Shown here: in pieces, positions 1 through 64,000 of the stretch
Position numbering within the stretch: position 1 is the first letter of the stretch
How the letters are laid out: each line of letters begins with the position of its first letter
Assembly: GCA_964473105.1 (NCBI GenBank)
Contig: CAYYNQ010000103.1
Span: 17,021-81,020, forward strand
Reading direction: 5' to 3'
Length of the DNA: 64,000 bases
Origin: an uncultured Candidatus Sumerlaeota bacterium
Lineage (GTDB): Bacteria; Sumerlaeota; Sumerlaeia; MVZB01
Translations under genes and position numbers: made by a program
Notes under the pieces: generated by a model
Told to the model about the DNA's origin: nothing
The model's input: only the letters and a program-made list of their open reading frames with translations
The model's database searches: none

Positions 1-1
1 A

Positions 2-712
2 TTTGCTTCCGCGGTGACCGGAAGCCGTTCAGGGGCAGCCTCGCGTCAAGCTGCTTCCCGGCTCAGTGTGATTGCCGAGGTCAAAAAGGCGTCTCCAAGT
101 GTGGGAGTGATCCGCGAGGATTTCGATCCCGTGGGAGTTTCATGTTCATACGAAAATGGGGGAGCGGACTGTATCTCCTGCCTGACGGACACACCTTATT
201 TCCAGGGATCGATCGATTATCTTAGCCGGATCCGCAAAGCGGTTGCGCTGCCGATCCTGCGCAAGGATTTCATCCTCGATCCATGGCAGGTCTGGGAGGC
301 GCGCCACGCGGGTGCGGATGCGATTCTGCTGATCGTCGGGTTTGTCGAGACAGATATGCTGCAGCGAATCCGGGATACCGCAGCCGAGGCCGGGCTGGAC
401 GCCTTGGTTGAAATCCACCATGAAGATGAGTTGGATACGGCACTGCAATTGGATCCGGACGTGCTTGGGATCAACAATCGGAACCTTAGGACGGAAAACT
501 TCGTCACGAACATCAATACAACCCTTGATCTGGTATCACGCGTTCCCGGTCAACTGGCACTGATTTCGGAAAGTGGAATTCGAAATCGCGAGGATGTCGG
601 AAAGTTTCAGGCAGCCCGCCTGGATGGGATATTGGTCGGTGAGCACCTGATGAAGGAGCCCGACCCTGGTCGGGCCATCTATGAAAAGCTGGGTTTGGGT
701 CACGAGGGGTGA
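2..712 (+). CDS. trpC: Indole-3-glycerol phosphate synthase, 5' end cut by the window edge
   Basis: Signature VIAEVKKASPS plus the TIM-barrel pattern (LRKDFI, SESGI). The reading frame stays open back to position 2, so the N-terminus lies outside the window. Confidence 0.85.
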   Translation, partial: FASAVTGSRSGAASRQAASRLSVIAEVKKASPSVGVIREDFDPVGVSCSYENGGADCISCLTDTPYFQGSIDYLSRIRKAVALPILRKDFILDPWQVWEARHAGADAILLIVGFVETDMLQRIRDTAAEAGLDALVEIHHEDELDTALQLDPDVLGINNRNLRTENFVTNINTTLDLVSRVPGQLALISESGIRNREDVGKFQAARLDGILVGEHLMKEPDPGRAIYEKLGLGHEG

Positions 713-753
713 AGGTGTTGAACCCTTCGGAATGATCCAAGGATTAGACCGCT

Positions 754-1536
754 ATGTTTTCTCATTTGTCTAGTCCTGACCTCCTTTTTTATTCAATCCT
801 CTTGCTAGCAGGTTCGCTGTCTCTGATTATTGTGACCAAGTTGTTTGGACCATTGATTGGGAAAAGGACGCGGGGCCAAGATCCGGTGGGTGGAATCCAG
901 TTTCAGGATGTCGAGCGGATGCACGATAAGGGCCTGATCTCCGAGGAGGAATGCCGCAAACTGCGCAAGACGGTGGCTTGCTTGGAGGCCGATCGATTGA
1001 AGATGGCAGGCATGACAGAGGTCGAGGCTGATATCATTTCACGTGGAGTAATTGATCCAGAGGCCTTGCGTGAACTGATTCCCCCCGAGGAACAAGAGGG
1101 TGATAATGCAGTTGCGGGACGGATGAAATCTAGTTCATTGGTCGATACACGTCCCGCATCCGCCATGTCAATGCAGGGAGACGATGAGCTATTGGTTGCT
1201 GGAAAATCGTGCAGTATCCAAGATGGTCCTTCATTGCCGGTGTCAGGCCATATTGATGACAGTGTCTTAGTTGATCCACTTGGAGGTATTTCGGAAGATG
1301 CCGGGCCGGTGCTTGAACGACTTTGTCCTTCAGATATACAACCAGCCCGCCCGTCCATGAACATGCCGCGGGTTATTCAGGAAAAGAATAGATGGCGTCA
1401 GGAGGAATCGGGTCAATCGGTGACAGAGCGAAGCCAGTCAGGGGAGGATGATTTGGACATCGAAGCGATGTATAAGCGTGGCGCGATTACTGACGATGAA
1501 TATATGAAATTGAAACGGTATTTCAAAGATTCGTGA
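754..1536 (+). CDS. Membrane-anchored protein with two SHOCT-like motifs
   Basis: N-terminal hydrophobic helix. Two K-G-L/A-I-S/T-EEE-x-KL-K/R motifs (MHDKGLISEEECRKLRK and MYKRGAITDDEYMKLKRYF) flank an acidic low-complexity middle. Confidence 0.55.
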   Translation: MFSHLSSPDLLFYSILLLAGSLSLIIVTKLFGPLIGKRTRGQDPVGGIQFQDVERMHDKGLISEEECRKLRKTVACLEADRLKMAGMTEVEADIISRGVIDPEALRELIPPEEQEGDNAVAGRMKSSSLVDTRPASAMSMQGDDELLVAGKSCSIQDGPSLPVSGHIDDSVLVDPLGGISEDAGPVLERLCPSDIQPARPSMNMPRVIQEKNRWRQEESGQSVTERSQSGEDDLDIEAMYKRGAITDDEYMKLKRYFKDS

Positions 1537-2200
1537 ACTGGGCGGGTGTCTGGAACCTATTCGGTAGTTCATCCATGCTGTCGATTAAATCCCCTGCTTT
1601 TTCCTGCTCGAAGCTTTTACGTGTCATCTGTCCCCAAGTGACTCCGATGAACCGGACCCCGGCCCCCTTGGCCGTCTTTAGATCATTGATGCCGTCGCCG
1701 ACCATGACTGCCTCTGCGGGTTGAACCTGGAAATGGCGGAGAATCCGGTCTAGGGATGCGGGATTTGGTTTGCGGGGTTCACCCGGGACCTCGCCCCATA
1801 TCCCATCTACCCTGTCTGTGAGTTTCATCCGGTCACAGGTGGCGCGCGCAGGACCGATAGGCTTGTTTGTAAGGATGGCCTGTGTAATTCCAAATCCGCG
1901 GACCTTTTCCAGTATGTCTATGACATTCGGGTAAAGTTGCATCTGGTCACCAGGGTGCCTCTCATAATGATCAAGGTATTCAGGATGGATTTCATCAAAG
2001 AGGTGAAGTTCATCAGGCCCGAGGCAGCGGCGAATCAGCATCCTGACCCCATCACCGACAGCAGATCGTACTTTTTCGAACGCTACTGGTTTGAGCCCGT
2101 ATTTCACAAAGACTGTGTTCAGGTTCGACCAAATATCCCTGAATGCATCCACAAGTGTCCCATCGAGATCGTATACAACAATACGAGGTGGAAAAATCAT
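1523..2200 (-). CDS. HAD-superfamily phosphatase (phosphoglycolate phosphatase-like)
   Basis: Motif I VVYDLDGTLVD, a TNK motif, and motif IV GDGINDLKTAKGAG. Confidence 0.85.
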   Translation of the reverse strand: MIFPPRIVVYDLDGTLVDAFRDIWSNLNTVFVKYGLKPVAFEKVRSAVGDGVRMLIRRCLGPDELHLFDEIHPEYLDHYERHPGDQMQLYPNVIDILEKVRGFGITQAILTNKPIGPARATCDRMKLTDRVDGIWGEVPGEPRKPNPASLDRILRHFQVQPAEAVMVGDGINDLKTAKGAGVRFIGVTWGQMTRKSFEQEKAGDLIDSMDELPNRFQTPAQFTNL

Positions 2201-2499
2201 GGTGCGGTTCCTTTATGTGTATCGTGACCTATCAGGTTACCCATGAACCAGCTAGCCATCTTATCAGTCGTGGAGCCCATTGCCCAACAATGGCCCTTTA
2301 CGATCATGCCGTCCAGCGCGGTATTTATGGTCCGGTGCCTGTCGCACTTCGTTCCGGTTTCCAGGCCGGGAAAATTACAGATGGAAAATGGGTCCTGGAT
2401 ATTGTCCTGCATGTGCATTTTCCTCAGAAGGCTATGCCTCTCGATGATATCGTGACGTGTTTCCCCCAAGGAAAACGGTAAGGGGCATCTTAACCCCAT
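2197..2499 (-). CDS. Hypothetical small Cys/His-rich protein, 4-bp start/stop overlap with the HAD phosphatase
   Basis: 100 aa ORF whose stop overlaps the HAD start by 4 bp (ATGA). Contains several Cys/His (CPLP, CNFP, CDRH, GHCW). No family recognised. Confidence 0.35.
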   Translation of the reverse strand: MGLRCPLPFSLGETRHDIIERHSLLRKMHMQDNIQDPFSICNFPGLETGTKCDRHRTINTALDGMIVKGHCWAMGSTTDKMASWFMGNLIGHDTHKGTAP

Positions 2500-2721
2500 C
2501 TCAGAATTTAAACAATGGGTGCATGATACAATGGAGTGGCGCTATTGATGTTTTCATGCCCGATCGGGCCCGTATGGATTTTCAATGACCATGATCACAG
2601 TGACGAGAACACTTCCTGACTTTACAAGACATGATTCGCCGGGCCCGGTTATATGCACGAACATTGCCATTCCAGGGGGGATCTGTTTTAATGTGCCTCC
2701 ACATTTATTCGAGGGTCGGCC

Positions 2722-4287
2722 ATGAAGATCGTGACTGTTGAACAGATGCGTCGGATCGAGTATATCACGATCCATGAACGTGGAATTCCGGGATCGGTCC
2801 TGATGGATCGGGCAGGTCGTGCCGTTGTGCGTGAGGCGATGGGACGTTTTGAGCCGGGCAAGGTGGCGATCGTGACGGGTAAGGGCAACAACGCCGGCGA
2901 TGGTTTTGTCGTCGCGAGGGAATTATCGCGTCTCGGGGTGACCGCGACGCTTCTGCACCTGAGTCCCCCAGGTGATCTTTCCGGAGATGCGTTGGATGCC
3001 TGGAAACAGGTTCCCGAAGATGTTCAGCGCCTGTCCGCCCCGGACCCGTGTGCTTTCTACGAGCAGCTGATCGACCACGATCTGGTTATCGATGCAATCC
3101 TTGGAACGGGTCTTAGGGGAAGCGTTGTCGAGCCCTGGTCGCAGTATATTCAGTCCATCAATACCTGTCGGAGACATGTTTTGTCGGTTGATATACCATC
3201 GGGTCTTCCGGGTGACGGTTTCAGTGAAATGAGCAGGGACGCGGCACCGCCGTGTGTCCAGGCAACCCTCACCGTCGCAATCGGGTTGCCCAAGATCGGC
3301 ATGATGAGCAACCCGGGAATTCGCCTGACAGGAACGGTGGTGGTTGATGATATCGGGTTTCCAGATGACCTGTTGGACGATGATGCAATCAAGACAAACC
3401 TCTTGACATTGGAAGGGGCCGCCCGGTTGTTGCCGGCACGCAGGCCGGACGGCCACAAGGGGGTATTTGGACGTTTGATGATACTGGCCGGGAGTGAAGG
3501 TATGACGGGGGCGGCGGTTCTTTCCGCCCGGGCCGCGACCCGGTCGGGCGTGGGGCTGGTTTACAGCATGTACCCGGCGCCGCTAGGGGGGATTATGGAG
3601 AGCCATTTGGTTGAACCGGTCAAGTTGCCACTTGAGTCGACTTGTCCCTGGTTTGTCAGGGGGCATTCGGTTCCGGTTCTGGAGGCCACGCTGGGGATGG
3701 ATGCAGTCGCGATCGGGCCGGGAATCGGCACACGTGACGAAACAGGGAATTTCCTCTTCGATATTGTGAAGGGTGTCACTTCATCCCTTGTAATCGATGC
3801 GGACGGATTGAACCTGCTTGTGGGCAGGTCGTTACGCTTGAAGGAAAGAGAAGCCCCCTGTATCCTCACTCCACACCCCGGTGAAGCGGCGCGCCTGCTG
3901 CATTGCTCCGTAGAGAATGTGGAAAATGACCGATTGAATGCCAGCTGGGAGTTATGCGCGGCGCAGCAGGCTGTGGTTGTTCTAAAAGGGGGACTGACGC
4001 TTATCACGACTCCAGAGGGCCAGTCCTACTTTAATCCGACCGGAAATAGCGGACTGGCAAAAGGAGGGAGCGGTGATGTCCTGACAGGCCTTGTTTCGGG
4101 GTTGCTTGCCCAAGGGATTGGGGGGGTATCAGCAGCCTGCTTGGGGGTATTTCTGCATGGGCTGGCGGCCGATATTGCATTGAAGAAAATGAGCAGTCGG
4201 GCAATGTTGCCTTCGGATGTGATCGAGGCGCTAGGCCCGGCATTTCTGAGGCTTGAAGATATAGGGAAGTCATCACGCATGTTCTGA
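2722..4287 (+). CDS. nnr: Bifunctional NAD(P)H-hydrate repair enzyme (epimerase + ADP-dependent dehydratase)
   Basis: YjeF-N motif GKGNNAGDGFVVAREL. C-terminal carbohydrate-kinase domain with VLKGG...GGSGDVLTGLVSGLLAQG. Confidence 0.9.
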   Translation: MKIVTVEQMRRIEYITIHERGIPGSVLMDRAGRAVVREAMGRFEPGKVAIVTGKGNNAGDGFVVARELSRLGVTATLLHLSPPGDLSGDALDAWKQVPEDVQRLSAPDPCAFYEQLIDHDLVIDAILGTGLRGSVVEPWSQYIQSINTCRRHVLSVDIPSGLPGDGFSEMSRDAAPPCVQATLTVAIGLPKIGMMSNPGIRLTGTVVVDDIGFPDDLLDDDAIKTNLLTLEGAARLLPARRPDGHKGVFGRLMILAGSEGMTGAAVLSARAATRSGVGLVYSMYPAPLGGIMESHLVEPVKLPLESTCPWFVRGHSVPVLEATLGMDAVAIGPGIGTRDETGNFLFDIVKGVTSSLVIDADGLNLLVGRSLRLKEREAPCILTPHPGEAARLLHCSVENVENDRLNASWELCAAQQAVVVLKGGLTLITTPEGQSYFNPTGNSGLAKGGSGDVLTGLVSGLLAQGIGGVSAACLGVFLHGLAADIALKKMSSRAMLPSDVIEALGPAFLRLEDIGKSSRMF

Positions 4288-4289
4288 AT

Positions 4290-5501
4290 ATGTTCCTGCC
4301 TGCGATTGATCCTGAGATGCCAAACAAAGGTGTAAAGAAATTGAATGCCATTGCCAACATGGGGGGGGTTTATATTCACTGGCCGTTCTGCGAACGCAAG
4401 TGCCCCTATTGTGATTTTCATACCTTTGGAGCGGAACACCCGAATTCGGGCTTTGCCGCTTCATACCATGCAGCTTTGATCCGGGACATTGAAAGCCTCG
4501 GTGAATTTTTGGGTTGGGATGAACCGGCGCGGGTTGACACGATATATTTCGGCGGCGGAACGCCCGGCCTGATGGGGGCGCGATTTCTTGAGAGTCTGAT
4601 GCGTTCGCTGGAACAGGTATTCAGAGTTGAGGCAGGGCCCGAGATAACGATCGAGATCAACCCGGTCTCAGCTGAAATCATCGGTCTTGATGGAATGCTG
4701 GCAAGCGGCATCAATCGCGTCAGCATCGGATGCCAATCATTCAACGACCGGTTGCTTGGGCAGCTGGGCCGTCTTCATGATGGCATTACCACGCGCCGAT
4801 CCCTCGATCATATTTGTAGCCTTGGATTAGGGAATATTTCCATGGATCTAATGTTCGGTGTTCCGACCCAGACCCCCGATGAATTTCTTGATGATCTTGA
4901 AATTCTGCTGTCGTATCAACCCGAACATATCTCGGCTTACAATCTGACAGTCCATGAAGATACGCCGTTTGGTCATCGGCATAGGGAGGGAAAGTTGTGT
5001 CTTCCGAATGAATCGGAACAGGTTATCATGTTCGAGACATTGATGGACAGGCTTGATGAAGCGGGTTACGAGCATTATGAAGTATCGAATTGGTGCCGTT
5101 CCGGAATGCAGAGCCGTCACAACTCAAAATACTGGAGCGAGTGCAACCTGTTTGCCGCCGGCATATCCGCGCGGGGTGTGTATAATGGCATGCGTTATGA
5201 GGTCCTCGCAGATCTGAAGAAATACATCGATTATGGCGCAACGGAGATCAGGGGGGGGCTGGATGCACCGGTGGGTGATCGATCCAGAGAGGGTGAAATC
5301 ATGATGCTTGCAATGAGGCGTGTCAAGGGTGTCAGCTGGAAGGAACTGGCGGCGTGGTCGGGATGTGATATAAGGGAATACTATCGGACTGAACTGAAAC
5401 ATCTGGTTGAAGAAAACTTGGTCGAAACCAGCATGGTTGGAATCAGGCCTACCCGGCAGGGTATCCTGATGAATGACAGTGTTGCACTAAGGTTCTTCTG
5501 A
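4290..5501 (+). CDS. hemW: Radical SAM heme chaperone / HemN-like oxygen-independent coproporphyrinogen oxidase family
   Basis: YIHWPFCERKCPYCDF (CxxxCxxC radical-SAM cluster motif). Length near 380 aa with a HemN-C-like tail. Confidence 0.85.
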   Translation: MFLPAIDPEMPNKGVKKLNAIANMGGVYIHWPFCERKCPYCDFHTFGAEHPNSGFAASYHAALIRDIESLGEFLGWDEPARVDTIYFGGGTPGLMGARFLESLMRSLEQVFRVEAGPEITIEINPVSAEIIGLDGMLASGINRVSIGCQSFNDRLLGQLGRLHDGITTRRSLDHICSLGLGNISMDLMFGVPTQTPDEFLDDLEILLSYQPEHISAYNLTVHEDTPFGHRHREGKLCLPNESEQVIMFETLMDRLDEAGYEHYEVSNWCRSGMQSRHNSKYWSECNLFAAGISARGVYNGMRYEVLADLKKYIDYGATEIRGGLDAPVGDRSREGEIMMLAMRRVKGVSWKELAAWSGCDIREYYRTELKHLVEENLVETSMVGIRPTRQGILMNDSVALRFF

Positions 5502-5981
5502 GTGGAAATTCTATCATGACACATGCAGGCTTGGGGTCACCCCTTTTGGGATTTCCAATTCTTTTGGCCCATTCAGATCCTTGGCCGCCTTTGTTTATCC
5601 CGGAAGAAGGAAATCTTAGGGTGAGCAACATGGATAGGTGTATGTTCTGTCCATCTGGCTCTAACGGTTGGGGATTATTTCCCGGAAGCCACGCTGGACT
5701 GATTCGCTTCAGGATAGTTATGGCGTAGGCCAAGCGGAAGGCTTATTCAGGATTCAAGAGCACGATACTGCAAATGTGGATGTTGGGTTACGATCCGGGT
5801 TCTCCGGATTGAAGTCGTTTTTTTTAAGCTGATGATGTTATTCTGTTTAACGCGTCTTTGTGTTAAAAAGACGTCCGTGACTGAAGAGACAGGGCTGTCC
5901 AAACATTATTCTCGTTCCCGGTTTCATGATGACCTGTGTATTCATGGCCCGATCGTGTATCGGTCAAAGGACGAATCAAAA

Positions 5982-6814
5982 ATGGATCGACTCCAGGGTT
6001 TTCTGGGCATGGCTGTTTTGCTGGGTATTGCATTTCTGCTTTCGAATAATCGGGCACGAATCAACTGGAAGACGATTATTATAGGCGTTGGACTTCAAAT
6101 TATGCTGGGGGTTGTGCTGCTGAAAATGGGCCCAGTCTCGAGGGCCTTCCGTCTGCTTGCCGCCAAGGTTGAGGAATTTTTGCGGATGTCTGACCAAGGG
6201 GCGAATTTTGTCTTCGGACCGCTGGTTGACTCTGTCATGCTGTCCAAACTGATCGTGTCGGCACAGAACAATGAATGGGTTCAACAGGTAGACTTTACAG
6301 GCGCAGAACTGGGCATGGGTTTCGTGTTTGCTTTCAAGGTCCTTCCAACTATTATTTTCTTTTCAGCGTTCATATCCGTGATGTATTACTTGGGGGTGAT
6401 TCAGCACTTGATACGTGGTGTTGCGTGGATGATGAGGAAAACGATGGGAACCAGCGGCAGTGAGACACTCTCCTGTTCAGGAAACATCTTTGTAGGACAG
6501 ACCGAGGGTTCGCTTCTGATTAGGCCCTATCTGGGCAAGATGACCCAGTCCGAGTTGTGTACAGTGATGTGTGGAGGCTTTGCCACAATTGCCGGAGGTG
6601 TGATGGCGGGGGTTTGGATGAAAAATCCGTGATTATTGCAACATATGCCTTTTGTGGGTTTGCGAATTTTGCGTCGATTGGGATCCAGATCGGCGGGATC
6701 AGTGTTCTGGCCCCGAATCGGCGACAAGACCTTTCAAAATTGGCGCTGAAGGCAATGCTAGGCGGTGCCCTTGCATCGTGGATGACGGCAACGATTTCCG
6801 GGATGCTGATGTGA
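5982..6814 (+). pseudogene. nupC: NupC-family concentrative nucleoside transporter, disrupted by a frameshift and an internal deletion of ~150 aa
   Basis: The N-terminal ~215 aa (MDRLQGFLGMAVLLGIAFLLSNNRARINWKTIII...GGFATIAGGVMAG) read in one frame and stop at 6632. The conserved C-terminus (ATYAFCGFANFASIGIQIGGI...) continues in another frame (6557..6814). The gate/middle domain is missing compared with E. coli NupC. Confidence 0.7.
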
Positions 6815-6949
6815 TCTTCCTGAAGCAGGGATGACTTTTGTTCTCGGCCCGTTTACGGTGGAATCCAGGATCCCCAGACTTTGGATTCGAACCTCAAGAA
6901 AAAATCGGCACTGTCATCATTGCGGAGACGATATCGAAAGGTTGGAGAC

Positions 6950-8305
6950 ATGACGGAAACATCCATGCTTAAAGTTCAGATGCCAGCTTGTGATTACCAG
7001 CCTCCGCAATATACTGGCCCGAGCCGCGAGGATGTCTTGACGATGAGACAACAGTATGCCAACCCGGCTATATTCACCCTCTACAGCGAACCACTGATGA
7101 TTGTTGATGGTTATATGCAGTGGATGTTCGATGAGACAGGTCGACGCTACCTGGACCTGTTTGCTGGAATCGTGACCGTTTCGTGTGGGCACTGCCATCC
7201 AAAGGTGGTCCAGGCTATCAGGGGTCAAATGGACCGTATCCAACACATGACAACGATCTACCTACATCCGAATATGGCGACATACGCAAAAAAACTCGCG
7301 TCAAAACTTCCGAATGGACTGGATGTCATTTACTTCGTCAACAGTGGCAGCGAGGCCAATGACCTTGCTATCACAATGGCACGCCTCTACACAGGGCATT
7401 GGGATGTCATCGCACTGCAGAACGGTTACCACGGAGGCTCCTACAGTACGATGGGCCTAACTTCACTGTATACTTGGAAGTACCCGATGCCGCAGTCACC
7501 GGGGATCCATCACGCACCCAATCCAGACCCATACCGGTCACCTTTCCAAGGCACGCCGGATGCAATCGCACATATAGCCGCTGAGGAGATTCATCAGATC
7601 ATACGGTATAGCACGCCGGGTCGTGTTGCGGCATATATCGGCGAGCCGCTTCAGGGAGTTGGCGGTGTCACCGGCAGTGCCGATAATTACATAGCAGAGG
7701 TCTATGAAATCACGCGCCGCCACGGTGGATTATGCATTTCTGATGAAGTACAGACGGGCTTTGGCCGGACGGGTGATCATTACTGGGGGTTCCAGAATTG
7801 GGGTGTTGTCCCGGATATTGTGACGATGGCCAAGGGGATCGGAAACGGAGTGCCGCTGGGTGCGGTAGCGACACGAATGGATGTTGCGGAGGTCCTCAGC
7901 CAGCGCACACATTTCAACACGTTTGGCGGAAATCCCGTATGTATGGCAGCCGGTGAAGCAGTAATTGACATTATCGATGAAGAGGGTTTACAGGAGAACA
8001 GCCGGATTGTTGGCACCTATTTCAAGGCCGGTTTGGAGAAACTGATGGATCGTCATCGGTTGATTGGGGATGTCCGTGGTATGGGTTTGATGCTTGGGGT
8101 TGAGTTGGTCCGCGACCGAGATACGAAGGAGCCAGCAAGGGAGGAAACCTTGGATGTGTTGGAGCATGCACGCGAGATGGGAGTGCTGATTGGGAAGGGT
8201 GGACTGTTCGGCAACATTCTACGGATCAAGCCGCCGATGTGCATTACACGGGAGGATGCAGAATTCGCATTGGAAGTTCTTGACAAGGTATTCGCGCGGA
8301 CATGA
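6950..8305 (+). CDS. Class-III aminotransferase, AGXT2-like (beta-alanine / 3-aminoisobutyrate : pyruvate or alanine-glyoxylate aminotransferase 2 type)
   Basis: Near-collinear with animal AGXT2: MPACDYQPPQYTG...GIVTVSCGHCHPKV...NSGSEANDLA...DEVQTGFGRTGDHYWGF...VPDIVTMAKGIGNG...HFNTFGGNP. The start is probably the internal Met at 6950; the ORF is open from 6881. Confidence 0.85.
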   Translation: MTETSMLKVQMPACDYQPPQYTGPSREDVLTMRQQYANPAIFTLYSEPLMIVDGYMQWMFDETGRRYLDLFAGIVTVSCGHCHPKVVQAIRGQMDRIQHMTTIYLHPNMATYAKKLASKLPNGLDVIYFVNSGSEANDLAITMARLYTGHWDVIALQNGYHGGSYSTMGLTSLYTWKYPMPQSPGIHHAPNPDPYRSPFQGTPDAIAHIAAEEIHQIIRYSTPGRVAAYIGEPLQGVGGVTGSADNYIAEVYEITRRHGGLCISDEVQTGFGRTGDHYWGFQNWGVVPDIVTMAKGIGNGVPLGAVATRMDVAEVLSQRTHFNTFGGNPVCMAAGEAVIDIIDEEGLQENSRIVGTYFKAGLEKLMDRHRLIGDVRGMGLMLGVELVRDRDTKEPAREETLDVLEHAREMGVLIGKGGLFGNILRIKPPMCITREDAEFALEVLDKVFART

Positions 8306-8340
8306 ACTACATGACGGTGTCATTAGAAATGAGTTAAACA

Positions 8341-9834
8341 ATGGACCGATATAACAGGGTGGGTTCAGCATCTGAGCCTGGAAAAATATTATCTAATTAC
8401 ATCAATGGCCGTAGAATATCATCGAAAACAACGCGGGTACTTCCACTTCATTCCCCAGGGTCAGGCAGAATAATTGCGGAGGTCCCGCTATCTACCGATC
8501 TGGATCTTGAAGAGGCGGTCCGGACAGCACCCTTGGCTCAACTGAAATGGGGCGAGCAGACGTTCAGGGACCGCGCCCAGGTTCTGTTCCGGAGAAAATC
8601 GCTGATCGAATCTAGGATCGATGAGCTGGCTACGGTGGTCAGCTTGGAAAACGGGAAGACGCTGGAGGAGTCGCAGGCCAGTATCCTTCGTGGGATCGAG
8701 TGCATTGAATTCGCGACCAGTCTTCCACAGCTTTCACCCGGCAGGGTACTTCAAGTCGGTCGCGGGGTTGAATGCAAACTGGTCAGATATCCGCTTGGGG
8801 TCGTGGCGGGAATCACACCGTTCAACTTCCCATTCATGGTTCCGTTGTGGATGGCGCCAATGGCTATCGGTCTTGGCAATGCTTTCATCCTGAAGCCCTC
8901 GGAACAGACCCCATTGTCTGCAATGGAGTTGGCAAATATTTTCGGGGAGGCCGGATTGCCTGATGGCTTGTTCTCAGTTGTCCATGGTGACCGCGAAGTG
9001 GTCGAGGCACTTTGTGACCATTCGCAAATCAAGGCCTTGGGTTTTGTGGGTTCCAGCCGTGTTGGGCGGCTTGTCTACACACGCGGCACTGCATCCGGAA
9101 AGCAGGTGCGTGCGATGGGTGGTGCCAAGAATCACCTGATTGTGGTTCCCGATGCCGAACCTGAGATGACGTCAGACAATGTGGTTGCGTCTGTTGTTGG
9201 ATGCGCAGGTCAGCGGTGTATGGCTGCCAGCGTGATGCTGGCAGTCGGCGATGTGGATCACATCGTGGAGAAGATTCACAAAAAAATGGGTCATGTCGTC
9301 GCGGGCAGTGATATTGGGGCCGTAATCAGCAGTCAGGCGAGAGATCGGATTGTGGGTTATCTTGAACGGGCTGAAAAAAAAGGTGCAAAACTTACGTTAG
9401 ACGGTCGAGAACTTGTCGCCGCCGATGCCCCAAGCGGCGGATATTACATCGGCCCGTCAATTATCGACCACGCATTTCCCGAACATGAGGCCTCTTGTGA
9501 AGAAATATTCGGTCCGACACTGACCATTATACGGTGTGAGACACTGGATAAGGCCCTCGAGATCGAGAACAACAGCCACTATGGTAATGCGGCATCGATA
9601 TACACGAGCGACGGGAGGGTTGCGCAGCATTTTTCCGAGAATGCCAATTCCGGTATGTTGGGCGTTAATATAGGCGTCCCGGTACCGAGGGAACCGTTCC
9701 CGTTCGGCGGGTGGAACGCGAGCGCCTTTGGTGACGGCGATATATCCGGTGCGGGTGCGATAGACTTTTGGACGCGTGCGAAGAAAATCACGACCAAATG
9801 GTCGGATGAATTCAGGAGGGACTGGAGTAGCTGA
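8341..9834 (+). CDS. mmsA: CoA-acylating methylmalonate-semialdehyde / malonate-semialdehyde dehydrogenase
   Basis: ALDH fold with the MMSDH-typical ITPFNFPFMVPLWM and catalytic GQRCMA. Begins 36 bp after the aminotransferase. Confidence 0.85.
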   Translation: MDRYNRVGSASEPGKILSNYINGRRISSKTTRVLPLHSPGSGRIIAEVPLSTDLDLEEAVRTAPLAQLKWGEQTFRDRAQVLFRRKSLIESRIDELATVVSLENGKTLEESQASILRGIECIEFATSLPQLSPGRVLQVGRGVECKLVRYPLGVVAGITPFNFPFMVPLWMAPMAIGLGNAFILKPSEQTPLSAMELANIFGEAGLPDGLFSVVHGDREVVEALCDHSQIKALGFVGSSRVGRLVYTRGTASGKQVRAMGGAKNHLIVVPDAEPEMTSDNVVASVVGCAGQRCMAASVMLAVGDVDHIVEKIHKKMGHVVAGSDIGAVISSQARDRIVGYLERAEKKGAKLTLDGRELVAADAPSGGYYIGPSIIDHAFPEHEASCEEIFGPTLTIIRCETLDKALEIENNSHYGNAASIYTSDGRVAQHFSENANSGMLGVNIGVPVPREPFPFGGWNASAFGDGDISGAGAIDFWTRAKKITTKWSDEFRRDWSS

Positions 9835-10022
9835 TGCAACTGCCTCCGCTCACCCTGAGGGCTGGCCAGTTAACGTCAGCCATGCGCCATGGGATGGAAA
9901 CCGGTTGTCTACAAGCGGGGTCATAATGACTTCGTTGATGCAGTGATGCCGTCCTGGGCGATTACAGCCGTCCGGATCAGCACTTGGGAGACCTAGGATG
10001 AAAGCCCAGATTTGAATCGTGT

Positions 10023-10814
10023 GTGTGGATGGGTTGTGATAGAAAGGTGCGTTGGCGCGAATATTCGGATCCGAGGACATGGAGCGACAGGGTGAACGCA
10101 CCTCGACCCAGAAAGAAGCAGGGAGCCCTCAAGGGGAGCACGTCCGTCATTGACGGGCAGGGTTCCAGCCCGCTTGCGAAGGATGGGATCCGCATCGATG
10201 ATCCTGAATGGCAGAATGATTTCTATCTGCGCCAGCGGCTAAAACGCGCACGGATTCCCCGTCGGTATGCGTCGAAGACTTTAGGGACATTCGATGGCCG
10301 TAGCAGCCCAATTCTCGGGAACTTGACCAAGGATGCGGAACGATACGCCAAGGGTTTCAACTTTGAGGTGGAGTATCCACGTGGCTTGCTGATGGAGGGA
10401 CCTGTCGGTTGTGGAAAGAGCCACATGGCCATCGCAATTCTGCGTGAGATCATCCGGAAAGGATACAGCGGGCTTTATTATAATTCACCCGATCTGCTGC
10501 GAGATATCCGGGCAACATTTTCAAAGGGAAGCCAGATCACCGAGGATGACCTTCTTGAGGAGGTCACGACGATCGATATGTTGGTGTTCGATGACATGGG
10601 GGCCGAGATGTGCACAAATTTTGTCCTCGACCGATTCTATTTGATTATCAATGAACGTTATACTGACTGTAAGCCAGTGATAATCACAACCAATCTCTCA
10701 CGTGAAGAACTGAAGAACCGGCTGGGTGAGCGTATTTTCAGCCGGATATTTGAGATGTGTACACCATTTGGTCCATTTCCGGAAAAGGACTGGCGGATTG
10801 ATCATATGTACTGA
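10023..10814 (+). CDS. DnaC/IstB-family AAA+ ATPase (helicase-loader-like), no IstA transposase next to it
   Basis: Walker A GPVGCGKSHMA, Walker B MLVFDDMGAE, and a DnaC-like tail (RATFSKGS...IITTNLSREEL...GERIFSRIFEMC). GTG/ATG start near 10023-10029. Confidence 0.75.
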   Translation: MWMGCDRKVRWREYSDPRTWSDRVNAPRPRKKQGALKGSTSVIDGQGSSPLAKDGIRIDDPEWQNDFYLRQRLKRARIPRRYASKTLGTFDGRSSPILGNLTKDAERYAKGFNFEVEYPRGLLMEGPVGCGKSHMAIAILREIIRKGYSGLYYNSPDLLRDIRATFSKGSQITEDDLLEEVTTIDMLVFDDMGAEMCTNFVLDRFYLIINERYTDCKPVIITTNLSREELKNRLGERIFSRIFEMCTPFGPFPEKDWRIDHMY

Positions 10815-10886
10815 ACCATCCATGCGAAGGTTGTGATGTATGGAATAATTCCCGTTCCCTGAAAATTCAGTCCAAGGATCTCGTTT

Positions 10887-11852
10887 GTGTCTGATCCAAA
10901 ATATGCAGTTATAATACCGAACTGGAATGGGGAGGAATTTATCGAGCGTTGCCTAGGTTCGGTGATGTCCGCCGCACATGACTTGGATCGCCTGGGTGGC
11001 GGTCCAATGGAGTGGATTGTCACTGATGATGCAAGCGAAGATTTATCTCCACAGGTTATACAGGAACGTTATCCTGGGGTGCGTCTTGTCAGATTCAAGC
11101 GAAACCGGGGGTTTGCACGTTCGGTCAATATGGCCATGGAGATGTCCCGTGCTGATTGGGTTTTCTTGCTGAACAATGACCTTGTCCTATCGACGGATTG
11201 TCTGTCACGTCTGGACGAGACACGCAGATCCTTCAAGGAATCGACAGAGCTATTTTCCATTGGGGCACAGACACTTGACTGGTCTACCCGCGAAACCAAC
11301 CATGGAGGCCAGAATGCCATATGGCGGGATAGCATGATTGTTCAACAATCATTTCAGTCCGAAGCGGTGGCATCAAGCGATTTCATTCAGGCGGGTGCTT
11401 GTCTCATCAACAGGTTGCGATTCCTCGAACTCGGAGGTTTTTCGCGAATTTATCACCCGGGTTATTGGGAGGATTATGATCTGGCATTTCAGGCGCGTCG
11501 CAGAGGCTGGTTAAACCTATATGAGCCTCGTGCGATTGCCTGGCACCTTGGCCAGGGGTCGATGAGGCGTCTGCTTGGTGATTATGGCCTGTCAATGGTG
11601 CGTAAACGTAACCAGCTTTTGTTCCAGTGGTTGAACATCATGGACCGGAGGATGTTGTTGATTCACCTGTTGAGCCTGCCACCGCTTGTTTTTGCGGGAG
11701 ATCATCGAAAGGGGGAATGCGGATGGGGCCGGGCGCTGCTGGAGGCTCTTCCGCATTTGAGGGCGGTCTTTTCCATTCGCCGGGACAGACGTGGCCAGTC
11801 GGGACAAGTCAGTGAACGAGAACTTCTGCGGCCACCTTCTGGAACAGCCTGA
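10887..11852 (+). CDS. Family 2 glycosyltransferase
   Basis: AVIIPNWNGEEFIERCL...VTDDAS.D (DxD-type motif) and a GT-A fold pattern. Apparent GTG start. Confidence 0.75.
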   Translation: MSDPKYAVIIPNWNGEEFIERCLGSVMSAAHDLDRLGGGPMEWIVTDDASEDLSPQVIQERYPGVRLVRFKRNRGFARSVNMAMEMSRADWVFLLNNDLVLSTDCLSRLDETRRSFKESTELFSIGAQTLDWSTRETNHGGQNAIWRDSMIVQQSFQSEAVASSDFIQAGACLINRLRFLELGGFSRIYHPGYWEDYDLAFQARRRGWLNLYEPRAIAWHLGQGSMRRLLGDYGLSMVRKRNQLLFQWLNIMDRRMLLIHLLSLPPLVFAGDHRKGECGWGRALLEALPHLRAVFSIRRDRRGQSGQVSERELLRPPSGTA

Positions 11853-12110
11853 ACCACAGCGCTGGGTGCATTGCAGCATGAAATCCTGCTTTCGTGTAAA
11901 AATCGATATTATACTGCCCGGACAGATGGATGATGAGACTGGAGATGGCCGCAGGATGGGCTTGTAGCAGGGGTGATGTAGAGGGGGGTGTTGACCATCC
12001 CCGGCGGATGAAGGATATTTGAATCTGGGCCCAATTGATTACAGCCGAAGATTCACGTGACGGGAGTCTATCAGGCTGACATAGACATCATGTGAAGGGT
12101 TGTTTCCTGC

Positions 12111-13586
12111 ATGAGCGGTTTTTTCCTCATTTTCGTGCTGTTTGTCGTTGTTGGGCTGATTCTTATGGTCAGCCATCATCTTCGCCAAATGTCCCGACTC
12201 AAGGAGAAGGTGCAGCAGGCCAACAATGAGAAGGATGCGGTCCTGACACTGATTGACAAGCTCGGCGAGAAGATCACGAGCAAGATTGACCTTGATGAGA
12301 CCTTGGTCATTCTCACGGAATACATCATCCATGCAACTCATGCGGAATCAGGGGCCGTGTTTTTGGTTAACGCGGACAAGAAGACCCTAAATGCATGTGT
12401 TGTGCAGGGCCCGTTTCCGATACTACGTGAGTCGCAGGATTATGTCATGTCCAAGCCGAAGAATTTGACTGAACGGATCAGGAAGGACCCTATCCGGATG
12501 GGTGAGGGCATTGTTGGTCATGTTGCTGAAATTGGGGAGGCTCGCCTGATTACCGATGCCGAGGCTGACCCGCTGGTGCCGCATCATGCCTCATTGTCAA
12601 ATTCATTGCGTTCATTGATGATCTGCCCGCTGCGGGTCAGAGATGAAGTGCTAGGGGTCTTTGCGATCGTAAATAAGACTGATGGCAGTATCTTTGATGA
12701 TCGGGATCTGGATTTACTTCAGGCCCTGAGTGATCAGGCGGCAGTGACGGTTGACTTGGTAAAACTTTACGACGTACTGAACCGCCAGCAGAGGCTTGAG
12801 CATGAACTATCAGTGGCCCATGAATTCCAGAAGATGCTCCTTCCCAATGAATTCCCGGAACTTTCAGAGTATGATATACATGCTTTTAGCGAGGCGGCAA
12901 CCACCGTTGGTGGTGATTTTTTCGATTTTTTCCGCGTAGATGAAGAACATTGGGGCCTGGCTGTTGCCGATGTTGCCGGCAAGGGCATTCCCGGCGCGCT
13001 CATCATGGCGATGACGCGTGCAGTGCTTCGGGCCGAGTCCCGGGACACCCTTTCACCGTCGACTGTTTTGAAAAGGGTTAATGAAAGGGTTCGGGTTGAC
13101 ACAAAAGACAGTGTTTTCATTACACTGACCTATGGTATATTGAACATCCGGACGGCGAGATTGACCTTTGTTCGTGCGGGCCATGAACCCATGGTTGTCA
13201 TGAATGCAAATGAGGGGCGTTTCGAGTTGATCAAGCCTGAGGGAATTGCGTTGGGTCTGGTGTCCGGAGAGTTGTTCAGTTGTATCGAAGAGCACGAGAT
13301 GAGTCTTGGGAAAGGTGATGCTATTCTTCTATACACCGATGGGGTCGTCGAGGCTATGAACCAGAAGAGTGAAGAATATGGTCGCGACCGTCTAATGGCT
13401 CTTTTACGTTCGATGAATTGTGTCACAGCAAAGAATCTGGTTGAGGATGTAATCGAAGACATTCACCAATTCACGCGTGGCATCCCCCAGCATGATGACA
13501 TTACCCTGCTGGCTTTGCGAGTCAGGGATACGGCCGGAATTATGGATCCGGAGAGTTCCGACTGTGGGAATTTAGGAACGTTATGA
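12111..13586 (+). CDS. Membrane-anchored GAF-domain PP2C (SpoIIE/RsbU-type) serine phosphatase
   Basis: N-terminal TM helix and a GAF region (GEGIVGHVAEIGE...LGVFAIVNK). PP2C/SpoIIE motifs GGDFFDF, ADVAGKGIPGAL, LLYTDGVVEA. Confidence 0.85.
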   Translation: MSGFFLIFVLFVVVGLILMVSHHLRQMSRLKEKVQQANNEKDAVLTLIDKLGEKITSKIDLDETLVILTEYIIHATHAESGAVFLVNADKKTLNACVVQGPFPILRESQDYVMSKPKNLTERIRKDPIRMGEGIVGHVAEIGEARLITDAEADPLVPHHASLSNSLRSLMICPLRVRDEVLGVFAIVNKTDGSIFDDRDLDLLQALSDQAAVTVDLVKLYDVLNRQQRLEHELSVAHEFQKMLLPNEFPELSEYDIHAFSEAATTVGGDFFDFFRVDEEHWGLAVADVAGKGIPGALIMAMTRAVLRAESRDTLSPSTVLKRVNERVRVDTKDSVFITLTYGILNIRTARLTFVRAGHEPMVVMNANEGRFELIKPEGIALGLVSGELFSCIEEHEMSLGKGDAILLYTDGVVEAMNQKSEEYGRDRLMALLRSMNCVTAKNLVEDVIEDIHQFTRGIPQHDDITLLALRVRDTAGIMDPESSDCGNLGTL

Positions 13587-13737
13587 GTCTAAAATAATAT
13601 AAACCCCTGTTCGTGGTGTGTTGGAGTGGGACCGGGTCGTTGGCTTGTTGAGTTGCGAGGTCGAATCCGTATACTTACGATGGTGGGTATGTGGCCGTGG
13701 GTTCATTTTCGACGGGAATGTATCGAGTTCGGAGTAG

Positions 13738-14055
13738 GTTCCGCCGGAAGTCGTCTGGATTCGTGTTCCGGATTTTGGGGATGCGTATACGCTTGTTTCA
13801 TTTGAGAAGGCCAGGGATGATCCACTGGAAAGGCGCTACAGCAGGATTATGGTGGATCTCAGCGACCTGCATTGTATCTCCTCGGCCCGGGGGGCCTTGA
13901 TGGTGCTTCTGGAACAGCTCTGGCATCGTGAGGGTGGCTTGATGATCATTCGATTATTGCAGAAGGTCTTAAAGATCCCGGGATCACTCGGGTCTACTGC
14001 GAGATTATCCCTATTTGGCGAAGATCGTGAGAATGCCCCGTTAGCACTGTATTGA
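13738..14055 (+). CDS. STAS-domain protein (anti-sigma-factor antagonist-like), start codon not identifiable
   Basis: STAS-like sequence GDAYTLVSFEK...RRYSRIMVDLSDLHCISSARGALMVLLEQ...GGLMIIRLLQKVLKI. An in-frame TAG lies at 13735. The first canonical start is ATG 13849, which would remove the N-terminal half of the domain. Confidence 0.45.
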   Translation, partial: VPPEVVWIRVPDFGDAYTLVSFEKARDDPLERRYSRIMVDLSDLHCISSARGALMVLLEQLWHREGGLMIIRLLQKVLKIPGSLGSTARLSLFGEDRENAPLALY

Positions 14056-14175
14056 GGTGGTGGGCCTCCCCCCATTGTTATCGCTTTCGTCACTATGGAG
14101 CAGTTCCCAAAGAGACTTGTCCGTTGGGCCGTCGAGTTCAGGATCACGGTTGTGAATGATGTCTGGTGAATTTAT

Positions 14176-15711
14176 ATGAGTGAACATGTCAAAACGGGGA
14201 ATGTCGCGCTTGGCCACGGTGGGAAGCGGGATTCAGGATCATCCTCAGCCAGTCTTGCCAATCTGATTGAAAGACTGGAGATGATCAATCGTATACAGAT
14301 GGACCTGCGTTCTACGCTTAACTATGAAGACATCCATGCGATCATTCTGGCTTCTGTCATTTCCCGATCGGGTTTCAATTTTTCAAGGGCGATACTGGCT
14401 GAGTATGAGGTCGGTCGGGGCGTGTTCAGGGGAATTGCCGCTTTGGGTGCGTCCAGTCGTTTGGAAAATGAGCGTATCCAGACTGAAATTGAGGAAGAGG
14501 CGACGGTTCTGTCCAAGATGGTCGAGGAGTTGAACACGCTCGATCCGGACATCGAGGAAGAGCAACTTTTCCTCAAGAGCATGGAGGATCTTGCCGATCA
14601 TGCGTTCTGGAGAACAACATTCCAAAAGTTCAGTGGTGACAAGAAAATACTGGAAATTATCCGCGACCTGGAGTTGCCGTGTCCTCAGCACCCTGAGCGG
14701 GGGATCAGATCCAGGTCGTTGCTGCTAGATGAAATATTTTCGGGAGATAAAAGCCGGATCCTGAATCGTGATGACCTGATTAAGGCGGAGATGACCATGG
14801 CTTTTGTGGAGTTCATGGATGAACAGAGCATTTGGGCTCCGATCAGGACAAACCGCAATTTGAGGCTGCTACTCGTGACGGACAAGCTCTATCAGGATGA
14901 CCCGATCGGCGGCATGGATGTTTTGCATATCGATTGGTTGGTCGGACAGGTTATCCCCGCTCTTGAGAAAGCCCAGACGTACAACAATATGGAGTCCGCA
15001 TACAAGAGCTTGTGCGAACTAGATCGCATGAAGAGTAATTTTCTTGCAACAGTAAGTCACGAATTACGTACGCCCTTGACAGCAATCAACGGATATATAC
15101 AGCTTTTGATAGGGAACCGGGTGGGTTCGTTTTCCCCGGGCCAGAAGGAGGTGCTTGGGCGGATCCTTTCACAGAGTGATCTGCTGACTGGCAAGGTGAA
15201 CGACCTCATTGAGATAGCCGAGTTGGATTCGGGGAGCACAATGAATATTCCCCTTGAGGAGGCGGACCCACTGAATGCCATAATGACTTCGCTGCCTCGT
15301 GTCGAACAGCGCAGGGCTCATAAGGGCATCACGATTGAACCGATTGTGGAAAGTCCGATTCCCAAGATTCGGTCCAACCAGGAGGCGCTTGAAAAGATAT
15401 TTTTCCATCTCATGGATAATGCCGTCAAGTTCGGTAGAACCAAGGGTCATGTCAGTATCTTATTTGATCAGGTTCAGGATGACCTTCATATTGTTGTTAC
15501 TGATGACGGCATTGGCATGTCAAATGCACATTTGCAGATGATTTTCGATGCGTTTTACCAGGTTGACAACCAACTTGACCGTCATTACGAAGGGATGGGT
15601 GTCGGATTGAGCATCATTAAAAAACAGATCGAAGCTACCGGCGGTCGTGTGGAGGTTGTCAGCGAACTCGGTGAAGGATCTTCATTCACAGTCATTTATC
15701 CACTCGCATGA
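14176..15711 (+). CDS. Cytoplasmic sensor histidine kinase with an N-terminal GAF/PAS-like region
   Basis: H-box FLATVSHELRTPLTAINGY, N-box HLMDNAVKFG, G1 DDGIGM, G2 GMGVGLSII. No TM segments seen and no response regulator in the window. Confidence 0.85.
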   Translation: MSEHVKTGNVALGHGGKRDSGSSSASLANLIERLEMINRIQMDLRSTLNYEDIHAIILASVISRSGFNFSRAILAEYEVGRGVFRGIAALGASSRLENERIQTEIEEEATVLSKMVEELNTLDPDIEEEQLFLKSMEDLADHAFWRTTFQKFSGDKKILEIIRDLELPCPQHPERGIRSRSLLLDEIFSGDKSRILNRDDLIKAEMTMAFVEFMDEQSIWAPIRTNRNLRLLLVTDKLYQDDPIGGMDVLHIDWLVGQVIPALEKAQTYNNMESAYKSLCELDRMKSNFLATVSHELRTPLTAINGYIQLLIGNRVGSFSPGQKEVLGRILSQSDLLTGKVNDLIEIAELDSGSTMNIPLEEADPLNAIMTSLPRVEQRRAHKGITIEPIVESPIPKIRSNQEALEKIFFHLMDNAVKFGRTKGHVSILFDQVQDDLHIVVTDDGIGMSNAHLQMIFDAFYQVDNQLDRHYEGMGVGLSIIKKQIEATGGRVEVVSELGEGSSFTVIYPLA

Positions 15712-16958
15712 CTAGTCCTGTTCTGACAATCAATAGACTTTCCAAAGCCTTTCGTATGCCTCGATCTCGAGTTGGTGATGATCCGCGCCGTATCCGGATT
15801 TCCAGGCGGCATGATTGTTTCCAGGTTCTCAAGGATGTAAGCTTCGATCTGCACCATGGTGAGACTGTGGGGTTGGTCGGGCCGAATGGATCGGGAAAAT
15901 CAACGCTGTTAAAAATCCTGGCCGGCGTGATGACCGCGGATTCCGGATCGTTTCAGGCAACAGGTGGAATTGGAGCCCTGCTTGAGTTGGGAGCGGGTTT
16001 CCATGATGACCTCAATGGCATAGAAAATATCTATCTCAACGGTGCGTTGCTGGGTCTCTCCTTGACCGAGATCGATCGCCTGCTTCCGGAGATCATCGAG
16101 TTCTCCGAACTGGAGCAGTTTATGGACATGCCCGTCAGGCACTATAGTTCCGGCATGACTGCTCGTCTAGGGTTTGCAATTGCCTCGAGGCTCGCGCCGA
16201 AGATTCTTTTGATGGACGAGACGTTCGCGACGGGTGATGCGCGCTTTCAAGCCAAGGCCCTTTCTCACATCGGTCGTTTGAAGGAGCGGGGGCACACCAT
16301 GATCTTGGTCAGCCATAACATGGAGATGATCATGAATCTTGCCGACCGTGTGGTTTGGCTTGACCGCGGACAAATCCGGCAGGTGGGGTTGACTCATGAT
16401 ATCCTTGCCGAATACCGGCGGGTACAGAAGATGAACCTCAATGACACCGACCGGATGCGCAATCTGTTGGGCATCAACTCTCTATTTGACAGTATCCGTG
16501 ATGCTGCTTGCCTTCAAATCCGTGCTGCTGGCTTGAGAACAACCTCCGCCGAGTCGGAAATCACGGGAATTGGCCTCGGACCGGCCGAGATCGAGATGGG
16601 CGGTGACTTATGGTTAGACGTAGATATCGAGTGCCTCCGGGTACCGGATCGAGATGAATACTGGCTTGATAGTGCATGGGTGCGCCAAGATGATCGCATT
16701 TTAGCACAGGGTAGCAGCAGAATTATCGTGGAGACTCAGCCTGGGAAATCCACGCGATGTACCTTACAGTGGAATGATTGGCCGTTGACCGAGGGAGAAT
16801 GGCGGCTTGCCCTCGGGATTCGTTCGGCCGGGAATGGGAAGGGTGCTATTTATGATGACCGAAAGCTGGATGCGGGAAGCGTGTTGGTGGTCACCCCCAA
16901 TCCTTATCTGCTACCGGCAATCATGCCCTTTGGTCATGTGTGGAAATTTGGAGATTGA
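15708..16958 (+). CDS. ABC transporter ATP-binding protein, Wzt/KpsT/TagH-like, with an extra C-terminal ~170 aa domain
   Basis: Walker A GPNGSGKST, signature YSSGMTARLGFA, Walker B ILLMDE. The start overlaps the kinase stop by 4 bp. No Wzm-type permease nearby. Confidence 0.85.
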   Translation: MTSPVLTINRLSKAFRMPRSRVGDDPRRIRISRRHDCFQVLKDVSFDLHHGETVGLVGPNGSGKSTLLKILAGVMTADSGSFQATGGIGALLELGAGFHDDLNGIENIYLNGALLGLSLTEIDRLLPEIIEFSELEQFMDMPVRHYSSGMTARLGFAIASRLAPKILLMDETFATGDARFQAKALSHIGRLKERGHTMILVSHNMEMIMNLADRVVWLDRGQIRQVGLTHDILAEYRRVQKMNLNDTDRMRNLLGINSLFDSIRDAACLQIRAAGLRTTSAESEITGIGLGPAEIEMGGDLWLDVDIECLRVPDRDEYWLDSAWVRQDDRILAQGSSRIIVETQPGKSTRCTLQWNDWPLTEGEWRLALGIRSAGNGKGAIYDDRKLDAGSVLVVTPNPYLLPAIMPFGHVWKFGD

Positions 16959-16982
16959 TACGTTATGTCATGATCCGGCACA

Positions 16983-17393
16983 TCAATCTCCAAGGATATG
17001 GATCACGATGTTTCGTCTGTGTGGGTGGTGACGGTGTTCCCACAGGTATATTCCCTGCCAGGTTCCCAGTGCAAGTTTCCCGCCATCGATCGGGATGGAA
17101 AGTGTCGTGGATGTCAGGGCCGCCTTGATATGGCTTGGCATATCGTCCGGTCCCTCGGAGGTATGTGTGAATTCCGGATCATTATCGGGTACCAGTTGGT
17201 TCAGCCAGTTTTCGAGATCATGACGTGCGCTGGGGTCGGCATTTTCCTGAATTGTCAGGCTTGTTGAGGTGTGCTGGATGAATAGTGTGCACAAACCCTG
17301 CCGAATGTGGGACTTGATAACCGTGTCTTGGATAACGGATGTGATTTCAATCAAGCCCTGTCCCAGTGTCTTGACCGATATATTCTTGATCAT
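16983..17393 (-). CDS. YjbQ/UPF0047 family protein (secondary thiamine-phosphate synthase-like)
   Basis: TSLTIQENADP signature and LALGTWQGIYLWEHR. Start placed at the internal Met (MIKNIS) to avoid overlap with the upstream hydrolase. Confidence 0.75.
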   Translation of the reverse strand: MIKNISVKTLGQGLIEITSVIQDTVIKSHIRQGLCTLFIQHTSTSLTIQENADPSARHDLENWLNQLVPDNDPEFTHTSEGPDDMPSHIKAALTSTTLSIPIDGGKLALGTWQGIYLWEHRHHPHRRNIVIHILGD

Positions 17394-17406
17394 GGCAACC
17401 ACCCCA

Positions 17407-18573
17407 TCAACGATTATCCCCGGGATCCAGCTGTGTAATGAACTTCCGTGCAGATTCATCAACTGCGCCGGTGTTGGATGTATTGCAGAGGATAACGAAG
17501 GACTTTTTGCTACCCGGTAAAAAACCCATAAAGCCACATCCGCCGCCCGTTGCACCATTTATCCAAACACAGTGACCCGGATCTCCGGGAGCGGCGTATA
17601 TGTGCCATCCCAGCGCTGACCAAGTGTGGGTTCCAATTCTTTTGACAGGCTGGTGGGTCATGGCAATGGCGGCCTGAAGTATTGTCGGGTTCGGATTGTC
17701 CGCCAGCCGGTTGGCTTCGATCCACTTCATCATGTCTCGTGTCGATGAGAAGAAGGAACACGCACCCGGAAGAATGGGGTTGTCCCAAGCCGGGACTTGT
17801 CGGAAGGATTTTTGTTGAAGAAGAAGTCTCAATCTCGATTCGTGGCCGGGCATGAGTCTTGTCGTTTGGTCTTCATTAAGATGGATACGTGTATCCCGCA
17901 ATTCAAGTGGCTGACATATGTTCTCGATAACCAAGGACTCAAAGTTCTCTTGTGTATGACGACTCATGGCGATTCCTAGCAGGCCAAATCCGGTATTCGA
18001 GTAGATATACCTCTCTCCCGGCTCGTAAAGGTCGGCCGGTCGGGCTAGATAGGCATAGAGCTTTTCCTTGGTGTAATTTGCGTAGGGGTTTTTCCGTTCA
18101 ACCCGGTTCAGGTTCCAGGGAACTCTTCTGAGGCCTGATGTGTGACTCGCCAGATCGAAAAGCTGTATTCTGCGTGCGGGGGTATCGGGTACTTTGACAT
18201 GGGCGGGAAGGAAGTGGTGTAGCGGTTCATTCTTCCCGATTATTTTATTCGCCAACATGGTTGTGAACAGTGTGGCTGTCATTGACTTGACCATGCCACC
18301 GATTTCAAATAGGTGATCAGGGCCCGGTTTGATCCCGCTGCCTGGGGTCGTCTCGCCATAGCTGAAAAACCGGGTTTCTCCGGATTCATGGACCCCGATG
18401 ACCATGCCGACGACCCTTTTCTTGTGGATGAGTGGCCGAAATATTTCGTCAGGATCGATGGTCGGACAGATTGTAGTTGGTCGAAGGTCCTGGGCATGTG
18501 ATGTATTGAAGACAACCAGGTTCAGGATGGCGTAGATCAGAAATATGTTAAGACTGGTAATTTGCATGTCCAA
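17407..18573 (-). CDS. Beta-lactamase-family serine hydrolase (class C/AmpC-like esterase), secreted
   Basis: Signal peptide, SxxK motif FEIGGMVKSM, a YSN-type motif (YIYSNTGF) and the overall AmpC-like length. Confidence 0.75.
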   Translation of the reverse strand: MDMQITSLNIFLIYAILNLVVFNTSHAQDLRPTTICPTIDPDEIFRPLIHKKRVVGMVIGVHESGETRFFSYGETTPGSGIKPGPDHLFEIGGMVKSMTATLFTTMLANKIIGKNEPLHHFLPAHVKVPDTPARRIQLFDLASHTSGLRRVPWNLNRVERKNPYANYTKEKLYAYLARPADLYEPGERYIYSNTGFGLLGIAMSRHTQENFESLVIENICQPLELRDTRIHLNEDQTTRLMPGHESRLRLLLQQKSFRQVPAWDNPILPGACSFFSSTRDMMKWIEANRLADNPNPTILQAAIAMTHQPVKRIGTHTWSALGWHIYAAPGDPGHCVWINGATGGGCGFMGFLPGSKKSFVILCNTSNTGAVDESARKFITQLDPGDNR

Positions 18574-18906
18574 TCCATCCTATCAAAGTATCCGGCGGAG
18601 GGTCAATGAACGCTGGGATAAATCATGCATGACTGTCGTTGTTGCCGGCCCTGATTCAAATATCATCCATCCTGACAAATAATTCATGTCAAAAAACGAA
18701 CTAGGCATAACCCTATTCTCAATAGGGATGATTGTGATCATCTGTAATGTGACTCAACCGTTTCCAGGCAGGGGAACGGCATGATAATGCACCTGCGGAA
18801 AAATCCTGGTATTGCAATCGGGATGTCCGCGGATTCAGAACCTGTGAATCAGATTGATGGACAGTCTGTCCCACGATGTGTAGAATATCAGACGAGTGTA
18901 ATTGAA

Positions 18907-19962
18907 ATGAAGGCAACCCAGGATATCCACATTGGCCATATCGAACCGCTGGTTTCACCGGAGCGACTGAAGTCTGACATGCCCATGACAAAACCGGTGA
19001 ACAGGACGGTTGTTGAGTGCCGCGAGTCAATCAGCAGCATTCTTGCGGGTGATGACCCTAGGTTGCTGGCCGTAGTCGGCCCGTGCTCCATTCACGATGA
19101 ATCCGCTGCACTGAAGTATGCTGGCGCGCTGTGTAATCTTGCCCGGGAATTGCAAGACCGAATTCTGGTTGTTATGCGAGTCTATTTTGAGAAACCCCGG
19201 ACCACGATCGGCTGGAAAGGCCTTATCAATGATCCTCATCTGGACGGAACGTTTGATGTATCATGTGGGCTTAAGAAAGCGCGACATATTCTGCTTGCGA
19301 TCAATGAAATGGGGCTGCCTGCAGCTAGTGAAATGCTCGATCCGATCACGCCGCAATACACGGCCGATTTGGTGGCATGGGCTTCGATTGGCGCACGAAC
19401 GACTGAAAGCCAGACCCACCGTCAGATGGCCAGCGGTTTATCCATGCCCGTAGGGTATAAGAATGGCACGGATGGTAATCTGCAGGTCGCGATTGATGCG
19501 ATTCAGTCGGCGAGGCAATCGCATGCCTTTATGGGCATCGAAGAGAATGGAAAGACCAGAGTGATCCACAACTGTGGAAATCATGCAGGGCATTTGATAT
19601 TACGCGGTGGTCGCAGCGGCCCAAATTATGATGTTGCCTCGGTATCAGGTGCGGTGAAGCGACTCGCGGCGGTCGGGTTGAATTCGCGCCTTATGGTCGA
19701 CTGCAGTCATGCAAACTCGGATAAGGATTTCCGGCGTCAAAGTCACGTGCTGCGGAAGGTCATTGCTCAGCGTATGACCGGAACGCAGGAGATCATTGGC
19801 GTAATGATCGAGAGCAATATCAGTGAAGGCAACCAATCGCTGGCCGCCGACCCGACATCCTTGCGGAAGGGTGTTTCAATTACTGATGCATGTATTGGTT
19901 GGGATGAAACAGCCACGCTTTTGCATGAAGCCTATGCACAGCTCGCGCCTTCCAACACATAA
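18907..19962 (+). CDS. aroG: 3-deoxy-D-arabino-heptulosonate-7-phosphate synthase, class I (AroG/F/H type)
   Basis: DDPRLLAVVGPCSIHD, KPRT, and IGARTTESQ. Start placed at MKATQ (18907); the ORF is open from 18781. Confidence 0.9.
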   Translation: MKATQDIHIGHIEPLVSPERLKSDMPMTKPVNRTVVECRESISSILAGDDPRLLAVVGPCSIHDESAALKYAGALCNLARELQDRILVVMRVYFEKPRTTIGWKGLINDPHLDGTFDVSCGLKKARHILLAINEMGLPAASEMLDPITPQYTADLVAWASIGARTTESQTHRQMASGLSMPVGYKNGTDGNLQVAIDAIQSARQSHAFMGIEENGKTRVIHNCGNHAGHLILRGGRSGPNYDVASVSGAVKRLAAVGLNSRLMVDCSHANSDKDFRRQSHVLRKVIAQRMTGTQEIIGVMIESNISEGNQSLAADPTSLRKGVSITDACIGWDETATLLHEAYAQLAPSNT

Positions 19963-20429
19963 TGATGAGTATTCACAAATTCATATCAAAACAACTCATT
20001 CCAGCCTCGCTTCCCGGGGTGTTTCGATTTTTCAACAGGCCTGAAAACCTCGAAAGATTAACACCTGATTTTTTACGGTTCAATATGATGACACCGGAAC
20101 CCGTTCCTATGCACGCCGGTTCGGTTATAGATTACTCCCTCAGGATTCACGGCATTCCGGTTCACTGGAGAACTATGATTATTGACTATGATCCCCCCAA
20201 CGGGTTCGTTGATTTTCAGCTTAACGGACCCTACCAGTTATGGCACCACCAGCATCGGTTTCGTGCAAGGGATGGGGGGACAGAAATTGAGGATGTCATT
20301 CATTATTCGATGCCTTTTGGCCCCGTGGGTGATCTGATGAACAGATTGCTCGTGAGGAGGGACATTCGGAGGATATTCGGTTTTCGGCGCCATAGAATAT
20401 CCGAGATCTTCAAACGGGCCACGACATGA
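19962..20429 (+). CDS. SRPBCC (START/Bet v1-like, polyketide cyclase/dehydrase-type) family protein
   Basis: 155 aa whose start overlaps the aroG stop. Typical SRPBCC size and beta-rich pattern. Confidence 0.6.
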   Translation: MMSIHKFISKQLIPASLPGVFRFFNRPENLERLTPDFLRFNMMTPEPVPMHAGSVIDYSLRIHGIPVHWRTMIIDYDPPNGFVDFQLNGPYQLWHHQHRFRARDGGTEIEDVIHYSMPFGPVGDLMNRLLVRRDIRRIFGFRRHRISEIFKRATT

Positions 20430-20614
20430 CATTGTTGCACCAAGTTGACCATCTGATGACCCTTGCAAGGATGTCCCGATGTTATAGGGCCGGGTTGATA
20501 TCTCCTGAATTGGGGCACAACTGTCAGGATCATATGTCACTGAACATGGTGGACAGAATGGAGCGCCCGGTTGCGTCGACTAAGCGAGGCCTTTCCTTGC
20601 TGGTCATTGGGTGA
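20426..20614 (+). CDS. Hypothetical small protein (62 aa), start overlaps the SRPBCC stop by 4 bp
   Basis: ATGA overlap with the upstream stop. No recognisable motif. Confidence 0.25.
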   Translation: MTLLHQVDHLMTLARMSRCYRAGLISPELGHNCQDHMSLNMVDRMERPVASTKRGLSLLVIG

Positions 20615-21066
20615 ACCATGGATGCCAACGATAACATGGGCCGTGTATCCGCACTTTTGAAGATGCAGAATATGGAAAACAGGTTGGATCCGTAAGCTGT
20701 GTCGGCTATCAAGGTATGGAAGCCTCCCGACCATACCGGCATTCGTCATTCCGAAGAGCCATGGGAGAACCATTTGGCGGCCATGTGATGTGTCGATGGC
20801 ATGTGTTGTGGTGGCTGTCGTTATGGATAGTTTGGTCATGGAGGCTCATCAAGGTCCCGAAAATGCTACAAGTGATGGGGCAGGCAGGGGTTCCTCCGAC
20901 CTGAAGAATTCTCGGTCCTCTCGCTGGATCGGCCCTCAAAATGGCCGCGTTCATGGCCCGTAATGTCGAAAACGGGATAAAAGCTTTGCCAGGCTGAACC
21001 TGATAAGATTTAATGGTGTTTCGGCATTTATCCTGACCATCAGGGAACTCATTCGGCTGGCCTGTT

Positions 21067-24000
21067 ATGACTCCATCGAGTACCCTTTTTCGCTTCGAAA
21101 CAGGCATCAAGCGTGGATTGCCCGATGTTCGGGGCGATGCGGTTGCACGGCAGCTGCACAGACATCTGGGGATTGCGGACCTTGGGGTTGAGACACGCGA
21201 TGTCTTTACCATAGACAATCCACCTCCTAAAGAAGACTGCATAAGATTACAGGACGAATTCACCGATTCGGTCATTCAGGTTTCTGGATCACCGCGGCTG
21301 GAGGCTGAACCCTTCGATTGGATTTTGGTCATTGGTTTCCGTCCGGGCGTTACTGACAACGTTGGCCGTTCGGCGCGGAGCGCATGCTTGTCGTTGACCG
21401 ACCGAGCATCTGATGATCCAGTTTCCATCCACACATCGACCGTTTATATCTTCCGTGGTGACGGGCTTCACGCGGGCATGATCGAACGTATCGGTTATGA
21501 TTTTCTTGCCAATCCCCTGATCGAGACGATCGATGTCTATGGTTGGGATGACTGGCAGGCAGGCCGTCCGGAGGCCTTTGTCCCGCGTATGGACACAGAT
21601 GAGTCCATACAGATTCGGCGTTATGACCTCTCGGGTTCTGACGAGGATCTGTTGGGAATCAGCCGGGAAGGGACTCTGGCTCTCAGCCTTGACGAGATGA
21701 GGGCGATCCGTGATTATTTTGCCGATGCCGGGGTCTGTGAAATCCGCCGTTCAAAGGGCTTGGATCACCAGCCAACCGATGTTGAACTGGAAATGCTTGC
21801 TCAGACCTGGAGCGAACATTGTAAACACAAGATCTTTGCCGCGGATATCGATTACATCGACGAGACAGGCCGTCAGGATGTGATTCACGGGTTGTTCAAG
21901 ACTTATATACGTGAGGCGACTGAACATGTTGGTCGACGGGTTCCGTGGCTTGTTTCGGTATTTGTCGATGATGCCGGGGTGGTTGAGTTCAATGAAAAAT
22001 ATGACCTTGCATTCAAAGTTGAGACTCACAATTCACCCAGTGCACTCGAACCTTATGGCGGGGCCATGACGGGCATTGTCGGATGTAACCGTGATCTACT
22101 TGGAACGGGACTCAGTTCCGAGATCATGGCCAATGTCTGGGGATACTGTTTTGCTTCTCCATCAACCCCGGATAACTCCGTTCCAGAAGGGGTGCTTCAT
22201 CCGGCTCGACTACGGGACAATGTACACAAGGGTGTGATTGATGGGGGTAACCAGAGCGGCATACCCTATGCGACAGGTTGGGAGTTTTTCGATGATCGTT
22301 ACCAGGCAAAACCACTGGTTTATTGTGGTTCGGTGGGAATCTTGCCACGGAATCTCCCGGACGGGCGTCGCTCCGGGACCCCGAAGAAACCCAATTCGGG
22401 GGATCATGTGGTGATGATTGGAGGCCGGATCGGCAAGGACGGGATCCACGGGGCGACATTCAGCAGCGAGGAATTGCATGGTGCATCTCCTGTTCAGGCC
22501 GTCCAGATCGGAGATCCGATCACCCAGAAGAGAATGAGCGATTTTCTGGTCGAGGCGCGGGATGCCGGGTTATATTCTGCAATTACGGACAATGGCGCAG
22601 GCGGACTCAGTTCATCGGTTGGTGAAATGGCAGCGGGGTGCGGCGGTGTAGAGATCGAATTGAAGAATGCACCACTTAAGTATACGGGCCTTCAGCCTTG
22701 GGAGATATGGTTAAGCGAGGCGCAAGAACGAATGTCGCTGGCTGTGCCGCCTGACAAACTAGATGCACTGGAGAATCTTGCGCGCTGTCGTGATGTCGAG
22801 TTGAGTGTTCTTGGGCGCTTCAACAGTTCTGGTTATCTTCACCTTCGATATGATGGAGAGACCGTGGGCTGGGTGGACATGGATTTTCTTCATGACGGAT
22901 GCCCAAAAATGAGACTGAAGGCGGTCTGGAGGCCGCCGTATTACCCCGCTCCGGACTGGCCTGATGATCATCGACTTGGTGATAGCCTTCGTGGTTTACT
23001 GGGCAGGTTGAATATTGGATCCAAGGAGCAAAAGTGCCGCCAGTATGACCACGAGGTCCAAGGGCGGACCATCATCAAGCCTTTCGTTGGTAAAAGAAGG
23101 GACATCCCTTCGGATGCAACCGTGATGCTGGTTGATCATGCATCTGAGGATGGAGTTGTGATCAGCCGTGCACTGCATCCCCACCTTGCTGACCTTGACA
23201 CCTATCACGCAACGGCTTGTTCGCTGGATGAAGCCGTAAGACGAATCGTTGCTGTGGGCGGGCGGCACGATCGGGTTGCAGCACTGGATAACTTTTGCTG
23301 GCCTGATCCGGTCTTGTCGCCATTGACACCTGACGGCTCATATAAACTGGCTCAGCTTGTCCGGGCAAACCAGGCGCTATACGATACCTGCATTGCGCTG
23401 GACCTGCCCCTGATTTCAGGTAAAGACTCGATGAAGAACGATTCAACGCGCAGTGGAAAAAAAATCTCGATCCCGCCCACCCTATTGATTTCAGCTATCA
23501 GCAGGACGGATGATGTGCGGCGATGTGTGACACTTGAGGCAAAGATGGCCGGTGACGTGGTTTATGTTGTCGGTATAACCCGGGCCGAGTTGGGAGGCAG
23601 CGAGTTGGCCTGGATGCTGAATGATCGTGAAGTTGTCAACGATCCGGGAATCAGTCGATATCCCGGTGATCGGGACACCCCCCCAAGAATCGGCGGAGAG
23701 GTCCCAAAACTTCAAGTTGAATTGGCAAGGGACATTTATTCTGCAGTCGAGGCAGCGATTTCTGGCGGGGTGTTGCGCAGCGTCCATGCGCCGGGGCTGG
23801 GGGGATTGGCCACCGGCTTGGCAATGATTGCCATGGGTGGTGAATTCGGTCTGGACCTGTATACAGAAAATATCCCCGTTCAGCGTGGGGATGGTGAAAT
23901 ATCGATTGCAGGTAAAGGGGGACTCAGCCATACGGAGATCCTGTTCAGCGAATCACCTGCGCGGTTCATCCTGACGGTCGATCCTCTCCATGTCGAACGT

Positions 24001-24159
24001 CTGGAAAACCTTTTGAGGCATGTTCCGCATGGAGCCGTAGGTTATGTCAGTGATCATGGCAGGTTGAAGTTTGTTGATAATGAACTGAAGGTGCTGGTGG
24101 ATGAATCAGTGATCGAGCTCAAGAATACATGGAAGAATTCCTTGCCGGATAAAGTATGA
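21067..24159 (+). CDS. purL: Phosphoribosylformylglycinamidine synthase, long synthetase subunit (PurS-like N-domain + linker + FGAM synthetase domains, no glutaminase)
   Basis: SEHCKHKIF sits ~245 aa from the N-terminus, as in large PurL. Duplicated AIR-synthase-related domains. The ORF ends 4 bp into purQ. Confidence 0.9.
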   Translation: MTPSSTLFRFETGIKRGLPDVRGDAVARQLHRHLGIADLGVETRDVFTIDNPPPKEDCIRLQDEFTDSVIQVSGSPRLEAEPFDWILVIGFRPGVTDNVGRSARSACLSLTDRASDDPVSIHTSTVYIFRGDGLHAGMIERIGYDFLANPLIETIDVYGWDDWQAGRPEAFVPRMDTDESIQIRRYDLSGSDEDLLGISREGTLALSLDEMRAIRDYFADAGVCEIRRSKGLDHQPTDVELEMLAQTWSEHCKHKIFAADIDYIDETGRQDVIHGLFKTYIREATEHVGRRVPWLVSVFVDDAGVVEFNEKYDLAFKVETHNSPSALEPYGGAMTGIVGCNRDLLGTGLSSEIMANVWGYCFASPSTPDNSVPEGVLHPARLRDNVHKGVIDGGNQSGIPYATGWEFFDDRYQAKPLVYCGSVGILPRNLPDGRRSGTPKKPNSGDHVVMIGGRIGKDGIHGATFSSEELHGASPVQAVQIGDPITQKRMSDFLVEARDAGLYSAITDNGAGGLSSSVGEMAAGCGGVEIELKNAPLKYTGLQPWEIWLSEAQERMSLAVPPDKLDALENLARCRDVELSVLGRFNSSGYLHLRYDGETVGWVDMDFLHDGCPKMRLKAVWRPPYYPAPDWPDDHRLGDSLRGLLGRLNIGSKEQKCRQYDHEVQGRTIIKPFVGKRRDIPSDATVMLVDHASEDGVVISRALHPHLADLDTYHATACSLDEAVRRIVAVGGRHDRVAALDNFCWPDPVLSPLTPDGSYKLAQLVRANQALYDTCIALDLPLISGKDSMKNDSTRSGKKISIPPTLLISAISRTDDVRRCVTLEAKMAGDVVYVVGITRAELGGSELAWMLNDREVVNDPGISRYPGDRDTPPRIGGEVPKLQVELARDIYSAVEAAISGGVLRSVHAPGLGGLATGLAMIAMGGEFGLDLYTENIPVQRGDGEISIAGKGGLSHTEILFSESPARFILTVDPLHVERLENLLRHVPHGAVGYVSDHGRLKFVDNELKVLVDESVIELKNTWKNSLPDKV

Positions 24160-24983
24160 ATATGAACCACGGAAAACCCAGGGCGTTGGTGATGACCGGT
24201 TTCGGCCTGAATTGTGAACGTGAAACTGCCCATGTCTTGCGACTGGCCGGTGCTGAAGTTGACCTGAGACACCTCAACGATTTGGTAGACCATCCTGAGT
24301 GTCTTGCAAACTACGGCTTACTTGCCTTCATTGGTGGATTTAGTTATGGAGATCATATTGCTGCTGGTCGTGCTCTGGCAATCCGGATGAAGTATGGTCT
24401 GGCGGATCCCCTTGGGGGTTTTGTTCATCGTGGGGGTCTTGTCATTGGAATCTGCAATGGGTTCCAGGTTCTGGCAAAACTAGGCCTGCTTCCGGGATTC
24501 GAACCCTTTGGAAAGGATGTTGATCAACAGGTGACACTTACTCACAATGACTCGGGTGTATTTCGCAATGACTGGGTTCGGTTGAGGGTGAATCCCGATA
24601 ACCCATGTGTTTTTACGCGAAACCTGAACGTCCTAGATCTGCCAATACGTCATGGTGAAGGGAAATTTGTCGTGAAGGACGACTCCATTCTTAAGCGTTT
24701 AAGGGAATGCAACCAGATTGTTTACCGGTATGCCGATGACTCGGGTGAACCCACGCAGGGGTTTCCGGAAAACCCCAACGGATCGGTGGATGCAATTGCG
24801 GGGATTTGTGACCCTACTGGACGGATCTTCGGAACCATGCCGCATCCCGAGGCGGCAATCCTGCCGGCTCATCATCCTGATGCGCCGGCTTGCCGTGCCT
24901 TGGGCAAGTCCGAACCCGTGGCACAGGGGTTGAAGATATTCCGCAATGCAGTGGATTACATGGAGTCGCATATGCCCGCATGA
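24156..24983 (+). CDS. purQ: FGAM synthase glutamine amidotransferase subunit
   Basis: GGFSYGD, nucleophile elbow GICNGFQ, MPHPE. Overlaps the purL stop. Confidence 0.9.
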   Translation: MNMNHGKPRALVMTGFGLNCERETAHVLRLAGAEVDLRHLNDLVDHPECLANYGLLAFIGGFSYGDHIAAGRALAIRMKYGLADPLGGFVHRGGLVIGICNGFQVLAKLGLLPGFEPFGKDVDQQVTLTHNDSGVFRNDWVRLRVNPDNPCVFTRNLNVLDLPIRHGEGKFVVKDDSILKRLRECNQIVYRYADDSGEPTQGFPENPNGSVDAIAGICDPTGRIFGTMPHPEAAILPAHHPDAPACRALGKSEPVAQGLKIFRNAVDYMESHMPA

Positions 24984-25153
24984 AAAACCGTCTTCAGAGA
25001 CAGGGGGGAATGCAAGATCGCCCAAGGATGAGGGCTGCTGCAATTCATGGAGCTGGTGCAGCGCGGGATTCATCGAGAGTACACGGTTGTTGTGGGTATT
25101 AAACTATGGAGCCCCATGGTATCTGGGAAAGTTCAACTAGATTGTCCCAATCA

Positions 25154-28805
<3,652 letters not shown>

Positions 28806-29227
28806 TCAGGCCTGATATAAACGATTATCCATGTTTCTGCATGACAGGAACGAGCCTGTCAGTCATTTGATCAAGCGCAGCGTTGAACCATGTTTTTTCA
28901 CCAGATTTTTAACGGGTCCTGCGCTTGGGCCCGGTCGTTTTTGAGTCGGATTGATACCAGCTTTCGGGGCATACGGTAACATTACAAATTCCGTCCCTGC
29001 CGATCCATTATTTATTAAACCCCGAATTCTGGTCTATGTCAAGATAAAGGCTGGGGCAAAATGAGTCGTATCATAATATAAATCAGTAATATAAGGTTAA
29101 TATAGGATCCGTGTGCAAACAATGGTTCGGCCGGTTTGGTCCGGATGAAAAGAATCCGTAAAAAGTCAAAACCTGAATAGAGAATAAATAGCGAAAATTC
29201 CTGGGGTCCTGGAAGAGAATATCAGGG

Positions 29228-30862
29228 CTATTCGGATAACGGGTTCCATTCGATATTTCCAAACTGGACCTGACCGACCGAATTGATTTTCAGTCCGGAG
29301 ATCAGGGGGGTGACCAGATACGGTGTCTTGTAATAATAAATCGGAGCAATCGGCTGCTCACTGATAAAATATTCCTCGGCCCTCCTCAGGATTTTCATGC
29401 GTTCTTCATTGTCCCCTTCCGACTTTGATATTTCCAATAACCGGTCAAATTCATCATTCTTCCAGTGGGCCGTATTGTTTTGGCTACGGGAATCATACAT
29501 TTCCAGAAAATTGATGGGATCGGCGAAATCGGCCACCCATCCCGCCCTCGCAATGTCGAAATTGCCTTTCTGTTTGTTGTCGAGCACAACCTTGAACTCT
29601 TGGTTCTCGATCCGGACTTCAATTCCTAGCTCCCGGCTCCAGACTTCCTGGACAACCTGGGCGATCTTGCGGTGACCCTCATCGGTGTTGTACAGATAGG
29701 TCAATTCAGGAAACCCCTTTCCTCCCGCATAACCCGCTTGGCTGAGTAACTGACGTGCTGAGTCGAAATTGGCATCTGGATATGGCATCAGGAAGCTGTT
29801 GTCTGGGGATGGTTTGTAAAGCTTTGGTGGGCAGAGCGTAAAGGCGATCTTTTCCCCCGCGCGGGTGACACCTTTGACGATATCCGTGCGGTTGATGGCC
29901 ATGGCTAGTGCACGGCGAACATCCGGATTATTGAGCGGTGGTTTCTGGCAATTGAATTCCAGATAATATGTGGCGATTGCGGATGAGGATTTCAGGTCGG
30001 GCAGGGTCTTCAGGCGGTCGAGTTGCTCGCGCGGGACATCTTGGTTCATGTCCAATTCACCATTTTCGTAGGCGATCAGGGCAGTCGATGAATTCTGGAT
30101 CATGCGAAACTCGATCTCTTCCAGTGTTTCGGGGTTGAAATTCCAATAATCGGGGTTTTTCTTCATTTTTATCGAGAATCCGGGTCTGTATACAGCCAAG
30201 GTAAATGCTCCGTTCCCGACATAGCTTTCCACGTCCAGCGACCACTTTTGCGGGAGAGCCTCGACTTGGCGCCGATTCACGGGAAAGTAGATATGGTGCG
30301 CAAGCATCTGGGTGAAGAATGGAGCCGGGGACTTGAGTCGTACCCACAGGATTTTAGGTGCAATAGCCTTTACGCCAACTTTCGATGCATCTAATTTCGG
30401 ATTGTTATAATATTCCTTGGCGCCCTCAATATAGAAAAGCATATAGGCGTATTCTGCCCCGAACTCTGGGTTGAGGACCCGTTCGATCCAGTTGAAGTAA
30501 AAGTCATCGGATGTAACCGGGTCACCGTTGGACCACTTCGCATCGCGTAGCGCGAAGTTGTATGTTAGTCCATCGGGGCTGACCGTCCAGTCTTCAACCA
30601 TTGCATTCTGTAGTTCCCCGTTGTCGGAAACTTTGAATAAACCTTCGATCAGGCAGGAAACGGCACGTGCGGACGGGATATCCGTGCCCAGCGCAGGATC
30701 CATTGACCGGGGATCGGCTCCTAGATTGAAAACGGCGGTATTCCGGGCTCTCCGTTCAGCACGCGGATCGGGTTGCCTGCAGCCCGCGAATCCGACCAGG
30801 AACATTGCTATGAGAATGATCCGGAGCAAGATTGGGGGGTAGTGCTGCATGGAAACCTCCAT
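29228..30862 (-). CDS. ABC transporter substrate-binding lipoprotein, family 5 (peptide/nickel/oligosaccharide type); no permeases adjacent
   Basis: Lipobox LVGFAGC and an SBP_bac_5-like length and pattern. Confidence 0.75.
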   Translation of the reverse strand: MEVSMQHYPPILLRIILIAMFLVGFAGCRQPDPRAERRARNTAVFNLGADPRSMDPALGTDIPSARAVSCLIEGLFKVSDNGELQNAMVEDWTVSPDGLTYNFALRDAKWSNGDPVTSDDFYFNWIERVLNPEFGAEYAYMLFYIEGAKEYYNNPKLDASKVGVKAIAPKILWVRLKSPAPFFTQMLAHHIYFPVNRRQVEALPQKWSLDVESYVGNGAFTLAVYRPGFSIKMKKNPDYWNFNPETLEEIEFRMIQNSSTALIAYENGELDMNQDVPREQLDRLKTLPDLKSSSAIATYYLEFNCQKPPLNNPDVRRALAMAINRTDIVKGVTRAGEKIAFTLCPPKLYKPSPDNSFLMPYPDANFDSARQLLSQAGYAGGKGFPELTYLYNTDEGHRKIAQVVQEVWSRELGIEVRIENQEFKVVLDNKQKGNFDIARAGWVADFADPINFLEMYDSRSQNNTAHWKNDEFDRLLEISKSEGDNEERMKILRRAEEYFISEQPIAPIYYYKTPYLVTPLISGLKINSVGQVQFGNIEWNPLSE

Positions 30863-31163
30863 TAATTCGTGAATTAAGCGCGGATCCCACGGAGCCCGGG
30901 GAAATCCACTTCCAGACTATACTGGTCTGGGGCGTTCATTCAATTCCGATCAATCGCGAGGGACCCTTTCGTGAGAATCTTGACCTCTCACTATGAATCT
31001 ATTGCAATTGTGGCCCTCAGTATGCAGTGACTCGGGAATGACACCCTCGACCGTGTGGAGCACATGAAACTTTTCTAGACAAAGAGGCCTGTGAATCGAG
31101 AGACTGGGTGTTCTTGATTATGGATCAATATTGGCGGAAAGGGTCAGGATGATGTCTGGGGCA

Positions 31164-32459
31164 ATGAAAATTGGGATGATTGGATTCGGCAATATTGGTA
31201 CAGGCGTGGTCAAATATCTTGATCAGTTGCGCCAACTTCACGCGGCAAGGCTCCCGCGCCCCATGGCGTTAAGCCGGATTGTTGACAAGGATATCACCAC
31301 AAGGCGTGATGCACCATATGACCTTGGGATCCTCAGCAATGATCTTGATGCGCTTTATAGTGATCCAGAGATTGAGGTTGTCATTGAACTGGTGGGGGGT
31401 GAGGAACCCGCACGAAGTTTTATCGAAAGGGCACTCATCTCTGGCAAGCATGTGGTTACGGCTAACAAAGCCGTGATGGCGGCCTATGGACCCGAACTAC
31501 TTGATCTGGCCGATGAGCAAGGGGTCGGGCTGTTATTCGAGGCTTCTGTTGCAGGTGGGATACCGATCATTCGGGCCTTCCAGCAGGGATTGTGCGCGAG
31601 TGAACTGACCAGCGTTCAGGGAATCCTAAACGGGACATGCAATTACATCCTGACACGTATGGGTGAGGAGGGGTTGGAATTCGATATGGTTTTGGCTGAT
31701 GCACAGAAACTCGGCTATGCTGAACCGGATCCCACATACGATATTCAAGGTTATGATACTGCCCACAAAACGGCAATTCTCGCATCATTAGCCTTCGGAA
31801 TGGATATCCGTTACAAGGATGTTTATGTCGAGGGTATCGAGCATATCCAGCCGCCTGATCTTCGGTATGCGAAGGAACTGGGTTTTGTGGTAAAGCTGCT
31901 CGGGATTGCCAGGCGTGAGCGCCCGGAACAGGCGGTTGAAGTGCGTGTGCACCCAACGCTGGTTCCGTTGACCTCTCCCTTGGGCCAGGTCGGCGGGGTT
32001 TATAACAGTCTTCTAGTTGATGGTTATCCGATCGGCCCGACAATGTATTATGGGCAGGGCGCCGGTCCGGATGCGACAAGTTCTGCGGTCATCAGTGACC
32101 TGATGGCCTTGGCATCGGATATACGCGGTTTCAATCGTTGGCGTGATTCTAGGTTGAGGGCTGATATGCATCACAAACAGACCAAGCCTATGGAATGTTT
32201 GCAGGCTCGTTACTACCTGAGGTTTGAGATGCACGACCAAGCCGGAGTGATGGACGTGATCCGCCAGATTATGAATGAACAAAACGTTTCGGTCGATTCG
32301 ATGATTCAGGATCCTGACGCAAGGGGGGTCGATGATTCCACATCGATCACGATCATCACGCATCAGGTGCGGGAAGCGGATATCCAGTCTGCCATTGAGA
32401 GGGTTGAGCTAAATAAGGCCAGTCATGATAAGGCTCTTGTAATCCGTTTTATGGAGTAG
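31164..32459 (+). CDS. hom: Homoserine dehydrogenase with a C-terminal ACT domain
   Basis: MKIGMIGFGNIGTG Rossmann motif, the catalytic region, and an ACT tail. The frame is open from the TTG at 31131; the ATG at 31164 is preferred. Confidence 0.9.
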   Translation: MKIGMIGFGNIGTGVVKYLDQLRQLHAARLPRPMALSRIVDKDITTRRDAPYDLGILSNDLDALYSDPEIEVVIELVGGEEPARSFIERALISGKHVVTANKAVMAAYGPELLDLADEQGVGLLFEASVAGGIPIIRAFQQGLCASELTSVQGILNGTCNYILTRMGEEGLEFDMVLADAQKLGYAEPDPTYDIQGYDTAHKTAILASLAFGMDIRYKDVYVEGIEHIQPPDLRYAKELGFVVKLLGIARRERPEQAVEVRVHPTLVPLTSPLGQVGGVYNSLLVDGYPIGPTMYYGQGAGPDATSSAVISDLMALASDIRGFNRWRDSRLRADMHHKQTKPMECLQARYYLRFEMHDQAGVMDVIRQIMNEQNVSVDSMIQDPDARGVDDSTSITIITHQVREADIQSAIERVELNKASHDKALVIRFME

Positions 32460-32696
32460 AACCACATGAATGGTCTTGTCAATGAATCCATGAAAATTAT
32501 CCTGAAGAGGCCAGGAAATATGCGGGTGGGCAAGTGACAGGGTTTGCTCCTGATTCAAAAACTCAAGTGGAACAGGCTTGTAATGATAAGGTGGATTCGG
32601 GCTCGTGTTATTGAGGAAAGAATCTGTATGCATTGAATTCTTTATCGTCAGGGTAGGGATTTTGCGAGTGACCTTGTGTTGATCATTTGACGACGA

Positions 32697-33893
32697 TTAA
32701 AATTTCATATGCTGGGACGGGAGTGATTCTATTCTCTTTCCGGAGGGTTCTCCCTCCCGCCGGTGAAAACCGAGGAGCATCATGATCGGAATTAGAAGGG
32801 TGATCATGATCCCCGTCCAAAAATAGCTACGGGTGGTTCCGATCAGGTCATAAAGTAGGCCCGCAATCAATGCACCGATGCCCCAGCCCAACCCGTAATT
32901 AAAACCCGATACAAGGCTCTGCCCGGTTCCCCCCATTCCTCCCGGTGAAATCTCGTGTCCGCGGGCAATACTGCCCACCCACATCATGCCGAATGTGGGG
33001 CCGTGAAGCAGCTGGATCAGGATGATGGACCAGACCTCGGCGCAGACTGCGAAGCCAAATGCCCTGATGGCGAGGAAGGCGAAGGCACAGAGCATTAGGC
33101 GATTCGCGCCCCATTGCTTGAGAAGCAGTCCTGAAAACAACATGACGGGTATTTCGCTGAGCGCGGCCATCACGATTACGGATGCCATGACATTGCTTCC
33201 AAAACCCAGTGATTTCAGGTGAAGAATATAGAATGCAAACAACATGTTGAGACCCATGCCGTGGAGAAAAACAAAAAATAACAGACGGGCCAAGTTCGAA
33301 TTCCGGAGCATGCCCCGCGCTCCTTTCCAGAAATCCCTGCCGATACTTTTCGGCCATGAGGGTTGTCCCAGGAGCACAAGGCCCAGAAGGAGATAGAAGA
33401 AAAGGCCGGTGATGAACAGCGGGAAGAGTCCCGACCGATCGATTAAGAAGCCCGCCGGGAAAGTCATGGTGACCCAGCCAATACTGCCCCATAGCCGGAG
33501 TTTCCCGACCTCATTGGATTTATCGCCAAGGTTGTGTAATGAAAGGTTGTCGATGAATGGCATCAGCGGGGCGAAGCAAACGGAGTAACCGATCACCAGG
33601 GGCAGCATAAAATTGAAGGTGGATGCCCTGAGCAGTCCGAAGATGAATAAAATACTGCCAAAGATGAGCGAGATCAGGATAAGTCTATGCTGATGTGTGA
33701 AGTCGGCGAGACTGCTCCAGACCGGTGCGGCCAAGATCAGGGCGGCTGAAGGCATGGCCAGTAGAAGTCCCATCCTGCTTCCATCCAGCCCGTGGGATTC
33801 ATAGAGCAGCTGAAACCAAGGCACCATCGTGGCCATTCCGCTGAACAGAAGGAAGTAGACCATCTTGAGGCGGAATGTATGAAGTTGATCCAT
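32697..33893 (-). CDS. MFS transporter (12 TM)
   Basis: Twelve hydrophobic segments and the MFS loop pattern. Start placed at MDQLHTF; the ORF is open to 34016. Confidence 0.7.
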   Translation of the reverse strand: MDQLHTFRLKMVYFLLFSGMATMVPWFQLLYESHGLDGSRMGLLLAMPSAALILAAPVWSSLADFTHQHRLILISLIFGSILFIFGLLRASTFNFMLPLVIGYSVCFAPLMPFIDNLSLHNLGDKSNEVGKLRLWGSIGWVTMTFPAGFLIDRSGLFPLFITGLFFYLLLGLVLLGQPSWPKSIGRDFWKGARGMLRNSNLARLLFFVFLHGMGLNMLFAFYILHLKSLGFGSNVMASVIVMAALSEIPVMLFSGLLLKQWGANRLMLCAFAFLAIRAFGFAVCAEVWSIILIQLLHGPTFGMMWVGSIARGHEISPGGMGGTGQSLVSGFNYGLGWGIGALIAGLLYDLIGTTRSYFWTGIMITLLIPIMMLLGFHRREGEPSGKRIESLPSQHMKF

Positions 33894-34137
33894 GTTTTGG
33901 TATTGTTCCAATCGTTGTCGGGGCTCTATCATGACCACCACAGAAATGAGGACGCACCGGTCAGTCAGGCAAAATAGCCGGGTATTTCCAGTGCCCTGGA
34001 GGGGACGAAGGGACAAGGTCAGGTCACCTTTAAAAAGCGATCAAGTCCTTTTTTTGAATTTATGTCGGGTATATTCTGTCCCGGACTGCCACTGATTGCT
34101 CAACAATGAAGATAATCATGAAGATGATAAATAACAT

Positions 34138-35268
34138 TCACCAGGATTGTTCCTCCAGTATATCAGCGATCTGCCTTGCAGCAGTTCCGTTACCGTAAGG
34201 ATTGGAAGCCCGACTCATCGAGGAATAAAGTCCCGTATCGTCTAGTAATAATGATGTTTCATGAACGATCCGTTCCGTTTCCGTTCCAACCAGTTTCGCG
34301 GTTCCAGCGGCCACTGCCTCGGGGCGTTCGGTTTCCCCTCGCATCACCAGGACGGGTTTCCCCAGGTATGGTGCCTCTTCCTGGATTCCGCCGCTGTCGG
34401 TCAGGATAAGATGGCAATGATCCATTGCCCATGTGAAAGGCATGTATTCCATGGGGTCAACCAAGCGAATATTTGAGACGCCGCCCAGCAGTTGATTCAC
34501 TGGTTTCCGGACCGCAGGATTGAGGTGGACCGGGTAGACCCAAAGGTAGTCATTATATTTCCCCGCCAGTTCGCACAGGGCCCGACAGATCGACTCAAGC
34601 CCCGCCCCAAAATTTTCACGGCGGTGTCCCGTGATCAGGACCATTCGTTTCTGTGCGAGTTCCAGTGTGTCCGGGAAATCTGGAGGCATTCTCGGTTTAC
34701 TCGCGCGGACCCTGTCAACCATGATCCTCAATGCATCGACGACGGTGTTTCCGGTGACCCAAATACGTGAAGCATCGATACCTTCTGAGACAAGTCTGTC
34801 CTGTGCGGTGGTTGTCGGGGCAAAATGATAATCCGCTAGGTGGCCTATGAGCTTGCGATTCATCTCTTCAGGATAGGGGAAATATCTGTCTCCGGTGCGT
34901 AGCCCCGCTTCGACATGAACAATTGGAATCTTATTGTAATATGCTGCAAGAGCGGACATGAATGCCGTGGTTGTGTCACCTTGGATCACCAAGCAGTCAG
35001 GGCGTTCCTTTTCAAGGTGTTCAGAGAGTCTCTCGAGGATCCTGCATGATATTTCCGGGAGGGACTGTTCGGGCCGCATCAGGTTGAAGTCGCTTTCGAT
35101 ATTTAATTCAAATGCCCGTGTGACCTGGTCGAGCATTTCGCGATGCTGGCCGGTTACATGGCAATGGACATCGAACCGGGCTGACCTGCTGTGGAGTTCG
35201 ATTATGAGCGGGGCTAGCTTGATGGCCTCAGGACGGGTCCCGAATACCAGTGTTATTCTTTTTTTCAT
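34138..35268 (-). CDS. wecB: UDP-N-acetylglucosamine 2-epimerase (non-hydrolysing)
   Basis: MKKRITLVFGTRPEAIKLAP and TDSGGIQEEAP motifs, ~376 aa. Confidence 0.9.
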   Translation of the reverse strand: MKKRITLVFGTRPEAIKLAPLIIELHSRSARFDVHCHVTGQHREMLDQVTRAFELNIESDFNLMRPEQSLPEISCRILERLSEHLEKERPDCLVIQGDTTTAFMSALAAYYNKIPIVHVEAGLRTGDRYFPYPEEMNRKLIGHLADYHFAPTTTAQDRLVSEGIDASRIWVTGNTVVDALRIMVDRVRASKPRMPPDFPDTLELAQKRMVLITGHRRENFGAGLESICRALCELAGKYNDYLWVYPVHLNPAVRKPVNQLLGGVSNIRLVDPMEYMPFTWAMDHCHLILTDSGGIQEEAPYLGKPVLVMRGETERPEAVAAGTAKLVGTETERIVHETSLLLDDTGLYSSMSRASNPYGNGTAARQIADILEEQSW

Positions 35269-35278
35269 TATTACCGCG

Positions 35279-36574
35279 TTATGACTTCAGCGATGAAAAG
35301 ACTTCACCACCGGCCTCGATTGTTCGGTCGATGTCCGTTTCCGTATGTGCGGTGCTCACGAATGCAGTTTCAAACTGGCTGGGTGCAAAATAAATACCCT
35401 TTTTAAGCATGCCATGGAAATAGTCGGCATAGCGTTTCGTGTCCGACCGGGCTGCATCATCAAAATGTGTGACGGGCCCCAACTGGAAGAACATGCCGAG
35501 CATCGATCCCACTCGTGTGGAGAAGGTCTCAATCCCGGCATCGGCAGCAACCCCGGCAAGCCCCTCCATAAGACGGCAGGATGTCCTTTCCAATTTTTCA
35601 TAAAGGCTTCCGTCTTTCAGGAGTCTCAGGGTGGCAAGCCCCGCGGTCATGGCGAGCGGGTTTCCTGACAGTGTACCTGCCTGGTAGATCGGACCCGACG
35701 GCGCGATCTGTTCCATCAGGTCCTTCCTTCCGCCATAGGCGCCGACAGGCAGGCCCCCGCCGATCACCTTGCCGAGCATGGTCAGGTCGGGCATGACGTT
35801 GTAGAGCGACTGTGCACCGCCAAAGCCCACACGAAATCCGGTCATGACTTCATCAAAAATCAGCAACACATCGTATTGGTTGCAGAGGTTCCGCAGGCTC
35901 TGGAGATAACCCGGAAGCGGTGGCACGAGTCCCATGTTTCCGGCGATGGGTTCAAGCAGGACTGCGGCAATTTGGTCGGCTTGGTCCCGAAGTATATCTT
36001 CGACTGCCTTCAGGTTGTTGAACGGCACGCAAATTGTGTCGGCGGCCGTGGCAGTGGTGACCCCGGGGCTATCAGGCAGCCCGAAGGTTGCGACACCTGA
36101 TCCGGCCTTAACAAGCAGGCTGTCGGCATGGCCGTGATAACAGCCCACCATCTTGATGATCCGCGGTCGGCCGGTAATACCGCGGGCAAGCCGCAGGACC
36201 GCCATGCCCGCCTCAGTTCCGGAACTAACCATTCGTACCATCTCGATGGAAGGGATGGCTTCAATCACCAGTTCGGCCAGTTCCAATTCCGGTTCGGACG
36301 TGCAGCCGAAAGATGTTCCGCCATGTAGGGTTTTTTCGATGGTATCAACCACTTCAGGATGGGCATGACCAAGTATTAGCGGGCCCCAGGACCCTACATA
36401 ATCGATAAAATAATTACCGTTGACATCGGTCATGGATGAGCCGGCGGCCTCGTGGATGAAAATCGGCGTTCCTCCGACCGCGCCAAACCCCCTGACCGGG
36501 CTATTCACGCCGCCCGGCATTAGTGTCTTCGCCCGTTTCTGCAGTTCCTGAGATCGGGTGATGGTGAGCGTCAT
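35279..36574 (-). CDS. hemL: Glutamate-1-semialdehyde 2,1-aminomutase
   Basis: MPGGVNSPVRGF, a PLP-lysine region and class-III aminotransferase fold. Start at MTLTIT. Confidence 0.9.
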   Translation of the reverse strand: MTLTITRSQELQKRAKTLMPGGVNSPVRGFGAVGGTPIFIHEAAGSSMTDVNGNYFIDYVGSWGPLILGHAHPEVVDTIEKTLHGGTSFGCTSEPELELAELVIEAIPSIEMVRMVSSGTEAGMAVLRLARGITGRPRIIKMVGCYHGHADSLLVKAGSGVATFGLPDSPGVTTATAADTICVPFNNLKAVEDILRDQADQIAAVLLEPIAGNMGLVPPLPGYLQSLRNLCNQYDVLLIFDEVMTGFRVGFGGAQSLYNVMPDLTMLGKVIGGGLPVGAYGGRKDLMEQIAPSGPIYQAGTLSGNPLAMTAGLATLRLLKDGSLYEKLERTSCRLMEGLAGVAADAGIETFSTRVGSMLGMFFQLGPVTHFDDAARSDTKRYADYFHGMLKKGIYFAPSQFETAFVSTAHTETDIDRTIEAGGEVFSSLKS

Positions 36575-37135
36575 TTGATTTCCCCTTTTCATGACGGGAG
36601 AGACTGGAATAGGGCCAGCCGATTCCAGTTTGGTGGTTCTGGCGGGTGGCTGTCAAGGAATGAGGAAGAGCCGATTATCCTTTCAAGGATGAAGTCAAAG
36701 CGTGGTATAGATCGGCGCCTTCTAGGCAGATGGCCTGGCCATGAGCGATCCATTCAATCAGTATCTGCCAAGGGTTGTTGGATCATTCGGCATAATCCGC
36801 CGAATTCGTCTTTTCTCTATCCGTCAACCGATTTGTAACGTTGCCTTCCGCCCAGTCAAGGAGCCATATCTGGCATTACGCAAGCTGGTTATTCATCTCT
36901 GAACGGGTTGGAATGCCATTTTGGGATATCTTGTGTTTCATGGAAATCCAGCAGTCTGATTCCCGCATCCAGGATCCATTACACGCAATGTTTGGAGGTT
37001 TACGACACTCCGTGAAAATAGGCGCTGGATCTTTCCGCAGGACATCAGACCTTGACCCGTACAGGTGGTTCAATGGGGAGCTATCCTGTGGAATATAGTG
37101 CTTGGGCGTTACCAGAATCCACATTTATAAAAAAA

Positions 37136-37152
37136 TGGAACGATTCTTGAAT
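37136..37152. repeat. 17-bp direct repeat TGGAACGATTCTTGAAT, copy 1, upstream of rpoN
   Basis: Exact match to copy 2 at 37327..37343. The core ATTC-TT-GAAT has short palindromic arms. Confidence 0.6.
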
Positions 37153-37326
37153 CTCTATATGATATTGTTATTTAAAGGGTTGAGTCGTTTATAGAGATGA
37201 TATTTCCGAGAGAACAGGATCTTGGTTTATGTTTGGCTCTTGAACCAGCCTGTTGCACGCGATAAATTTACGGACGCATCCGGCTTGGAGAATGGTGAGT
37301 ATATTGGGAAGGGATGTTTTGGGTGG

Positions 37327-37343
37327 TGGAACGATTCTTGAAT
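37327..37343. repeat. 17-bp direct repeat TGGAACGATTCTTGAAT, copy 2, 20 bp before the rpoN start codon
   Basis: Exact copy of 37136..37152, 191 bp downstream, within an AT-rich leader. Confidence 0.6.
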
Positions 37344-37363
37344 TTTGATTTGGACGCTAACTG

Positions 37364-39040
37364 ATGGCTTTAAACCTGCAACAGCTCCAGAAGCAAACGC
37401 AACGTCTGATTATGACGCCGCAGATGCAGCAATCAATTCAGTTGCTCCAGCTAAATGCGATCGAACTGGAACAATTGGCTGAGCAGGAGCTGCTGGAAAA
37501 TCCTTTTTTGGCCATTGATGAGGAGAAACCGGAGAATCCGGACCGTGAAAACGACCTTGAGAGCGTGGGGCGGGTCGATGACGTGTCTTCCGGGGAACGG
37601 GCGTCCGCTCTGGATGATGAGGCCGGATATCAGAACGCCGATCCGGTTCAGGAACTGTCGCCGACCGGACCTGATATGGCGTCCCCCGGCGATTTGCCTT
37701 TGCCGGGTGATATGCCTGTTGAGACCAACCCTGAGGCTGAGCCGATTGGACCCGTCGAGGTGATTCCTAGCGGTGACCCGAATACATCCTCCGGGGCTGA
37801 GGCTGCCACTTCTGCCGAACCCTCATCCATTGAGGACGAGCCGGAACATTTCAAGGAAGTGGATCTCAACTGGGACGATTATTACAGCGATGCTGAGAAC
37901 AAGACCTACTTGGGTGGACGCGGTGAAAATGAGGAGCGTGATTTTTCTGAGTATGTGGCAGCCCGGACCTCATTGTATGACCATCTGAATTGGCAGCTTC
38001 GTTGTTGTGTGTTGAGTGGGATCGACGCGCAGGTGGGTGAATACCTGATCGGCAGCCTGGACGATGATGGTTATATGTCATCGGATGTTGTTCAGGATGC
38101 GGCAGTCCATTACGGTCTCGAGGTCGGAAAGGTTGAACAGACCTTGGCGATTATTCAGGAGTTTGATCCCCCGGGTATCGCAGCCAGGAATCTGGCTGAG
38201 TGCCTGCTGACTCAAATGAAGATGAACGAGAGTTACACGGACCTGGCACGGCAGGTTCTGGAGGAATATTTCACGGAATTCAAGAAGAAGAAATTTCGGG
38301 ATATTGCCCGCCAGTTGGAGGTTGAAGAGGCTCTGATCCAGGATATATTTCAAAAGGTTTGTCGTCTTGAACCGCATCCGGGTCGTTCGCTGACCCGGGA
38401 CTCGGTCCACTATATCAGCCCGGACGTCCATGTGAAGATCGTCGACGGCGAGGTCATGATCTACCTTAACGAGGGACAAGCTGGCCGGTTGTCCGTTGAC
38501 CGCTTCTACCGGCGGATGCTTCGTCAGCAGCACAAGGCGATGAATCAAAAAGAGAAGGAGTATGCCTCCGATCGTTTTCGCTCGGCGCTGAACTTGATCA
38601 AGAACATAGAGAAGAGGAAATCAACGATCCTCCGCGTCACCGAGGCGATCATGGAAGTGCAGCGGGAGTTTCTGGACAAAGGTGTTGAGGTGCTGAAACC
38701 GCTGACTCTGCGCGAAATTGCGGAGGTGGTAGGCATGCATGAGTCCACCGTTGCTCGCGTCACCTCGCGTAAACATGTTGAAACCCCCCAAGGAACCTAT
38801 CCGCTGAAATTCTTCTTTTCCTCGTCGATTGAGTCCTCCGGAAACGAAGCGATCAGTTCGCGTGCCATCAAGGACAAACTCCGGCAGATCATCGATGCGG
38901 AGGATGCGAAAAAACCGTTGTCGGACCAGAAGATTGCGGAGATGCTGAATGCACAGGGGTTTGACATCGCCCGCCGCACGGTGGCCAAATACCGTGAACA
39001 GTTGAAGATCCTCCCCGCCAAATATCGCCGTGAAACCTGA
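37364..39040 (+). CDS. rpoN: RNA polymerase sigma-54 factor with an extended acidic region II
   Basis: N-terminal LQLKQSQQL-type region I (LQQLQKQTQRLIMTPQMQQSIQLLQLN), core-binding region, HTH and the RpoN box ARRTVAKYRE. 558 aa. Confidence 0.95.
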   Translation: MALNLQQLQKQTQRLIMTPQMQQSIQLLQLNAIELEQLAEQELLENPFLAIDEEKPENPDRENDLESVGRVDDVSSGERASALDDEAGYQNADPVQELSPTGPDMASPGDLPLPGDMPVETNPEAEPIGPVEVIPSGDPNTSSGAEAATSAEPSSIEDEPEHFKEVDLNWDDYYSDAENKTYLGGRGENEERDFSEYVAARTSLYDHLNWQLRCCVLSGIDAQVGEYLIGSLDDDGYMSSDVVQDAAVHYGLEVGKVEQTLAIIQEFDPPGIAARNLAECLLTQMKMNESYTDLARQVLEEYFTEFKKKKFRDIARQLEVEEALIQDIFQKVCRLEPHPGRSLTRDSVHYISPDVHVKIVDGEVMIYLNEGQAGRLSVDRFYRRMLRQQHKAMNQKEKEYASDRFRSALNLIKNIEKRKSTILRVTEAIMEVQREFLDKGVEVLKPLTLREIAEVVGMHESTVARVTSRKHVETPQGTYPLKFFFSSSIESSGNEAISSRAIKDKLRQIIDAEDAKKPLSDQKIAEMLNAQGFDIARRTVAKYREQLKILPAKYRRET

Positions 39041-39665
39041 TTTGGGCTGCATTTCCCCCGGCAATTGTAATCGACAATCGGTCTCCGAACTCAGCCTAAT
39101 GCGAAAATCAGTTATCCGTGGTTCCGAACCGGTAACGAACCTAGTCTATCGGAAGTTTGCGGTGCGCCGGGTAGTTGCCATGTCGGAACCTTCCAGCCCG
39201 ACGCGGATCTGCCTCGTGGTGATGATATGGAGCAGCATCCGGATCGGTTTGTGCGTCAACAGATCCTGTGGAATGTATCCCTCAAATTCAATGTTTATAC
39301 CCTGGTTATTATTGATGACTTCAGGATCGAAGGAATGGGAATTAATATAGAATCCCCCTTAGTTCAGGATGTTCTGGAGATGCCCGGTATCATGTAAAAA
39401 AGACATGTGATAATGAGCAATACTTGGTTCAACTTCACGGGTTTATCCCCACCTTCAAAAGGTCAAAATATGTTTGTGCAAAATTATTAAGTCCATAATG
39501 ATAAGGATGAAGGGTAGAATGCCAATAAACAATTCCCACTTCGTCTCGATTATCCTGCAGGTGACCGAATTTCACAAGATCCACCCATTGATTTCACTTT
39601 ATCATTCGTTTTGGAACTGGGATGATATACCCGATTAACACCGTATATGTCTGGAGGAGCGAATC

Positions 39666-40433
39666 ATGAAATGGATACGTGAGCGTATGCTTTCGGGTGA
39701 GACCCTTGTCGGTACCATGCTGAATCTGGCTTCCCCATTTACAGCTGAGATTGCAGGGCATGCTGGTTTCGACTGGCTTCTGATCGACTTGGAGCACGGC
39801 GTTGGCGATGAGATGACTCTTGTCCACCAGTTGCAGGCACTGTCCGCAACCCCGGCTGTGCCGTTGGTGCGGATCCCTGCTAATGAGACCTGGCGTTTCA
39901 AGCGGGTCTTGGACTTGGGTGTTTTCGGTGTTATGGTCCCGCATGTCAGCAGCGCCGCAGATGCCGAGCAGGTCGCGGGTGCCATGCGCTATCCTCCAAA
40001 GGGCGTTCGCGGGGCCAATAAATCCAATCGCGCCTGTTGTTTCGGCGGAAAGGCGGGAGATTATTACCCGCATGCCAACGACAATCTGTTGTCGATTGTC
40101 CAGATTGAAACCGCCGAAGCGCTGGGCAATCTGGACGCGATCGCTGCGGTGGACGGGATCGATGTCCTGTTTGTCGGGCCGCTCGATTTGAGTGTCAGCA
40201 TGGGGATTGAAGGCCAGTGGGACGATCCGGAATTCAAAAAGGCCCTGGAGCATATCGCCGATGCTTGTCGTAAACACGGAAAGGTTGCCGGGATGCATGC
40301 AATCAGCACCGATCTACTCAAGCCCACCCAGGATTTGGGATTTACGATGATCGGCATGGCAGTTGAGAGCATCACCGTGACCCAGGCAATGAGGAATCTT
40401 TATTCTCAACTGGAAGTCGTGAAGAAGAAATAA
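39666..40433 (+). CDS. HpcH/HpaI-family 2-keto-3-deoxy-sugar-acid aldolase
   Basis: Collinear with the RhmA/GarL/HpaI type (DWLLIDLEHG, RIP, VPHV..A.DA). A GGAGG RBS precedes the ATG. Confidence 0.8.
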   Translation: MKWIRERMLSGETLVGTMLNLASPFTAEIAGHAGFDWLLIDLEHGVGDEMTLVHQLQALSATPAVPLVRIPANETWRFKRVLDLGVFGVMVPHVSSAADAEQVAGAMRYPPKGVRGANKSNRACCFGGKAGDYYPHANDNLLSIVQIETAEALGNLDAIAAVDGIDVLFVGPLDLSVSMGIEGQWDDPEFKKALEHIADACRKHGKVAGMHAISTDLLKPTQDLGFTMIGMAVESITVTQAMRNLYSQLEVVKKK

Positions 40434-40519
40434 TCGAGTTATTCTGAGTCTTGAATCTCGATCGTGAAACCCTGTATAAATCTACCTGCTCCAGAATATT
40501 ACAGAAGGAGGAAGTCGGC

Positions 40520-41353
40520 ATGGAACCCATGGAAATTGGCCTGATCACAACCATGGCCGAAGGTGTGGAAGAAACTTCGGAAACCATCAAGAAGCTTGAT
40601 CTTGGGAACATCCAGTATCTTGTAATGCCCGATGATGACATGTCGGACGAGTCAGTCGCGAAGATTCGCCGGGCCTTCGTGGATGAGGGGATTGAAATTA
40701 CGCTGCTGTTTTGTTTCTACCGAGGCATGGATTACTCGACGTTGGAAATGGGCGTGCAGACCGGAGGCTTGGTTCCCGCAAGATTTCGTTGGGAACGGTT
40801 GGACTGGACGAAACAGGTGGCGAATTTTGCGAAGGCCCTAGGTGCTTCGGCGGTCTGTTCACACTATGGCGAAATCCCCGAGGAACGTGATACTGGTGAT
40901 TACCGCGATTTGATCAACGTGACACAGGATATTTGTGATCATTGCAAGTCACTCGGCCTGACGTTCAACCTTGAAACCGGTGAGGACTCGACCCGGACCA
41001 TCCATAATTTCCTTGCCGATGTGAGCCGGGACAATCTGGGGATCAACTTCGACCCGGCCAACATGATTCTTTATGGCAAAAGCGATCCAATTGAGGCTCT
41101 GCGGGAGGTTTCCGACCACGTTCTCAGTGTCCATGTCAAGGATGGAAAATGGTCGGCCAACCCCGGTATTGAATGGGGCAGTGAGGTTCCTTTGGGCGAG
41201 GGCGAGGTCAATATTGAGGCCTTCATCAGGACGCTTCACGAGGTCGGTTATGCCGGACCACTGACAATCGAGCGTGAGGTCGAGGGTGAGGAACGAATCC
41301 GGGATGTTGCTTTGGGAATCAGGTTGCTCGAGGATATCAAGGCAAGGCTCTGA
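40520..41353 (+). CDS. Sugar phosphate isomerase/epimerase (xylose-isomerase-like TIM barrel)
   Basis: AP-endonuclease-2/xylose-isomerase-like TIM pattern (FNLETGEDS, HVKDG, EGEVNIEAFIRTL). Start placed at the ATG after the AGGAGG; the ORF is open from 40451. Confidence 0.7.
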   Translation: MEPMEIGLITTMAEGVEETSETIKKLDLGNIQYLVMPDDDMSDESVAKIRRAFVDEGIEITLLFCFYRGMDYSTLEMGVQTGGLVPARFRWERLDWTKQVANFAKALGASAVCSHYGEIPEERDTGDYRDLINVTQDICDHCKSLGLTFNLETGEDSTRTIHNFLADVSRDNLGINFDPANMILYGKSDPIEALREVSDHVLSVHVKDGKWSANPGIEWGSEVPLGEGEVNIEAFIRTLHEVGYAGPLTIEREVEGEERIRDVALGIRLLEDIKARL

Positions 41354-41379
41354 ATCCCATTCAAACAATCCATGTTTTC

Positions 41380-43263
41380 ATGTTTATGCTGAAGAGGTTT
41401 CAAGTGATATTTAATTCTCCTTTCCACTCTGTGAGTTCAAGGCTGGTTTTCCCAGTCTTTTTTCTTGTCCTGTTTTTCTTCGACCCGACCTGCGTGCAAT
41501 CGGTTAAGGACATCAGTCAATTCACCAGTCATTTCAGAGATCCCGACCGGGGTCACGCACCATGGGGTTTTTATCCGGAGGACAGTATCGCGAGTGTGTC
41601 CACAACCGAAAGCCCGGGGTTTGTGGTCATCCGCAATAAGGGTGGAGGCACGGATATCAAGGGTATCTTGGCGGAACCGATCCGTATGGACGAATACCCT
41701 GTTCCCTGGGAATTCCACATGGGTTTCATGCAGGATAAGTTCCAGGCCGTTGGCAGTGAGGGACAGGTCAATTATGCCTTCGGGGTTAATGTAGCCGTCA
41801 CGTTCTCCGACCCTTCGACCTGGCCGGCGGACCGGACACAACGCCCCCCCAATACGCGTTCCGTCCAGCTTCTGCTGGTGCACATGGGTAATGTTGGTGA
41901 GAACTTTCGGGCCGGCCTGCCCCTGGCCAGGCTGAGTGGACTGAATTCATATGACAGTTCACCCGAGGTTTTTCTTGTTTACGGCCGGGGTGATCTTGAT
42001 CCTATCGCACAGGGTAACTGGAATTTTGGGTACACCTCTGTCGGGGCTGACCTGAATAATGCAGGCAGTGGCGAGGCCGGCGGAGCAGCCGACCCGATCA
42101 TCAAGTTTCGTGTTGGCATGAATTCTTCAAACCTGACCCTGGGAGTGGGTTTTGGACCTAATATCGGCTGGAAGAGCAGGGTTATCAACTTTGGTCGGTT
42201 TGGGAAGGCGACGGGTATATGGGAGATCGGGCCGATTATCTCGCTCGACAACTGGATGGCTGAAGAACTGGGGCCGGAACTGGGGCTCACCGAGCCCCCA
42301 AGGTGGCTCAAAAGCATCAAAAGCCGTTATTCAACATCGTGGGGGGAACATGACCCGGCAACCATCGACCCATTGTTGGAGCTGTTTAGAATCCAGCCGC
42401 CAGACCCGAAAGTGCCATGTTATCTTGACTACGCGATCTTTTACCACAACGGCCCAGGCTACATTGAGCAACTTGGTGAGGAGTTTAATGTCCCGGGATT
42501 CCTGGCCGGCGAGAAGTATTATATCGAGGGCAATGTCTTTACCGAGACCTTCTCGAACCCGGGTTTCCTGACGGCAACATCGTTTGGTAATCACGGTGGC
42601 TGGGCGATGTGCCCGATTTTTGGGGGAAGCAGCATCGACCTGACCGGTGAACGTAGCCCCCCCTTCGAGGTCGAGATCGCCGCGATAACACCCGACAATG
42701 ACAAACCCTGGAACCTGTGGTGGAACATTGGAATCTGGAATGAAAAGGGCGACAAGTATGCCGGTTGGCAGCCGTGTATCAAGAATATTCCCGGTGTCGG
42801 GCGCCGTTTCACGAATTCCTTTTCCATCGATCCGGATGCCTTTGAATACCCGACCGAGATCCAGAACAGCGCGATCAACCCGAGATTCGATCCACCCATC
42901 CCGGAACTGCTCGGCCACAAGCCCCTATACTGGTTGTTACAGGTGAAGGATGAGTACCATGTCCGGGTCGGGGTGAGGGGCGACTCGGATGACCCATGGA
43001 CGTTCTCGACCGAGTGCGACACGCGGGACATATTCGGCTCCGACGGCCCGATCAGCATCGTGAATAAAAATAGTAGCGGTCCGGTACATCACACGGGTTA
43101 CAAGGAGGATGACCCTTTCGGAAAAATCGGGAAGTTCGGTTACCCGGCGTTGGTCTCTTACCAACTGCAGCCGAAGGACGGGGTTGCGGGCGTGGGAAAC
43201 GCCCCCGGTTATCAGCAGATGTTGATTGATTATATCCGTTACCGTTATGAATGTTCCGAATGA
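41380..43263 (+). CDS. Secreted ~625 aa protein of unrecognised family (family A, copy 1)
   Basis: N-terminal signal/TM. Clear paralog of 52418..54193 (blocks DIKGIL.EPIR.D.YP.PW.FHMG, WEIGPIISLD.W, NIPGFLA..KYYIEG.VF.ET.SNPG, GGWA.CPI, PWNLWWN.G, WQPCI.NIPG, YPALVS.Q, IDY..YRY). No known domain recognised. Confidence 0.75.
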   Translation: MFMLKRFQVIFNSPFHSVSSRLVFPVFFLVLFFFDPTCVQSVKDISQFTSHFRDPDRGHAPWGFYPEDSIASVSTTESPGFVVIRNKGGGTDIKGILAEPIRMDEYPVPWEFHMGFMQDKFQAVGSEGQVNYAFGVNVAVTFSDPSTWPADRTQRPPNTRSVQLLLVHMGNVGENFRAGLPLARLSGLNSYDSSPEVFLVYGRGDLDPIAQGNWNFGYTSVGADLNNAGSGEAGGAADPIIKFRVGMNSSNLTLGVGFGPNIGWKSRVINFGRFGKATGIWEIGPIISLDNWMAEELGPELGLTEPPRWLKSIKSRYSTSWGEHDPATIDPLLELFRIQPPDPKVPCYLDYAIFYHNGPGYIEQLGEEFNVPGFLAGEKYYIEGNVFTETFSNPGFLTATSFGNHGGWAMCPIFGGSSIDLTGERSPPFEVEIAAITPDNDKPWNLWWNIGIWNEKGDKYAGWQPCIKNIPGVGRRFTNSFSIDPDAFEYPTEIQNSAINPRFDPPIPELLGHKPLYWLLQVKDEYHVRVGVRGDSDDPWTFSTECDTRDIFGSDGPISIVNKNSSGPVHHTGYKEDDPFGKIGKFGYPALVSYQLQPKDGVAGVGNAPGYQQMLIDYIRYRYECSE

Positions 43264-43388
43264 TCTATAGCCATGAACCGGGTCATGGGTTGCAGGCCAT
43301 GAAGAATATAATGAGGATAAGAATATTTTCTCGCGCAGAACACGATGAGCGTTTCGTGGTCAAGTGGGTTCTGGCCCCGAATTGACTT

Positions 43389-45308
43389 TCAGTATGAAAC
43401 CAGGGGAATGATTCTGTCAGGTATGAATTGTGTTACCTGGTGCATGGGTGCCTGATTGGACCGGTAGTGCGTGCGCTCATAGATCTGATAGTAATTTCCC
43501 GTTTCACGCGGCTTGACGTCGATCACCGTGCTGCCCTTGAAGGTCAGCCCGACCTTTTCACCATTGATTGTGTAATCGTCCTCCCAGATAGGGACCGGGA
43601 ACTCCAGGATGATCCTGTCCCCGGGCCGAATTTCCTGAAAGATCAGGCGGTTGCCGTAACCGGCCGGGTCGACTTCCCTGATTTTTACACGGCCGAACAG
43701 GCCTGGGCGTTCAATACGTGACCTTACCCGGTTCTTCTCGACCCATCCGGGGATACGAACGATCACGGTATGAGCTTGCTTGTTGATCAAAACGACCTTG
43801 CCCTCGTAGGGAAGATAACTGGTGACATCCATCCATGCCGAGGCGCGGTTGAGAAAGAGATTGACGGTGGCCATTCCCCGGTCAAACCGTGTGATGCCAT
43901 GCCATGCATAATAAAGTCCCTGTGCGCCATTGACGGCACAGCATCCTCCCAGATTGGCCAGGCAGACACGGGAATGACTGCTGTGTGAAAAACCGCCACG
44001 AAAATTTTTCAGCAGCTCGTCCTCGACTGTCCCGGGTTTTGTCCCGCTGACCCGGCGCATTTTTTCAAGGTCGGTGATCTGCTGCTCGACAAGGTGGTTT
44101 CGCACGGTGTAGTCGAGATCGTCCCAGTAGTCGCCCAAGCCGGCATCACTCATTCGCACGGCATTGACGGCAAAGTCACCGGTGGCGCAGGGTTCGGGAT
44201 AACGCGCGAGGTCAACCGGGCGGCCGTAGGCCTCGGGTTTTGACCATGCGGGTGAGAAACCGAGTCGCACGATACCGTTGCGCCGGGTGTGTTCGTAATA
44301 CTCGCGTGTGAATTCCTTGAGCCAGTCACTGTTGGTGGCGATCGCCATGTCGAGCATTGCAATCAGCCCCTGCGTGCCGTTGTGGAAATGTCCCATCCAG
44401 ATCCCATGTTCGTAACCGGGGTAGCGTTTCTCATCGCTGTTCTCGGCCCACATGCCAGGCTTGAGCGAGAAGCGAAGAATTTTCTTTGCGAGCTCAATCG
44501 ATTCCTCCTCGCCGGTCATTTTGTAATGAATGGCGAGGACACTCATCAGCCGATTGGCTTCAGCACGGGCAGCGCCTTCATAACCGAGTGCATCCATATG
44601 TGGCTCGACCTCAGGGATGTAATCTGGATTGCCCTGACCGTCCTGGACCGTCCACTTCCCCTGTTTGTCGATGCCGGCTTGCATGGGGAAGAATGCCCGA
44701 TCCTCGACGTGGATCGCGACGTTACGGATACCGCGGGCGAGATGATCGATCCAGTCATCCCATTTTGGATTGCCATCGCGGGCCTTGAAATTCAGCATGG
44801 CGAAGATGGTGGTGGCATTGGTCTGGGGGTAGGACGTGCCCTTGAGCTTGCTGGCAGTGACCGGGTAATAGAGCTGTCCGTCCTCATCAATAGCCTTAAG
44901 GAGGGTCTTCATCAGGTTGTATTCGATATCGAGGTTGTGATCGGTGCCGACGGCCTGTCGCAGCATGGGTAGTTGTCGTGCGTTCTTGGGGGAGATATCC
45001 CAGTTTGGGTAATAAATTTCGGGCTTTTTATCATACTGGATGCTTCCCACGGCGTAGGCATGGCTGGGGTCGAGGCTGTTGGTGAGGATGTTAACGGAAT
45101 ATTCCATCTGTCCGACGAGATCAAGCGTATCGGGGACAATGGCCTTGTGTCGTTCCCCAGTCGGATACATACTCTCGATGTTAAGAACTTCATCGATGTT
45201 AAGCTTGGAGGAGGCATTCGGGGAAAATGAAATATTGAAAGCCAGAAGTGCCGCAATGGTCATGGAAGAAATACGAAAAAGGAAACGATTCATGGTTAAA
45301 GTCCCCAC
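43389..45308 (-). CDS. Secreted DUF1680/GH127-like (beta-L-arabinofuranosidase-type) six-hairpin glycosidase
   Basis: Signal peptide and ~640 aa. E372-P-C374 and C456-C457 are spaced like the Zn/catalytic Glu-x-Cys ... Cys-Cys of GH127 (HypBA1 E338/C340/C417/C418). Confidence 0.5.
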   Translation of the reverse strand: MGTLTMNRFLFRISSMTIAALLAFNISFSPNASSKLNIDEVLNIESMYPTGERHKAIVPDTLDLVGQMEYSVNILTNSLDPSHAYAVGSIQYDKKPEIYYPNWDISPKNARQLPMLRQAVGTDHNLDIEYNLMKTLLKAIDEDGQLYYPVTASKLKGTSYPQTNATTIFAMLNFKARDGNPKWDDWIDHLARGIRNVAIHVEDRAFFPMQAGIDKQGKWTVQDGQGNPDYIPEVEPHMDALGYEGAARAEANRLMSVLAIHYKMTGEEESIELAKKILRFSLKPGMWAENSDEKRYPGYEHGIWMGHFHNGTQGLIAMLDMAIATNSDWLKEFTREYYEHTRRNGIVRLGFSPAWSKPEAYGRPVDLARYPEPCATGDFAVNAVRMSDAGLGDYWDDLDYTVRNHLVEQQITDLEKMRRVSGTKPGTVEDELLKNFRGGFSHSSHSRVCLANLGGCCAVNGAQGLYYAWHGITRFDRGMATVNLFLNRASAWMDVTSYLPYEGKVVLINKQAHTVIVRIPGWVEKNRVRSRIERPGLFGRVKIREVDPAGYGNRLIFQEIRPGDRIILEFPVPIWEDDYTINGEKVGLTFKGSTVIDVKPRETGNYYQIYERTHYRSNQAPMHQVTQFIPDRIIPLVSY

Positions 45309-45498
45309 TTTTTTGGTCTGTATTTCCGACTTGCAGTCAGCAGAAAATCATGCAATTGACATGCATCCGCCCGAATGGATCTGATGCGATTTCAATCTGC
45401 AGGGTTCTGTGTCTGTTATCTTGACCCTTGATCCTCTCGTTACTTCCTGTTTGAGTGGACACAGGCAATTTATCCGAATAAATCAATGATGTCCAGAT

Positions 45499-47565
45499 AT
45501 GGTGAGGGCTATGGAGATTTCCCGAAGAACCCTGCTCAAACCAAGGTTATTGAACCTGGTTTTCCTGGCAATGATATGCCTGTCGCCTCCCGGGGGATTT
45601 ACGGTTGAACCGCAGGACTTATCCGGAGTGTCCGATACGAATGTTCTGAAAGATTTTGATCTTGGGGATCTTCGGGTGACGAATCCGGGGAGTCTGCACA
45701 CCCTCCAGTCTTATGAAGCCCCTGTTAAACTGGAGGAATGGAAAAAACGGAAGGCGGAGATGCGCCGGGATATTCTTGTCCATGCCGGGATGTGGCCTAT
45801 GCCGGGACTGGGTCCTGTCACCGCGGAAGTGTTTGACCGCAGCGTGCATGACGGATACAGCATTGAGAAGGTCATTCTTGAGACATTTCCGGGTTTTGTA
45901 CTGACTGGAAACCTGTTCCGCCCGTATCCGTCTGTTGAAAATCAGAAGTACCCGGGGATCATTTGTCCGCACGGCCACTGGGACCGTGGCCGTTTCGAGA
46001 ATTCCGGGACAGCATCTGTTCCCGGGCGTGCTCTCAGTTTTGCACGACAGGGCTATGTCTGTATCACGTATGATATGATCGGTTACGGCGACAATGTGAA
46101 CGTTTTTTATCCACACCGGTTTCGTAGCGTGCGTGACATGCTTTGGGGAGTGACTCCCGGAGGTCTTCAGTTGTTGAACTCGGTGCGTGTAATCGATTTT
46201 ATGCAGTCGCTTCCTGATGTTGATGATGCGAGGATTGGCTGTACGGGAGCCTCGGGCGGTGGGACACAGACGTTCATGATCAGTGCGATTGATGACCGGG
46301 TGAAGGTTGCCGCGCCGGTCAACATGATTTCGCATTCGATGCAGGGCGGCTGTGTCTGTGAAAACCTGCCCCATCTGCGGATCGATAGCAACAATATGGA
46401 GATCGGCGCACTGATGGCACCACGCCCATTGATGATGGTTTCGGCCGGGGGCGACTGGACGAGGAAGACCCCGGAGATTGAGTTTCCCGCCGTACGTTCG
46501 GTTTACCGGCTGTACGATGCTGGGGAAATGGTTGTGAACTATCACCAGGAAGCACCGCACAACTACAATAAGAAGTCCCGGCAGGCGGTCTATGATTGGT
46601 TCGGGCGGTGGTTCTATCCGGACCGACCGACCGGCGATTTTATGGAATTGGAATTCACGGTTCCGAATCTGGATCAATTGTCTGTATTTGCAAACCGTAA
46701 AATCCATAATTCTGCAAAATCCCGGCAGCAAATACTGTCATCCGTCCGGAAGTTGCACGAAGAACAATACAATCAATACCTCGGCGGGGATCCAGGCTCA
46801 TTTCTGGACACATTCGGGACGACATGGCGTGTCACGATGGGAATCAGTGAACCGTTGAAACAGGACATCAAGATAGATCACCTCTCGAAAATCCAAATAG
46901 GTGGAGTCCGGCTGGAGAAATTCCTCCTGATGAATTCGGTTACAGGCCAGCGAGTCCCGGTAAATTTGTGGATGCCTGGCAACACCCCGGACAAGAACAT
47001 GCCAAATCCGGTCCTGTTGGTGGATGTGCGAGGCAAGCGTGGGATTGTCCGGGAGAATGGGATGCCGGGACCGAAACTGAGACAACTGCTCGACCAGGGC
47101 GGAGTGGTGATGGGTATGGACTGTTTTGGAACGGGTGAATTCCTCATGGATGACAGATTCAAGGAACACAAAGGCATCATACGCCTTTATCATTCATACA
47201 ACCGGTCCGATACGGTCAACCGAATCCATGACATTCTGTTGGCGGAGACCTATCTTGCGCTGCGATTTGGAAAGCCGGCCCGTATTGTCGGTCGAAAGGG
47301 TGCGGGGGGGTGGGTCCTGCTCGCCCATGGTCTGGCTGACCGGTCACTGGAAACAACCGTTGATCTCGCAGGCCTTGATGGAACGCAGGATAGGTGTTTT
47401 GTGGAAGACCTGATGATTCCGGGGATCCGCCGTGCAGGTGATTTCGTGACCTCGATCATTTTGGGATCGCAACGGAAAGTTATGTATCATTCGTGTGATG
47501 ATGAACAACTCGACCGGCGTTTGGAAGAGGCGATCAAGATATCGGAAGCATACAGGGGAAACTGA
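45499..47565 (+). CDS. Tat-exported two-lobed alpha/beta hydrolase (esterase; acetyl-xylan-esterase/dienelactone-hydrolase-like N-lobe)
   Basis: Twin-arginine motif SRRTLLK and nucleophile elbow GCTGASGGG. The C-terminal ~300 aa look like a second, degenerate alpha/beta lobe. Confidence 0.65.
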   Translation: MVRAMEISRRTLLKPRLLNLVFLAMICLSPPGGFTVEPQDLSGVSDTNVLKDFDLGDLRVTNPGSLHTLQSYEAPVKLEEWKKRKAEMRRDILVHAGMWPMPGLGPVTAEVFDRSVHDGYSIEKVILETFPGFVLTGNLFRPYPSVENQKYPGIICPHGHWDRGRFENSGTASVPGRALSFARQGYVCITYDMIGYGDNVNVFYPHRFRSVRDMLWGVTPGGLQLLNSVRVIDFMQSLPDVDDARIGCTGASGGGTQTFMISAIDDRVKVAAPVNMISHSMQGGCVCENLPHLRIDSNNMEIGALMAPRPLMMVSAGGDWTRKTPEIEFPAVRSVYRLYDAGEMVVNYHQEAPHNYNKKSRQAVYDWFGRWFYPDRPTGDFMELEFTVPNLDQLSVFANRKIHNSAKSRQQILSSVRKLHEEQYNQYLGGDPGSFLDTFGTTWRVTMGISEPLKQDIKIDHLSKIQIGGVRLEKFLLMNSVTGQRVPVNLWMPGNTPDKNMPNPVLLVDVRGKRGIVRENGMPGPKLRQLLDQGGVVMGMDCFGTGEFLMDDRFKEHKGIIRLYHSYNRSDTVNRIHDILLAETYLALRFGKPARIVGRKGAGGWVLLAHGLADRSLETTVDLAGLDGTQDRCFVEDLMIPGIRRAGDFVTSIILGSQRKVMYHSCDDEQLDRRLEEAIKISEAYRGN

Positions 47566-47671
47566 TAATACTTTGAAACAACATTGCAGCCGATTGGAAT
47601 GTCTGAGCATTGAGCCGGGAGGGGAAAACGTCCTCATTGATCCTAGCCTCATCTTCTGAAAAGAAAGTCAC

Positions 47672-48682
47672 ATGTCAGGAGTCAGAGCTGAAATGAACAT
47701 GGGATTTGTAGACCTGCATGTGAACGGTATTGCCGGAACTGATTTCACAAAGCCGGACCTGACTGGTGATGATGTTTCTCGGGTCGCTGCATATCTGTAT
47801 CGGCACGGTGTGGCGGGATTCTGCCCGACGGTCATAACAACGTCGATGAGTACATATAGGCGTTGCCTGCCGGTTCTGGCGGGCCATAAACATTCACCTG
47901 GCGAGGCGAAGGTCTTGGGCATTCATGTTGAGGGTCCGTTCCTAAGTCCGCAGGACGGCCCGCGTGGGATTCACCCGGCTGATTTGATGCGACAACCATC
48001 GATCAACTTGTTTGATCAATTGCGTTCCTGGGCCGATGATAAAATATTGATGCTGACACTTGCTCCCGAGTTGCCAGGCTCGGTTGAGTTGATAAGGCAT
48101 GTCCGGACACAAACCACGGCAAGGATTTCAATTGGTCACACGATGGCGCCATCCGATGCTATCAGGGCTGCTGTCGATGCCGGCGCGACTTTGGCAACCC
48201 ATCTGGGAAACGGTTTGGCGAGCATGATTCACCGGCATTATAATCCGCTCTGGCCACTACTAGACGACGATCGTCTTTCGGCAATGTTGATCACCGACGG
48301 ATTCCATCTCCCGGCCGATATGGTCAGGACCTGCCTGCGTGCGAAGGGGGCAAGACGTTCAATCGTAACGAGCGATGTTGTCCATATCTCGGGCTTGGAC
48401 CCGGGCGATCATATAATGCATGGGGTGGAAGTCGTACTTGAGGTGAATGGTCATTTGCATCGCAGGGGTGCGGATAATCAGTTGGCCGGGTCAGGATGCC
48501 ACATGTTGGATTGCATGAACCACCTTTCATCACTTGAGATTTTGAATGAGAAGGAATTGCGGGCCGTTGGTCGGACGAATGCACTAGATGTGCTGGGTTA
48601 TGATGGGGAAATGGAAGATGATCTGGTTGTGTATGAAGGCGGGAAATTCAAAGTCAGGAAGATCAGTGACGGATCTGCCTAG
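47672..48682 (+). CDS. nagA: N-acetylglucosamine-6-phosphate deacetylase-like amidohydrolase (short form)
   Basis: DLHVNGIAGTDF (E. coli NagA-type DxQ/HxNG), HVEGPFLSP, HLGNG, and a C-terminal beta-segment. 336 aa, with no long N-terminal beta-sandwich. Confidence 0.65.
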   Translation: MSGVRAEMNMGFVDLHVNGIAGTDFTKPDLTGDDVSRVAAYLYRHGVAGFCPTVITTSMSTYRRCLPVLAGHKHSPGEAKVLGIHVEGPFLSPQDGPRGIHPADLMRQPSINLFDQLRSWADDKILMLTLAPELPGSVELIRHVRTQTTARISIGHTMAPSDAIRAAVDAGATLATHLGNGLASMIHRHYNPLWPLLDDDRLSAMLITDGFHLPADMVRTCLRAKGARRSIVTSDVVHISGLDPGDHIMHGVEVVLEVNGHLHRRGADNQLAGSGCHMLDCMNHLSSLEILNEKELRAVGRTNALDVLGYDGEMEDDLVVYEGGKFKVRKISDGSA

Positions 48683-48868
48683 AGAAATAAAGCCGGAATG
48701 AACACCCAGGTTCTGGAAGGATATCAGCACGTTTCCTCAAAAGGAGCCGGGGGTGAGCGGGGCCCATTTAAAGGTGATCGACCGCGATACAGGCTAATCC
48801 AGGACGAATTACTCGTAATCCTTGGTGGCCGTTCCGCCATTTACGGCCGGATACTTGATATACTGGTG

Positions 48869-49711
48869 TCACCGCAGGAAGTTGATCTGGCCCGGGGGCC
48901 ATACTCGCATAAAGGCGCGGCCCTTGATGTGATGCCGTGGAACGCCACCCCAGTAGCGGCTGTCGAGGCTGCCGTGCATGTTGTCCCCAAAGACGTAGTA
49001 TTCGTCGTTGGGGACACGAATGGATCTCAGCCGGAGGCTGATATTATCGATGTCATCGTATTCAATCTCCGGTCGTTGGAAAAATCCCCGGTTATTGGAG
49101 TTGACATGGTCGACATATTGCTGGGTCCGGAAAAATCCGGGATTCACTATTTTTCGCCCGTTGACCTTCAGATGACCAGCAGAGTCAAAGGTCAACAAGT
49201 CACCCGGCGTGCCCGTGCATCGCTTGATATAGATTGGGGCCTGGGGCCTGTATAATCTTCCGGGCACTTTGAAGATCGTGATATCACCATGGCTGGGATT
49301 TTGGAACCAGTAGGCGAGCTTGTTGACGAGGATCCGGTCATGCTGGGATGTCAGAATTCCCTGCTGGTCCCAGCGGCTGAGTTGCATCGTGTCCGGATTG
49401 ATGGTCTTGTTATAGATGTAGCGTGAGGCGGATTTTATGAACACGAATGGAACCTGTTGTTGCTGGTCAAGAAAGATGATATCCCTACGGTCATCGCCGT
49501 TGACATCGACAAGTGCGACCATGCCTCCGATCAGGGTGGGGGTCATCGATGCGCTGGGGATTTTATAGATATCGACCAAGAACATCTTCATGAATACCAC
49601 GACAAGGAAGATCCGGACGAATTCGTTGAACAACTTCCGGATCTCCGCTGGACACCTCGTTGAGGGACCGTTTTTATTGATGATTTCACTTGAAGATTTT
49701 GTGCTGGCCAT
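48869..49711 (-). CDS. lepB: Signal peptidase I
   Basis: Box B IPSASMTPTL, box D/E GDNMHGSLDSRYWG, and an N-terminal TM. Confidence 0.9.
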   Translation of the reverse strand: MASTKSSSEIINKNGPSTRCPAEIRKLFNEFVRIFLVVVFMKMFLVDIYKIPSASMTPTLIGGMVALVDVNGDDRRDIIFLDQQQQVPFVFIKSASRYIYNKTINPDTMQLSRWDQQGILTSQHDRILVNKLAYWFQNPSHGDITIFKVPGRLYRPQAPIYIKRCTGTPGDLLTFDSAGHLKVNGRKIVNPGFFRTQQYVDHVNSNNRGFFQRPEIEYDDIDNISLRLRSIRVPNDEYYVFGDNMHGSLDSRYWGGVPRHHIKGRAFMRVWPPGQINFLR

Positions 49712-49991
49712 GGATTTTCAATCGTTTTGGTCGTGAATCTGATCCGAATGAACGGCCGAACACTGGTCGGTCAAACATGGACTGGCATGGACTGAGAAAC
49801 TGTTGTTATTCATGCCCGCTGCTGCGGGCCTTTTCTTGCACTCGATTTGACATCCATTGCTGCTTTCCCTCTGGCAATCGTCCCCCTCGGATCTCCCAGG
49901 TTGTTCAAGATAGCTGTCATCCTTATGCTCCTTCTGTCTGTGTCCCCAAGGGTGATCAATTTAACGCCCTGACAACTGATCACGACAATGA

Positions 49992-51695
49992 TTATCCCTG
50001 TGAAATCCAGAAAAACAACCCGATGATTGCAATTACGACAAGCCAACCGGTAGCAAAGCCGATTGCGGAAACTGCAGAGGGAATGGGAATTTCGAGATTT
50101 TGCAACGGTATTAGTTTGCGTACCGGGAGTGCCTGCGTATTTTCCGGCAGGGTGCAGGGTTTTGCAACCTTTTCATCAGCAAGAACCGGGGTGCGGGTCA
50201 GGGCATAAAACAGGTCGAGTTTTTCCCGTGCGACCGGCCGGGTGGCTAGGCTTGCAAGGATTCCGCCTAAGGTTCCGGCGAGCAGGTAAAAAACCATCTG
50301 CCATGGCAGGTAAAGTGATGCAGCATCGCCCTCACCTCTGACCCAAGGTAGATCAAAAATCTCGGGGATGCCTGACATCCATCCGACGAAGAATTCACGT
50401 TCAGTCAGGTACCAGCATCCGAATCCGGCCAGCGTGGCTATCCAGGCGCCTGCCACGGTCGTTCGTCTCCAGAATAGGCCCAGCCAGAACGCGATCCCCA
50501 TCATTGCGGGGATTCGCCAGAAGACCTCAAGCATCTTGATGACGTTTTCCATCGAGTATGCAAAGTAAAGGCCTCCCGCGACAATCAGCAGGGCGATGAA
50601 CCGACCGATGCGGAGGTAATGCTGTTCAGGACGGTTAGGTACCAGTCTGCTGTAGATATTCCGGGTGAACAGGCCGGATGAGGCAATCATGAACGAGTCA
50701 CAGGAACTCATTACCGATGCCAGCAGCGCCGCGAGGAATACTCCCAGCAGTCCCGGCATGATTTTGGGCAGGAACTCCCGTGCTGCGTGGCCATAAACCT
50801 CGTCCGGGTTGACATCAGAACCGGTGAAGTAAGCGACTGCGGCCAATCCGGTCAGGCACCAGGCGATCGTGCAGATTCGCTTGAGCAGGTTACCTCCCAT
50901 CATGCCGCTCCGGCCATCCAATTCGGTACGTCCGGCCGCGCAGTTGCCGAGGATGTGCGGCTGGGTGACGATTCCCACCAGCGCATTGAACGCGATGATG
51001 ATGATATAAAAGAAGCCGATCTCGCCGGGTGCGACCAGTGAGAACATGTTGTCCGCATTATTGATGGTGTTGCGGATTCCGTCGATCCCGCCGACGGCCG
51101 AGAGGATGAACGGCAGCAGCAGGAATGAAAAGATGATTGTCAGGACCCCTTGGATGAAGTCGGTGACGATTGCTGCGCTGAGCCCCCCCGCGATTCCATA
51201 GATCACGAACATGGCGGTCATGACTCCGATCGCGAGGTTTTGGGATATCATCCCGCCGGTGCTGGCTGTAATAACCGCCCCCGACCCCTTGAGCATAGTG
51301 CCGATGTTGAACATCAGGCTGAACATGCCGACGACGGCGAACAGGCCGGCCACGCTTTTGTCATACCGTGCTTCAAAGATGTCGGCTGTGGTAATGGCGC
51401 GAAACCGGCGCATCACGGGGGCGATCAGCCAATAGAAGGGCGTGGCAAAGAGATAGAGCCACTGATACCAGATGCCCGACAAGCCGCTGGTGAATGTCTT
51501 GGAGGCGACACCGACGGCCTGGTCGGAATGAGTTCCCGACCCGAAGGCATGCATCATCATCATCGATTTCCCAAAGCGGCGCGGCATGAAGAAGTCGCCG
51601 GTCGTACGGATCCGGCGGGCCATCCAGATTCCCAGTCCGGTGATTCCGACCAGGTAGACGGTCAGAACGACCTTGTCCGCGGTGGCCAAACCCAT
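49992..51695 (-). CDS. Sodium:solute symporter family transporter
   Basis: 13-14 TM, SSF-type N-terminus (MGLATADKVVLTVYLVGITGLGIWMARR...GDFF) and core. Confidence 0.85.
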   Translation of the reverse strand: MGLATADKVVLTVYLVGITGLGIWMARRIRTTGDFFMPRRFGKSMMMMHAFGSGTHSDQAVGVASKTFTSGLSGIWYQWLYLFATPFYWLIAPVMRRFRAITTADIFEARYDKSVAGLFAVVGMFSLMFNIGTMLKGSGAVITASTGGMISQNLAIGVMTAMFVIYGIAGGLSAAIVTDFIQGVLTIIFSFLLLPFILSAVGGIDGIRNTINNADNMFSLVAPGEIGFFYIIIIAFNALVGIVTQPHILGNCAAGRTELDGRSGMMGGNLLKRICTIAWCLTGLAAVAYFTGSDVNPDEVYGHAAREFLPKIMPGLLGVFLAALLASVMSSCDSFMIASSGLFTRNIYSRLVPNRPEQHYLRIGRFIALLIVAGGLYFAYSMENVIKMLEVFWRIPAMMGIAFWLGLFWRRTTVAGAWIATLAGFGCWYLTEREFFVGWMSGIPEIFDLPWVRGEGDAASLYLPWQMVFYLLAGTLGGILASLATRPVAREKLDLFYALTRTPVLADEKVAKPCTLPENTQALPVRKLIPLQNLEIPIPSAVSAIGFATGWLVVIAIIGLFFWISQG

Positions 51696-51890
51696 AGCTC
51701 AAATCTCCCTTGAAGGCTCAATCATGGATATCGAACGACTGTGAATCAACCGGATTCCCTCTCGAGAGCACAGTAGCAGCAGGGGTGAGATCATGGTCAA
51801 CCCGATAGCCCTGTGGGATAATCCTCAAAGAAAACACCTGTTTCATTTCCGGCGATGCAGTTGGATATCCGTGCACCGTTGATGGGTGAA

Positions 51891-52163
51891 TCATCGCAGT
51901 ATTCGCTTCCTAAGGAGGACCAGATTGATTTCAATATGCGGGTTAACGTTGCTCTTCAGGGACAGGGGAGCGGGTAGGAACATATCCGGTGGGATATCGA
52001 TTCTGTCTCCGCCTTCGACGGCACCAAAATCGAGGATATTATAAAAATCCTTTATTCCAGATTCCGGATGGAAGGGCGTGCTGAGGATCAGCAGGAACGT
52101 CATGGATAGGGTGGCAAGGTATTTAATTCTGATATGCATTAGATTACTGTCATGAGGAGCCAT
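51891..52163 (-). CDS. Hypothetical small secreted protein
   Basis: 90 aa ORF with an internal Met followed by a signal-peptide-like segment (MHIRIKYLATLSMTFLLILSTPF). Confidence 0.3.
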   Translation of the reverse strand: MAPHDSNLMHIRIKYLATLSMTFLLILSTPFHPESGIKDFYNILDFGAVEGGDRIDIPPDMFLPAPLSLKSNVNPHIEINLVLLRKRILR

Positions 52164-52417
52164 CGGTTATGACAGGTATAGACGAACATGTATCGTTCCG
52201 GATGGTGTCACGCAGGGGCGCCTGTCTTAAGATTTTGTGTGCGAACAAAATTATCTGGAATTCCCGCATGATCTGCGAGATCAAAATGGAATCCCAATTT
52301 TCATTTCGATTTTGATATCAGGCACGGATCTTTCATTGGTTACTATGACTTTGTGCCTTTGTATGAAAATCCGATCATTTCGACAACAATCACGACAACG
52401 GGCCGCATGATTCTATT

Positions 52418-54193
52418 TCACCTGGAATCGCCGTAGCGATAATAGAGGTAATCGATCATAAACCGCTGGTAATAGGGCCAGTTGCCCGCACCCCATCCCT
52501 TCTGTCCGACATGGGAACCCTGGAAAGACACCAGTGCAGGATAGGAAAACGCCGCAATCTTGCCGAACATGTCCTTCGAATCGAAGGGTTCGGAAAAAAC
52601 CCACGGGTCCTTCTTGTCGGCCTTGAACCCCACGCGAAGGTTGTACTGGTTCGGGATCTGGATCAGCATATAGAGCGGCCGGGCGGTCATGATTGCCTGA
52701 GTCAGCTCGGGTCCGAACTCGGGCGTGATCCGGATGTTCGGATTGACAAAGCTACCACGTTTGGGATCGAAAGCACCCGAATTACTGTAGGCGATGGCTT
52801 TCCCTGGAATATTTGTGATGCAGGGCTGCCAAGGGTGGTAGGTTCCTTCGGTATCGTAGAGTCCAACATTCCACCAAAGGTTCCAGGGTCGTTCATTGCC
52901 GGGTGGGATAAAACAGAGCTCGATCTCGAACGGGGGTTTGCGATTCCCGATCACGTCCATTTTACCCGGCCCGATCGGGCAGAGTGCCCAGCCACCGTTC
53001 ATGCCGTAGGGTGTCAGGGTCATGTATCCGGGATTGGAGTAGGTTTCACCGAACACATCGCCCTCGATGTAGTATTTCATGTCTGCGAGGAAACCGGGGA
53101 TGTTGAAGTCATCGGAAAGATGCTCGACGTTTTGCGGCCCGGATCCATAGAAGTGCATGTAGTCCACGTAATACTCAAAGCGTTTGTCAGGCACCTGGAC
53201 CTGGAAGGTGTTCTTGAGCCGGTTCAGGATCTCGATCTGTTCAGGTGAGATATCCTTCATGAGCTTGTGGTGTTCACGGAAACTGTCGATCCACATCGGG
53301 GCTTCGTTGACACTCAGTTTTTTTGCAAGCACGTCCGGGATCCAGCGATCGAGGGATATGATCGGCCCGATTTCCCAGACACCGGTGATCGGTCGCGGTG
53401 TGCTAAACTGTCTAAATTGCCATCCCGAGTCGTGGCCTGCCCCGACACCGAGTTCGATGGACTGGTTGCTGGAAAGTCCGATGGTAAAGCGGATGGAATA
53501 CTCGGCGGGACCGCCGAACCGTTTCCAGGTTCCGGAGATTGAATTGGCAAACCCGACCCATGAGTAGTTGAAATCCCAGCGGCCGTTGACCGTCTCGGGG
53601 GCGAGATCACCCCGGCCGTAGATCATGTAGACCTCAGGTGAAAAGTCACGCTGATTCATGTCGGTATGCTTGACGGCCGGCAGGCCCTGGCGGTAGTTCT
53701 CCCCCTGATTTCCCAGGTGGACGACAAACAACTGCAGTTCCTCCGTATCGGGTGGCCGTTTGGAGCGGTCGGTCGGCCAAGTGGAGGGGTCGGAATAGGT
53801 GACGGCCAGGTTTACCCCGAAGGCCCAGTTGATCTGCTCATTGACGAGTCCCTTGACCCCGAGGTAGTTCTGGAGGATTCCCATGTGAAATTTCCAGGGC
53901 AGGGGGTAATCATCGATACGGATCGGTTCCCTGAGGATTCCCTTGATGTCCTGTCCGTTTCCGTTTTCACGGATCGTGAGGTAGCCGGGATTTTCGGTGG
54001 CGGTCATCTCGCGGATGTTGGAATCGGGGGTGAACATCCAGGGGTTGAGGTTGTCACCGTCAATAAAATGCTGATTGAGTTTGCGGATATCCCGGTCGTC
54101 CCGGGCATTTGTTTCGGCCTGCGACAGGATAAGGAGGAACAGGACTACCAAACTCAGGAGTTCGGTTCTTGAATGAAACCAGGGATTATACAT
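52418..54193 (-). CDS. Secreted protein of unrecognised family (family A, copy 2)
   Basis: Paralog of 41380..43263 (roughly half identical by eye, collinear). Signal peptide after the Met at 54193; the ORF is open to 54292. Confidence 0.75.
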   Translation of the reverse strand: MYNPWFHSRTELLSLVVLFLLILSQAETNARDDRDIRKLNQHFIDGDNLNPWMFTPDSNIREMTATENPGYLTIRENGNGQDIKGILREPIRIDDYPLPWKFHMGILQNYLGVKGLVNEQINWAFGVNLAVTYSDPSTWPTDRSKRPPDTEELQLFVVHLGNQGENYRQGLPAVKHTDMNQRDFSPEVYMIYGRGDLAPETVNGRWDFNYSWVGFANSISGTWKRFGGPAEYSIRFTIGLSSNQSIELGVGAGHDSGWQFRQFSTPRPITGVWEIGPIISLDRWIPDVLAKKLSVNEAPMWIDSFREHHKLMKDISPEQIEILNRLKNTFQVQVPDKRFEYYVDYMHFYGSGPQNVEHLSDDFNIPGFLADMKYYIEGDVFGETYSNPGYMTLTPYGMNGGWALCPIGPGKMDVIGNRKPPFEIELCFIPPGNERPWNLWWNVGLYDTEGTYHPWQPCITNIPGKAIAYSNSGAFDPKRGSFVNPNIRITPEFGPELTQAIMTARPLYMLIQIPNQYNLRVGFKADKKDPWVFSEPFDSKDMFGKIAAFSYPALVSFQGSHVGQKGWGAGNWPYYQRFMIDYLYYRYGDSR

Positions 54194-54456
54194 TGGTCGG
54201 GCCTTTCTGGCCTTGATCCGGAAAGACGACTTTTTTTCTAGATGCATCAATGAATTGGGAACGGGGGTACCCCCCCTTATTTTAAAGATCATCTTTACAG
54301 TGTCATGACAAGCAAAATTCTGCGTGAAACGAACCGAAGTATCAACCCGGAAATCATGTTCGTCGAAAAATCATCCGTGGTTAAAATCATTGCGGACTGA
54401 CTGGAAGTACATCAATACATAATCCCATGCATGCCAGGCAGGAAAGCCCGGCCTAG

Positions 54457-54747
54457 ATTTTCGGGGTTGCGCTGATCTCGGCGGTCGGGTCTTTCATTTT
54501 CGGGTTCGAGTATGGTGATCATATCCGGTGTCATCTTGTTCCTGGAGGAGGGATGCGGGCTGTCCGGCCAGACGGTGGCCCACGCCTTTGCGACGACCCG
54601 GGAGAACTTCATCAAGCTCCACGACATTTCGCTGGCAGTTTCTTGATATTCACCGGGATCTCCATGCTGGCCTTCCTTTTCAATTTCAAGATGGTTTCAG
54701 AAACCAAGAAAAAAACACTTGGTAAAATCTCAGCCTTTTGGACTTAA
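54457..54747 (+). pseudogene. Possible 3' remnant of an MFS sugar-porter gene
   Basis: The reading frame ends ...GSFLIFTGISMLAFLFNFKMVSETKKKTLGKISAFWT. This resembles sugar-porter TM12 plus the PETKGK(T/S)LEEI tail. The upstream part is not transporter-like in any frame. Confidence 0.25.
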
Positions 54748-56520
54748 GAGTGCAGGAGGACGGGCACCCGAACCTGAATCATGATTGTTCAGGTCCTGAT
54801 ATGTGTTGATGTCATTCTCATAACGCAAAGCGAGGTCATCCATGTCACCCTTGAGAAAATAGATGCGTTGGTGGGTCAGGCGCGAACCGCCGGCTGGAAT
54901 CGAAGAATCCGGATTACAGTGCAGGCAGGAATATTCACGGTTATTGAACAACCGGTTTGGCGGGCCCGTCAACACCACTGGGCAGACCAGCCATTCCCCG
55001 TCTCGTGAACGGGTTGAGATAAAAGGGCCATTGACAACAGTGGGGTCTCTCCCTGAGGGATCGCTTGAAGGTAGCATGTGGTTTTGGCAGTAGATGCGGT
55101 CGTTGACGTGATGCCAGATTTCCTCCATCGACTTCAAGCCACGATCGGTCGAGATCAAGGTGCGTACACCGTCGTGGTCGCGGAAGTTGGGCGCACCTGC
55201 GAGACTCAGGCACATTTCCTGGGATGTCGAGACCGTGTTCGGTCCGTTGTTTCGGCAGTCGAAGATGATATCGATGCTGTCAAGCCCGGTCTCGACCCGG
55301 AGACGGGCGTGCATTTCCCAATCCTCCTTTTGCGTCGTATATTCGACATGCGTGAAATCAGGGCTGAAATTGAACGTCTGGACTGGGGAATTCCACTGCC
55401 AGTAACACTCAAGCATGACGCCGAATCGGTCATCGGGAAAATATGGTACACGAACCTCAACCATCCACAGTGTCATCTCTCCGCGTATTTCTTCGGGGGT
55501 GAAATCGTCGGGCCATCGTCTTGGATCGCCGGGAGGCGCATCGCGGATTGATTCAACCGAGCGGGTGGGCAGAATACGGATATTTTCCTTGAGATATATT
55601 CCCGGATCGGGAGGCTGCGGCCGATGAGATTCCCGTGATAAGGGCCACGGGGCGCGACGTTGATATGGATCCGTATCGGTTTGGGCCATTGACTTGTTCG
55701 GAAAGTCATCCGGCAGGTCCATCGCGCAACGGAATCCGGAGTAGGGCTGGTTGAATAATTTCGAGGCGAGCATCGACCCGTTGCCACCGGGATGGCCGAT
55801 GTGCAGTGCACTGACAAACTGCCAGGGCCGGGAAAAAATGAAACCTCCGCCCTTGGTGATGATACAGTATTCAAAACCTTCTGCGCGTGCCCCGTCCACG
55901 TATTCAGGCACATTTCCGGCCATGTCCATCACGCCATAGATACTGCGGTCTAGACCGAACGAACCCACGGGTGAGGTTTCAGGATTCATGGGCCGGCCTT
56001 GCAAGTCATCCATCCTGCAGGCGTGCGGGTGCCAGGTGTTGCCCCACGGCCACAAACGTCCATCCGTTCCTCGTGCGGCCTTCTCCCATTCGGCCTCCGT
56101 GGGCAGGCGTTTTCCGGCCCAGTTTGCATAGGCGCCGGCGTCTGCATGATCAATTCCGACGACGGGATGATCGGCCCGTTCTTCGGGGTATTCCGCGATG
56201 ATCCAGTTCAGGGGTAGACGATACCCGGTCGCCTCAGTGAATTCGCGGTACTGTTGGTTGGTGACCTCGAACCGGTCGATCAGGAACGCAGGCAGTTCGA
56301 TTTCTCGAGAGGGGATGTTTGCACACAGGTCCGGGTTGATCTGGTAGGTCTCAGAGAGTTTCTGTATTTGATCACTTGTCAGTCCGGACAGGAATATGCC
56401 CGCAGGAACGAGAACCATGTCTTTGTGTAATGGTGTGTTATGAAATGTACCAGCCGTGAATCCATTCATGGAAATGGCAATAAGGCAGAACACCATGGAT
56501 CGGATGAATATGTTTTCCAT
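54730..56520 (-). CDS. Secreted FGE/SUMF1-fold domain protein lacking the catalytic Cys pair, with a C-terminal ~330 aa domain of unknown function (family B, copy 1)
   Basis: Signal peptide. FGE-sulfatase domain (RLPTEAEWEKAARGTDGRLWPWGN...GFRCAMD) with no Cys at the FGE active-site positions. The C-terminal domain is shared with 56840..58537 (NFRDHDG.RT, LFNN.EYSC.H.NP, QRIYF..GD...LA.RY). Confidence 0.8.
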   Translation of the reverse strand: MENIFIRSMVFCLIAISMNGFTAGTFHNTPLHKDMVLVPAGIFLSGLTSDQIQKLSETYQINPDLCANIPSREIELPAFLIDRFEVTNQQYREFTEATGYRLPLNWIIAEYPEERADHPVVGIDHADAGAYANWAGKRLPTEAEWEKAARGTDGRLWPWGNTWHPHACRMDDLQGRPMNPETSPVGSFGLDRSIYGVMDMAGNVPEYVDGARAEGFEYCIITKGGGFIFSRPWQFVSALHIGHPGGNGSMLASKLFNQPYSGFRCAMDLPDDFPNKSMAQTDTDPYQRRAPWPLSRESHRPQPPDPGIYLKENIRILPTRSVESIRDAPPGDPRRWPDDFTPEEIRGEMTLWMVEVRVPYFPDDRFGVMLECYWQWNSPVQTFNFSPDFTHVEYTTQKEDWEMHARLRVETGLDSIDIIFDCRNNGPNTVSTSQEMCLSLAGAPNFRDHDGVRTLISTDRGLKSMEEIWHHVNDRIYCQNHMLPSSDPSGRDPTVVNGPFISTRSRDGEWLVCPVVLTGPPNRLFNNREYSCLHCNPDSSIPAGGSRLTHQRIYFLKGDMDDLALRYENDINTYQDLNNHDSGSGARPPALLSPKG

Positions 56521-56839
56521 TCACGCCTGTTACACGAGAATACTGAAATAATCAACATTATCCTGTATCCAAATAAATCGGGATACGGCCTTGTTCCCTT
56601 GCTGTGAAGGGATTGCGGGTTGATGTCCAGAATTCTGCGGGCATTCCGGCATGTCATATATCATGTCGGTTCGTTTGCCAGAATCCTGATATCAATTTTG
56701 GATAGGGTATATGATGAAGTGACGTCAGCCCTGTTCTTGGAAGTTCCAATCACAGTCACAAAGCAATGAAAATATGTGCAAATCTGTTCCTTATGGGTTA
56801 CAAGGATCATCAAGCTCAAGAAGGTATCGGAGGCGAAGC
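56521..56839. promoter_or_regulatory. Shared divergent promoter region between the two family-B genes
   Basis: Non-coding stretch between the divergent paralogs. Contains a perfect 8-bp palindrome TGACGTCA at 56720..56727 and a GGAGG RBS before 56840. Confidence 0.4.
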
Positions 56840-58537
56840 ATGCAGCATGCGAAGACAGGGTTACTATTCATTCTTGTTCTGGCTTCATTCATGCCCTTTC
56901 ATGTGATGTCGAGGCCACCCTTGCCTGCGACCGATGGAATGGTTCTGGTCCCGGCGGGAAAATATACGATGGGCACCTCGAAAAAACAGCAGCTGAAATT
57001 TTCGGAACAGTATCGCATTCATCCCGATATCTTTGAGATTCGGCCGCGCCGCGAAGTAATTGTTGCCGCCTTCTATATTGACGAGCATGAAGTCACGATA
57101 GGGGAATATCGGGATTTTATGGAGGCAACCGGTCATCGTGTGCCGATCATCTGGCTGGAACACGGGTTGCCCCGGGGAATGGATGAGCACGCCGTTACCG
57201 GGGTGGATTACGAGGATGCGGAGACCTATGCGCAATGGGCCGGAAAACGCCTGCCCACTGATGTTGAATGGGAGAAGGCTGCACGAGGTGCCGACGGCAG
57301 AATCTTTCCATGGGGCAATCACTGGGAACCCGGGGCATGTAATGCTGATAGCGGGGGAACGGATGCGATGATCACACATCCGGCGGTGGTCGGTTCGCAT
57401 CCGCGTGATCGAAGTGTCTATGGTGTTTATGATATGGCCGGGAACGTGATGGAATGGGTGGGGTATGCAACCCCCCCGGGTCTGGTACGTGGTGGTAGTT
57501 TTGCGCAGGCCGCACCTTGGCAGTTCAGTTGTTCTGCACGCGTGATCCACCCCACCAACCACGGAGGACTGGGATACATCGGATTCCGATGTGCAATGGA
57601 CGCCGGTCGGGTCACCCGGACTACCTCGCGCCTGCCGACCAGACCCGGGATCAAAAAAACTCCCGATCCGGGTTCAGTCTCAAACAAGGTCCGCAGACCC
57701 GATGCAACGTTGATCGGTTCAGAGTCGATCCGGATCTTTCCTGTATACGAACTGGACCCGGACAGGAAAAGTTACCAGAATGCAATGTTCCATTATATTG
57801 GAGATCTGCGTGAGGAGAAACTGACTACAGAGGAAATGGTACCCTGGCGATTCGAGGCACAGATCCCCTACATGCCAGATGACCGTTTCGCATTTTTCTT
57901 TGAGGGACAGTATGAGCGTCCAATGGAGGGGTTATGGTTCAGCGATGATTTTACGGAGGCGAAAGTCCGGACTGATTCCACAGGCATTGAGTCCCGGGTC
58001 TCCATCAGGTGCGGCAGGGATTTCATCGATATCGAGCTCAGTGCGATCAATCATACCGACAGCGATTACCACACGACCATGGAGATTTGCTTTCAACCCT
58101 TGTGGGCGCCCAATTTTCGGGACCACGATGGTTTGCGCACATACATGCTGACCGATGAGGGCTTCAGGAGTACAAGCCAGATCGAGCACCGGGTGATGGA
58201 GCGGTTTTGGTGCCAACAGTACCTTGTCGAGAAGCCTCTAGGCGGGGGCTATGAGGGTACGCCCGGATTAAATGGGTCGATGGTTGCAGTCGTATCACGC
58301 GATCACCGGTGGGCGATCTCGCCGGCAGCCATTTCCAGTCGGCCTTACAGACTATTCAACAACTGGGAATATTCATGTATCCATAGCAATCCGATTTCGG
58401 GTGTTAAAGGTGGAGAGAGCAGACAGTCGAGACAGAGGATATATTTCCATCATGGTGATTTGAAGTCGCTGGCGGAACGTTATGCCGGTGATGCGGAGTT
58501 TGACGTGAAATATCTCCAACATGCCGAACACCCATGA
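56840..58537 (+). CDS. Secreted FGE/SUMF1-fold domain protein with the same unknown C-terminal domain (family B, copy 2)
   Basis: RLPTDVEWEKAARGADGRIFPWGN...GFRCAMD and the shared C-terminal domain. Start at MQHAKT after the GGAGG; the ORF is open from 56774. Confidence 0.8.
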   Translation: MQHAKTGLLFILVLASFMPFHVMSRPPLPATDGMVLVPAGKYTMGTSKKQQLKFSEQYRIHPDIFEIRPRREVIVAAFYIDEHEVTIGEYRDFMEATGHRVPIIWLEHGLPRGMDEHAVTGVDYEDAETYAQWAGKRLPTDVEWEKAARGADGRIFPWGNHWEPGACNADSGGTDAMITHPAVVGSHPRDRSVYGVYDMAGNVMEWVGYATPPGLVRGGSFAQAAPWQFSCSARVIHPTNHGGLGYIGFRCAMDAGRVTRTTSRLPTRPGIKKTPDPGSVSNKVRRPDATLIGSESIRIFPVYELDPDRKSYQNAMFHYIGDLREEKLTTEEMVPWRFEAQIPYMPDDRFAFFFEGQYERPMEGLWFSDDFTEAKVRTDSTGIESRVSIRCGRDFIDIELSAINHTDSDYHTTMEICFQPLWAPNFRDHDGLRTYMLTDEGFRSTSQIEHRVMERFWCQQYLVEKPLGGGYEGTPGLNGSMVAVVSRDHRWAISPAAISSRPYRLFNNWEYSCIHSNPISGVKGGESRQSRQRIYFHHGDLKSLAERYAGDAEFDVKYLQHAEHP

Positions 58538-58597
58538 CTCAAACTGCAACCCCGGTTGCAATGAAAAGGCAAAAAAACAGGTTACGGGTTTGCGTAG

Positions 58598-58786
58598 TTA
58601 CGGCTTTGGTTGGGGCGGCATCGGAATGGGAGTATAGACCGGATTGACCACGTGCGGTGGCACGGGTGGAACCACGGCCTCGAGGGTGGGTTTGCCATAG
58701 GTCTTGCCCTTCATTCTCTGCTTCCCGATCACGACTGCCGTTAGGAGGAGTGCTATGACCAAGATTATTTTCCCTTTATTACCCAT
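58598..58786 (-). CDS. Small single-pass membrane protein with a Pro-rich tail
   Basis: 62 aa with a hydrophobic helix (IILVIALLLTAVVI) and PPVPP repeats. Lies last in a co-directional three-gene run. Confidence 0.4.
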   Translation of the reverse strand: MGNKGKIILVIALLLTAVVIGKQRMKGKTYGKPTLEAVVPPVPPHVVNPVYTPIPMPPQPKP

Positions 58787-58878
58787 CTTTTGGGTTCTCC
58801 CTCAACAGTGAATTTTTCCAAACATGCCGGTGATTGCCTGAGTTTAATTTCGGTTATTCCGCTGAAATTGGCAAGCGT

Positions 58879-59370
58879 TTAATGTTGCGAAACCGACTCC
58901 ATATCCACGAGGACAACATGCATATTGGGCATGGGTGGAAATGTCTGAATGGAAGTGATGCTGGAAATGGTTCCAGTGAAAGTAACGGTCAGGCCTGGTC
59001 TGAGCATGCCCGATTCACGCGGTTTTAGGTTGAATTCCACGTTTGGGGTGCGGTGATTATCCATCGCAACATGGACGGTTCCGTCCATGTTGATTTCGAT
59101 GAGTCTTCCGGTCCATAACACCTTGGTTCCCCTGAGGCTGTTTGAATATTGTTCAAGTCTTTTGGTGGTGTACATGTTGGGTGTTTGGTCGTAAATATCG
59201 GTGTAGGTTAGGCCAGATATCTGCGTATCTGGACTGTCGGATCGTGCAACGTGTTGCGTTGGAGATCCGCATGCTAGGAGAATTAGTGAACAAAGCAGGG
59301 GTTCAGCCAGCTTATATCCAAGGGCTTTCCGGATGGGCAAAATAGTTTTGGGTCGGGCGGCGCGAATCAC
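58879..59370 (-). CDS. Hypothetical lipoprotein
   Basis: Lipobox LILLACGS. 163 aa. Begins 5 bp after the upstream hydrolase stop. Confidence 0.6.
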   Translation of the reverse strand: MIRAARPKTILPIRKALGYKLAEPLLCSLILLACGSPTQHVARSDSPDTQISGLTYTDIYDQTPNMYTTKRLEQYSNSLRGTKVLWTGRLIEINMDGTVHVAMDNHRTPNVEFNLKPRESGMLRPGLTVTFTGTISSITSIQTFPPMPNMHVVLVDMESVSQH

Positions 59371-59375
59371 GTTGT

Positions 59376-60368
59376 TTATTTCACGAGAAAACGGACTGTC
59401 TTGTCGGAAGTGTAGAATATGTTTCCGCCATGGCCGTGACCGATAAGGGTTTCTAGTTCCATGTCGCCACCCAGTTTGCGGTAACGTTGGAGGAGCTCAA
59501 TGGAGTTTTCCCTGATCGGTATTCCCGCATCGCTGTTACCGTGGACATGTAGGATCCTGACCCCAGCATCGGCGAGGGGCTTGAGGTTTTCAATCGGATT
59601 GAATTCCTTCAGGCGTTTATGCAGTTCTTCGGGTGTCATCATGAACCCCAGACGTGTGTGTGTGATTCGCCCGGTTCCACAGACCTTGTCCAGTCCAGGC
59701 CAGCTCCGCATGTCGGTTGCGGGAAAGATTCCCATGATTCTGTCCACCGCATGAGGATGGCGCCAAGCCCAGGCATAGGCCGTGAGACCTCCGCTGCTTT
59801 GGGCCAGAAATCTCGTGCGAGGATTCATTTTATGTTTGCGGACCAGAGTCCGGTAGAACTCCTGATAAACATCAACCCCCTGTTGGCTTCCACAGGTGAT
59901 GGCCACGTCGATTCCGGCAACATGAAATCCCCGTGCAAGAAATTCCTCGACATAATAACGATGCATAACAACGCTTTGGCCCTTTTCATCGGGCCGCATC
60001 ATGGCAGTGCCCACCTCGCCCTTCGGGCGGCTTTCGACGGCAAGCCACGATGGGACAATCCAGATCCACCTCCGTTCCGTATCGACCGGGCCGTTGGGCC
60101 GAATGAGGAACCCCTTCCAGTCGTCAATGAGGATATTCATGAGTTTCCCGTTCCGATACGTCAGGTCGTGTTGACTGAGGTCGGAGAGCCCACCGTAATG
60201 TCTGATCACGTCAACATCAGTCATCTGGCGTGGGCCTAAGTCTGCATCTGTTATCCTGCCGGGAATCCATGATCCACATGCGGTTATAAGCGGGATTATC
60301 AGCAGGGTGGTGATGCCATGCCGGAAAAAAAATGAGGTTGGGATGTTTTTTCTGTGACGGGGTATCAT
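59376..60368 (-). CDS. Alpha/beta-hydrolase lipoprotein (esterase/lipase-like)
   Basis: Lipobox ITACGS, nucleophile elbow AQSSGG, and a C-terminal HGNSD...GHGHGG region. Confidence 0.65.
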   Translation of the reverse strand: MIPRHRKNIPTSFFFRHGITTLLIIPLITACGSWIPGRITDADLGPRQMTDVDVIRHYGGLSDLSQHDLTYRNGKLMNILIDDWKGFLIRPNGPVDTERRWIWIVPSWLAVESRPKGEVGTAMMRPDEKGQSVVMHRYYVEEFLARGFHVAGIDVAITCGSQQGVDVYQEFYRTLVRKHKMNPRTRFLAQSSGGLTAYAWAWRHPHAVDRIMGIFPATDMRSWPGLDKVCGTGRITHTRLGFMMTPEELHKRLKEFNPIENLKPLADAGVRILHVHGNSDAGIPIRENSIELLQRYRKLGGDMELETLIGHGHGGNIFYTSDKTVRFLVK

Positions 60369-60601
60369 GTTCGACTTATGCTTTCCGAGGTCGTTTGTTG
60401 TGATGTGTGATACAGATTGTCATGGAATCATGGGGAGCATGTCTCATGGCTTCTATCTTTATGCCGATTGCGTCCTGTAGTGTCAACAGACCGGTTACAT
60501 GCGGGGTTTGAAGCCGCATTCATCATGATTCCTGTTGCGAGGGGAATTGTGAACGGGATACTCTCGCGAGTTCAAGAGTGGGTGTCTGTCAGGAGTGGAA
60601 T

Positions 60602-61939
60602 ATGAGATCGACTCATGGAGTGATGATTCTAACATTATTTGTGCTTCTAGGGGAGGAATCCCCGTGCCGTGCCCAGCAAGATATTGACGTGCCACCGAGG
60701 CATGGTTCAATGGATGATGACGGTTCAGGGACTACAAAACTGCCTTCCAAATTGGTGGCCCCTCCAATGAATGAACAGGTCAGGGAATATCTTGGGCGCG
60801 TCATCTACACCCGTGAGGAAGTCCAGAGGTGGATCAAGGGGGATTATTACCTTGATATCCATGACCCGTTGATGGGCTGGATACACCACGAGGACCGTAT
60901 CCCGGCCGGCATGGACGGGTCTTTTGCGGTCAACACCTATGGCCCAAGTGGCGCCCGTCACATGATCCAGCATGCCGACAAATCATGTCGTATTAATACC
61001 TACGGAAACAGTTTTACCCATTGTGACCAGGTCAATGATGGGGAAACCTGGCAGGAATACTTGGCTGCTCATCTGGGTGAACCGGTCAGGAACTGGGGCC
61101 TGAGCGGACACTCGGTTTACCAGATGTATGTGCGCATGAAGCACGAAGAGAAACGACATCCCTCAAAATACATGATTGTGAACATCTATAGTGACGACCA
61201 TTACCGAAGCGTCTATGGATGGCCTGGGATTGCAGTCGGCACGCATCCGGACGAGATCCTGATCGGGGCACACCGGCGTCCGCCGATGCCATGGGTCGAG
61301 GTCAATCCCTCGACGGGAAAATTCATCGAGCATGTCAACTTATGCTCCGATCCGGAAGACCTGTATCGTATGTGTAACCTTGACTTTGTCGTGGAACATT
61401 TCGGCCGGGGACTGGTTCTGAGTGCGTATATCGGCCGGCGTAACCTGAGACGTGGACTTCCTGAATACAGTTATGATGACATCAGGAGACTGGGACAAGA
61501 ACACGGGCTTGACTTGAAGGTCGATTCTGCGGAAAGTCTCCGATCTTCCATCGACCGGATCTACAAGGTTGCGGCGATCTATGCCAGCAAGCGGGTTGTC
61601 GGGATGATGGAGACGTTTGCTGCTGACTACGCCCGGAAAATTCTTTATGTCCTTTCCTATACCTCTCAGGATTTGATGCTGTCGCTGGATTGTAACGAGC
61701 GGGTTGATCATGAATTTGTTGATTTCCTGGAGTCTGAGGGACTGCCGTATGTCGACTTGCTCGAGGCGCACCGCGAGGAGTTCGGCCAGTTTGAGATGAC
61801 GGTTGAAGAGTATGCCGATCGATATTATATCGGGCATTACAGGCCGATTGGGAACCACTTCACGGCCTTTGCGATTAAGGATAGGCTGGTCGAGATGCTT
61901 GAGTCGAAACCACCGTCCTACAACCTTGATTTAGAATGA
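60602..61939 (+). CDS. Secreted SGNH/GDSL-like hydrolase-fold protein, variant block I GNSFT
   Basis: Signal peptide (MRSTHGVMILTLFVLLG). NTYGNSFTHCDQ (GDS-to-GNS), WGLSGHS and a C-terminal GHY. The ORF is open from 60578. Confidence 0.55.
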   Translation: MRSTHGVMILTLFVLLGEESPCRAQQDIDVPPRHGSMDDDGSGTTKLPSKLVAPPMNEQVREYLGRVIYTREEVQRWIKGDYYLDIHDPLMGWIHHEDRIPAGMDGSFAVNTYGPSGARHMIQHADKSCRINTYGNSFTHCDQVNDGETWQEYLAAHLGEPVRNWGLSGHSVYQMYVRMKHEEKRHPSKYMIVNIYSDDHYRSVYGWPGIAVGTHPDEILIGAHRRPPMPWVEVNPSTGKFIEHVNLCSDPEDLYRMCNLDFVVEHFGRGLVLSAYIGRRNLRRGLPEYSYDDIRRLGQEHGLDLKVDSAESLRSSIDRIYKVAAIYASKRVVGMMETFAADYARKILYVLSYTSQDLMLSLDCNERVDHEFVDFLESEGLPYVDLLEAHREEFGQFEMTVEEYADRYYIGHYRPIGNHFTAFAIKDRLVEMLESKPPSYNLDLE

Positions 61940-62146
61940 ATCCTATTTTGTAATCATGATCAGGCCGAAGCAATGATAGAATCCTTCCGGCAATCTATTC
62001 GATCTTGTGTCGCCTGATGGATGGGCCTCTCAGACCTTTCGATTCATTGGCAGGCCTAATCCACCCTCAAATATTCTGGCTGCGTCAGCGATTCTCTGTG
62101 GTGGATATGTTGTTTCTCCAATTGCGATAAAGATCACGGCAATGCC

Positions 62147-63430
62147 TTACAGGAGTAGATCCCTAACTTCTCGAATCATCTCATGCATCAGCTTCTGTTT
62201 GAGGCGATGTTGTTGAAGCCGGGTCATTTCTTGGCTTATGGGTTTCGGGGCACTGGGGGAAAGAATCGATTCCTCTTCCAAGATACGACTGATGGTCTCA
62301 TCCAGTCGTCGGATCATCGGCGCCAGCTCGGCGGATTTCAAGGCCGACCGGTAAGACTCGATCTCCTCGTCGACAATCTTCCAGGCATGTTGTGCCGCTC
62401 CCGCACGTTGTCGCCGGTGACAGTCGATAATCCCCTGCATTTCCTCAAGATTAAACAACTCGACATGGTCTATCGAGTTTAATCTTTTGTCGAGGATGTG
62501 GGGGACCCCCACGTCCACCATGCAGACCTTGGTATTGCGATGCCGGTTCCTGCAGGCTTTCTGGTAAATTGATTCAGATAACACCAGCTCGGGTGCATAG
62601 GCTGCCCCGAGAATGAAATCTGCATCGGCAAGCAGGGCAGGCAATTCATCCAGTGACCGGGCCTCCGCACCCGCTTCACTTGCCGTCATCTCAGCATTTC
62701 GAAGCGACCGGTTTACGATGCAAAACCGCGATGGTTCACGCTCGGCGATAGCTCGCGCGGCCAGCCTGCCGACCTTGCCCGACCCGATCACAAGGCAATG
62801 GCGCCCTTTCAATCCCCCGAGCACCATCTCGCCTTTCAACACGGCGGCCTTGCCGACCTCGAGAGTCCCAAGGTTCAGTTCAGTTTCACTCCGAATGCGT
62901 TTGCTGCAGTGGTTGGCGGATGCATAAAGACGATGCATTTCCGGACCGATGGCCCCCCCCGCCAAACCATTCTCAAAAGCCTTCTTCAGTTGCCCCTTGA
63001 TTTGGTTTTCGCCAAGCAGCAGCGAATCCAGACCCGCAGTGACTGCGAACAGGTGACGGGCTGCCTCGATCCCGCTGTATTCGTAGATGGGTGGCGGCAT
63101 GTTCGCATCGAAAATCCCCGGATGGATATTCACGAATATCTCACGAAGCTGTATGCCAAACCCTGGGTCATTGCTGAATGCGACCAGTTCGGTTCGGTTG
63201 CAGGTTGAAATGATCATGAATTGGCAGTCATTGTGATCTGTACGCACATGCTGTATTAGATCCTGTGCCTGTCCACTGTTCAGCGCGAAGCGTTCACGCA
63301 TGGCAAGAGGGGCGCTGATATGGTTCATTCCACAGAGCCAGGCGAGCGGAAGATGACGTGATATGTTCAAGTCATGGAACGTCTCGTCCCGAATCCTTTG
63401 CTGAAGCTGTTCGGTTGTTGACAGGTTCAT
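62147..63430 (-). CDS. hemA: Glutamyl-tRNA reductase
   Basis: ISTCNRTE catalytic motif, NADPH-binding GSGKVGRLAARA, dimerisation tail. The ATG at 63430 overlaps the stop of the upstream gene (ATGA). Confidence 0.9.
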   Translation of the reverse strand: MNLSTTEQLQQRIRDETFHDLNISRHLPLAWLCGMNHISAPLAMRERFALNSGQAQDLIQHVRTDHNDCQFMIISTCNRTELVAFSNDPGFGIQLREIFVNIHPGIFDANMPPPIYEYSGIEAARHLFAVTAGLDSLLLGENQIKGQLKKAFENGLAGGAIGPEMHRLYASANHCSKRIRSETELNLGTLEVGKAAVLKGEMVLGGLKGRHCLVIGSGKVGRLAARAIAEREPSRFCIVNRSLRNAEMTASEAGAEARSLDELPALLADADFILGAAYAPELVLSESIYQKACRNRHRNTKVCMVDVGVPHILDKRLNSIDHVELFNLEEMQGIIDCHRRQRAGAAQHAWKIVDEEIESYRSALKSAELAPMIRRLDETISRILEEESILSPSAPKPISQEMTRLQQHRLKQKLMHEMIREVRDLLL

Positions 63431-64000
63431 ATCTGGTCCTGAAAGCCTCCAGCGATTTGGTTTCGGCATAATTTTTCGGCGAGCAGCCGTGAATTTTCAA
63501 TGCAGTCGGCAACTGATGTGCCTTTTCTCCAATTACCGGAAAGGTTCAGGCCCGGGTGCCTTGCCTCAGCCATGGAAAACTGTTCCAGTCGGTCACGATG
63601 ACGCATGTCATACTGGGGGATCCCGTGTTCCCAGCGCCGGATTATTCGGCATTGCTCTTTCCCATTCCATCCGAGCACACGGGCGAGATCCCTTTTGACA
63701 GCGCCTATCAACTGACCGTCATCCAGATCCATCACGGCGGGGTCCAGCTCGCCTCCCGCAAAAACAGTCAGCGCACAAGCATCATCCGGCGCACGCCCGG
63801 CAAAGAAGTTCGATGCGATGACTGCTCCCAGGATTCTCAGGCCCTGATCACGGACACAGAGGAATCCGAATCCATCGGGCAGGTGTTCAATGTCTCTTTT
63901 TCGGACACCCAGCGAAACGATCGCGAGGCGGTTGTAGGGCATGTTTCTCAGTGCTGCGGATAGACCTGGATCGAAGCCACTGACCCATCTAGCCGTGGCC
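63427..64000 (-). CDS. hemY: Protoporphyrinogen/coproporphyrinogen oxidase (HemY-type), C-terminal part only; the gene continues past the window
   Basis: C-terminal PPOX pattern (...FAGRAPDD..LTVFAGG...RRWEHGIPQY..H..R). The frame is open to the window end. Confidence 0.65.
   Translation of the reverse strand, partial: ATARWVSGFDPGLSAALRNMPYNRLAIVSLGVRKRDIEHLPDGFGFLCVRDQGLRILGAVIASNFFAGRAPDDACALTVFAGGELDPAVMDLDDGQLIGAVKRDLARVLGWNGKEQCRIIRRWEHGIPQYDMRHRDRLEQFSMAEARHPGLNLSGNWRKGTSVADCIENSRLLAEKLCRNQIAGGFQDQI

What the first reader, a model, noticed from the sequence alone, without database searches (positions are those of the whole stretch)
12111..16958. Signalling cassette: GAF-PP2C phosphatase, STAS, cytoplasmic GAF/PAS histidine kinase, then a start/stop-overlapping orphan Wzt-like ABC ATPase
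RsbU-type PP2C phosphatases usually act on STAS anti-sigma antagonists in partner-switching modules with an RsbW-type kinase. Here the STAS gene is followed by a full HisKA+HATPase kinase, not a GHKL-only kinase. The kinase stop overlaps (ATGA) the start of an ABC ATPase of the polysaccharide-exporter (Wzt/KpsT/TagH) type that has a C-terminal glycan-binding-like extension. No permease (Wzm) or response regulator lies nearby. This could be a non-canonical partner-switching or two-component hybrid controlling an export ATPase.
Basis: partly seen in the sequence, partly recalled or inferred. Interest (0 to 1): 0.55.

Follow-up and report, generated by a model that had tools for sequence, protein, structure and literature searches.

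The report
Decayed signalling operon with orphan exporter ATPase
This is a partly decayed copy of a gene cluster found only in the uncultured phylum Sumerlaeota, which links a phosphatase/antagonist/kinase switch and a sensor histidine kinase to a sugar-polymer-exporter ATPase that has no membrane partner nearby. The apparent "histidine kinase replacing the usual switch kinase" is simply a deletion.

Summary
Three of the four genes are real and intact:
- a membrane-anchored GAF-PP2C phosphatase (12111-13586);
- a soluble histidine kinase (14176-15711), whose sensor is a GAF fold with a helical insert and no PAS domain;
- a Wzt/TagH-type ABC ATPase (15708-16958) with a very divergent Wzt_C-like C-terminal domain.

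The ATGA stop/start overlap is confirmed. No Wzm permease or response regulator lies in the 64 kb.

The "STAS gene" is a relic. It has only a 68-aa ORF, an in-frame TAG and no start codon at the homologous position. It carries 31 lineage-specific substitutions against 3 in its closest relative.

Relatives in Candidatus Sumerlaeota carry PP2C-STAS-RsbW-HK, often followed by the ABC gene. An ordinary RsbW-type kinase gene sits between STAS and HK. The window lacks about 550 bp there.

So the histidine kinase does not replace RsbW. It is a fourth conserved member of the operon, and this genome is losing the STAS-RsbW pair, as two other lineages have.

PP2C-HK adjacency holds in 12 of 13 informative loci, and HK-ABC adjacency in 7 of 13. 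No locus has a Wzm gene nearby.

The function is inferred, not shown: control of envelope glycan export. This is a new variant of known kinds, of moderate interest.

The parts
10023..10814 (+). IstB-like AAA+ ATPase gene with no transposase partner. It is a conserved upstream neighbour of the cluster.
   Evidence: Pfam IstB_IS21, E 1e-15. The same IstB-like then GT2 then PP2C order occurs in L002 and L097. Amino-acid identity to L002 is 79%.
10887..11852 (+). Soluble family-2 glycosyltransferase gene, a conserved upstream neighbour.
   Evidence: Pfam Glycos_transf_2, E 7e-20. No TM segment, and 52% identical to the L097 orthologue.
12111..13586 (+). Membrane-anchored GAF-PP2C (SpoIIE/RsbU-type) serine phosphatase, intact.
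   Evidence: Pfam GAF, E 1.6e-17, and SpoIIE 2-192/192, E 1.5e-50. 76% identical to L002 with no gaps, dN 0.15. Orthologue directly upstream in 12 of 13 kinase loci.
13738..14055 (+). STAS (anti-sigma antagonist) relic, most likely a pseudogene. The in-frame TAG lies just upstream at 13735-13737. The only ORF is 13849-14055 (68 aa).
   Evidence: Colinear with the L002 STAS. No Pfam or NCBIfam hit. Scores 68 bits against an orthologue profile, versus 175 for L002. 31 unique changes versus 3 in L002, p=8e-7. The GTG start is lost and there are frameshifts upstream of the TAG.
14056..14175 (.). Deletion scar. In relatives, a 150-190-aa RsbW-type serine kinase gene lies here.
   Evidence: Alignment with L002 shows about 550 bp absent from the window. 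No RsbW-like ORF anywhere in the window.
14176..15711 (+). Soluble histidine kinase: a GAF-fold sensor with a helical insert of about 70-90 aa, then HisKA and HATPase_c.
   Evidence: Pfam HisKA, E 1.9e-16, and HATPase_c, E 1.3e-23. The H, N, G1, F and G2 box residues are invariant in 17 orthologues. Sensor model pLDDT 83.7; the top PDB hits are almost all GAF-containing structures.
15708..16958 (+). Wzt/TagH-type ABC ATPase with a divergent Wzt_C-like C-terminal domain. Its start overlaps the kinase stop (ATGA).
   Evidence: ABC_tran, E 2e-19. A. aeolicus Wzt, E 7e-77. C-terminal domain versus Wzt_C: hhalign 97.1%. Walker A, signature, Walker B and H-loop residues are invariant in 19 orthologues. 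Overlap read directly.

Best explanation
The region is one copy of a gene cluster specific to Candidatus Sumerlaeota. Its fullest form is (IstB-like ATPase, GT2) then TM-GAF-PP2C phosphatase, STAS antagonist, RsbW-type serine kinase, soluble GAF-fold histidine kinase and Wzt-like ABC ATPase, often with overlapping stops and starts.

In this genome the partner-switching pair is being lost. The RsbW-type gene is deleted and the STAS gene is a decaying relic. The phosphatase, the histidine kinase and the ATPase remain intact and under purifying selection. The histidine kinase is therefore an extra conserved operon member, not a substitute for RsbW.

The following steps are inferred, not shown:
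- The ATPase is the nucleotide-binding subunit of a Wzm/Wzt-type exporter of a lipid-linked glycan, and its permease is encoded elsewhere.
- Its divergent C-terminal domain recognises a glycan terminus.
- The co-translated kinase and the membrane-anchored phosphatase couple small-molecule signals, sensed through their GAF domains, to the activity or supply of this export step.
- Where the STAS-RsbW pair is present, it adds a phosphorylation-gated layer to this control.
For: **Anatomy**
- Domain and fold assignments.

**Synteny**
- Five-gene order in L002, L089/L090 and L091 and L097.
- PP2C-STAS-RsbW-HK without the ABC gene in L007, L009, L010, L093 and L094.
- PP2C-HK-ABC without the STAS-RsbW pair in L006 and L008.
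- A 4-bp HK/ABC overlap also occurs in L002 and L089.

**Decay of the pair in the window**
- The window lacks about 550 bp relative to L002.
- The relative-rate test gives 31 versus 3 unique changes.
- The relic deviates at 14 of 39 conserved columns, against 2 of 39 for L002.
- It scores 68 versus 175 bits against the orthologue profile.
- The start codon is lost and there are frameshifts upstream of the TAG.

**Intact genes**
- PP2C, HK and ABC are 70-77% identical to L002, with no or almost no gaps and dN 0.14-0.19.
- Catalytic motifs are invariant across orthologues.

**Evolutionary pattern**
- The kinase tree places the five-gene loci across the crown clade and the STAS-RsbW-bearing loci in the outgroup. 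The pair is therefore ancestral and was lost at least three times.

**Precedent**
- Partner-switching modules are already implicated in polysaccharide production (bioRxiv 10.64898/2026.04.08.717354; PMC8256260).
Against: - No experiment or expression data exist; all loci come from metagenomes.
- No Wzm permease, response regulator or sigma factor is adjacent in any locus, so both the input and the output of the pathway are unknown.
- The ABC gene is absent from five PP2C-STAS-RsbW-HK loci, and it stands away from the kinase in L005 and L096. The link is frequent but not obligatory.
- The phosphatase is retained without its neighbouring STAS substrate, which the model explains only by assuming another substrate or a paralogue elsewhere in the genome.
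- The STAS relic has kept an open frame downstream of the TAG, and both of its indels are multiples of three. Residual function is therefore not excluded.
- The tree is a quick neighbour-joining tree without support values.
Confidence: 0.6

Rival explanations
1. The adjacency is not functional. PP2C-(STAS-RsbW)-HK is a self-contained signalling operon. The Wzt-like ATPase gene merely landed downstream in one sub-lineage and is co-transcribed without any regulatory or physical link.
For: Five loci have the signalling genes without the ABC gene. The ABC orthologue occurs away from the kinase in L005 and L096. In L091 an MFS transporter gene sits between HK and ABC.
Against: HK-ABC adjacency is kept across kinases only 37-70% identical, with different flanking genes. 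The 4-bp stop/start overlap is kept in three diverged loci. In L091 all three genes still overlap.
Confidence: 0.2
2. The kinase and the ATPase form a transporter-coupled sensor. The soluble kinase reads the conformational or ATPase state of the Wzt-like protein, as BceS reads BceAB or PhoR reads PstB/PhoU, and so reports glycan export flux or the presence of a capped glycan terminus.
For: Translational coupling suggests a fixed stoichiometry. The kinase has no membrane or periplasmic sensor. The ATPase has a glycan-binding-type domain. ABC-coupled kinases are established (PMC4513084, PMC10314905).
Against: No interaction was tested. The kinase has its own GAF-fold sensor, unlike the sensor-less BceS. 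The kinase family exists without the ABC neighbour in many loci. No response regulator has been identified.
Confidence: 0.15
3. The short STAS-like ORF is functional, and the histidine kinase has taken over the RsbW role, phosphorylating or sequestering it in a hybrid of partner switching and two-component signalling.
For: The relic keeps an open frame of 105 codons after the TAG, with only in-frame indels. An ATG gives a 68-aa ORF that a gene caller accepted. The phosphatase is retained.
Against: - Relatives have an ordinary RsbW-type gene plus the same kinase.
- The relic has lost the N-terminal strand and its start codon.
- The hallmark SSAGIGAL motif is disrupted.
- It scores below all family thresholds.
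- L006 and L008 have no STAS at all, yet keep PP2C-HK-ABC.
Confidence: 0.05

Closest known systems
RsbU-RsbV-RsbW / SpoIIE-SpoIIAA-SpoIIAB partner-switching modules
   Same: Relatives encode, in order, a SpoIIE-type PP2C phosphatase, a STAS protein and an RsbW/SpoIIAB-like HATPase_c_2 kinase. The STAS passes the TIGR00377 'anti-sigma factor antagonist' cut-off, and the kinase hits RsbW/SpoIIAB at E 1e-22.
   Different: - No sigma factor gene is adjacent in any locus.
- A histidine kinase, and often an ABC ATPase, are conserved operon members.
- The phosphatase input is TM plus GAF, not an RsbT-binding or receiver domain.
- In this window the STAS is a relic and the kinase gene is deleted.
Partner-switching-like control of polysaccharide production (Vibrio fischeri SypE/SypA; Anabaena HenR/All4160/Alr3423)
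   Same: A PP2C phosphatase, a STAS domain and a serine kinase are associated with envelope or exo-polysaccharide genes rather than with a sigma factor (bioRxiv 10.64898/2026.04.08.717354; PMC10120452; PMC8256260). Here a GT2 gene lies upstream and a Wzt-type ATPase gene downstream.
   Different: In those systems the phosphatase carries a receiver domain fed by a histidine kinase, or the STAS is fused to a glycosyltransferase. Here the phosphatase has no receiver, the STAS stands alone, and the associated protein is an exporter ATPase. Nothing has been tested experimentally here.
WzmWzt O-antigen ABC exporter (Aquifex aeolicus, PDB 7K2T/8DKU; PMC9445017) and TagGH/TarGH
   Same: The NBD is about 45-54% identical to Wzt_C-bearing Wzt homologues in the database. 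It has the YSSGM signature and the LLELGxGF loop. The profile aligns to the A. aeolicus chain through NBD and CBD, E 7e-77. The C-terminal domain is homologous to Wzt_C by profile-profile comparison.
   Different: - No Wzm/TagG permease gene lies within 8-10 kb in any of about 15 loci, or in the 64-kb window.
- The C-terminal domain is too divergent for Pfam Wzt_C. It forms a small family of about 30 representatives among 1.84 billion proteins.
- The NBD has a charged, conserved N-terminal DPRRER-SRR motif.
- The gene is fused into a signalling operon.
ABC-transporter-coupled histidine kinases (BceRS-BceAB flux sensing; PhoR-PhoU-PstB)
   Same: A histidine kinase gene is tightly linked to an ABC ATPase gene, which suggests the kinase could read transporter activity (PMC4513084, PMC10314905).
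   Different: Bce kinases are membrane proteins without a sensor domain, and they come with a BceB permease and a BceR regulator in the same locus. Here the kinase is soluble with a GAF-fold sensor, and neither a permease nor a regulator is nearby. The resemblance is an analogy only.

Membership tests
Partner-switching module (RsbU/V/W type) | PP2C/SpoIIE-type serine phosphatase | tested here: met
   Pfam SpoIIE 2-192/192, E 1.5e-50. The metal-binding Asp motifs GGDFFD, DGVVEA and HDDIT are readable in the sequence.
Partner-switching module (RsbU/V/W type) | Intact single-domain STAS antagonist | tested here: not met
   In the window there is only a 68-aa ORF, an in-frame TAG, and no Pfam or NCBIfam hit. 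It shows 31 lineage-specific changes. The feature is met in relatives, e.g. L007 passes TIGR00377.
Partner-switching module (RsbU/V/W type) | RsbW/SpoIIAB-type GHKL serine kinase | tested here: not met
   Absent from the window: about 550 bp are deleted relative to L002, and no hit occurs anywhere in the 64 kb. An intact gene is present in L007, L009, L010, L089/L090, L091, L093, L094 and L097; L002/L003 carries a copy split by a frameshift.
Partner-switching module (RsbU/V/W type) | A switched target (a sigma factor or another partner) | not testable with these tools
   No sigma factor gene is adjacent in any locus. The target is unknown.
Two-component system | Histidine kinase with H-box and N, G1, F and G2 boxes | tested here: met
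   HisKA and HATPase_c. H295, N415, D443/G445/G447, F457/F460 and G473/G475/G477 are invariant in 17 orthologues.
Two-component system | Cognate response regulator in the locus | tested here: not met
   No receiver-domain ORF in the 64 kb, and none adjacent in the related loci, apart from a NarL-type regulator near the kinase in L004.
WzmWzt/TagGH-type glycan ABC exporter | NBD of the Wzt/TagH/KpsT subfamily with intact ATPase motifs | tested here: met
   The best PDB and NCBIfam hits are Wzt, TagH/TarH and galactan Wzt. Walker A, YSSGM, Walker B and the H-loop are invariant.
WzmWzt/TagGH-type glycan ABC exporter | C-terminal carbohydrate-binding domain (Wzt_C) | tested here: inconclusive
   Pfam Wzt_C is not hit by the window protein, and 1 of 19 clade members hits it at E 0.01. 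hhalign against a Wzt_C alignment gives probability 97.1%, E 7.5e-11. Homology is supported, but glycan binding is untested.
WzmWzt/TagGH-type glycan ABC exporter | Adjacent ABC-2 permease (Wzm/TagG) | tested here: not met
   No ABC2_membrane gene, and no unexplained protein with 4 or more TM segments, in the 64 kb. None is listed in any related locus.
GAF domain (kinase sensor) | GAF sequence signature or GAF fold | tested here: met
   No Pfam GAF hit. The model (pLDDT 83.7, pTM 0.81) matches almost exclusively GAF-containing structures among the top 50 PDB hits, e.g. 5W10 with TM 0.70 on the target. No PAS match.
Bce-type transporter-coupled kinase module | Sensor-less membrane kinase with a BceB (FtsX-type) permease and a BceR regulator | tested here: not met
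   The kinase has no TM segment and has its own GAF-fold sensor. No permease or regulator is present.

The most novel reading that the evidence does not exclude
The Wzt-like protein may not be an ordinary exporter subunit. It could be a cytoplasmic glycan-terminus sensor, or a flux reporter, that is made in fixed ratio with a soluble GAF histidine kinase. The PP2C/STAS/RsbW switch would gate this pair. That would make the cluster a previously undescribed pathway that reports the state of envelope glycan assembly to gene expression. Its partner-switching layer would be dispensable, since it has been lost repeatedly.
Probability: 0.12. Interest if true: 0.7.

Novelty: new variant of a known kind. 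Interest (0 to 1): 0.4.

Why it matters
If the link is functional, it would add a third kind of output to partner-switching systems, an ABC export ATPase. It would also show a histidine kinase built into such a module without a receiver domain on the phosphatase.

The cluster also offers a natural series for asking what the phosphatase does without its usual substrate: intact, single-lesion, relic and cleanly deleted versions of the STAS-RsbW pair.

For annotation, it warns that the 68-aa gene call is a pseudogene remnant. The unusual gene order reflects decay, not a new architecture.

Tried and rejected
1. The genome-contig scan with the full kinase alignment was swamped by generic kinase-core patterns. 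Only L009 and L010 were relevant.
2. A metagenome scan with the 16-sequence sensor alignment failed for lack of a conserved stretch. The 7-sequence version gave only 4 loci.
3. An early idea was that STAS-RsbW integrity and ABC adjacency are mutually exclusive. Loci with all five genes intact rejected it: L089, L091 and L097.
4. Possible RsbW-HK fusion proteins (P0226, P0227, P0239) turned out to be double histidine kinases with weak overlapping HATPase_c_2 hits. They give no Rosetta-stone evidence.
5. The ABC C-terminal domain alone found nothing significant in PDB sequences or Pfam. Only profile-profile comparison worked.
6. dN/dS between the window and L002 is uninformative because dS is saturated at 1.4-3. 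A relative-rate test with outgroups replaced it.
7. Promoter and terminator scans and Rfam gave nothing useful.
8. A fold search with the full-length kinase model returned only kinase cores, so the sensor was modelled separately.
9. Literature searches found no description of this cluster.

Full report
**What is in the window**

On the + strand, the region holds these features:
- ORF 12111-13586 (491 aa) has GAF and a full-length SpoIIE/PP2C domain. An N-terminal hydrophobic helix is readable in the sequence.
- A 590-bp stretch follows whose only ORF of note is 13849-14055 (68 aa).
- ORF 14176-15711 (511 aa) has HisKA and HATPase_c.
- ORF 15708-16958 (416 aa) has ABC_tran. Its ATG overlaps the kinase TGA as ATGA.
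- Upstream lie an IstB-like AAA+ gene and a GT2 gene. Downstream on the opposite strand lie YjbQ and a beta-lactamase-fold gene.

Three segments gave no Pfam hit even at E<=10: the putative STAS (68 aa, or the 105-codon conceptual translation), the first 285 residues of the kinase, and the last 192 residues of the ABC protein.

**Source and relatives**

The same sequence occurs on one metagenome scaffold, where the 68-aa ORF was called as a gene without any family. Where sources name homologues of the ABC protein and the kinase, the full-length matches are mostly named Candidatus Sumerlaeota, Sumerlaeia or Sumerlaeaceae.

The closest locus, L002, has an ABC protein 78% identical and a kinase 70% identical. 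It is syntenic from the IstB-like gene to gyrB. Between phosphatase and kinase, however, it carries a 100-aa STAS gene (PF01740) and an RsbW-type HATPase_c_2 gene split by a frameshift. Nucleotide alignment shows the window STAS region is colinear with the L002 STAS. About 550 bp that hold the RsbW-type gene are missing from the window.

**Gene order across the phylum**

I annotated all fetched loci with one ORF-plus-phmmer procedure and combined this with the called genes.

| Gene order | Loci |
|---|---|
| All five genes: PP2C-STAS-RsbW-HK-ABC | L097 (with IstB-like and GT2 upstream, as in the window), L089/L090 (GTGA overlap of HK and ABC), L091 (an MFS gene wedged between HK and ABC, all overlapping), L002 |
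| PP2C-STAS-RsbW-HK, no ABC | L007, L093, L094, L009, L010 |
| PP2C-HK-ABC, no trace of STAS-RsbW (23-85 bp spacers) | L006, L008 |
| ABC orthologue away from the kinase | L005 (same metagenome as L093); L096, where an 8-TM protein overlaps its start |

- A PP2C gene lies upstream of the kinase, directly or separated only by the STAS and RsbW genes, in 12 of 13 informative loci.
- The ABC gene follows the kinase in 7 of 13.
- No ABC-2 permease is listed in any locus.

A quick neighbour-joining tree of the kinases places STAS-RsbW-bearing loci both in the outgroup and across the crown clade. The pair is therefore ancestral. It was lost at least three times: in L008, in L006 and in the window lineage. 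This tree has no support values.

**The STAS relic**

- Against seven outgroup STAS proteins, the window copy has 31 lineage-specific residue changes versus 3 in L002 (binomial p=8e-7).
- It deviates at 14 of 39 strongly conserved columns, versus 2 for L002.
- Hallmark motifs are disrupted: GFLDAHTV is now PDFGDAYTL, YISSAGIGAL is now CISSAR-GAL, and LGFT-KIF is now LGSTARLSLF.
- The GTG that starts the L002 gene is gone. The region upstream of an in-frame TAG (13735-13737) is frameshifted.
- A profile of the outgroup proteins scores L002 at 175 bits, the 105-codon window translation at 68 bits and the 68-aa ORF at 38 bits.

The relic is homologous to STAS but far below a functional family member, and its partner kinase gene is absent from the whole window. 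By contrast, PP2C, HK and ABC are 70-77% identical to L002 with essentially no gaps, and their catalytic motifs are invariant across orthologues.

One caveat applies. Downstream of the TAG the frame is still open, and both indels are multiples of three. Residual function cannot be excluded.

**The kinase sensor**

The full-length model was dominated by the catalytic core in fold search. A separate model of residues about 30-283 (pLDDT 83.7, pTM 0.81) matched almost only GAF-containing structures among the 50 listed PDB hits, for example Lcd1 GAF 5W10, phytochrome GAFs and MCP GAF 3OOV. The extra length is explained by two or three long helices inserted after the second strand. No PAS match appeared. 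The protein has no TM segment.

**The ATPase**

- A profile of 19 orthologues hits A. aeolicus Wzt (8DKU/7K2T) at E 7e-77 over NBD and carbohydrate-binding domain. TagH/TarH and mycobacterial Wzt/RfbE come next.
- NCBIfam agrees.
- The C-terminal domain alone finds nothing in PDB or Pfam. It does align to a Wzt_C alignment with hhalign probability 97.1%, E 7.5e-11, over 137 columns.
- A search of 1.84 billion representative proteins finds only 30 proteins with this domain variant, nearly all about 400-460-aa ABC proteins or fragments.

**Absence of partners**

Pfam scans of all large ORFs, a hydropathy screen and a receiver-domain search were run on the window. They found no ABC-2 permease, no unexplained polytopic membrane protein and no response regulator in the 64 kb.

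**Interpretation**

Shown:
- The anatomy of the locus.
- The phylum-wide operon.
- The deletion of the RsbW-type gene and the decay of STAS in this genome.
- The repeated co-localisation of the kinase with the Wzt-like ATPase.

Inferred:
- The ATPase serves a Wzm-type exporter whose permease is encoded elsewhere.
- Its C-terminal domain binds a glycan terminus.
- The kinase and the phosphatase regulate, or report on, that step.
- The STAS-RsbW pair is an optional gate.

Because the phosphatase is retained wherever the pair is lost, it must have another substrate or a paralogous STAS elsewhere. This is the weakest point of any model.

Relatives have both an RsbW-type kinase and this histidine kinase, and two lineages have neither STAS nor RsbW.

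**Comparison with known systems**

- The relatives' PP2C-STAS-RsbW trio meets the sequence definition of a partner-switching module. The window's version fails two of three defining features.
- Links between partner switching and polysaccharide production are known in Vibrio fischeri and in Anabaena and other cyanobacteria (bioRxiv 10.64898/2026.04.08.717354; PMC10120452; PMC8256260). None of these involves a conserved soluble GAF histidine kinase and an orphan Wzt-type ATPase in one operon.
- ABC-coupled kinases of the Bce type (PMC4513084, PMC10314905) are an analogy only.
- Literature searches found no description of this cluster.

**Verdict**

The locus is a decayed member of a new, lineage-restricted variant of known signalling and export components. 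Interest is moderate (0.4). The operon family is worth a note. The window's own peculiarity is explained by gene loss.

Noticed in passing
window 13735-13737; L002 7479-7481: The window and L002 share an in-frame TAG at the same codon of the STAS gene, aligned to a Gly codon in L007. In L002 the sequence on both sides of the TAG is still conserved at the protein level: upstream there are 9 synonymous versus 4 non-synonymous differences from L007, and an ATG-started ORF is open for 38 codons. Read-through, a downstream GTG start and parallel mutation are all possible; it remains unexplained.
   Followed up: partly
L002 7860-8440 (also L003): The RsbW-type gene of the closest relative is split by a 1-nt frameshift in a run of five G, but is otherwise conserved. 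It could be a genuine early lesion or an assembly error.
   Followed up: partly
window 10023-10814 and 10887-11852; L002 3804-5633; L097 4171-5819: An IstB-like AAA+ ATPase gene with no IstA transposase, followed by a soluble GT2 gene, precedes the phosphatase in three diverged genomes. This suggests a domesticated IstB-like protein that belongs to the cluster.
   Followed up: partly
L096 8553-10004: A 483-aa protein with about 8 predicted TM segments and no Pfam hit overlaps the start of the ABC orthologue by 4 bp, in a locus without the kinase. It is too large for Wzm and might be a GT-C-like enzyme or an alternative membrane partner.
   Followed up: partly
L091 10650-12026: An MFS transporter gene of the D-galactonate/HpaX type is inserted between the kinase and ABC genes, with stop/start overlaps on both sides.
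   Followed up: partly
window 54730-56520 (-) and 56774-58537 (+): Two divergently oriented genes of about 590 aa each carry an FGE-sulfatase (SUMF1-like) domain plus a long unassigned C-terminal part.
   Followed up: no
window 5832-6632: The nucleoside transporter ORF has only the N-terminal and Gate domains (266 aa) and may be truncated or split.
   Followed up: no
window 41380-43263, 43389-45308, 52418-54292, 60578-61939: Four large ORFs (453-639 aa) have no Pfam family at E<=1e-4.
   Followed up: no
window 1-62000: GC skew is positive in every 2-kb bin up to about 62 kb, with no turning point. No Rfam family was detected in the 64 kb.
   Followed up: no

Follow-up and report, generated by a model that had tools for sequence, protein, structure and literature searches.

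Gene content and layout of the locus

The window, a stretch of 64,000 nucleotides, contains a segment of about 22 kb (39666-61939) that is bounded by rpoN and hemA and holds 13 real genes plus lepB. ORF scans of the segment bore out the boundaries and the gene content listed in the first-pass annotation, save for corrections to individual labels and for the signal peptidase I gene, which it had omitted. The genes and their flanks are arranged as follows:

37364-39040, + strand: rpoN, with all three sigma-54 domains present
39666-40433, + strand: HpcH/HpaI class II pyruvate aldolase (PF03328, E=2e-42)
40451-41353, + strand: xylose-isomerase-like TIM barrel, AP_endonuc_2 (PF01261, E=6e-31)
41380-43263, + strand: family A copy 1, 627 aa, exported, tandem concanavalin-A-like β-jellyrolls
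43389-45308, - strand: GH127/GH146-like putative cysteine glycosidase, 639 aa, exported, divergent
45499-47565, + strand: BT1017-family α/β-hydrolase esterase, 688 aa, catalytic part at residues about 115-380, SRRTLLK twin-arginine motif
47672-48682, + strand: NagA-like amidohydrolase core, 336 aa, no signal peptide (TIGR00221, E=3e-48)
48869-49711, - strand: lepB, signal peptidase I (PF10502, E=2.5e-34; TIGR02227, 123.5 bits against a cutoff of 47)
49992-51695, - strand: sodium:solute symporter (SSF), candidate importer (PF00474, E=2e-37)
52418-54292, - strand: family A copy 2, 624 aa
54730-56520, - strand: family B copy 1, 596 aa, exported (PF03781, E=3e-39, residues 33-209 only), with a C-terminal domain X
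56774-58537, + strand: family B copy 2, 587 aa, divergent from copy 1 (PF03781, E=2e-41)
58879-59370, - strand: small lipobox protein, 163 aa, LLAC-GS motif by eye, no family match
59376-60368, - strand: lipobox α/β hydrolase, S9-like, 330 aa (PF00326, E=6.5e-6)
60578-61939, + strand: exported protein without family, 453 aa
62147-63469, - strand: hemA, the other flank

The stretch has genes on both strands, spaced 100-700 bp apart, so that co-transcription is confined to short runs. The GC content is flat, at 0.50-0.56 throughout the window, and the 22-kb stretch thus does not stand out as an island by composition. In the 39 kb upstream, most genes are of an ordinary housekeeping type and assignable by Pfam, which indicates that the local surplus of exported proteins without assignment is genuine. 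The carbohydrate-related enzyme content claimed for the segment is supported by the family assignments; also as claimed, no sulfatase, SusC/D or TonB family was matched in any ORF scanned. A regulator, kinase or dehydrogenase to complete a catabolic route is likewise absent from the stretch. The lepB gene is a housekeeping gene that sits inside the stretch, probably without being part of a glycan system, and none of the related loci examined contains a homologue of it.

The GH127-like protein

The 639-aa protein, labelled a GH127/DUF1680-like glycosidase in the first-pass annotation, falls below every Pfam threshold, and a single-sequence PDB search gave no match; the label nevertheless stands at the level of its family. 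The Pfam GH127 catalytic and middle domains are matched by its relatives (PF07944 by 12/34, PF20736 by 17/34), and the family profile matches the GH146 structure 6EX6 in the PDB at E=0.011. Within the GH127-like clade of the window protein, residues C374, C456 and C457 do not vary and at least 90% of members keep E372; E372-x-C374 aligns with the "cEtCa" segment of 6EX6. GH127 chemistry depends on a (Cys)3-Glu zinc site and a Cys nucleophile (PMC8106489). The E-x-C and C-C motifs of the window protein fit the zinc site of the GH127/GH146 enzymes, among them the β-L-arabinofuranosidase HypBA1, the aceric acid hydrolase BT1003, the Zobellia DagA 3,6-anhydro-D-galactosidases and BT0349; however, the protein is very distant from them, and its acid/base residue is not securely aligned. 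We regard it as a distant GH127/GH146 relative that retains the (Cys)3-Glu zinc-site residues and hence the putative cysteine nucleophile. Furanosyl, branched-acid or anhydro sugars are the substrates known for GH127, and a faint match of the window protein to an aceric-acid hydrolase was found at E=0.015. Literature searches on GH127 did not find families A and B as its partners.

Families A and B

Both families had been described as unplaceable and as present in two copies each, and both descriptions proved correct. The two family A proteins are 43% identical over their full length (E=1e-171), and the two family B proteins 39% identical (E=1e-131), the latter with the FGE-fold plus an extra domain that had been proposed. 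Searches of Pfam 2025, NCBIfam 2026 and PDB sequences matched neither family A nor domain X of family B. The 171 homologues of family A are unnamed or annotated as "hypothetical", and the few that carry an organism label belong to Planctomycetota.

The AF2 model of family A copy 1 (pLDDT 86.8) comprises two concanavalin-A-like β-jellyrolls, and its N and C halves show weak homology to each other. Structural similarity search using Foldseek placed the model in the concanavalin-A-like lectin/glucanase superfamily, with probabilities of 0.98-1.0 for GH16, VIP36, laminin LG45 and a GH43 C-terminal domain; however, the E-values reach only 1e-6 to 1e-4 and the TM-scores at most about 0.5, and by sequence family A is related neither to any Pfam family nor to DUF1080. 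In contrast to GH16, family A lacks the ExDxxE motif but has E430-x-E432, nearly invariant, on a second-domain strand.

The AF2 model of family B copy 2 (pLDDT 85.4) consists of an FGE-like domain, a disordered linker at about residues 285-310, an all-β domain at 320-560 and a terminal helix. Foldseek matched this model to CalU17, ToxD, FGE and pFGE, and the N-terminal domain superposes on CalU17, ToxD and FGE with a TM of about 0.65 relative to the target. The same domain matches PF03781 at E of about 1e-40; its fold relatives are FGE/SUMF1, pFGE/SUMF2, EgtB, PvdO, ToxD, CalU17 and PorK/GldK. Compared to all of these, family B bears an additional C-terminal all-β domain and has no sulfatase nearby. 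This domain X is not in Pfam (the C-terminal 296 aa of copy 1 gave no Pfam match and only two word-index matches), but it has 349 relatives, and elsewhere it is fused to GH129/NPCBM and LamG modules. Among solved proteins, the best full-domain sequence alignment of family B is with pFGE/SUMF2 (residues 137-280), while ToxD scores marginally above it over residues 82-230; pFGE/SUMF2 is the catalytically inactive paralogue of FGE. On inspection against the human sequence, family B presumably lacks the cysteines at the positions of the catalytic Cys336/Cys341 of human FGE, and the missing pair likely explains an FGE fold without a sulfatase companion.

The folds of the two families raise the alternative that the core formed by A, B and the GH127-like protein acts on no environmental polysaccharide. 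Its targets might instead be glycoproteins or glycopeptides, for example hydroxyproline-arabinofuranosides (the natural substrate class of the GH127 enzyme HypBA1), or glycans of the cell's own envelope, which we consider unlikely; similarly unlikely is the attendant assignment of family A as a lectin and of the FGE-fold of family B as a binder of a peptide or small-molecule moiety. FGE-fold proteins do bind peptides or amino-acid derivatives, the structural matches of family B are FGE, EgtB, OvsA, ToxD and CalU17, and lectins and laminin LG domains are among the best structural matches of family A. In addition, HypBA1 is active on β-arabino-oligosaccharides derived from hydroxyproline-rich glycoproteins (PMC8106489). 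By contrast, the companions of the core are an esterase of the uronate-ester family (BT1017) and carbohydrate esterases (SASA), domain X is joined elsewhere to the GH129/NPCBM and LamG modules named above, and no peptidase is consistently associated.

Esterases and accompanying exported proteins

The 688-aa esterase matches the catalytic module of BT1017 (PDB 6GOC) with E=1e-49. BT1017 of Bacteroides thetaiotaomicron belongs to a pectin (RG-II) methylesterase family with the catalytic triad Ser282/Asp352/His388 (PMC7939467), and in the alignment the GxSxGG motif and all three triad positions are conserved. The window esterase differs in having no DUF3826 C-terminal domain, whose place is taken by another half of about 290 aa without any match, Pfam included, in carrying a twin-arginine signal, and in lying outside any Bacteroidota PUL. 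Of the Tat-exported double α/β esterase proposed earlier, the esterase with its twin-arginine signal is thus retained, but the second half is not. The label "SGNH-like" given to the 453-aa protein gained no support from the searches; that protein has no Pfam, NCBIfam or PDB match and does not resemble the GDSL lipase that the window encodes.

Transport and cytoplasmic enzymes

The HpcH/HpaI aldolase, in whose sequence no signal peptide was seen, is presumably cytoplasmic. It scores 164-207 bits against the GarL, HpaI and RhmA equivalogs, far under their cutoffs of 369-441. The adjacent TIM-barrel gene likely starts at 40520 (the ENA scaffold gene call is 277 aa) and ends 27 bp before family A copy 1 begins. 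The proposed sugar-phosphate isomerase is no more than a generic AP_endonuc_2 barrel, and its best solved relative, 3TVA (E=2e-56), is of unknown function. The NagA-like protein reaches 164.7 bits against the TIGR00221 cutoff of 225.65 and has no Pfam match; the alignment extends over positions 54-325 of the 380-position model, and the N-terminal segment is therefore absent. The SSF symporter matches only a superfamily-level NCBIfam model, and its closest solved proteins are SGLT sugar transporters.

Recurrence of the families in related loci

The full 22-kb arrangement recurs nowhere, and any other locus shares at most three or four families with it. Conservation is limited to sub-modules, namely A with the GH127-like gene, A with B, B with the GH127-like gene, and the GH127-like gene with the aldolase. 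Co-conservation of the island genes in related genomes therefore holds for families that recur together, but not for the 22-kb block as a unit.

A GH127-like gene is present in 7/59 family-A-seeded loci, where A directly adjoins it in five (L005, L013, L015, L051 and L057) and lies within 10 kb in two more. In L065, a run of three A genes precedes a 72% GH127-like orthologue, all on one strand and separated by no more than about 30 bp; the gene immediately upstream of this orthologue is a 67% orthologue of family A copy 2. Conversely, A occurs in just 4/78 GH127-like-seeded loci (3/47 among loci of at least 6 kb), which makes the partnership facultative. Family A adjoins B in L035, L068 and L151; the L068 orthologues are 66-82% identical to the window proteins, with an 82% orthologue of family A copy 2 beside family B orthologues. 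Family A usually has two or three diverged copies. B and the GH127-like protein are fused in P0124, a single 1083-aa protein read on two contigs, in which B spans residues 1 to about 575 (51% identical to family B copy 1) and the GH127-like part residues 592-1069, with the E-T-C and C-C motifs kept. The stop of the GH127-like gene overlaps the start of B in L149/L150, and the two genes adjoin in L123.

Homologues of the HpcH aldolase lie near GH127-like genes in L051, L081, L093, L100 and L114. The core of carrageenan loci combines a GH127 enzyme with a dedicated pathway that has a 2-keto-3-deoxy-acid aldolase as its last step (PMC5698469). Similar to DagA there, the window's GH127-like family recurs with a pyruvate-forming aldolase, whereas the window aldolase is of the HpcH class II and not of the KDPG/KDPGal type. 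Diverged AP_endonuc_2 genes occur together with family A in L002, and in L148 they show translational coupling to family B. The 453-aa protein has homologues in L005 (31%), L130 (47%) and L094 (41%), in the vicinity of family A or GH127-like genes. Homologues were also found of the S9-like hydrolase near a GH127-like gene in L125 (49%), of the small lipobox protein directly after a GH127-like paralogue in L066 (40%), and of the esterase in one related locus, L019. A tblastn search of the 135 related loci at E<=1e-5 gave no homologue of the NagA-like, SSF or TIM-barrel gene. With the seed families left out of the island count, 5/9 island families have homologues in these loci, compared to 3/28 of the control set, which consists of the non-island genes of the window (Fisher one-sided p=0.012).

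Most inter-family links rest on one to a few loci, and the other genes directly beside family A form a heterogeneous set that includes DUF1501, SASA esterases and cupins. Such heterogeneity would suit a grouping by chance, in which A and B are merely abundant planctomycete secreted proteins whose proximity has no functional meaning, as would the many unassigned exported proteins and few operons of planctomycete genomes. We regard this explanation as highly improbable, since it is already contradicted by the fusion protein P0124 and by direct adjacencies repeated in independent lineages at 35-82% identity; the overlapping stop and start codons in L149 and the control comparison also argue against it.

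A proposed modular glycan-processing neighbourhood

Three exported families, the GH127-like protein, A and B, thus constitute a previously undescribed core that co-occurs across Planctomycetota metagenomes. We cautiously favour a modular, loosely organised glycan-processing neighbourhood around this conserved core, which is neither a fixed operon nor a transferable island. The candidate undescribed glycan-utilisation system of the first-pass annotation survives as this real neighbourhood with its three-family core, but not as a conserved 22-kb unit, and it has lepB inside.

It is also possible, albeit with less probability, that no single 22-kb system exists and that the core alone, perhaps with the aldolase, is the functional unit; with the same reservation, the NagA-like, SSF, TIM-barrel, lipoprotein and BT1017-like esterase genes may be unrelated neighbours by chance. 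The position of lepB, the mixed gene orientation with long intergenic gaps, the failure of tblastn to find the NagA-like, SSF and TIM-barrel genes in the 135 related loci, and the single recurrences of the esterase, the S9 hydrolase and the small lipoprotein all point in this direction. However, the excess of recurring non-seed families over the controls and the AP_endonuc_2 genes found with A and coupled to B favour the wider neighbourhood, and esterases, an importer and cytoplasmic sugar-acid enzymes are what a glycan locus needs.

From the gene content, folds, conserved catalytic residues, neighbourhood links and fusion observed directly, we infer all biochemical steps and the substrate of the following mechanism for the wider neighbourhood. 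An acidic glycan would lose its methyl or acyl esters outside the cytoplasmic membrane through the action of the BT1017-family esterase and the lipoprotein hydrolase. The glycan chain would be bound or cut by family A, with its lectin/glucanase fold, and family B would target or assist the glycosidase, the GH127-like enzyme, which would free a terminal unusual sugar. The released product would be taken up by the SSF symporter and converted by the TIM-barrel enzyme and the HpcH aldolase to a 2-keto-3-deoxy acid, and further to pyruvate and an aldehyde, while the NagA-like enzyme would deacetylate an accompanying amino sugar.

As to the substrate, the pectin-, arabinogalactan- or amino-sugar-like glycan of the first-pass annotation remains a guess. 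A faint apiosidase match accompanies the aceric-acid-hydrolase match, and together with the BT1017-family esterase these sequence matches incline us towards a pectin/RG-II-like acidic glycan. Related loci also hold sialidase-like, SASA and PIG-L neighbours, which incline us towards an acidic amino-sugar glycan.

Compared to Bacteroidota PULs such as those for RG-II and carrageenan, the 22-kb stretch lacks SusC/SusD, a TonB-dependent receptor and a hybrid two-component or ECF regulator; its block is not conserved and encloses a housekeeping gene, and the partners in its core are undescribed families. Similar to these PULs, however, it clusters an exported glycosidase and esterases with an importer and cytoplasmic sugar-acid enzymes, and with the RG-II PUL it has both the GH127-type and the BT1017-type families in common.

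Gene content of the stretch between rpoN and hemA

ORF listing and family scans resolved the stretch at 39666-61939 into 13 credible genes and one housekeeping gene, bounded by rpoN and hemA.

Features of the stretch and its boundaries (strand in brackets; where no coordinates are given, the feature lies within 39666-61939)
37364-39040: rpoN, left boundary, with all three sigma-54 domains
HpcH/HpaI aldolase (PF03328)
AP_endonuc_2 (xylose-isomerase-like) TIM barrel, from the family scan
41380-43263 (+): family A copy 1 (A1)
43389-45308 (-): GH127-like protein, 639 aa, exported
Esterase, 688 aa, with the twin-arginine motif SRRTLLK
NagA-like amidohydrolase core (TIGR00221)
48869-49711 (-): signal peptidase I (lepB), housekeeping, amid the cluster with the NagA-like gene on one side and the SSF symporter on the other
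SSF symporter, from the family scan
52418-54292 (-): family A copy 2 (A2)
54730-56520 (-): family B copy 1 (B1)
56774-58537 (+): family B copy 2 (B2), divergently transcribed from B1
Lipobox protein, 163 aa
Lipobox alpha/beta hydrolase, 330 aa
Exported protein, 453 aa
62147-63469 (-): hemA, right boundary

The first-pass annotation had described this gene stretch, its contents and its two paralogue pairs, all of which were recovered here, but had overlooked lepB. Over their full lengths, A1 and A2 share 43% identity, and B1 and B2 share 39%. Most genes in the 39 kb before the stretch are of an ordinary kind that Pfam can assign (gyrB, purL/purQ, DAHP synthase and homoserine dehydrogenase are examples), so that the local excess of exported unassignable proteins is real. 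The base composition is uniform over the window, on which ground a horizontally acquired island was rejected. The reported lack of sulfatases, SusCD and TonB components also held: no sulfatase family was detected among the window ORFs scanned, and no window ORF encodes a TonB-dependent receptor, a SusD family member or the SusC/SusD-like pair that marks the Bacteroidota-type PUL. No Rfam match was found in the window. Matches to the sigma-54 promoter consensus were not in excess (41 versus 31±6 expected) and none was well placed, and the sigma-70 and terminator scan was uninformative.

The GH127-like protein is a probable distant relative of GH127/GH146

The GH127-like protein of the window has no Pfam match at E<=0.1 and no phmmer match in the PDB. 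Within its clade, PF07944 is matched by 12 of 34 members (best 1.3e-8) and PF20736 by 17 of 34. Comparison of the clade profile with solved structures revealed the GH146 enzyme 6EX6 at E=0.011 and 4QJY at E=0.86, and a search of NCBIfam gave a faint match to aceric acid hydrolase (E=0.015). In the alignment of the 34 sequences, C374, C456 and C457 are invariant and E372 is kept in at least 90%, with the E372-P-C374 segment aligned with 'cEtCa' of 6EX6. GH127 catalysis involves a zinc held by (Cys)3-Glu, one of these cysteines being the nucleophile (PMC8106489), and the zinc-site residues, including the cysteine nucleophile, are found in the GH127-like clade. The defining active-site feature is thus retained in a very divergent clade. 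The profile match to 6EX6 and the conserved Glu and Cys residues support the protein as a distant GH127/GH146 relative and putative glycosidase, and in this form the initial GH127/DUF1680-like call stands.

A split or pseudogenised gene was also considered. On the ENA scaffold of what is apparently the same genome, a run of Ns at 13239-13251 of L001 (window 44618-44658) lies inside the GH127-like gene, and for this reason the ENA gene caller reported products of 402 aa and 239 aa. The split was therefore rejected; the window copy is intact.

Family A is predicted to adopt a tandem jellyroll

Neither the single sequence nor a 46-sequence profile of family A matched Pfam (even at E<=10 and with each half), NCBIfam or PDB sequences. 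A word-index search retrieved 171 relatives, unnamed or 'hypothetical', of which the few organism-labelled ones come from Planctomycetota MAGs. Genome scanning located 57 family A loci, all in MAGs; most of these belong to Planctomycetota, and some bins carry the label Sumerlaeia or Terriglobia.

AlphaFold gave a confident model (pLDDT 86.8, pTM 0.85) made up of two beta-jellyrolls. Structural similarity search against the PDB using Foldseek revealed laminin LG4-5, the C-terminal domain of GH43 xylosidases, GH16 glucanases/agarases and the lectin VIP36, with probabilities of 0.98-1.0 but E values of only 1e-6 to 1e-4 and TM <= ~0.5. The two halves are weakly homologous to each other (hhalign E=3e-5), with PFEVE of the second half aligned with the strand PWEFH of the first. 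E430 and E432 are nearly invariant and form a conserved E430-x-E432 motif. The closest enzymatic jellyroll is GH16; this likeness is one of fold (TM <=0.5), as no GH16 sequence match was found and the ExDxxE catalytic motif of GH16 is absent from family A. A relation to DUF1080 / 3-keto-disaccharide hydrolase was rejected, since hhalign against a DUF1080 domain from a related locus (L019) gave a probability of 0.1%. Family A is a new sequence family, with a predicted fold known from lectins and from glycanases or lyases.

Family B combines an FGE-like fold with domain X

The N-terminal domain of family B has the FGE-sulfatase fold, with PF03781 matched at E=3e-39 and 2e-41 and a Foldseek match to 1Y1E at E=1e-14. 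Among solved proteins, ToxD is the top match (E=1.3e-19, residues 82-230), marginally better than pFGE/SUMF2, which gives the best full-domain alignment (E=1.7e-19, residues 137-280). pFGE/SUMF2 is not known to be catalytically active. Downstream of the GGS/GGG motif, the sequence runs FAQAAPWQFSCSAR in B2 and FIFSRPWQFVSALH in B1; both lack Cys at what we take, from inspection against the human sequence, to be the positions of Cys336 and Cys341 of human FGE. Compared to true FGE, the fold is present in family B, whereas the catalytic Cys pair is not, and no sulfatase was found among the window ORFs. Judged from these residues, family B proteins are likely not sulfatase maturases, and the missing cysteine pair likely accounts for an FGE fold in a stretch free of sulfatases.

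The C-terminal 280 residues of family B, termed domain X, have no Pfam match. A full HMMER search of 1.84 billion representatives returned 349 relatives at E<=1e-3, which occur as stand-alone proteins of ~250-300 aa and in fusions with FGE-fold, LamG, GDSL, creatininase or GH129/NPCBM/CHB_HEX modules. Alignment of 66 sequences revealed one invariant Cys and one invariant His (C535 and H537 in B2), together with the near-invariant D416, N426, C439, D450, R455, S508, N530, Y557 and R569. Comparison with the family A profile and the GH127-like profile showed no relation of domain X to either.

Among these fusions, the proteins P0194, P0264, P0157 and P0171 join domain X to a creatininase-family amidohydrolase, a 1456-aa GH129/NPCBM/CHB_HEX protein, LamG and a GDSL lipase. 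A stand-alone creatininase gene lies at 3961-4824 of the related locus L066, two genes downstream of a 68% GH127-like orthologue. A family B homologue in L067 (9378-11143) is divided between two ORFs, one carrying the FGE part and the other domain X. Around it lie genes for an IS110 transposase, a DnaG-like primase, ParB and DNA polymerase A; neither family A nor GH127-like genes are close by, and the setting looks like a mobile-element or prophage context.

The 688-aa esterase and the remaining enzymes

Residues 115-380 of the 688-aa esterase align with the catalytic module of BT1017 (PDB 6GOC, chain residues 164-420) at E=1.3e-49. BT1017 is the founding RG-II pectin methylesterase, and its DUF3826 domain is dispensable for catalysis (PMC7939467). 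The GxSxGG motif is conserved, with GASGGG aligned with GGSGGG of BT1017, and the positions of Asp352 and His388 are matched by the Asp in GGDWT and the His in 'eapHnyn', so that the Ser-Asp-His triad positions are kept in the alignment with 6GOC. The two proteins have the catalytic module, motif and triad in common but differ at the C-terminus, where the esterase lacks DUF3826; its C-terminal half of ~290 aa had no match in family searches, residues 401-688 having none in Pfam even at E<=10. The protein had been proposed as a Tat-exported double esterase. Its second half is not significantly similar to the first, with only short colinear motif echoes (ARIGCTGASGG and ARIVGRKGAGG), and the label 'double alpha/beta hydrolase' is unproven by this comparison.

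The aldolase is a clear HpcH/HpaI member (PF03328, E=2e-42) that scores 164-207 bits against the GarL/HpaI/RhmA equivalog models, whose cutoffs are 369-441. The NagA-like protein matches TIGR00221 at E=3e-48 over model positions 54-325 of 380; at 164.7 bits it falls below the equivalog cutoff of 225.65, and the N-terminal segment of the full-length architecture is missing. By eye, the barrel motifs HVEGPF, GHT, THLGN and TDG are present. The TIM barrel resembles the structural-genomics entry 3TVA, and the SSF symporter gave a generic family match, with SGLTs closest. The 453-aa protein received no family assignment, and the earlier 'SGNH-like' description of it found no support, as it has no similarity to the GDSL lipase of the window. 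A proposed relationship between the S9-like lipoprotein and the S9 protein of L065 was rejected, since comparison showed the two to be unrelated.

Family A, family B and the GH127-like clade recur together

The stretch is not conserved as a block in related loci, but its constituent families recur together. GH127-like homologues are present in 7 of the 59 family-A-seeded loci and are directly adjacent in L005, L013, L015, L051 and L057. L065 has a same-strand run of three A genes, the third a 67% orthologue of A2, and then a 72% GH127-like orthologue, the gaps being <= ~30 bp. L068 holds orthologues of B1 (66%), B2 (72%) and A2 (82%) side by side, and A lies directly upstream of B in L035 and L151. 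In L149/L150, the stop codon of the GH127-like gene overlaps the start of B. The two are joined in P0124, a single 1083-aa fusion present on two contigs, with B at 1 to ~575 and the GH127-like part, which keeps the E-T-C and C-C motifs, at 592-1069.

The gene for P0124 occupies 885-4136 of L147. The end of its GH127-like region is encoded by the following ORF (4264-4401), which is in a different frame, pointing to a frameshift or a sequencing error close to the C-terminus.

Other genes accompany these families in places. B is translationally coupled to AP_endonuc_2 in L148, where genes for a 2-hydroxyacid dehydrogenase, another AP_endonuc_2 protein and an MFS sugar transporter come next, and a module of this AP_endonuc_2/dehydrogenase/MFS type also lies upstream of two A genes in L002. 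L051 combines A and GH127-like with a PIG-L deacetylase, an aldolase homologue (51%) and two sialidase-like BNR proteins; L019 has an esterase homologue ~5 kb from A, and in L066 a GH127-like paralogue is immediately followed by a homologue of the 163-aa lipoprotein. The module spans 4819-14081 in L148 and 1-9975 in L002, where it also includes GFO_IDH_MocA and two Metallophos genes; it may represent an alternative to the cytoplasmic route of the window.

The main rival to a broader neighbourhood limits the unit to the trio of GH127-like, A and B, possibly joined by the aldolase, and regards the other genes as bystanders. In the 78 GH127-like-seeded metagenome loci, family A and the aldolase each occur in 4, with an aldolase fragment in one more locus, the 453-aa protein occurs in 2, and the S9 hydrolase and family B in 1 each; these counts show that the GH127-like clade extends beyond the partnership. 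Across 135 related loci, 5 of 9 non-seed families of the stretch have a homologue, versus 3 of 28 control genes from elsewhere in the window, all of large families (Fisher one-sided p=0.012); none was found for lepB, rpoN or hemA. Of the readings considered, a modular glycan-processing neighbourhood with the exported trio as its conserved core is the best supported. The first-pass interpretation as a glycan-utilisation system is in part supported.

Proposed function and significance

In the modular neighbourhood, the trio would be supplemented by a uronate-ester esterase, further hydrolases and a sodium symporter, and a short cytoplasmic route would end in a pyruvate aldolase; we infer all of these biochemical steps. 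The stretch can be likened to carrageenan loci, whose core pairs a GH127 enzyme releasing an unusual sugar with a dedicated pathway that leads to a 2-keto-3-deoxy acid and an aldolase (PMC5698469). One candidate substrate is a pectin/RG-II-like, acidic, branched-sugar glycan, as suggested by the BT1017-type and GH127-type enzymes, the faint aceric acid hydrolase match and, in L005, a weak apiosidase-family neighbour. Another is an acidic, amino-sugar-containing glycan, as suggested by the NagA-like gene together with the SASA esterases, BNR sialidase-like genes and deacetylases of related loci.

Glycan utilisation clusters and the GH127, BT1017 and FGE folds are already known. New are the two families without any database model, domain X with its relatives, and the tie of A and B, through a fusion and recurrent adjacency, to a divergent GH127-like clade; we found no description of this association in the literature searched for GH127 or DUF1680 in Planctomycetes, or with FGE. 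Planctomycetota are considered important in the breakdown of complex glycans, yet no function is assigned to most of the proteins they export, and the SusCD logic by which glycan systems are found in Bacteroidota is missing from them. Two 'hypothetical protein' groups now become defined families, with a predicted fold for A and conserved residues for both, and their link to a recognisable enzyme defines a specific trio to co-express. Family B also offers a likely explanation of why planctomycete proteins annotated as 'FGE-sulfatase' may in many cases not be sulfatase maturases.

It is conceivable, if rather doubtful, that A and B found new carbohydrate-active families, a tandem-jellyroll glycanase/lyase and an FGE-fold/domain-X accessory or catalytic module, which with a new GH127-like subfamily would form a largely Planctomycetota system for a glycan bearing an unusual (furanosyl, branched-acid or anhydro) sugar, the monosaccharide being catabolised via an undescribed xylose-isomerase-like/HpcH aldolase route. 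Should the trio prove catalytic, CAZy would gain new families, and a new route of sugar-acid catabolism might be added as well.

Other features of the window

The ~770-bp gap upstream of rpoN contains a 26-nt direct repeat (TGGAACGATTCTTGAAT...) at 37136-37161 and 37327-37352, with copies 85% identical and a spacing of 191 nt, which surfaced via a 2-mismatch match to the sigma-54 -24/-12 pattern. The ORF at 10023-10814 (+) encodes an IstB/DnaC-like AAA+ ATPase (PF01695, E=1e-15) with no adjacent IS21 transposase, and could be a helicase loader or an IS remnant. The GDSL-like lipase ORF at 25154-26287 (-) overlaps the 3' end of the gyrB ORF at 26217-28781 (-) by ~70 nt; its GTG start was probably called too far upstream.

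Follow-up and report, generated by a model that had tools for sequence, protein, structure and literature searches.

A copy-2 paralog of an uncharacterised two-jelly-roll protein family in Sumerlaeota, and its possible role in glycan breakdown

We analysed a 64,000-nucleotide stretch of DNA (the window) from an uncultured Candidatus Sumerlaeota bacterium, which contains two genes, copy 1 and copy 2, of a family here called Family A. Copy 2 is located on the minus strand at 52418..54193 and encodes 591 amino acids followed by a stop codon. The public record gives it as a 624-aa protein, and the frame is open over 624 codons (52418..54292, minus strand); the residue numbers used below are those of this long ORF, in which the start that we assign, at 54193, is Met34. 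The 33 codons of the 5' extension (54194..54292, minus strand) are probably untranslated. They score 0.019 in codon usage, where real 33-codon windows score 0.198 ± 0.112; this is low, yet not off-frame-like. Copy 2 itself scores 0.243 per codon, against 0.20 ± 0.07 in real genes. The copy-2 orthologs P0001 and P0002 start at a Met equivalent to Met34, and no counterpart of the extension was found at the N-termini of the family members. In addition, the DNA upstream of copy 2 can be aligned with that of a 94% relative (L067) only by allowing gaps whose lengths are not divisible by three, and a sigma-70-like match (54306..54279) overlaps the upstream ATG of the long ORF. On these grounds, the 624-aa ORF was rejected as the true protein in favour of a start at Met34.

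Copy 2 is an intact gene under purifying selection. There are no stops or frameshifts within its 591 codons, and its dN/dS is 0.147 and 0.093 relative to its 94% and 82% orthologs, respectively. Orthologs were used because the comparison between the two copies, which the preliminary description of this DNA had proposed, is uninformative owing to saturated dS (pS 0.73). That description had also named inactivating mutations or a lack of expression as the sign of a decaying duplicate. A decaying, non-functional copy 2 would fit with the pseudogene state of both sugar-related genes that flank it and with its departure from 16 of the 176 highly conserved family positions, where the median is 8. 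However, the main charge-changing or aromatic deviations are common to orthologs down to 63% identity: those at E134, Y156, R270 and G491 occur in all eight clade members, and the remaining ones at least in P0001 and P0002. The deviations are therefore old and maintained and, together with the open frame, the dN/dS values and the gene-like codon usage, already contradict decay, which we consider highly improbable.

Read along the minus strand, copy 2 is followed by a small ORF (52163..51891), a Na+/solute symporter (SSF) gene and the gene for signal peptidase I. The small ORF lies 3' of copy 2, the reverse of the order described before. Nor is it the small secreted protein that it had been taken for, as this is ruled out by its homology to P0271, a 63-nt deletion and a +1 frameshift; together with its frameshifted continuation, it is a stump, the 5' remnant of a GH28-like beta-helix glycosidase gene that has decayed (51824..52163, minus strand). 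P0271 matches the N-termini of exo-polygalacturonases of about 450 aa (5olp, 2uve and 3jur; E=5e-12 to 1e-9) and also PF12708, and comparison with a closer relative (L072) revealed the 63-nt deletion and the +1 frameshift near 51911. On the 5' side of copy 2, and divergent from it, lies an MFS sugar porter pseudogene (54427..54747, plus strand), recognised by comparison with L067, in which the intact porter N-terminus matches MFS_1 (7e-12) and Sugar_tr (1e-8). In the window, a Trp codon has become a stop, the frame is shifted near 54505, and a large internal segment, roughly 1 kb as estimated from the missing TM2-TM11, is deleted, so that only the C-terminal tail remains. Ancestrally, copy 2 was flanked by genes for a GH28-like glycosidase and an MFS sugar porter. 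In this genome, both sugar-related neighbours are pseudogenes.

The SSF gene (49992..51695, minus strand) is intact, lies 722 nt downstream of copy 2 and matches Pfam SSF (E=2e-37), with a superfamily-level match only in NCBIfam. It and the signal peptidase I gene (48869..49711, minus strand; E=3e-34) had been reported near copy 2, and we confirm this and their shared strand. The SSF adjacency is kept in L072, where the gene comes after the GH28 stump, and no SSF gene is present in the approximately 0.9 kb of contig after the 82% ortholog (L004). The proximity of signal peptidase I is without evident functional meaning.

Copy 1 (41380..43263, plus strand) encodes 627 aa and is located directly downstream of two genes, one for an AP_endonuc_2 TIM barrel and one for a GarL/HpaI-like aldolase. 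BLASTP aligns the two copies with 43% identity over 628 columns (E=5e-169), far beyond chance. The five conserved blocks quoted in the preliminary description are present exactly in copy 2 (53879-53950, 53342-53377, 52856-52888, 52802-52831 and 52520-52543) and, with 1-4 substitutions each and in the same order, in copy 1 (41653-41724, 42220-42255, 42706-42738, 42766-42795 and 43141-43164), so that the reported collinearity holds. The proposal of an old duplication is likewise borne out. In neighbour-joining bootstraps, copy 2 grouped with P0001-P0007 in 100 of 100 replicates and copy 1 with its ortholog P0070 (66% identity) also in 100 of 100, and the two copies were sisters in none of 100; moreover, both clades co-occur on other contigs (L070 and L002). 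Judged from these sequence comparisons, the two genes are out-paralogs of old origin.

The copy-2 protein begins with a predicted Sec-type signal peptide, MYNPWFHSRTELLSLVVLFLLILSQAETNA (54104..54193, minus strand), modelled as a helix (residues 40-59) with low pLDDT. Such a leader is family-wide: in 92 of the 103 members compared, a hydrophobic stretch (median 33 aa) precedes a conserved DIRKLSQHF motif, and few show a twin-Arg-like or lipobox-like pattern. Given the intact ORF, the purifying selection and the signal peptide predicted throughout the family, the protein is predicted with confidence to be exported via the Sec pathway, leaving a mature protein of about 560 aa. The AlphaFold (AF2) model (pLDDT 87, pTM 0.84) consists, besides the signal peptide, of two ConA-like jelly rolls joined by a helical linker. 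The N-terminal beta-sandwich domain (residues 64-316; 53345..54103, minus strand) is the most conserved part. The linker (residues 317-365; 53198..53344, minus strand) comprises DSSP helices 317-325, 333-345 and 350-361, and the C-terminal ConA-like jelly-roll domain (residues 366-624; 52421..53197, minus strand) contains a conserved FE(I)E strand (E456, E458). Comparison of the two domain profiles with hhalign gave E=8.9e-5 which, together with the model, indicates that the two jelly rolls derive from an ancient internal duplication.

In Foldseek searches, the full-length model matched L-type lectins (VIP36 and legume lectins) and GH16 glucanases (prob 1.0, TMt 0.45-0.54, about 0.5), and also PL7. 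The N-domain alone gave no better than borderline matches (GH16, PL14, legume lectins and eqolisin; best E=0.01, TM <= 0.35). Because the N-domain lacks them, the lectin/GH16 matches were assigned to the C-domain by elimination. At the fold level, membership of the ConA-like lectin/glucanase superfamily is therefore predicted for the C-domain only, being borderline for the N-domain, which as modelled is without a close structural neighbour.

The likeness to GH16 enzymes (lichenases, laminarinases, agarases and porphyranases) comprises the ConA-like beta-jelly-roll (1byh, 1u0a, 8xph and 5nbo; prob 1.0, TMt 0.39-0.54), the best, although weak, N-domain matches (GH16 AgaC and PorB), and export in a glycan-degradation context. 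However, these enzymes share 8-13% identity with copy 2 and have one domain instead of two tandem jelly rolls with a helical linker. The strict catalytic ExDx(x)E strand was found in none of 111 family members, a loose motif occurs in 14 of 111, copy 2 not among them, and the Pfam Glyco_hydro_16 HMM did not match either copy at E<=1. L-type lectins (VIP36/ERGIC-53 and legume lectins) provide the best single-domain matches (2duo and 2duq; E about 1e-5, TMt about 0.5), but the family has no sequence similarity or Pfam match to them, is bacterial and tandem, and is far more strongly conserved. The PL7/PL14 beta-jelly-roll lyases share the fold class (5zu5, 5xnr, 7w12 and 5gmt); conserved Arg, Gln, Tyr and His are available in the family, and its context includes uronate/acid-sugar genes (the GH28 stump and the GarL-like aldolase). 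These structural matches are weak, though, and in part two-domain alignments with rmsd above 20 A, and the PL7 motifs R[STN]E[LV]R, Q[IV]H and YFKAG[VI]YNQ (also sought as YFKAGxYxQ) were each absent from all 111 family members, with no Pfam match. Tandem laminin-G/LNS proteins and tandem-repeat galectins also have two tandem jelly rolls and gave the top Foldseek E-values (5mc9, 6cw1 and 3vkl), but they are eukaryotic and show TM <= 0.2, rmsd of about 20 A and no sequence relationship.

Family A is an uncharacterised two-jelly-roll family, all members of which are labelled hypothetical. Copy 2 shows full-length collinear homology to it, with the motifs DIKG..PWEFH, WEIGPIISLD, PWNLWW, W.P..NIPG and YP.LVS.Q, and has 273 relatives (the best of them 94% identical, with profile bit scores as high as 959). 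These were found only in MAGs, almost exclusively of uncultured Planctomycetota and relatives: mostly Planctomycetota, and also Sumerlaeia. Among 49 sequences, 54 columns are invariant, with long invariant blocks and five invariant charged residues in the N-domain (D115, E198, E220, R227 and D315). The stand-alone architecture is constant and fusions are almost absent; in L032, a family gene seems fused to 2-Hacid_dh, but this artefact probably arose when the ORF was extended. Multiple copies or tandem arrays are frequent, with three copies each in L002, L022, L024 and L070 and two in L006, L025, L041 and L068, and one Sumerlaeia MAG has at least 11 family loci. Neither copy matched a Pfam family at E<=1, and searches of Pfam, NCBIfam and PDB sequences with single sequences and with whole-protein and N-domain profiles found no characterised family. 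No described equivalent was found in the literature.

Genes for glycan degradation and sugar uptake surround the family genes across loci. GH127/146-like partners are over-represented at distances of up to 3 kb (7 near versus 1 far, p=0.006), and other neighbours encode SASA esterase, sulfatase, BNR_2, HpcH/GarL-like aldolase, sugar transporters and the sugar oxidation proteins GSDH, PQQ and SGL. The neighbourhoods are heterogeneous: no dominant operon partner was found across the loci, none occurring in more than about 15% of them. Many of these neighbour families are abundant in Planctomycetota genomes anyway.

The N-domain residues E134, Y156 and R270 are near-invariant elsewhere in the family (86-91% conserved) and largely kept in the copy-1 clade, and they are replaced in every member of the copy-2 clade. 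In copy 2, the substitutions are K134 (53891-53893), W156 (53825-53827), T270 (53483-53485) and Q292 (53417-53419), all on the minus strand, with R292 being only partly replaced across the lineage. This pattern suggests an altered specificity, and copy 2 would most likely recognise another substrate than copy 1. The idea that each copy has its own role is plausible on this basis. Against this, Y156W taken together with F166Y could reflect repacking of the core rather than a change at a ligand site.

Our preferred reading, to which we assign a probability of about 0.4, is that copy 2 is an exported glycan-cleaving enzyme of an undescribed family, an old out-paralog with shifted specificity. Its site of action would be extracytoplasmic and its substrates complex glycans, probably of an anionic or pectin-like kind; D115, E198, E220, R227 and D315 would form a candidate active centre in the conserved N-domain, the lectin/GH16-like C-domain would hold the substrate, and sugar transporters encoded nearby would import the products. 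This enzymatic role is favoured by the signal peptide, the predicted fold, the enzyme-like conservation, the constant stand-alone architecture, the paralog arrays, the glycan context and the clade-specific substitutions, and disfavoured by the absence of GH16/PL7 motifs and of any characterised sequence match, by the heterogeneous neighbourhoods, and by the pseudogene state of both sugar-related genes beside copy 2. More tentatively still, Family A may found a new family of carbohydrate-active enzymes, hydrolases or lyases, in Planctomycetota and Sumerlaeota, with its catalytic centre in the strongly diverged N-domain, working on anionic or pectin-like glycans alongside GH127/146-like and GH28-like enzymes, and with paralog clades that differ in specificity.

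The missing jelly-roll catalytic motifs would also be expected of a non-catalytic exported glycan-binding protein, such as a tandem lectin or an adhesin by which polysaccharides are captured or presented at the cell surface for other enzymes or transporters. The best structural matches (VIP36, legume lectins, laminin-G/neurexin tandem LNS and tandem galectin-8) and the many conserved Trp, Tyr and Arg residues, typical of sugar-binding sites, agree with such a protein. However, lectins and CBMs are not usually conserved to the extent seen in the long invariant blocks and the five invariant charged N-domain residues; attachment to a catalytic domain is exceptional in the family, and its N-domain closely resembles no lectin. 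We regard a binding protein as somewhat less likely than an enzyme. An exported protein with a non-carbohydrate role, such as an eqolisin-like peptidase or a structural or adhesion protein of the cell envelope, is improbable. The ConA-like fold is functionally promiscuous and the weak N-domain matches include eqolisin glutamic peptidases (2ifr and 1s2b), but these are at E>0.02 and TM<0.3, and carbohydrate genes dominate the genomic context.

DUF1080 (PF06439) proteins, 3-keto-glycoside lyases/hydratases, are single domains of about 200-250 aa, whereas copy 2 has about 590 aa and two domains. They are GH16-like, periplasmic and work with "sugar phosphate isomerase" lyases and Gfo/Idh/MocA enzymes (preprint 10.1101/2024.03.25.586180). 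A functional analogue of them, which would be a periplasmic lyase/hydratase for the 3-keto sugars that Gfo/Idh/MocA enzymes produce, beside xylose-isomerase-like (AP_endonuc_2) lyases, is suggested by three anecdotal loci only: copy 1 lies 27 nt downstream of an AP_endonuc_2 gene; in L068, GFO_IDH_MocA, AP_endonuc_2 and other genes precede two family genes, all on a single strand; and in L002, a copy-2-clade gene and AP_endonuc_2 are about 2 kb apart. Systematic clustering was not found: AP_endonuc_2 is one of 79 likely operon partners, namely the window's own, and GFO is outside the top families. Both gene families are very abundant in these phyla, and chance adjacency is therefore likely. 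As copy 2 itself has no such neighbour and the PF06439 HMM matched neither copy at E<=1, a role in the oxidative 3-keto-glycoside pathway seems unlikely.

Much of the degradation of complex polysaccharides in the sea and in soils is due to Planctomycetota and their relatives, and a large share of the proteins that these bacteria export is without annotation. Because of its strong conservation, its paralog arrays, its glycan-catabolism context and the absence of a Pfam, NCBIfam, PDB or literature record, this two-jelly-roll family of about 270 members is a concrete candidate for an activity, catalytic or binding, that is still missing from the known breakdown of acidic or pectin-like glycans. 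At the locus itself, three public gene calls are corrected: the start of copy 2 had been placed too far upstream, and two stretches are remnants of pseudogenes, of which one had been annotated as a gene.

The conserved gene designated copy 2 lies in an open reading frame of 624 codons (52418..54292, minus strand), whose Met34 corresponds to the start at 54193 chosen in the preliminary description. A six-frame motif scan detected the five blocks quoted in that description exactly in copy 2 (53879-53950, 53342-53377, 52856-52888, 52802-52831 and 52520-52543), and near-identical forms of all five, in the same order, in the copy 1 ORF (41380..43263, plus strand). BLASTP aligned the two proteins over 628 columns with 43% identity (E=5e-169). 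The ordered blocks and this similarity, far beyond chance, confirm that the two copies are collinear and have conserved blocks in common.

The public record holds the 624-aa version of copy 2, and this call is probably over-extended. Only a short leader precedes the conserved motif DIRKLSQHF in the aligned homologs (49/49). A hydrophobic Sec-type leader (median 33 aa) is present in 92 of the 103 scorable family members, in which twin-arginine-like and lipobox-like patterns are rare. When begun at Met34, copy 2 has a leader of exactly this Sec-type kind, MYNPWFHSRTELLSLVVLFLLILSQAETNA. The 33 codons before Met34 score 0.019 per codon, compared with 0.198 +/- 0.112 for real 33-codon windows, which is low, yet above off-frame sequence. 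No counterpart of these codons was found in the orthologs, and an alignment of their DNA with that of the 94% relative, at locus L067 on another contig, requires gaps of lengths not divisible by three. In addition, a sigma-70-like match (54306..54279) overlaps the upstream ATG of the 624-codon ORF.

The copy 2 gene is intact and evolves under purifying selection. The preliminary description had raised the case of a decaying duplicate with inactivating mutations, which we consider highly improbable: the frame contains no stop and no frameshift, codon usage scores 0.243, which lies in the usual range for real genes here (0.20 +/- 0.07), and dN/dS (Nei-Gojobori) is 0.147 for the comparison with the 94% ortholog (L067) and 0.093 for that with the 82% ortholog (L004). 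Also arguing against decay, copy 2 has its main changes in common with the other members of its clade. The pairwise dN/dS between the two copies, proposed earlier as a check, is not interpretable because synonymous sites are saturated (pS 0.73).

In a neighbor-joining tree of 111 full-length family members, copy 2 groups with the homologs P0001-P0007 (63-94% identity), and copy 1 falls in a separate clade with P0070 (66%) and P0069. Of 100 bootstrap replicates, all recovered the copy-2 clade, all recovered copy 1 with P0070, and none recovered the two copies as sisters. Both clades also occur on other contigs, since L070 encodes P0005, P0078 and P0085, and L002 encodes P0007 and two more members. 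Therefore, the duplication is older than the split of these lineages, as had been supposed, and the paralogy is old and accompanied by clade-specific substitutions.

With respect to the 176 positions conserved at >=85%, copy 2 shows 16 departures and copy 1 shows 23 (family median, 8). All eight members of the copy-2 clade lack E134 (K/Q/R instead), Y156 (W), R270 (T/N/M/H) and G491 (C), and R292Q and D548N are also found in the closest members of this clade (residue numbers of the 624-codon ORF). E, Y and R at positions 134, 156 and 270 are largely kept in the copy-1 clade and elsewhere in the family. E134, R270 and R292 are found at alternating positions of adjacent predicted strands. That they were lost together suggests a common site or a network of salt bridges; Y156W with F166Y may instead reflect core repacking. 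The clade-wide substitutions support specialisation at the level of the clade, not decay, and to that extent they make plausible the earlier proposal that each copy has its own role.

An AlphaFold2 model based on a 49-sequence alignment (mean pLDDT 87, pTM 0.84) consists of a disordered or helical leader, a beta-rich N-domain (about 85-312), three helices (317-361) and a second beta-rich domain, the C-domain (about 374-620). Foldseek searches of the PDB with the full model returned concanavalin-A-like jelly rolls, all at 8-13% identity. These comprised L-type lectins, with VIP36 at E about 1e-5 and TMt about 0.5, legume lectins, glucanases of family GH16 (a planctomycete laminarinase among them), alginate lyases of family PL7, and tandem laminin-G/neurexin and galectin-8 proteins. 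When the N-domain was modelled by itself (pLDDT 83, pTM 0.85), the PDB yielded nothing below E=1e-3, so that, by elimination, the confident lectin/GH16 matches belong to the C-domain. The structures nearest to the N-domain model were GH16 AgaC and PorB, PL14, a legume lectin and eqolisin (TM <= 0.35), and as modelled this domain would be a strongly diverged sandwich with no close structural neighbour. Profile-profile alignment of the N-domain with the C-domain was significant in local mode (E=8.9e-5), pairing LSQHF...NPGYLT...PWEFHLG with LSDDF...NPGYLT...PFEIELAF. Therefore, the protein is an ancient internal duplication, from which the two-jelly-roll architecture of copy 2 arose. None of the 111 family members contains E-[ILV]-D-x(-x)-E, the motif of GH16, or any of the three signatures of PL7. 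The family has 54 invariant columns, among them five charged residues of the N-domain (D115, E198, E220, R227 and D315) and D377 and R553 of the C-domain; conserved Trp, Tyr and Arg are numerous.

Neither copy matched a Pfam or NCBIfam model, the single NCBIfam match (TscA, 12 bits) being noise, and no PDB sequence was matched by the protein, the whole-family profile or the N-domain profile. We found 273 relatives in 5.8 billion proteins, every one labelled "hypothetical". A profile run against 1.84 billion cluster representatives yielded just 225, and no account of the family came up in searches of the literature. Unannotated exported families are common in Planctomycetota. The 59 family loci among 185,579 species-representative genomes are all in MAGs, mostly of Planctomycetota, with a few "Terriglobia" bins, one "Chitinophaga" bin and one Candidatus Sumerlaeia MAG. 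The latter, CB27_Tmax.35, contains at least 11 loci (including L026, L041, L046, L050-L054, L059 and L060), which is a strong lineage-specific expansion. Tandem or clustered arrangements of family genes are frequent, with tandem triplets in L002, L022, L024 and L070 and two genes each in L006, L025, L041 and L068. Domain fusions are rare, the sole clear one being P0038 (L012 1524..4391), which has a C-terminal NHL/SGL-type beta-propeller. The fold class is known; the family itself has no entry anywhere and represents a new variant, at the family level, in a known superfamily.

On the minus strand, copy 2 is followed by a small ORF (52163..51891), an SSF (Na+/solute symporter) transporter gene (51695..49992) and a signal peptidase I gene (49711..48869). 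The last two were correctly placed near copy 2 in the preliminary description, but the order of copy 2 and the small ORF was reversed, the latter being located 3' of copy 2. This 90-aa ORF, which the public record lists as a gene, has gene-like codon usage (0.191) and three relatives. The relative P0271 (136 aa) aligns to ~450-aa GH28-type exo-polygalacturonases over their N-terminal ~70 residues (5olp, E=5e-12; 2uve; 3jur) and matches PF12708 as well. Compared with L072, the window lacks 63 nt and its frame shifts by +1 near 51911, and in both just ~140 codons are left before the SSF gene. Therefore, 51891..52163 is the stump of a decayed GH28-like gene, whose remaining 5' part (signal peptide and first beta-helix turns) spans 51824..52163 on the minus strand, and its earlier designation as a small secreted protein is ruled out.

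In the interval from copy 2 to the FGE-sulfatase-domain gene upstream of it lies an MFS sugar porter pseudogene (54427..54747, plus strand), divergent from copy 2. At this position L067 has an intact MFS/Sugar_tr N-terminus (E=7e-12 and 1e-8). In the window, a Trp codon has become a stop, the frame shifts near 54505, and a large stretch inside the gene (roughly 1 kb, judged by the absence of TM2-TM11) is deleted; what is left is the TM1 region and a C-terminal tail that matches a Sugar_tr C-terminus in L002 (E=1.6e-4). Thus, a sugar porter and a pectin-type glycosidase once flanked copy 2; both sugar-related flanks have decayed, and copy 2 and the SSF gene are intact. Co-transcription of these two is doubtful because the 722-nt gap between them is filled with pseudogene debris. 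The SSF gene is absent from the ~0.9 kb of contig following the 82% ortholog in L004, and the FGE-sulfatase-domain gene adjoining that ortholog is a 75% ortholog of 56774..58537. In the window, 54730..56520 (minus) and 56774..58537 (plus) form a divergent pair encoding two paralogs, both of which combine an FGE-sulfatase (SUMF1-like) domain at the N-terminus with ~300 aa at the C-terminus for which no family match was found.

A survey of 57 non-redundant family loci revealed no universal partner gene. DUF1501, which is very abundant in these genomes, neighbours family genes in 9 loci, SASA acetylesterase in 7, GSDH in 5 and SGL lactonase in about 4-5. Sulfatase, PQQ dehydrogenases, 2-hydroxyacid dehydrogenase and HpcH aldolase also recur, and BNR_2 is among the same-strand partners. 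An unannotated protein of ~640 aa is present in 7 loci. Its representatives include window ORF 43389..45308 (minus; 639 aa), which is convergent with copy 1 and has no Pfam or NCBIfam match; a 72% ortholog of this ORF immediately follows the three family genes of L070. PDB matches (6ex6, E=1.2e-4; HypBA1, E=7e-3) show this partner to be distantly related to the six-hairpin glycosidases of GH127/GH146, and it is enriched at distances of up to 3 kb from family genes (7 near vs 1 far; 2.0 vs 0.18 per 100 kb; p=0.006). Upstream of copy 1 are genes for a GarL/HpaI-like aldolase and an AP_endonuc_2 TIM-barrel protein (gap 27 nt). The gene for P0070, the copy 1 ortholog, ends a same-strand string of GFO_IDH_MocA, AP_endonuc_2, 2-Hacid_dh, Sugar_tr, two Metallophos and then two family genes. 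The genomic context of the family is carbohydrate-related, and we give little credence to a non-carbohydrate role.

Given its Sec-type leader, copy 2 is predicted to be exported, and it would act extracytoplasmically on complex, probably anionic or pectin-like, glycans. We tentatively favour a catalytic role (probability about 0.4), in which the invariant-rich N-domain would be the active centre and the lectin-like C-domain a binding module, because conservation is enzyme-like, the stand-alone architecture is constant and paralogs form arrays. A non-catalytic role, as a lectin or binding protein, is somewhat less probable. In the oxidative 3-keto-glycoside pathway, a GH16-like DUF1080 protein is the lyase/hydratase (preprint 10.1101/2024.03.25.586180), and the neighbourhoods of copy 1 and P0070, with AP_endonuc_2 and GFO_IDH_MocA, recall this pathway. 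However, AP_endonuc_2 is just 1 of 79 likely operon partners, and a DUF1080-like role is therefore kept as a minor, rather improbable rival.

Uroporphyrinogen decarboxylase-like (URO-D) genes are located beside sugar ABC transporter genes, near copy-2-clade members, in L002 (6830..7921) and L070 (11357..12460). Elsewhere in the window, a NagA-like (N-acetylglucosamine-6-phosphate deacetylase) ORF (47672..48682, plus) scores 165 bits against an NCBIfam cut-off of 226, with no Pfam match at E<=0.01, and is thus a diverged amidohydrolase. The ORF at 10023..10814 (plus) has an IstB_IS21/DnaC-like ATPase domain (E=1e-15) and may encode either an IS21 helper or a loader of the DnaC type.

Follow-up and report, generated by a model that had tools for sequence, protein, structure and literature searches.

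A divergent gene pair of a Sumerlaeota bacterium encodes predicted exported proteins that join a cysteine-less FGE-like domain to a mutarotase-like β-sandwich

The divergent gene pair and its surroundings

The analysed DNA, called the window here, is a 64 kb stretch from an uncultured Candidatus Sumerlaeota bacterium. The sequence-only reading of the window had described a pair of divergently transcribed genes, and both open reading frames were found where it placed them. The motifs that it quoted (RLPTxxEWEKAARGxDGRxxPWGN, GFRCAMD, FRDHDGxRT, NNxEYSCxH, and QRIYFxxGD) are all present. The pair and its intergenic region comprise the following features.

54730..56520, minus strand: geneA, open reading frame of 596 aa; A-type paralogue with a Cys-less FGE-like domain and a CxH β-sandwich
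56449..56520, minus strand: predicted Sec-type signal peptide of geneA, aa 1-24, MENIFIRSMVFCLIAISMNGFTAG, assigned by eye from the sequence
56521..56839, no strand: divergent intergenic region up to M23 of geneB, holding short palindromes
56628-56637: intergenic palindrome CAGAATTCTG
56679-56688: intergenic palindrome CAGAATCCTG
56731-56755: intergenic palindrome CTGTTCTTGGAA/TTCCAATCACAG
56774..58537, plus strand: geneB, longest open reading frame of 587 aa; two-domain B-type paralogue, predicted to be secreted
56840, plus strand: likely start of geneB at M23, as in the public gene call P0001 of 565 aa
56840..56911, plus strand: predicted Sec-type signal peptide of geneB, MQHAKTGLLFILVLASFMPFHVMS, assigned by eye from the sequence

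The proteins share 39% identity over 564 aa (E 1e-131) and are probably anciently duplicated copies of one exported two-domain protein. The A- and B-type paralogues are also neighbors in locus L007, and the closest homolog of geneA, P0011, is 53% identical to it. The signal peptide of geneA contains a charged R7 followed by a hydrophobic stretch and lacks an RR motif. The M23 start gives geneB a cleaner signal peptide than the 587-aa frame does, and widens the gap between the genes from 253 to 319 bp. A promoter scan of the intergenic region gave matches at chance level.

The genes are part of a sugar-catabolic island that contains an aldolase, a sugar-isomerase-like TIM barrel, esterases, a Na+/solute symporter, and several secreted proteins of 620-640 aa without a known family.

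39666..41353, plus strand: HpcH/HpaI aldolase (39666-40433) and AP_endonuc_2 TIM-barrel protein (40451-41353)
43389..45308, minus strand: 639-aa protein of no known family, with homologs near FGE-CxH genes
52418..54292, minus strand: 624-aa secreted protein of no known family, adjoining geneA

The 624-aa protein is a 43% identical paralogue of a 627-aa protein encoded at 41380-43263, and the homolog P0121 is likewise flanked by an unannotated 624-aa protein. In L002 (E 6e-153) and L007 (E 2e-53), FGE-CxH genes have a homolog of the 639-aa protein in their vicinity, and the aldolase and AP_endonuc_2 families recur beside fused homologs in L002, L004, and L006. A census of the neighbors of 21 modules revealed no obligatory third gene and a weak enrichment of glycan genes, in which the phyla surveyed are rich anyway. 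The earlier remark that no sulfatase gene lies nearby is borne out for the entire 64 kb window: phmmer with three sulfatase queries against its 47 open reading frames, and Pfam scans, detected none.

An FGE fold without the catalytic cysteines

The N-terminal half of each protein is a domain of the formylglycine-generating enzyme (FGE) type.

55693..56421, minus strand: geneA FGE-like (C-type-lectin-like) domain, aa 34-276, PF03781
55801-55851, minus strand: geneA active-site-equivalent segment GGGFIFSRPWQFVSALH, without Cys
56933..57604, plus strand: geneB FGE-like domain, aa 54-277, PF03781
57332-57349, plus strand: geneB clade-specific Cys189 in GACNAD
57491-57541, plus strand: geneB active-site-equivalent segment GGSFAQAAPWQFSCSAR, equivalents of C336 and C341 missing

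The Pfam family FGE-sulfatase (PF03781) matches both proteins with E-values of about 1e-40 (3e-39 and 2e-41), in agreement with the initial assignment. The DMAGNVxEW and PWGN motifs, which may bear on the structural Ca2+ sites of the fold, are kept. In the HMMER alignment, GGSFA--QAAPWQFSCSAR of geneB is placed against GGSYMC336HRSYC341YRYRC346AAR of human SUMF1, so that C336 falls on a gap, C341 is replaced by proline, and the structural C346 alone is retained. The corresponding segment of geneA contains no cysteine. The residue-level alignment thereby bears out the proposed loss of the catalytic cysteines in both copies, including the detail that the first has none in this segment and the second at most one. 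The catalytic pair is missing throughout a 31-member family alignment. The C218 equivalent is alanine, C365 (in GFRC) is retained, and a clade-specific C189 is present in 61 of 64 members of the partnered clade, as opposed to 14% of generic FGE-like domains. Since the Cu-binding pair is lost, formylglycine formation of the FGE type is impossible for the N-terminal half of geneA and geneB.

The loss alone is unsurprising, because Cys-less FGE folds are common and well documented in the superfamily: SUMF2, PorK (PMC12421860), PvdO, and Tsi3 (bioRxiv 10.1101/2021.05.21.445229). The best PDB match and structural relative of the domain is SUMF2/pFGE (PDB 1y4j), the inactive paralogue of human FGE. 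SUMF2 is, however, a single-domain eukaryotic protein of the ER, with neither the β-sandwich partner nor the bacterial Tat/Sec context of geneA and geneB.

Identity with characterized relatives was rejected from NCBIfam scores, which were 62-72 for EgtB/OvoA (TIGR03440, cutoff 360), 52-66 for SenA (cutoff 420), 55-68 for PorK/GldK (TIGR03525, cutoff 350), 12-27 for GldJ (cutoff 458), and 32-39 for PvdO (NF051459, cutoff 500). The sulfoxide/selenoxide synthases EgtB, OvoA, and SenA are cytoplasmic and carry an N-terminal DinB_2 helical bundle as the partner domain; geneA and geneB are predicted to be exported, lack DinB, and have a C-terminal β-sandwich instead. PorN, the partner of PorK, is not mutarotase-like, unlike the partner domain described here. 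The PorKN complex of type IX secretion is a 33-fold ring (PMC12421860), and nothing at geneA and geneB suggests one.

The C-terminal domain and its pairing with the FGE-like domain

The C-terminal halves of both proteins belong to one family with a shared set of conserved residues.

54796..55602, minus strand: geneA C-terminal domain, predicted galactose-mutarotase-like, aa 307-575
54919-54945, minus strand: geneA signature NNREYSCLH
55159-55185, minus strand: geneA signature FRDHDGVRT
57707..58507, plus strand: geneB C-terminal domain, predicted galactose-mutarotase-like, aa 312-578
58082-58093, plus strand: geneB signature C439
58115-58141, plus strand: geneB signature FRDHDGLRT
58295-58306, plus strand: geneB signature SRDH
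58358-58384, plus strand: geneB signature NNWEYSCIH
58433-58459, plus strand: geneB signature QRIYFHHGD

The domain is about 265 aa long, with a core of about 220 aa, and not ~330 aa as first proposed, because it is preceded by a low-confidence linker of roughly 35-45 aa (pLDDT below 50 at residues 281-302 of the structure model). Searches of Pfam, NCBIfam, and PDB sequences gave no match to the C-terminal domain in any architecture. At E<=0.1 in Pfam, the domains of geneA and geneB and the standalone members were unmatched, also by Aldose_epim (PF01263), and a PDB sequence search at E<=10 returned nothing; membership of the aldose 1-epimerase sequence family was rejected on these grounds. At the fold level, Foldseek comparison of the model points to a galactose-mutarotase-like β-supersandwich. 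The suggestion that the domain matches no family thus stands for the sequence and fails for the fold: the domain is new as a sequence family only, and its fold is well known. Its fold relatives are galactose mutarotase/aldose-1-epimerase and the supersandwiches of GH38, GH36, GH65, GH94, GH174, PL4/PL26, and OpgG/D (GH186). Identity to this superfamily is just 5-13%, and TM-scores to mutarotases are only 0.35-0.47, so the active-site geometry is not transferable from them. Judged by sequence, the conserved residues (C, CxH, D..RT, N, Y) differ from the His/His/Asp/Glu set of mutarotases.

Clustering at 50% identity divides the family into at least 875 clusters (E<=1e-3), of which 333 are retrieved at E<=1e-10. 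Overall identity within it is only about 20-25%. The near-invariant signature, in geneB numbering, consists of D416, N426, C439, D450, R455-T456, S508-x-D510, N530, C535-x-H537, Y557, R569, and D573, and is conserved whatever the architecture. Among 128 instances not attached to an FGE-like domain, C535 and H537 were each present in 122, N530 in 116, N426 in 115, Y557 in 111, R569 in 107, C439 in 105, and D450 and R455 in 104 each. C439 and C535 may form a simple disulfide. The domain is also fused to glycan-related partners: sulfatase, GH78, DUF6259, β-helix, Laminin_G_3, and GDSL. This sizeable, completely unannotated family with an enzyme-like signature can now be defined, its annotation corrected, and a new Pfam or DUF entry could be justified.

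The conserved pairing of the two domains is a new result of this analysis. Inspection of homolog neighborhoods showed that the domains recur both fused, in about 35 clusters, and as coupled genes. In the split form, the standalone C-domain gene is immediately preceded by a small gene for a Cys-less FGE in 27 of 31 metagenomic loci (22 of 26 after removal of near-duplicates); these counts cover one standalone subfamily, retrieved by two peptide patterns, at loci with enough upstream sequence. The junction, AAGGAGG..TGATG, combines a Shine-Dalgarno sequence with a TGATG stop/start overlap. Around generic FGE-like genes, a C-domain was found within 10 kb at none of 78 loci. Recurrence both as fusions and as gene pairs with coupled translation shows that the coupling is functional rather than accidental, and since the two parts are encoded by separate, coupled genes in other bacteria, the combination represents a conserved two-part machine. 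Not every family member is paired, since some C-domain proteins (L091) have no FGE gene nearby. Together with the loss of the cysteines and the unmatched C-terminal sequence, the pairing supports the earlier idea of an FGE fold recruited to another use alongside a new domain.

Among the 23 split FGE subunits with complete sequence, 19 have a Tat RR motif with a hydrophobic stretch. The C-domain partner never carries a signal, and begins at its first β-strand. This distribution suggests hitchhiker co-export: the split pair probably assembles in the cytoplasm, and the complex would then leave as one. Tat hitchhiker complexes include the small and large subunits of hydrogenase, and DmsAB. The split homologs resemble them in having RR on one subunit only, a signal-less partner, and translational coupling, whereas the window proteins differ in being fused and having predicted Sec-type signals. 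Modules without any signal keep the cysteines and the signature.

Possible functions of the two-domain module

We favor the interpretation that geneA and geneB are periplasmic carbohydrate-directed enzymes with the active site in the β-sandwich. That the Cys-less FGE fold and the mutarotase-like β-sandwich form an obligate functional unit is a proposal that we hold with middling confidence. The β-sandwich would contain the ligand-binding or catalytic pocket, possibly metal-assisted through its Cys and His residues. The FGE fold, its old substrate groove repurposed, would dock onto the β-sandwich and aid in binding or presenting the substrate, similar to PorK on PorN and to the FGE-like domain of EgtB, which completes an active site with its partner domain. 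After these two, the module would be the third case in which an FGE fold docks onto another domain or presents the substrate to it. A carbohydrate or glycan-derived sugar is the likeliest substrate, and the catabolic island around the genes would process it. Should glycans be the target of the module, polysaccharide degradation in Planctomycetota, Verrucomicrobiota, Armatimonadota, and related uncultured groups would gain a new component. The signature residues, the partner protein, and Tat dependence provide handles by which the function is now testable.

Many glycoside hydrolases, and also YidC, contain the mutarotase-like supersandwich without using it for catalysis, which counts against a catalytic role. 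Both domains could be modules of the lectin or CBM type, capturing polysaccharide for neighboring enzymes, either in the periplasm or on the cell surface. The FGE fold is C-type-lectin-like, the supersandwich usually serves as the accessory or carbohydrate-binding domain of GH38, GH36, GH65, GH94, and similar enzymes, sulfatase, GH78, and DUF6259 enzymes occur as fusion partners of the C-domain, and the predicted exported window proteins belong to a catabolic island. Nevertheless, we consider such non-catalytic binding unlikely. Cys, His, Asp, Arg, and Asn residues that are nearly invariant at about 20-25% identity are atypical of binding modules, which tend toward conserved aromatic platforms; the signature persists in signal-less, presumably cytoplasmic modules; and a heterodimer that is assembled first and then exported by the Tat hitchhiker route is more typically an enzyme.

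A redox or metallo-enzyme for the modification of proteins or peptides, with the β-sandwich supplying the missing thiols and His in trans, possibly for alternative sulfatase maturation or thiol oxidation, is a somewhat weaker candidate and in our view doubtful. The scaffold is of FGE descent, Cys189 is specific to the partnered clade, and enzymes with cofactors are commonly exported by the Tat route. The split clade is rich in cysteines (NCFNC, DxEC, and YSCIH in the C-domain; EFC, ACC, EWC, GGC, and GFRC in the FGE subunit), which persist in signal-less forms. One C-domain is fused to a sulfatase (P0216), and sulfatase genes occur near L092 and L005. However, sulfatases accompany just two of the 21 surveyed modules, in phyla that are sulfatase-rich, none was detected in the window, most of the extra cysteines are absent from the fused Sec-exported clade, to which the window genes belong, and none of the known types of metal-binding motif was identified. 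It is conceivable to the same slight degree that the FGE-like and CxH β-sandwich domains constitute a new two-component extracytoplasmic metalloenzyme, in which the partner would restore the lost Cys/His center at the interface, creating a composite site at which glycans or proteins would undergo new chemistry dependent on O2 or a metal, possibly a non-canonical sulfatase or glycan modification.

A pure structural scaffold of the PorK-PorN or GldJ/K kind, or a toxin immunity protein such as Tsi3, with no enzymatic or sugar role, is very improbable: the GldK/PorK scores are far below the cutoff, Pfam scans of the window detected no T9SS genes, T6SS genes were not seen there either, and the PADLOC models of anti-phage defense gave no matches for geneA, geneB, a standalone C-domain, a split FGE partner, or two neighboring proteins. 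A conserved signature of polar and thiol residues in a putative pocket is also unexpected for a scaffold. That the proteins are genuine FGEs (EC 1.8.3.7), as implied by the PF03781 match, the JGI names of homologs, and the public name 'formylglycine-generating enzyme required for sulfatase activity', is hardly credible given the two lost catalytic cysteines, the sulfatase-free window, and an inactive paralogue as the nearest structural relative. FGE-sulfatase domains are among the most often mis-annotated in environmental bacteria, and this clade of them is not FGE but one half of a conserved two-part module.

Two secreted proteins with a cysteine-less FGE fold

The paralogues geneA and geneB are transcribed divergently from the positions that the sequence-only reading had assigned to them, and every motif that it had quoted is present in their sequences:

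54730..56520, minus strand, geneA, ORF of 596 aa
56774..58537, plus strand, geneB, ORF of 587 aa; the public gene call starts at M23 (56840; protein cluster P0001, 565 aa)

The two proteins share 39% identity across 564 aa (E 1e-131) and are therefore paralogues over both halves. The sole Pfam domain of each is the FGE-sulfatase domain PF03781 (E 3e-39 in geneA and 2e-41 in geneB), and their NCBIfam scores against EgtB, GldK/PorK, SenA, and PvdO are far below threshold. The catalytic cysteine pair, corresponding to C336 and C341 of human SUMF1, had been proposed to be lost, and alignment shows that it is absent. The C-terminal ~300 residues of both proteins have no Pfam cover even at E ≤ 0.1. 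The N-termini of geneA and of geneB read from M23 are composed of a charged residue and a hydrophobic stretch, lack an RR motif, and are read by eye as putative Sec-type signal peptides.

The intergenic region between the two genes contains repeats that are candidate operator sites; chance could yield repeats so short. Promoter and terminator scans gave results at chance level.

56628-56637, perfect 10-bp palindrome CAGAATTCTG
56679-56688, near-copy CAGAATCCTG, 51 bp downstream of CAGAATTCTG
56731-56755, inverted repeat CTGTTCTTGGAA/TTCCAATCACAG with 12-bp arms

The pair is located in a sugar-catabolic island. Up to 39 kb, the window carries housekeeping genes (gyrB, purL/Q, DAHP synthase, homoserine dehydrogenase, and rpoN), and the island begins at 39.6 kb. 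It encodes an HpcH/HpaI aldolase, an AP_endonuc_2 TIM barrel, and 627-aa and 639-aa proteins of no known family. Also encoded there are an esterase-like 688-aa protein, an SSF symporter, a 624-aa protein, geneA, geneB, an alpha/beta hydrolase, and a 453-aa protein. No sulfatase was found in the 64-kb window, as had been claimed for the vicinity of the pair. The island proteins without matches are:

41380-43263, plus strand, 627-aa protein, no match in Pfam, NCBIfam, PDB sequences, or PADLOC
43389-45308, minus strand, 639-aa protein, no match in the same four collections
52418-54292, minus strand, 624-aa protein, no match in the same four collections
47672-48682, plus strand, 336-aa ORF, no Pfam match
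58879-59370, minus strand, 163-aa ORF, no Pfam match, lipoprotein-like N-terminus LILLACGS
60578-61939, plus strand, 453-aa ORF, no Pfam match

At 43% identity, the 627-aa and 624-aa proteins are paralogues of each other. The 639-aa protein belongs to a distinct family, which has members beside genes for the FGE-like and C-terminal domains at loci L002 (E 6e-153) and L007 (E 2e-53). These 620-640 aa proteins may be unclassified glycan-active enzymes. Of two long ORFs that overlap in opposite orientation, 39594-40298 (minus) and 39666-40433 (plus), the latter is the real gene; it encodes the HpcH/HpaI aldolase and has a Pfam match (E 2e-42) and homologues in L002 and L004. ARAGORN detected no tRNA gene in the window, no Rfam family reached the gathering threshold, and the GC skew is positive except in the final 2 kb (62001-64000), where it is negative.

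A large unannotated family of mutarotase-like domains

The C-terminal domain of geneA and geneB (C-domain, or CxH β-sandwich) is a galactose-mutarotase-like supersandwich from a large unannotated family. An exhaustive HMM search of 1.84 billion representatives yielded 875 clusters at E ≤ 1e-3 and 333 at E ≤ 1e-10. The domain had been said to match no known family, and the searches agree: in any architecture there is no Pfam match at E ≤ 0.1, no NCBIfam model, and no PDB sequence match (profile search, E ≤ 10). PADLOC gave no match either. The C-domain occurs as a standalone protein of 250-290 aa, in tandem duplications, and in fusions to FGE-like, sulfatase, GH78 rhamnosidase, DUF6259, GDSL esterase, creatininase, and FG-GAP propeller domains; three-part fusions combine it with β-helix and FGE or with Laminin_G_3 and FGE. 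It is fused N-terminally to DUF6259 in P0218, P0252, and P0280 (1061-1105 aa), to a GH78 rhamnosidase in P0199, and to a creatininase-family domain in P0263; in P0216 the fusion is C-terminal, to a sulfatase. Of these sequences, P0199 and P0216 were read through, and both show the signature motifs. Standalone members from named sources belong to Armatimonadota, Hydrogenedentes, and Verrucomicrobiales. The apparent standalone member P0121 was rejected: with a 184-aa FGE fragment immediately before it, this is probably a two-domain gene that has been split or frameshifted.

The family has an invariant signature of polar and thiol residues, numbered here as in geneB, at an overall identity of only ~20-25%. 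In 148 C-domain instances aligned to the profile, the signature is retained with or without an FGE domain. Among the 128 instances without FGE, it comprises C535 and H537 (122 each), N530 (116), N426 (115), Y557 (111), R569 (107), C439 (105), D450, R455, and T456 (104 each), and S508 (103). Such a pattern would be expected for a catalytic site, or a specific ligand or metal site, intrinsic to the C-domain.

Pairing by fusion or translational coupling and one-sided Tat signals

The C-domain is paired with the FGE-like domain either within one protein or as two adjacent genes. The standalone C-domain genes of P0290 (L092) and P0305 (L094), both on long contigs, lie directly downstream of small FGE-sulfatase genes, whose products also lack the catalytic cysteine pair. 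A linkage scan of metagenomes with a sub-alignment of the standalone C-domain subfamily provided 52 loci. Within this one subfamily, retrieved with two peptide patterns, an FGE domain ends less than 400 bp upstream on the same strand in 27 of the 31 loci having at least 800 bp of upstream sequence, or in 22/26 after removal of five near-duplicates. A further case is L133, in which the FGE domain overlaps the C-domain gene by 57 bp; most truncated loci have a partial FGE at the contig edge, and L138 and L142 are fused rather than split. At the split-pair junction, AAGGAGG..TGATG, the FGE gene contains a Shine-Dalgarno sequence ahead of a stop/start overlap, an arrangement in which the two genes (230-277 aa and ~250 aa) are translationally coupled.

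The pairing is not universal, as L091 has a C-domain and no FGE gene nearby. In the reverse test, with 78 generic FGE-like loci of other lineages, no C-domain lay within 10 kb of any of them. A single-protein scan returned chiefly FGE-only loci; the only two-domain loci were L016 (Bacteroidales MAG), another split pair, and L011 (Planctomycetota MAG), which at 47% identity is the nearest two-domain homologue from a named genome. The FGE-only relatives P0024 and P0026 (~785 aa) contain three tandem FGE-like domains (40-274, 288-520, and 534-780 in P0024).

Only one subunit of the split pairs bears a Tat signal. Extending the split FGE ORFs beyond their annotated starts shows a twin-arginine motif and, after it, a hydrophobic stretch in 19 of 23 complete N-termini of the non-redundant set (such as SRREFLSTAASILSAAA and TRRQWLLTAGAGAA); the remaining four are three without a signal and one fragment. 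The coupled C-domain proteins start at the first β-strand and have no signal. At L092 (~8050-8917), L094 (~8141-9004), and also L095, the recorded FGE-like starts lie downstream of an in-frame Tat signal (MRNDLSRREFLSTAASILSAAA; HELTRREMIAATGVALAALAS), and the annotation therefore hides it. We read the one-sided signals as Tat hitchhiker export, in which the complex is put together before it is exported; the subunits would then be physically associated. The fused window proteins would need no hitchhiking and appear to use their Sec-type signals instead.

Cys189 is conserved specifically in the partnered FGE clade (61/64, versus 14% of generic domains), which has alanine at the position of the usual structural cysteine (human C218). 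The split clade is rich in cysteines, with the motifs NCFNC, DxEC, and YSCIH in the C-domain and EFC, ACC, EWC, GGC, and GFRC in the FGE subunit; cysteines are fewer in the fused clade. Signal-less split modules keep all of these motifs, evidence against a role confined to disulfides in those modules.

Neighbourhoods of homologues and probable function

Homologues of the HpcH aldolase, AP_endonuc_2, and 639-aa proteins are located beside fused members in L002, L004, L006, and L007. GeneA is closest to P0011 (53%), and geneB to P0004 (53%) and P0002 (75%). In L007, one strand carries P0011 (914-2713) and P0004 (2766-4553) as tandem neighbours and, after them, a 659-aa homologue of the 639-aa protein. 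The paralogue pair is old; it is conserved, but its orientation is not, being divergent in the window and tandem in L007. Other loci contain SASA esterases, GH20, heparinase-like, sulfatase, URO-D, GH38, and GH78 genes. An all-against-all BLAST of 107 neighbours of 21 modules found no cluster in at least three loci and hence no obligatory third partner gene. The Pfam census of these neighbours lists 125 families, none in more than six proteins, with glycan themes at low frequency. Linkage to sulfatases was considered and is weak: sulfatases are found at two of the 21 modules, one C-domain fusion to a sulfatase is known, and the window contains none.

We consider it very probable that the FGE-like domain and the C-domain constitute an obligate two-part module that is not an FGE. 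In this reading, the FGE fold has been put to another use, together with a partner of its own. The two parts would form a complex with an active or ligand site in the β-sandwich, possibly with a metal, and the FGE fold, by analogy with PorK-PorN and EgtB, may dock and help to present a substrate, putatively carbohydrate-derived. The favoured reading is that the module is a carbohydrate-directed enzyme, with a chance approaching even. Glycan binding without catalysis is unlikely, and a redox or metallo enzyme that modifies proteins, to which the conserved thiols might point, somewhat more so. A pure scaffold or immunity protein is highly improbable. A true FGE is rejected, with hardly any probability left to it, because the catalytic cysteines are absent.

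The cysteine-less FGE fold itself is already known. The C-domain family with its systematic FGE-like pairing, and the Tat hitchhiker arrangement of the pair, are absent from Pfam, NCBIfam, PDB, and the searchable literature, where nothing relevant was found on FGE/C-domain pairing, DUF6259, or Tat-exported FGE-like proteins.

Genes of the URO-D (uroporphyrinogen-decarboxylase-like) family, which includes methyltransferases, recur near the modules at unrelated loci (L005, 15569-16690; L009/L010, 7493-8677; L092, 2051-3037), and the neighbour census contains two more matches.
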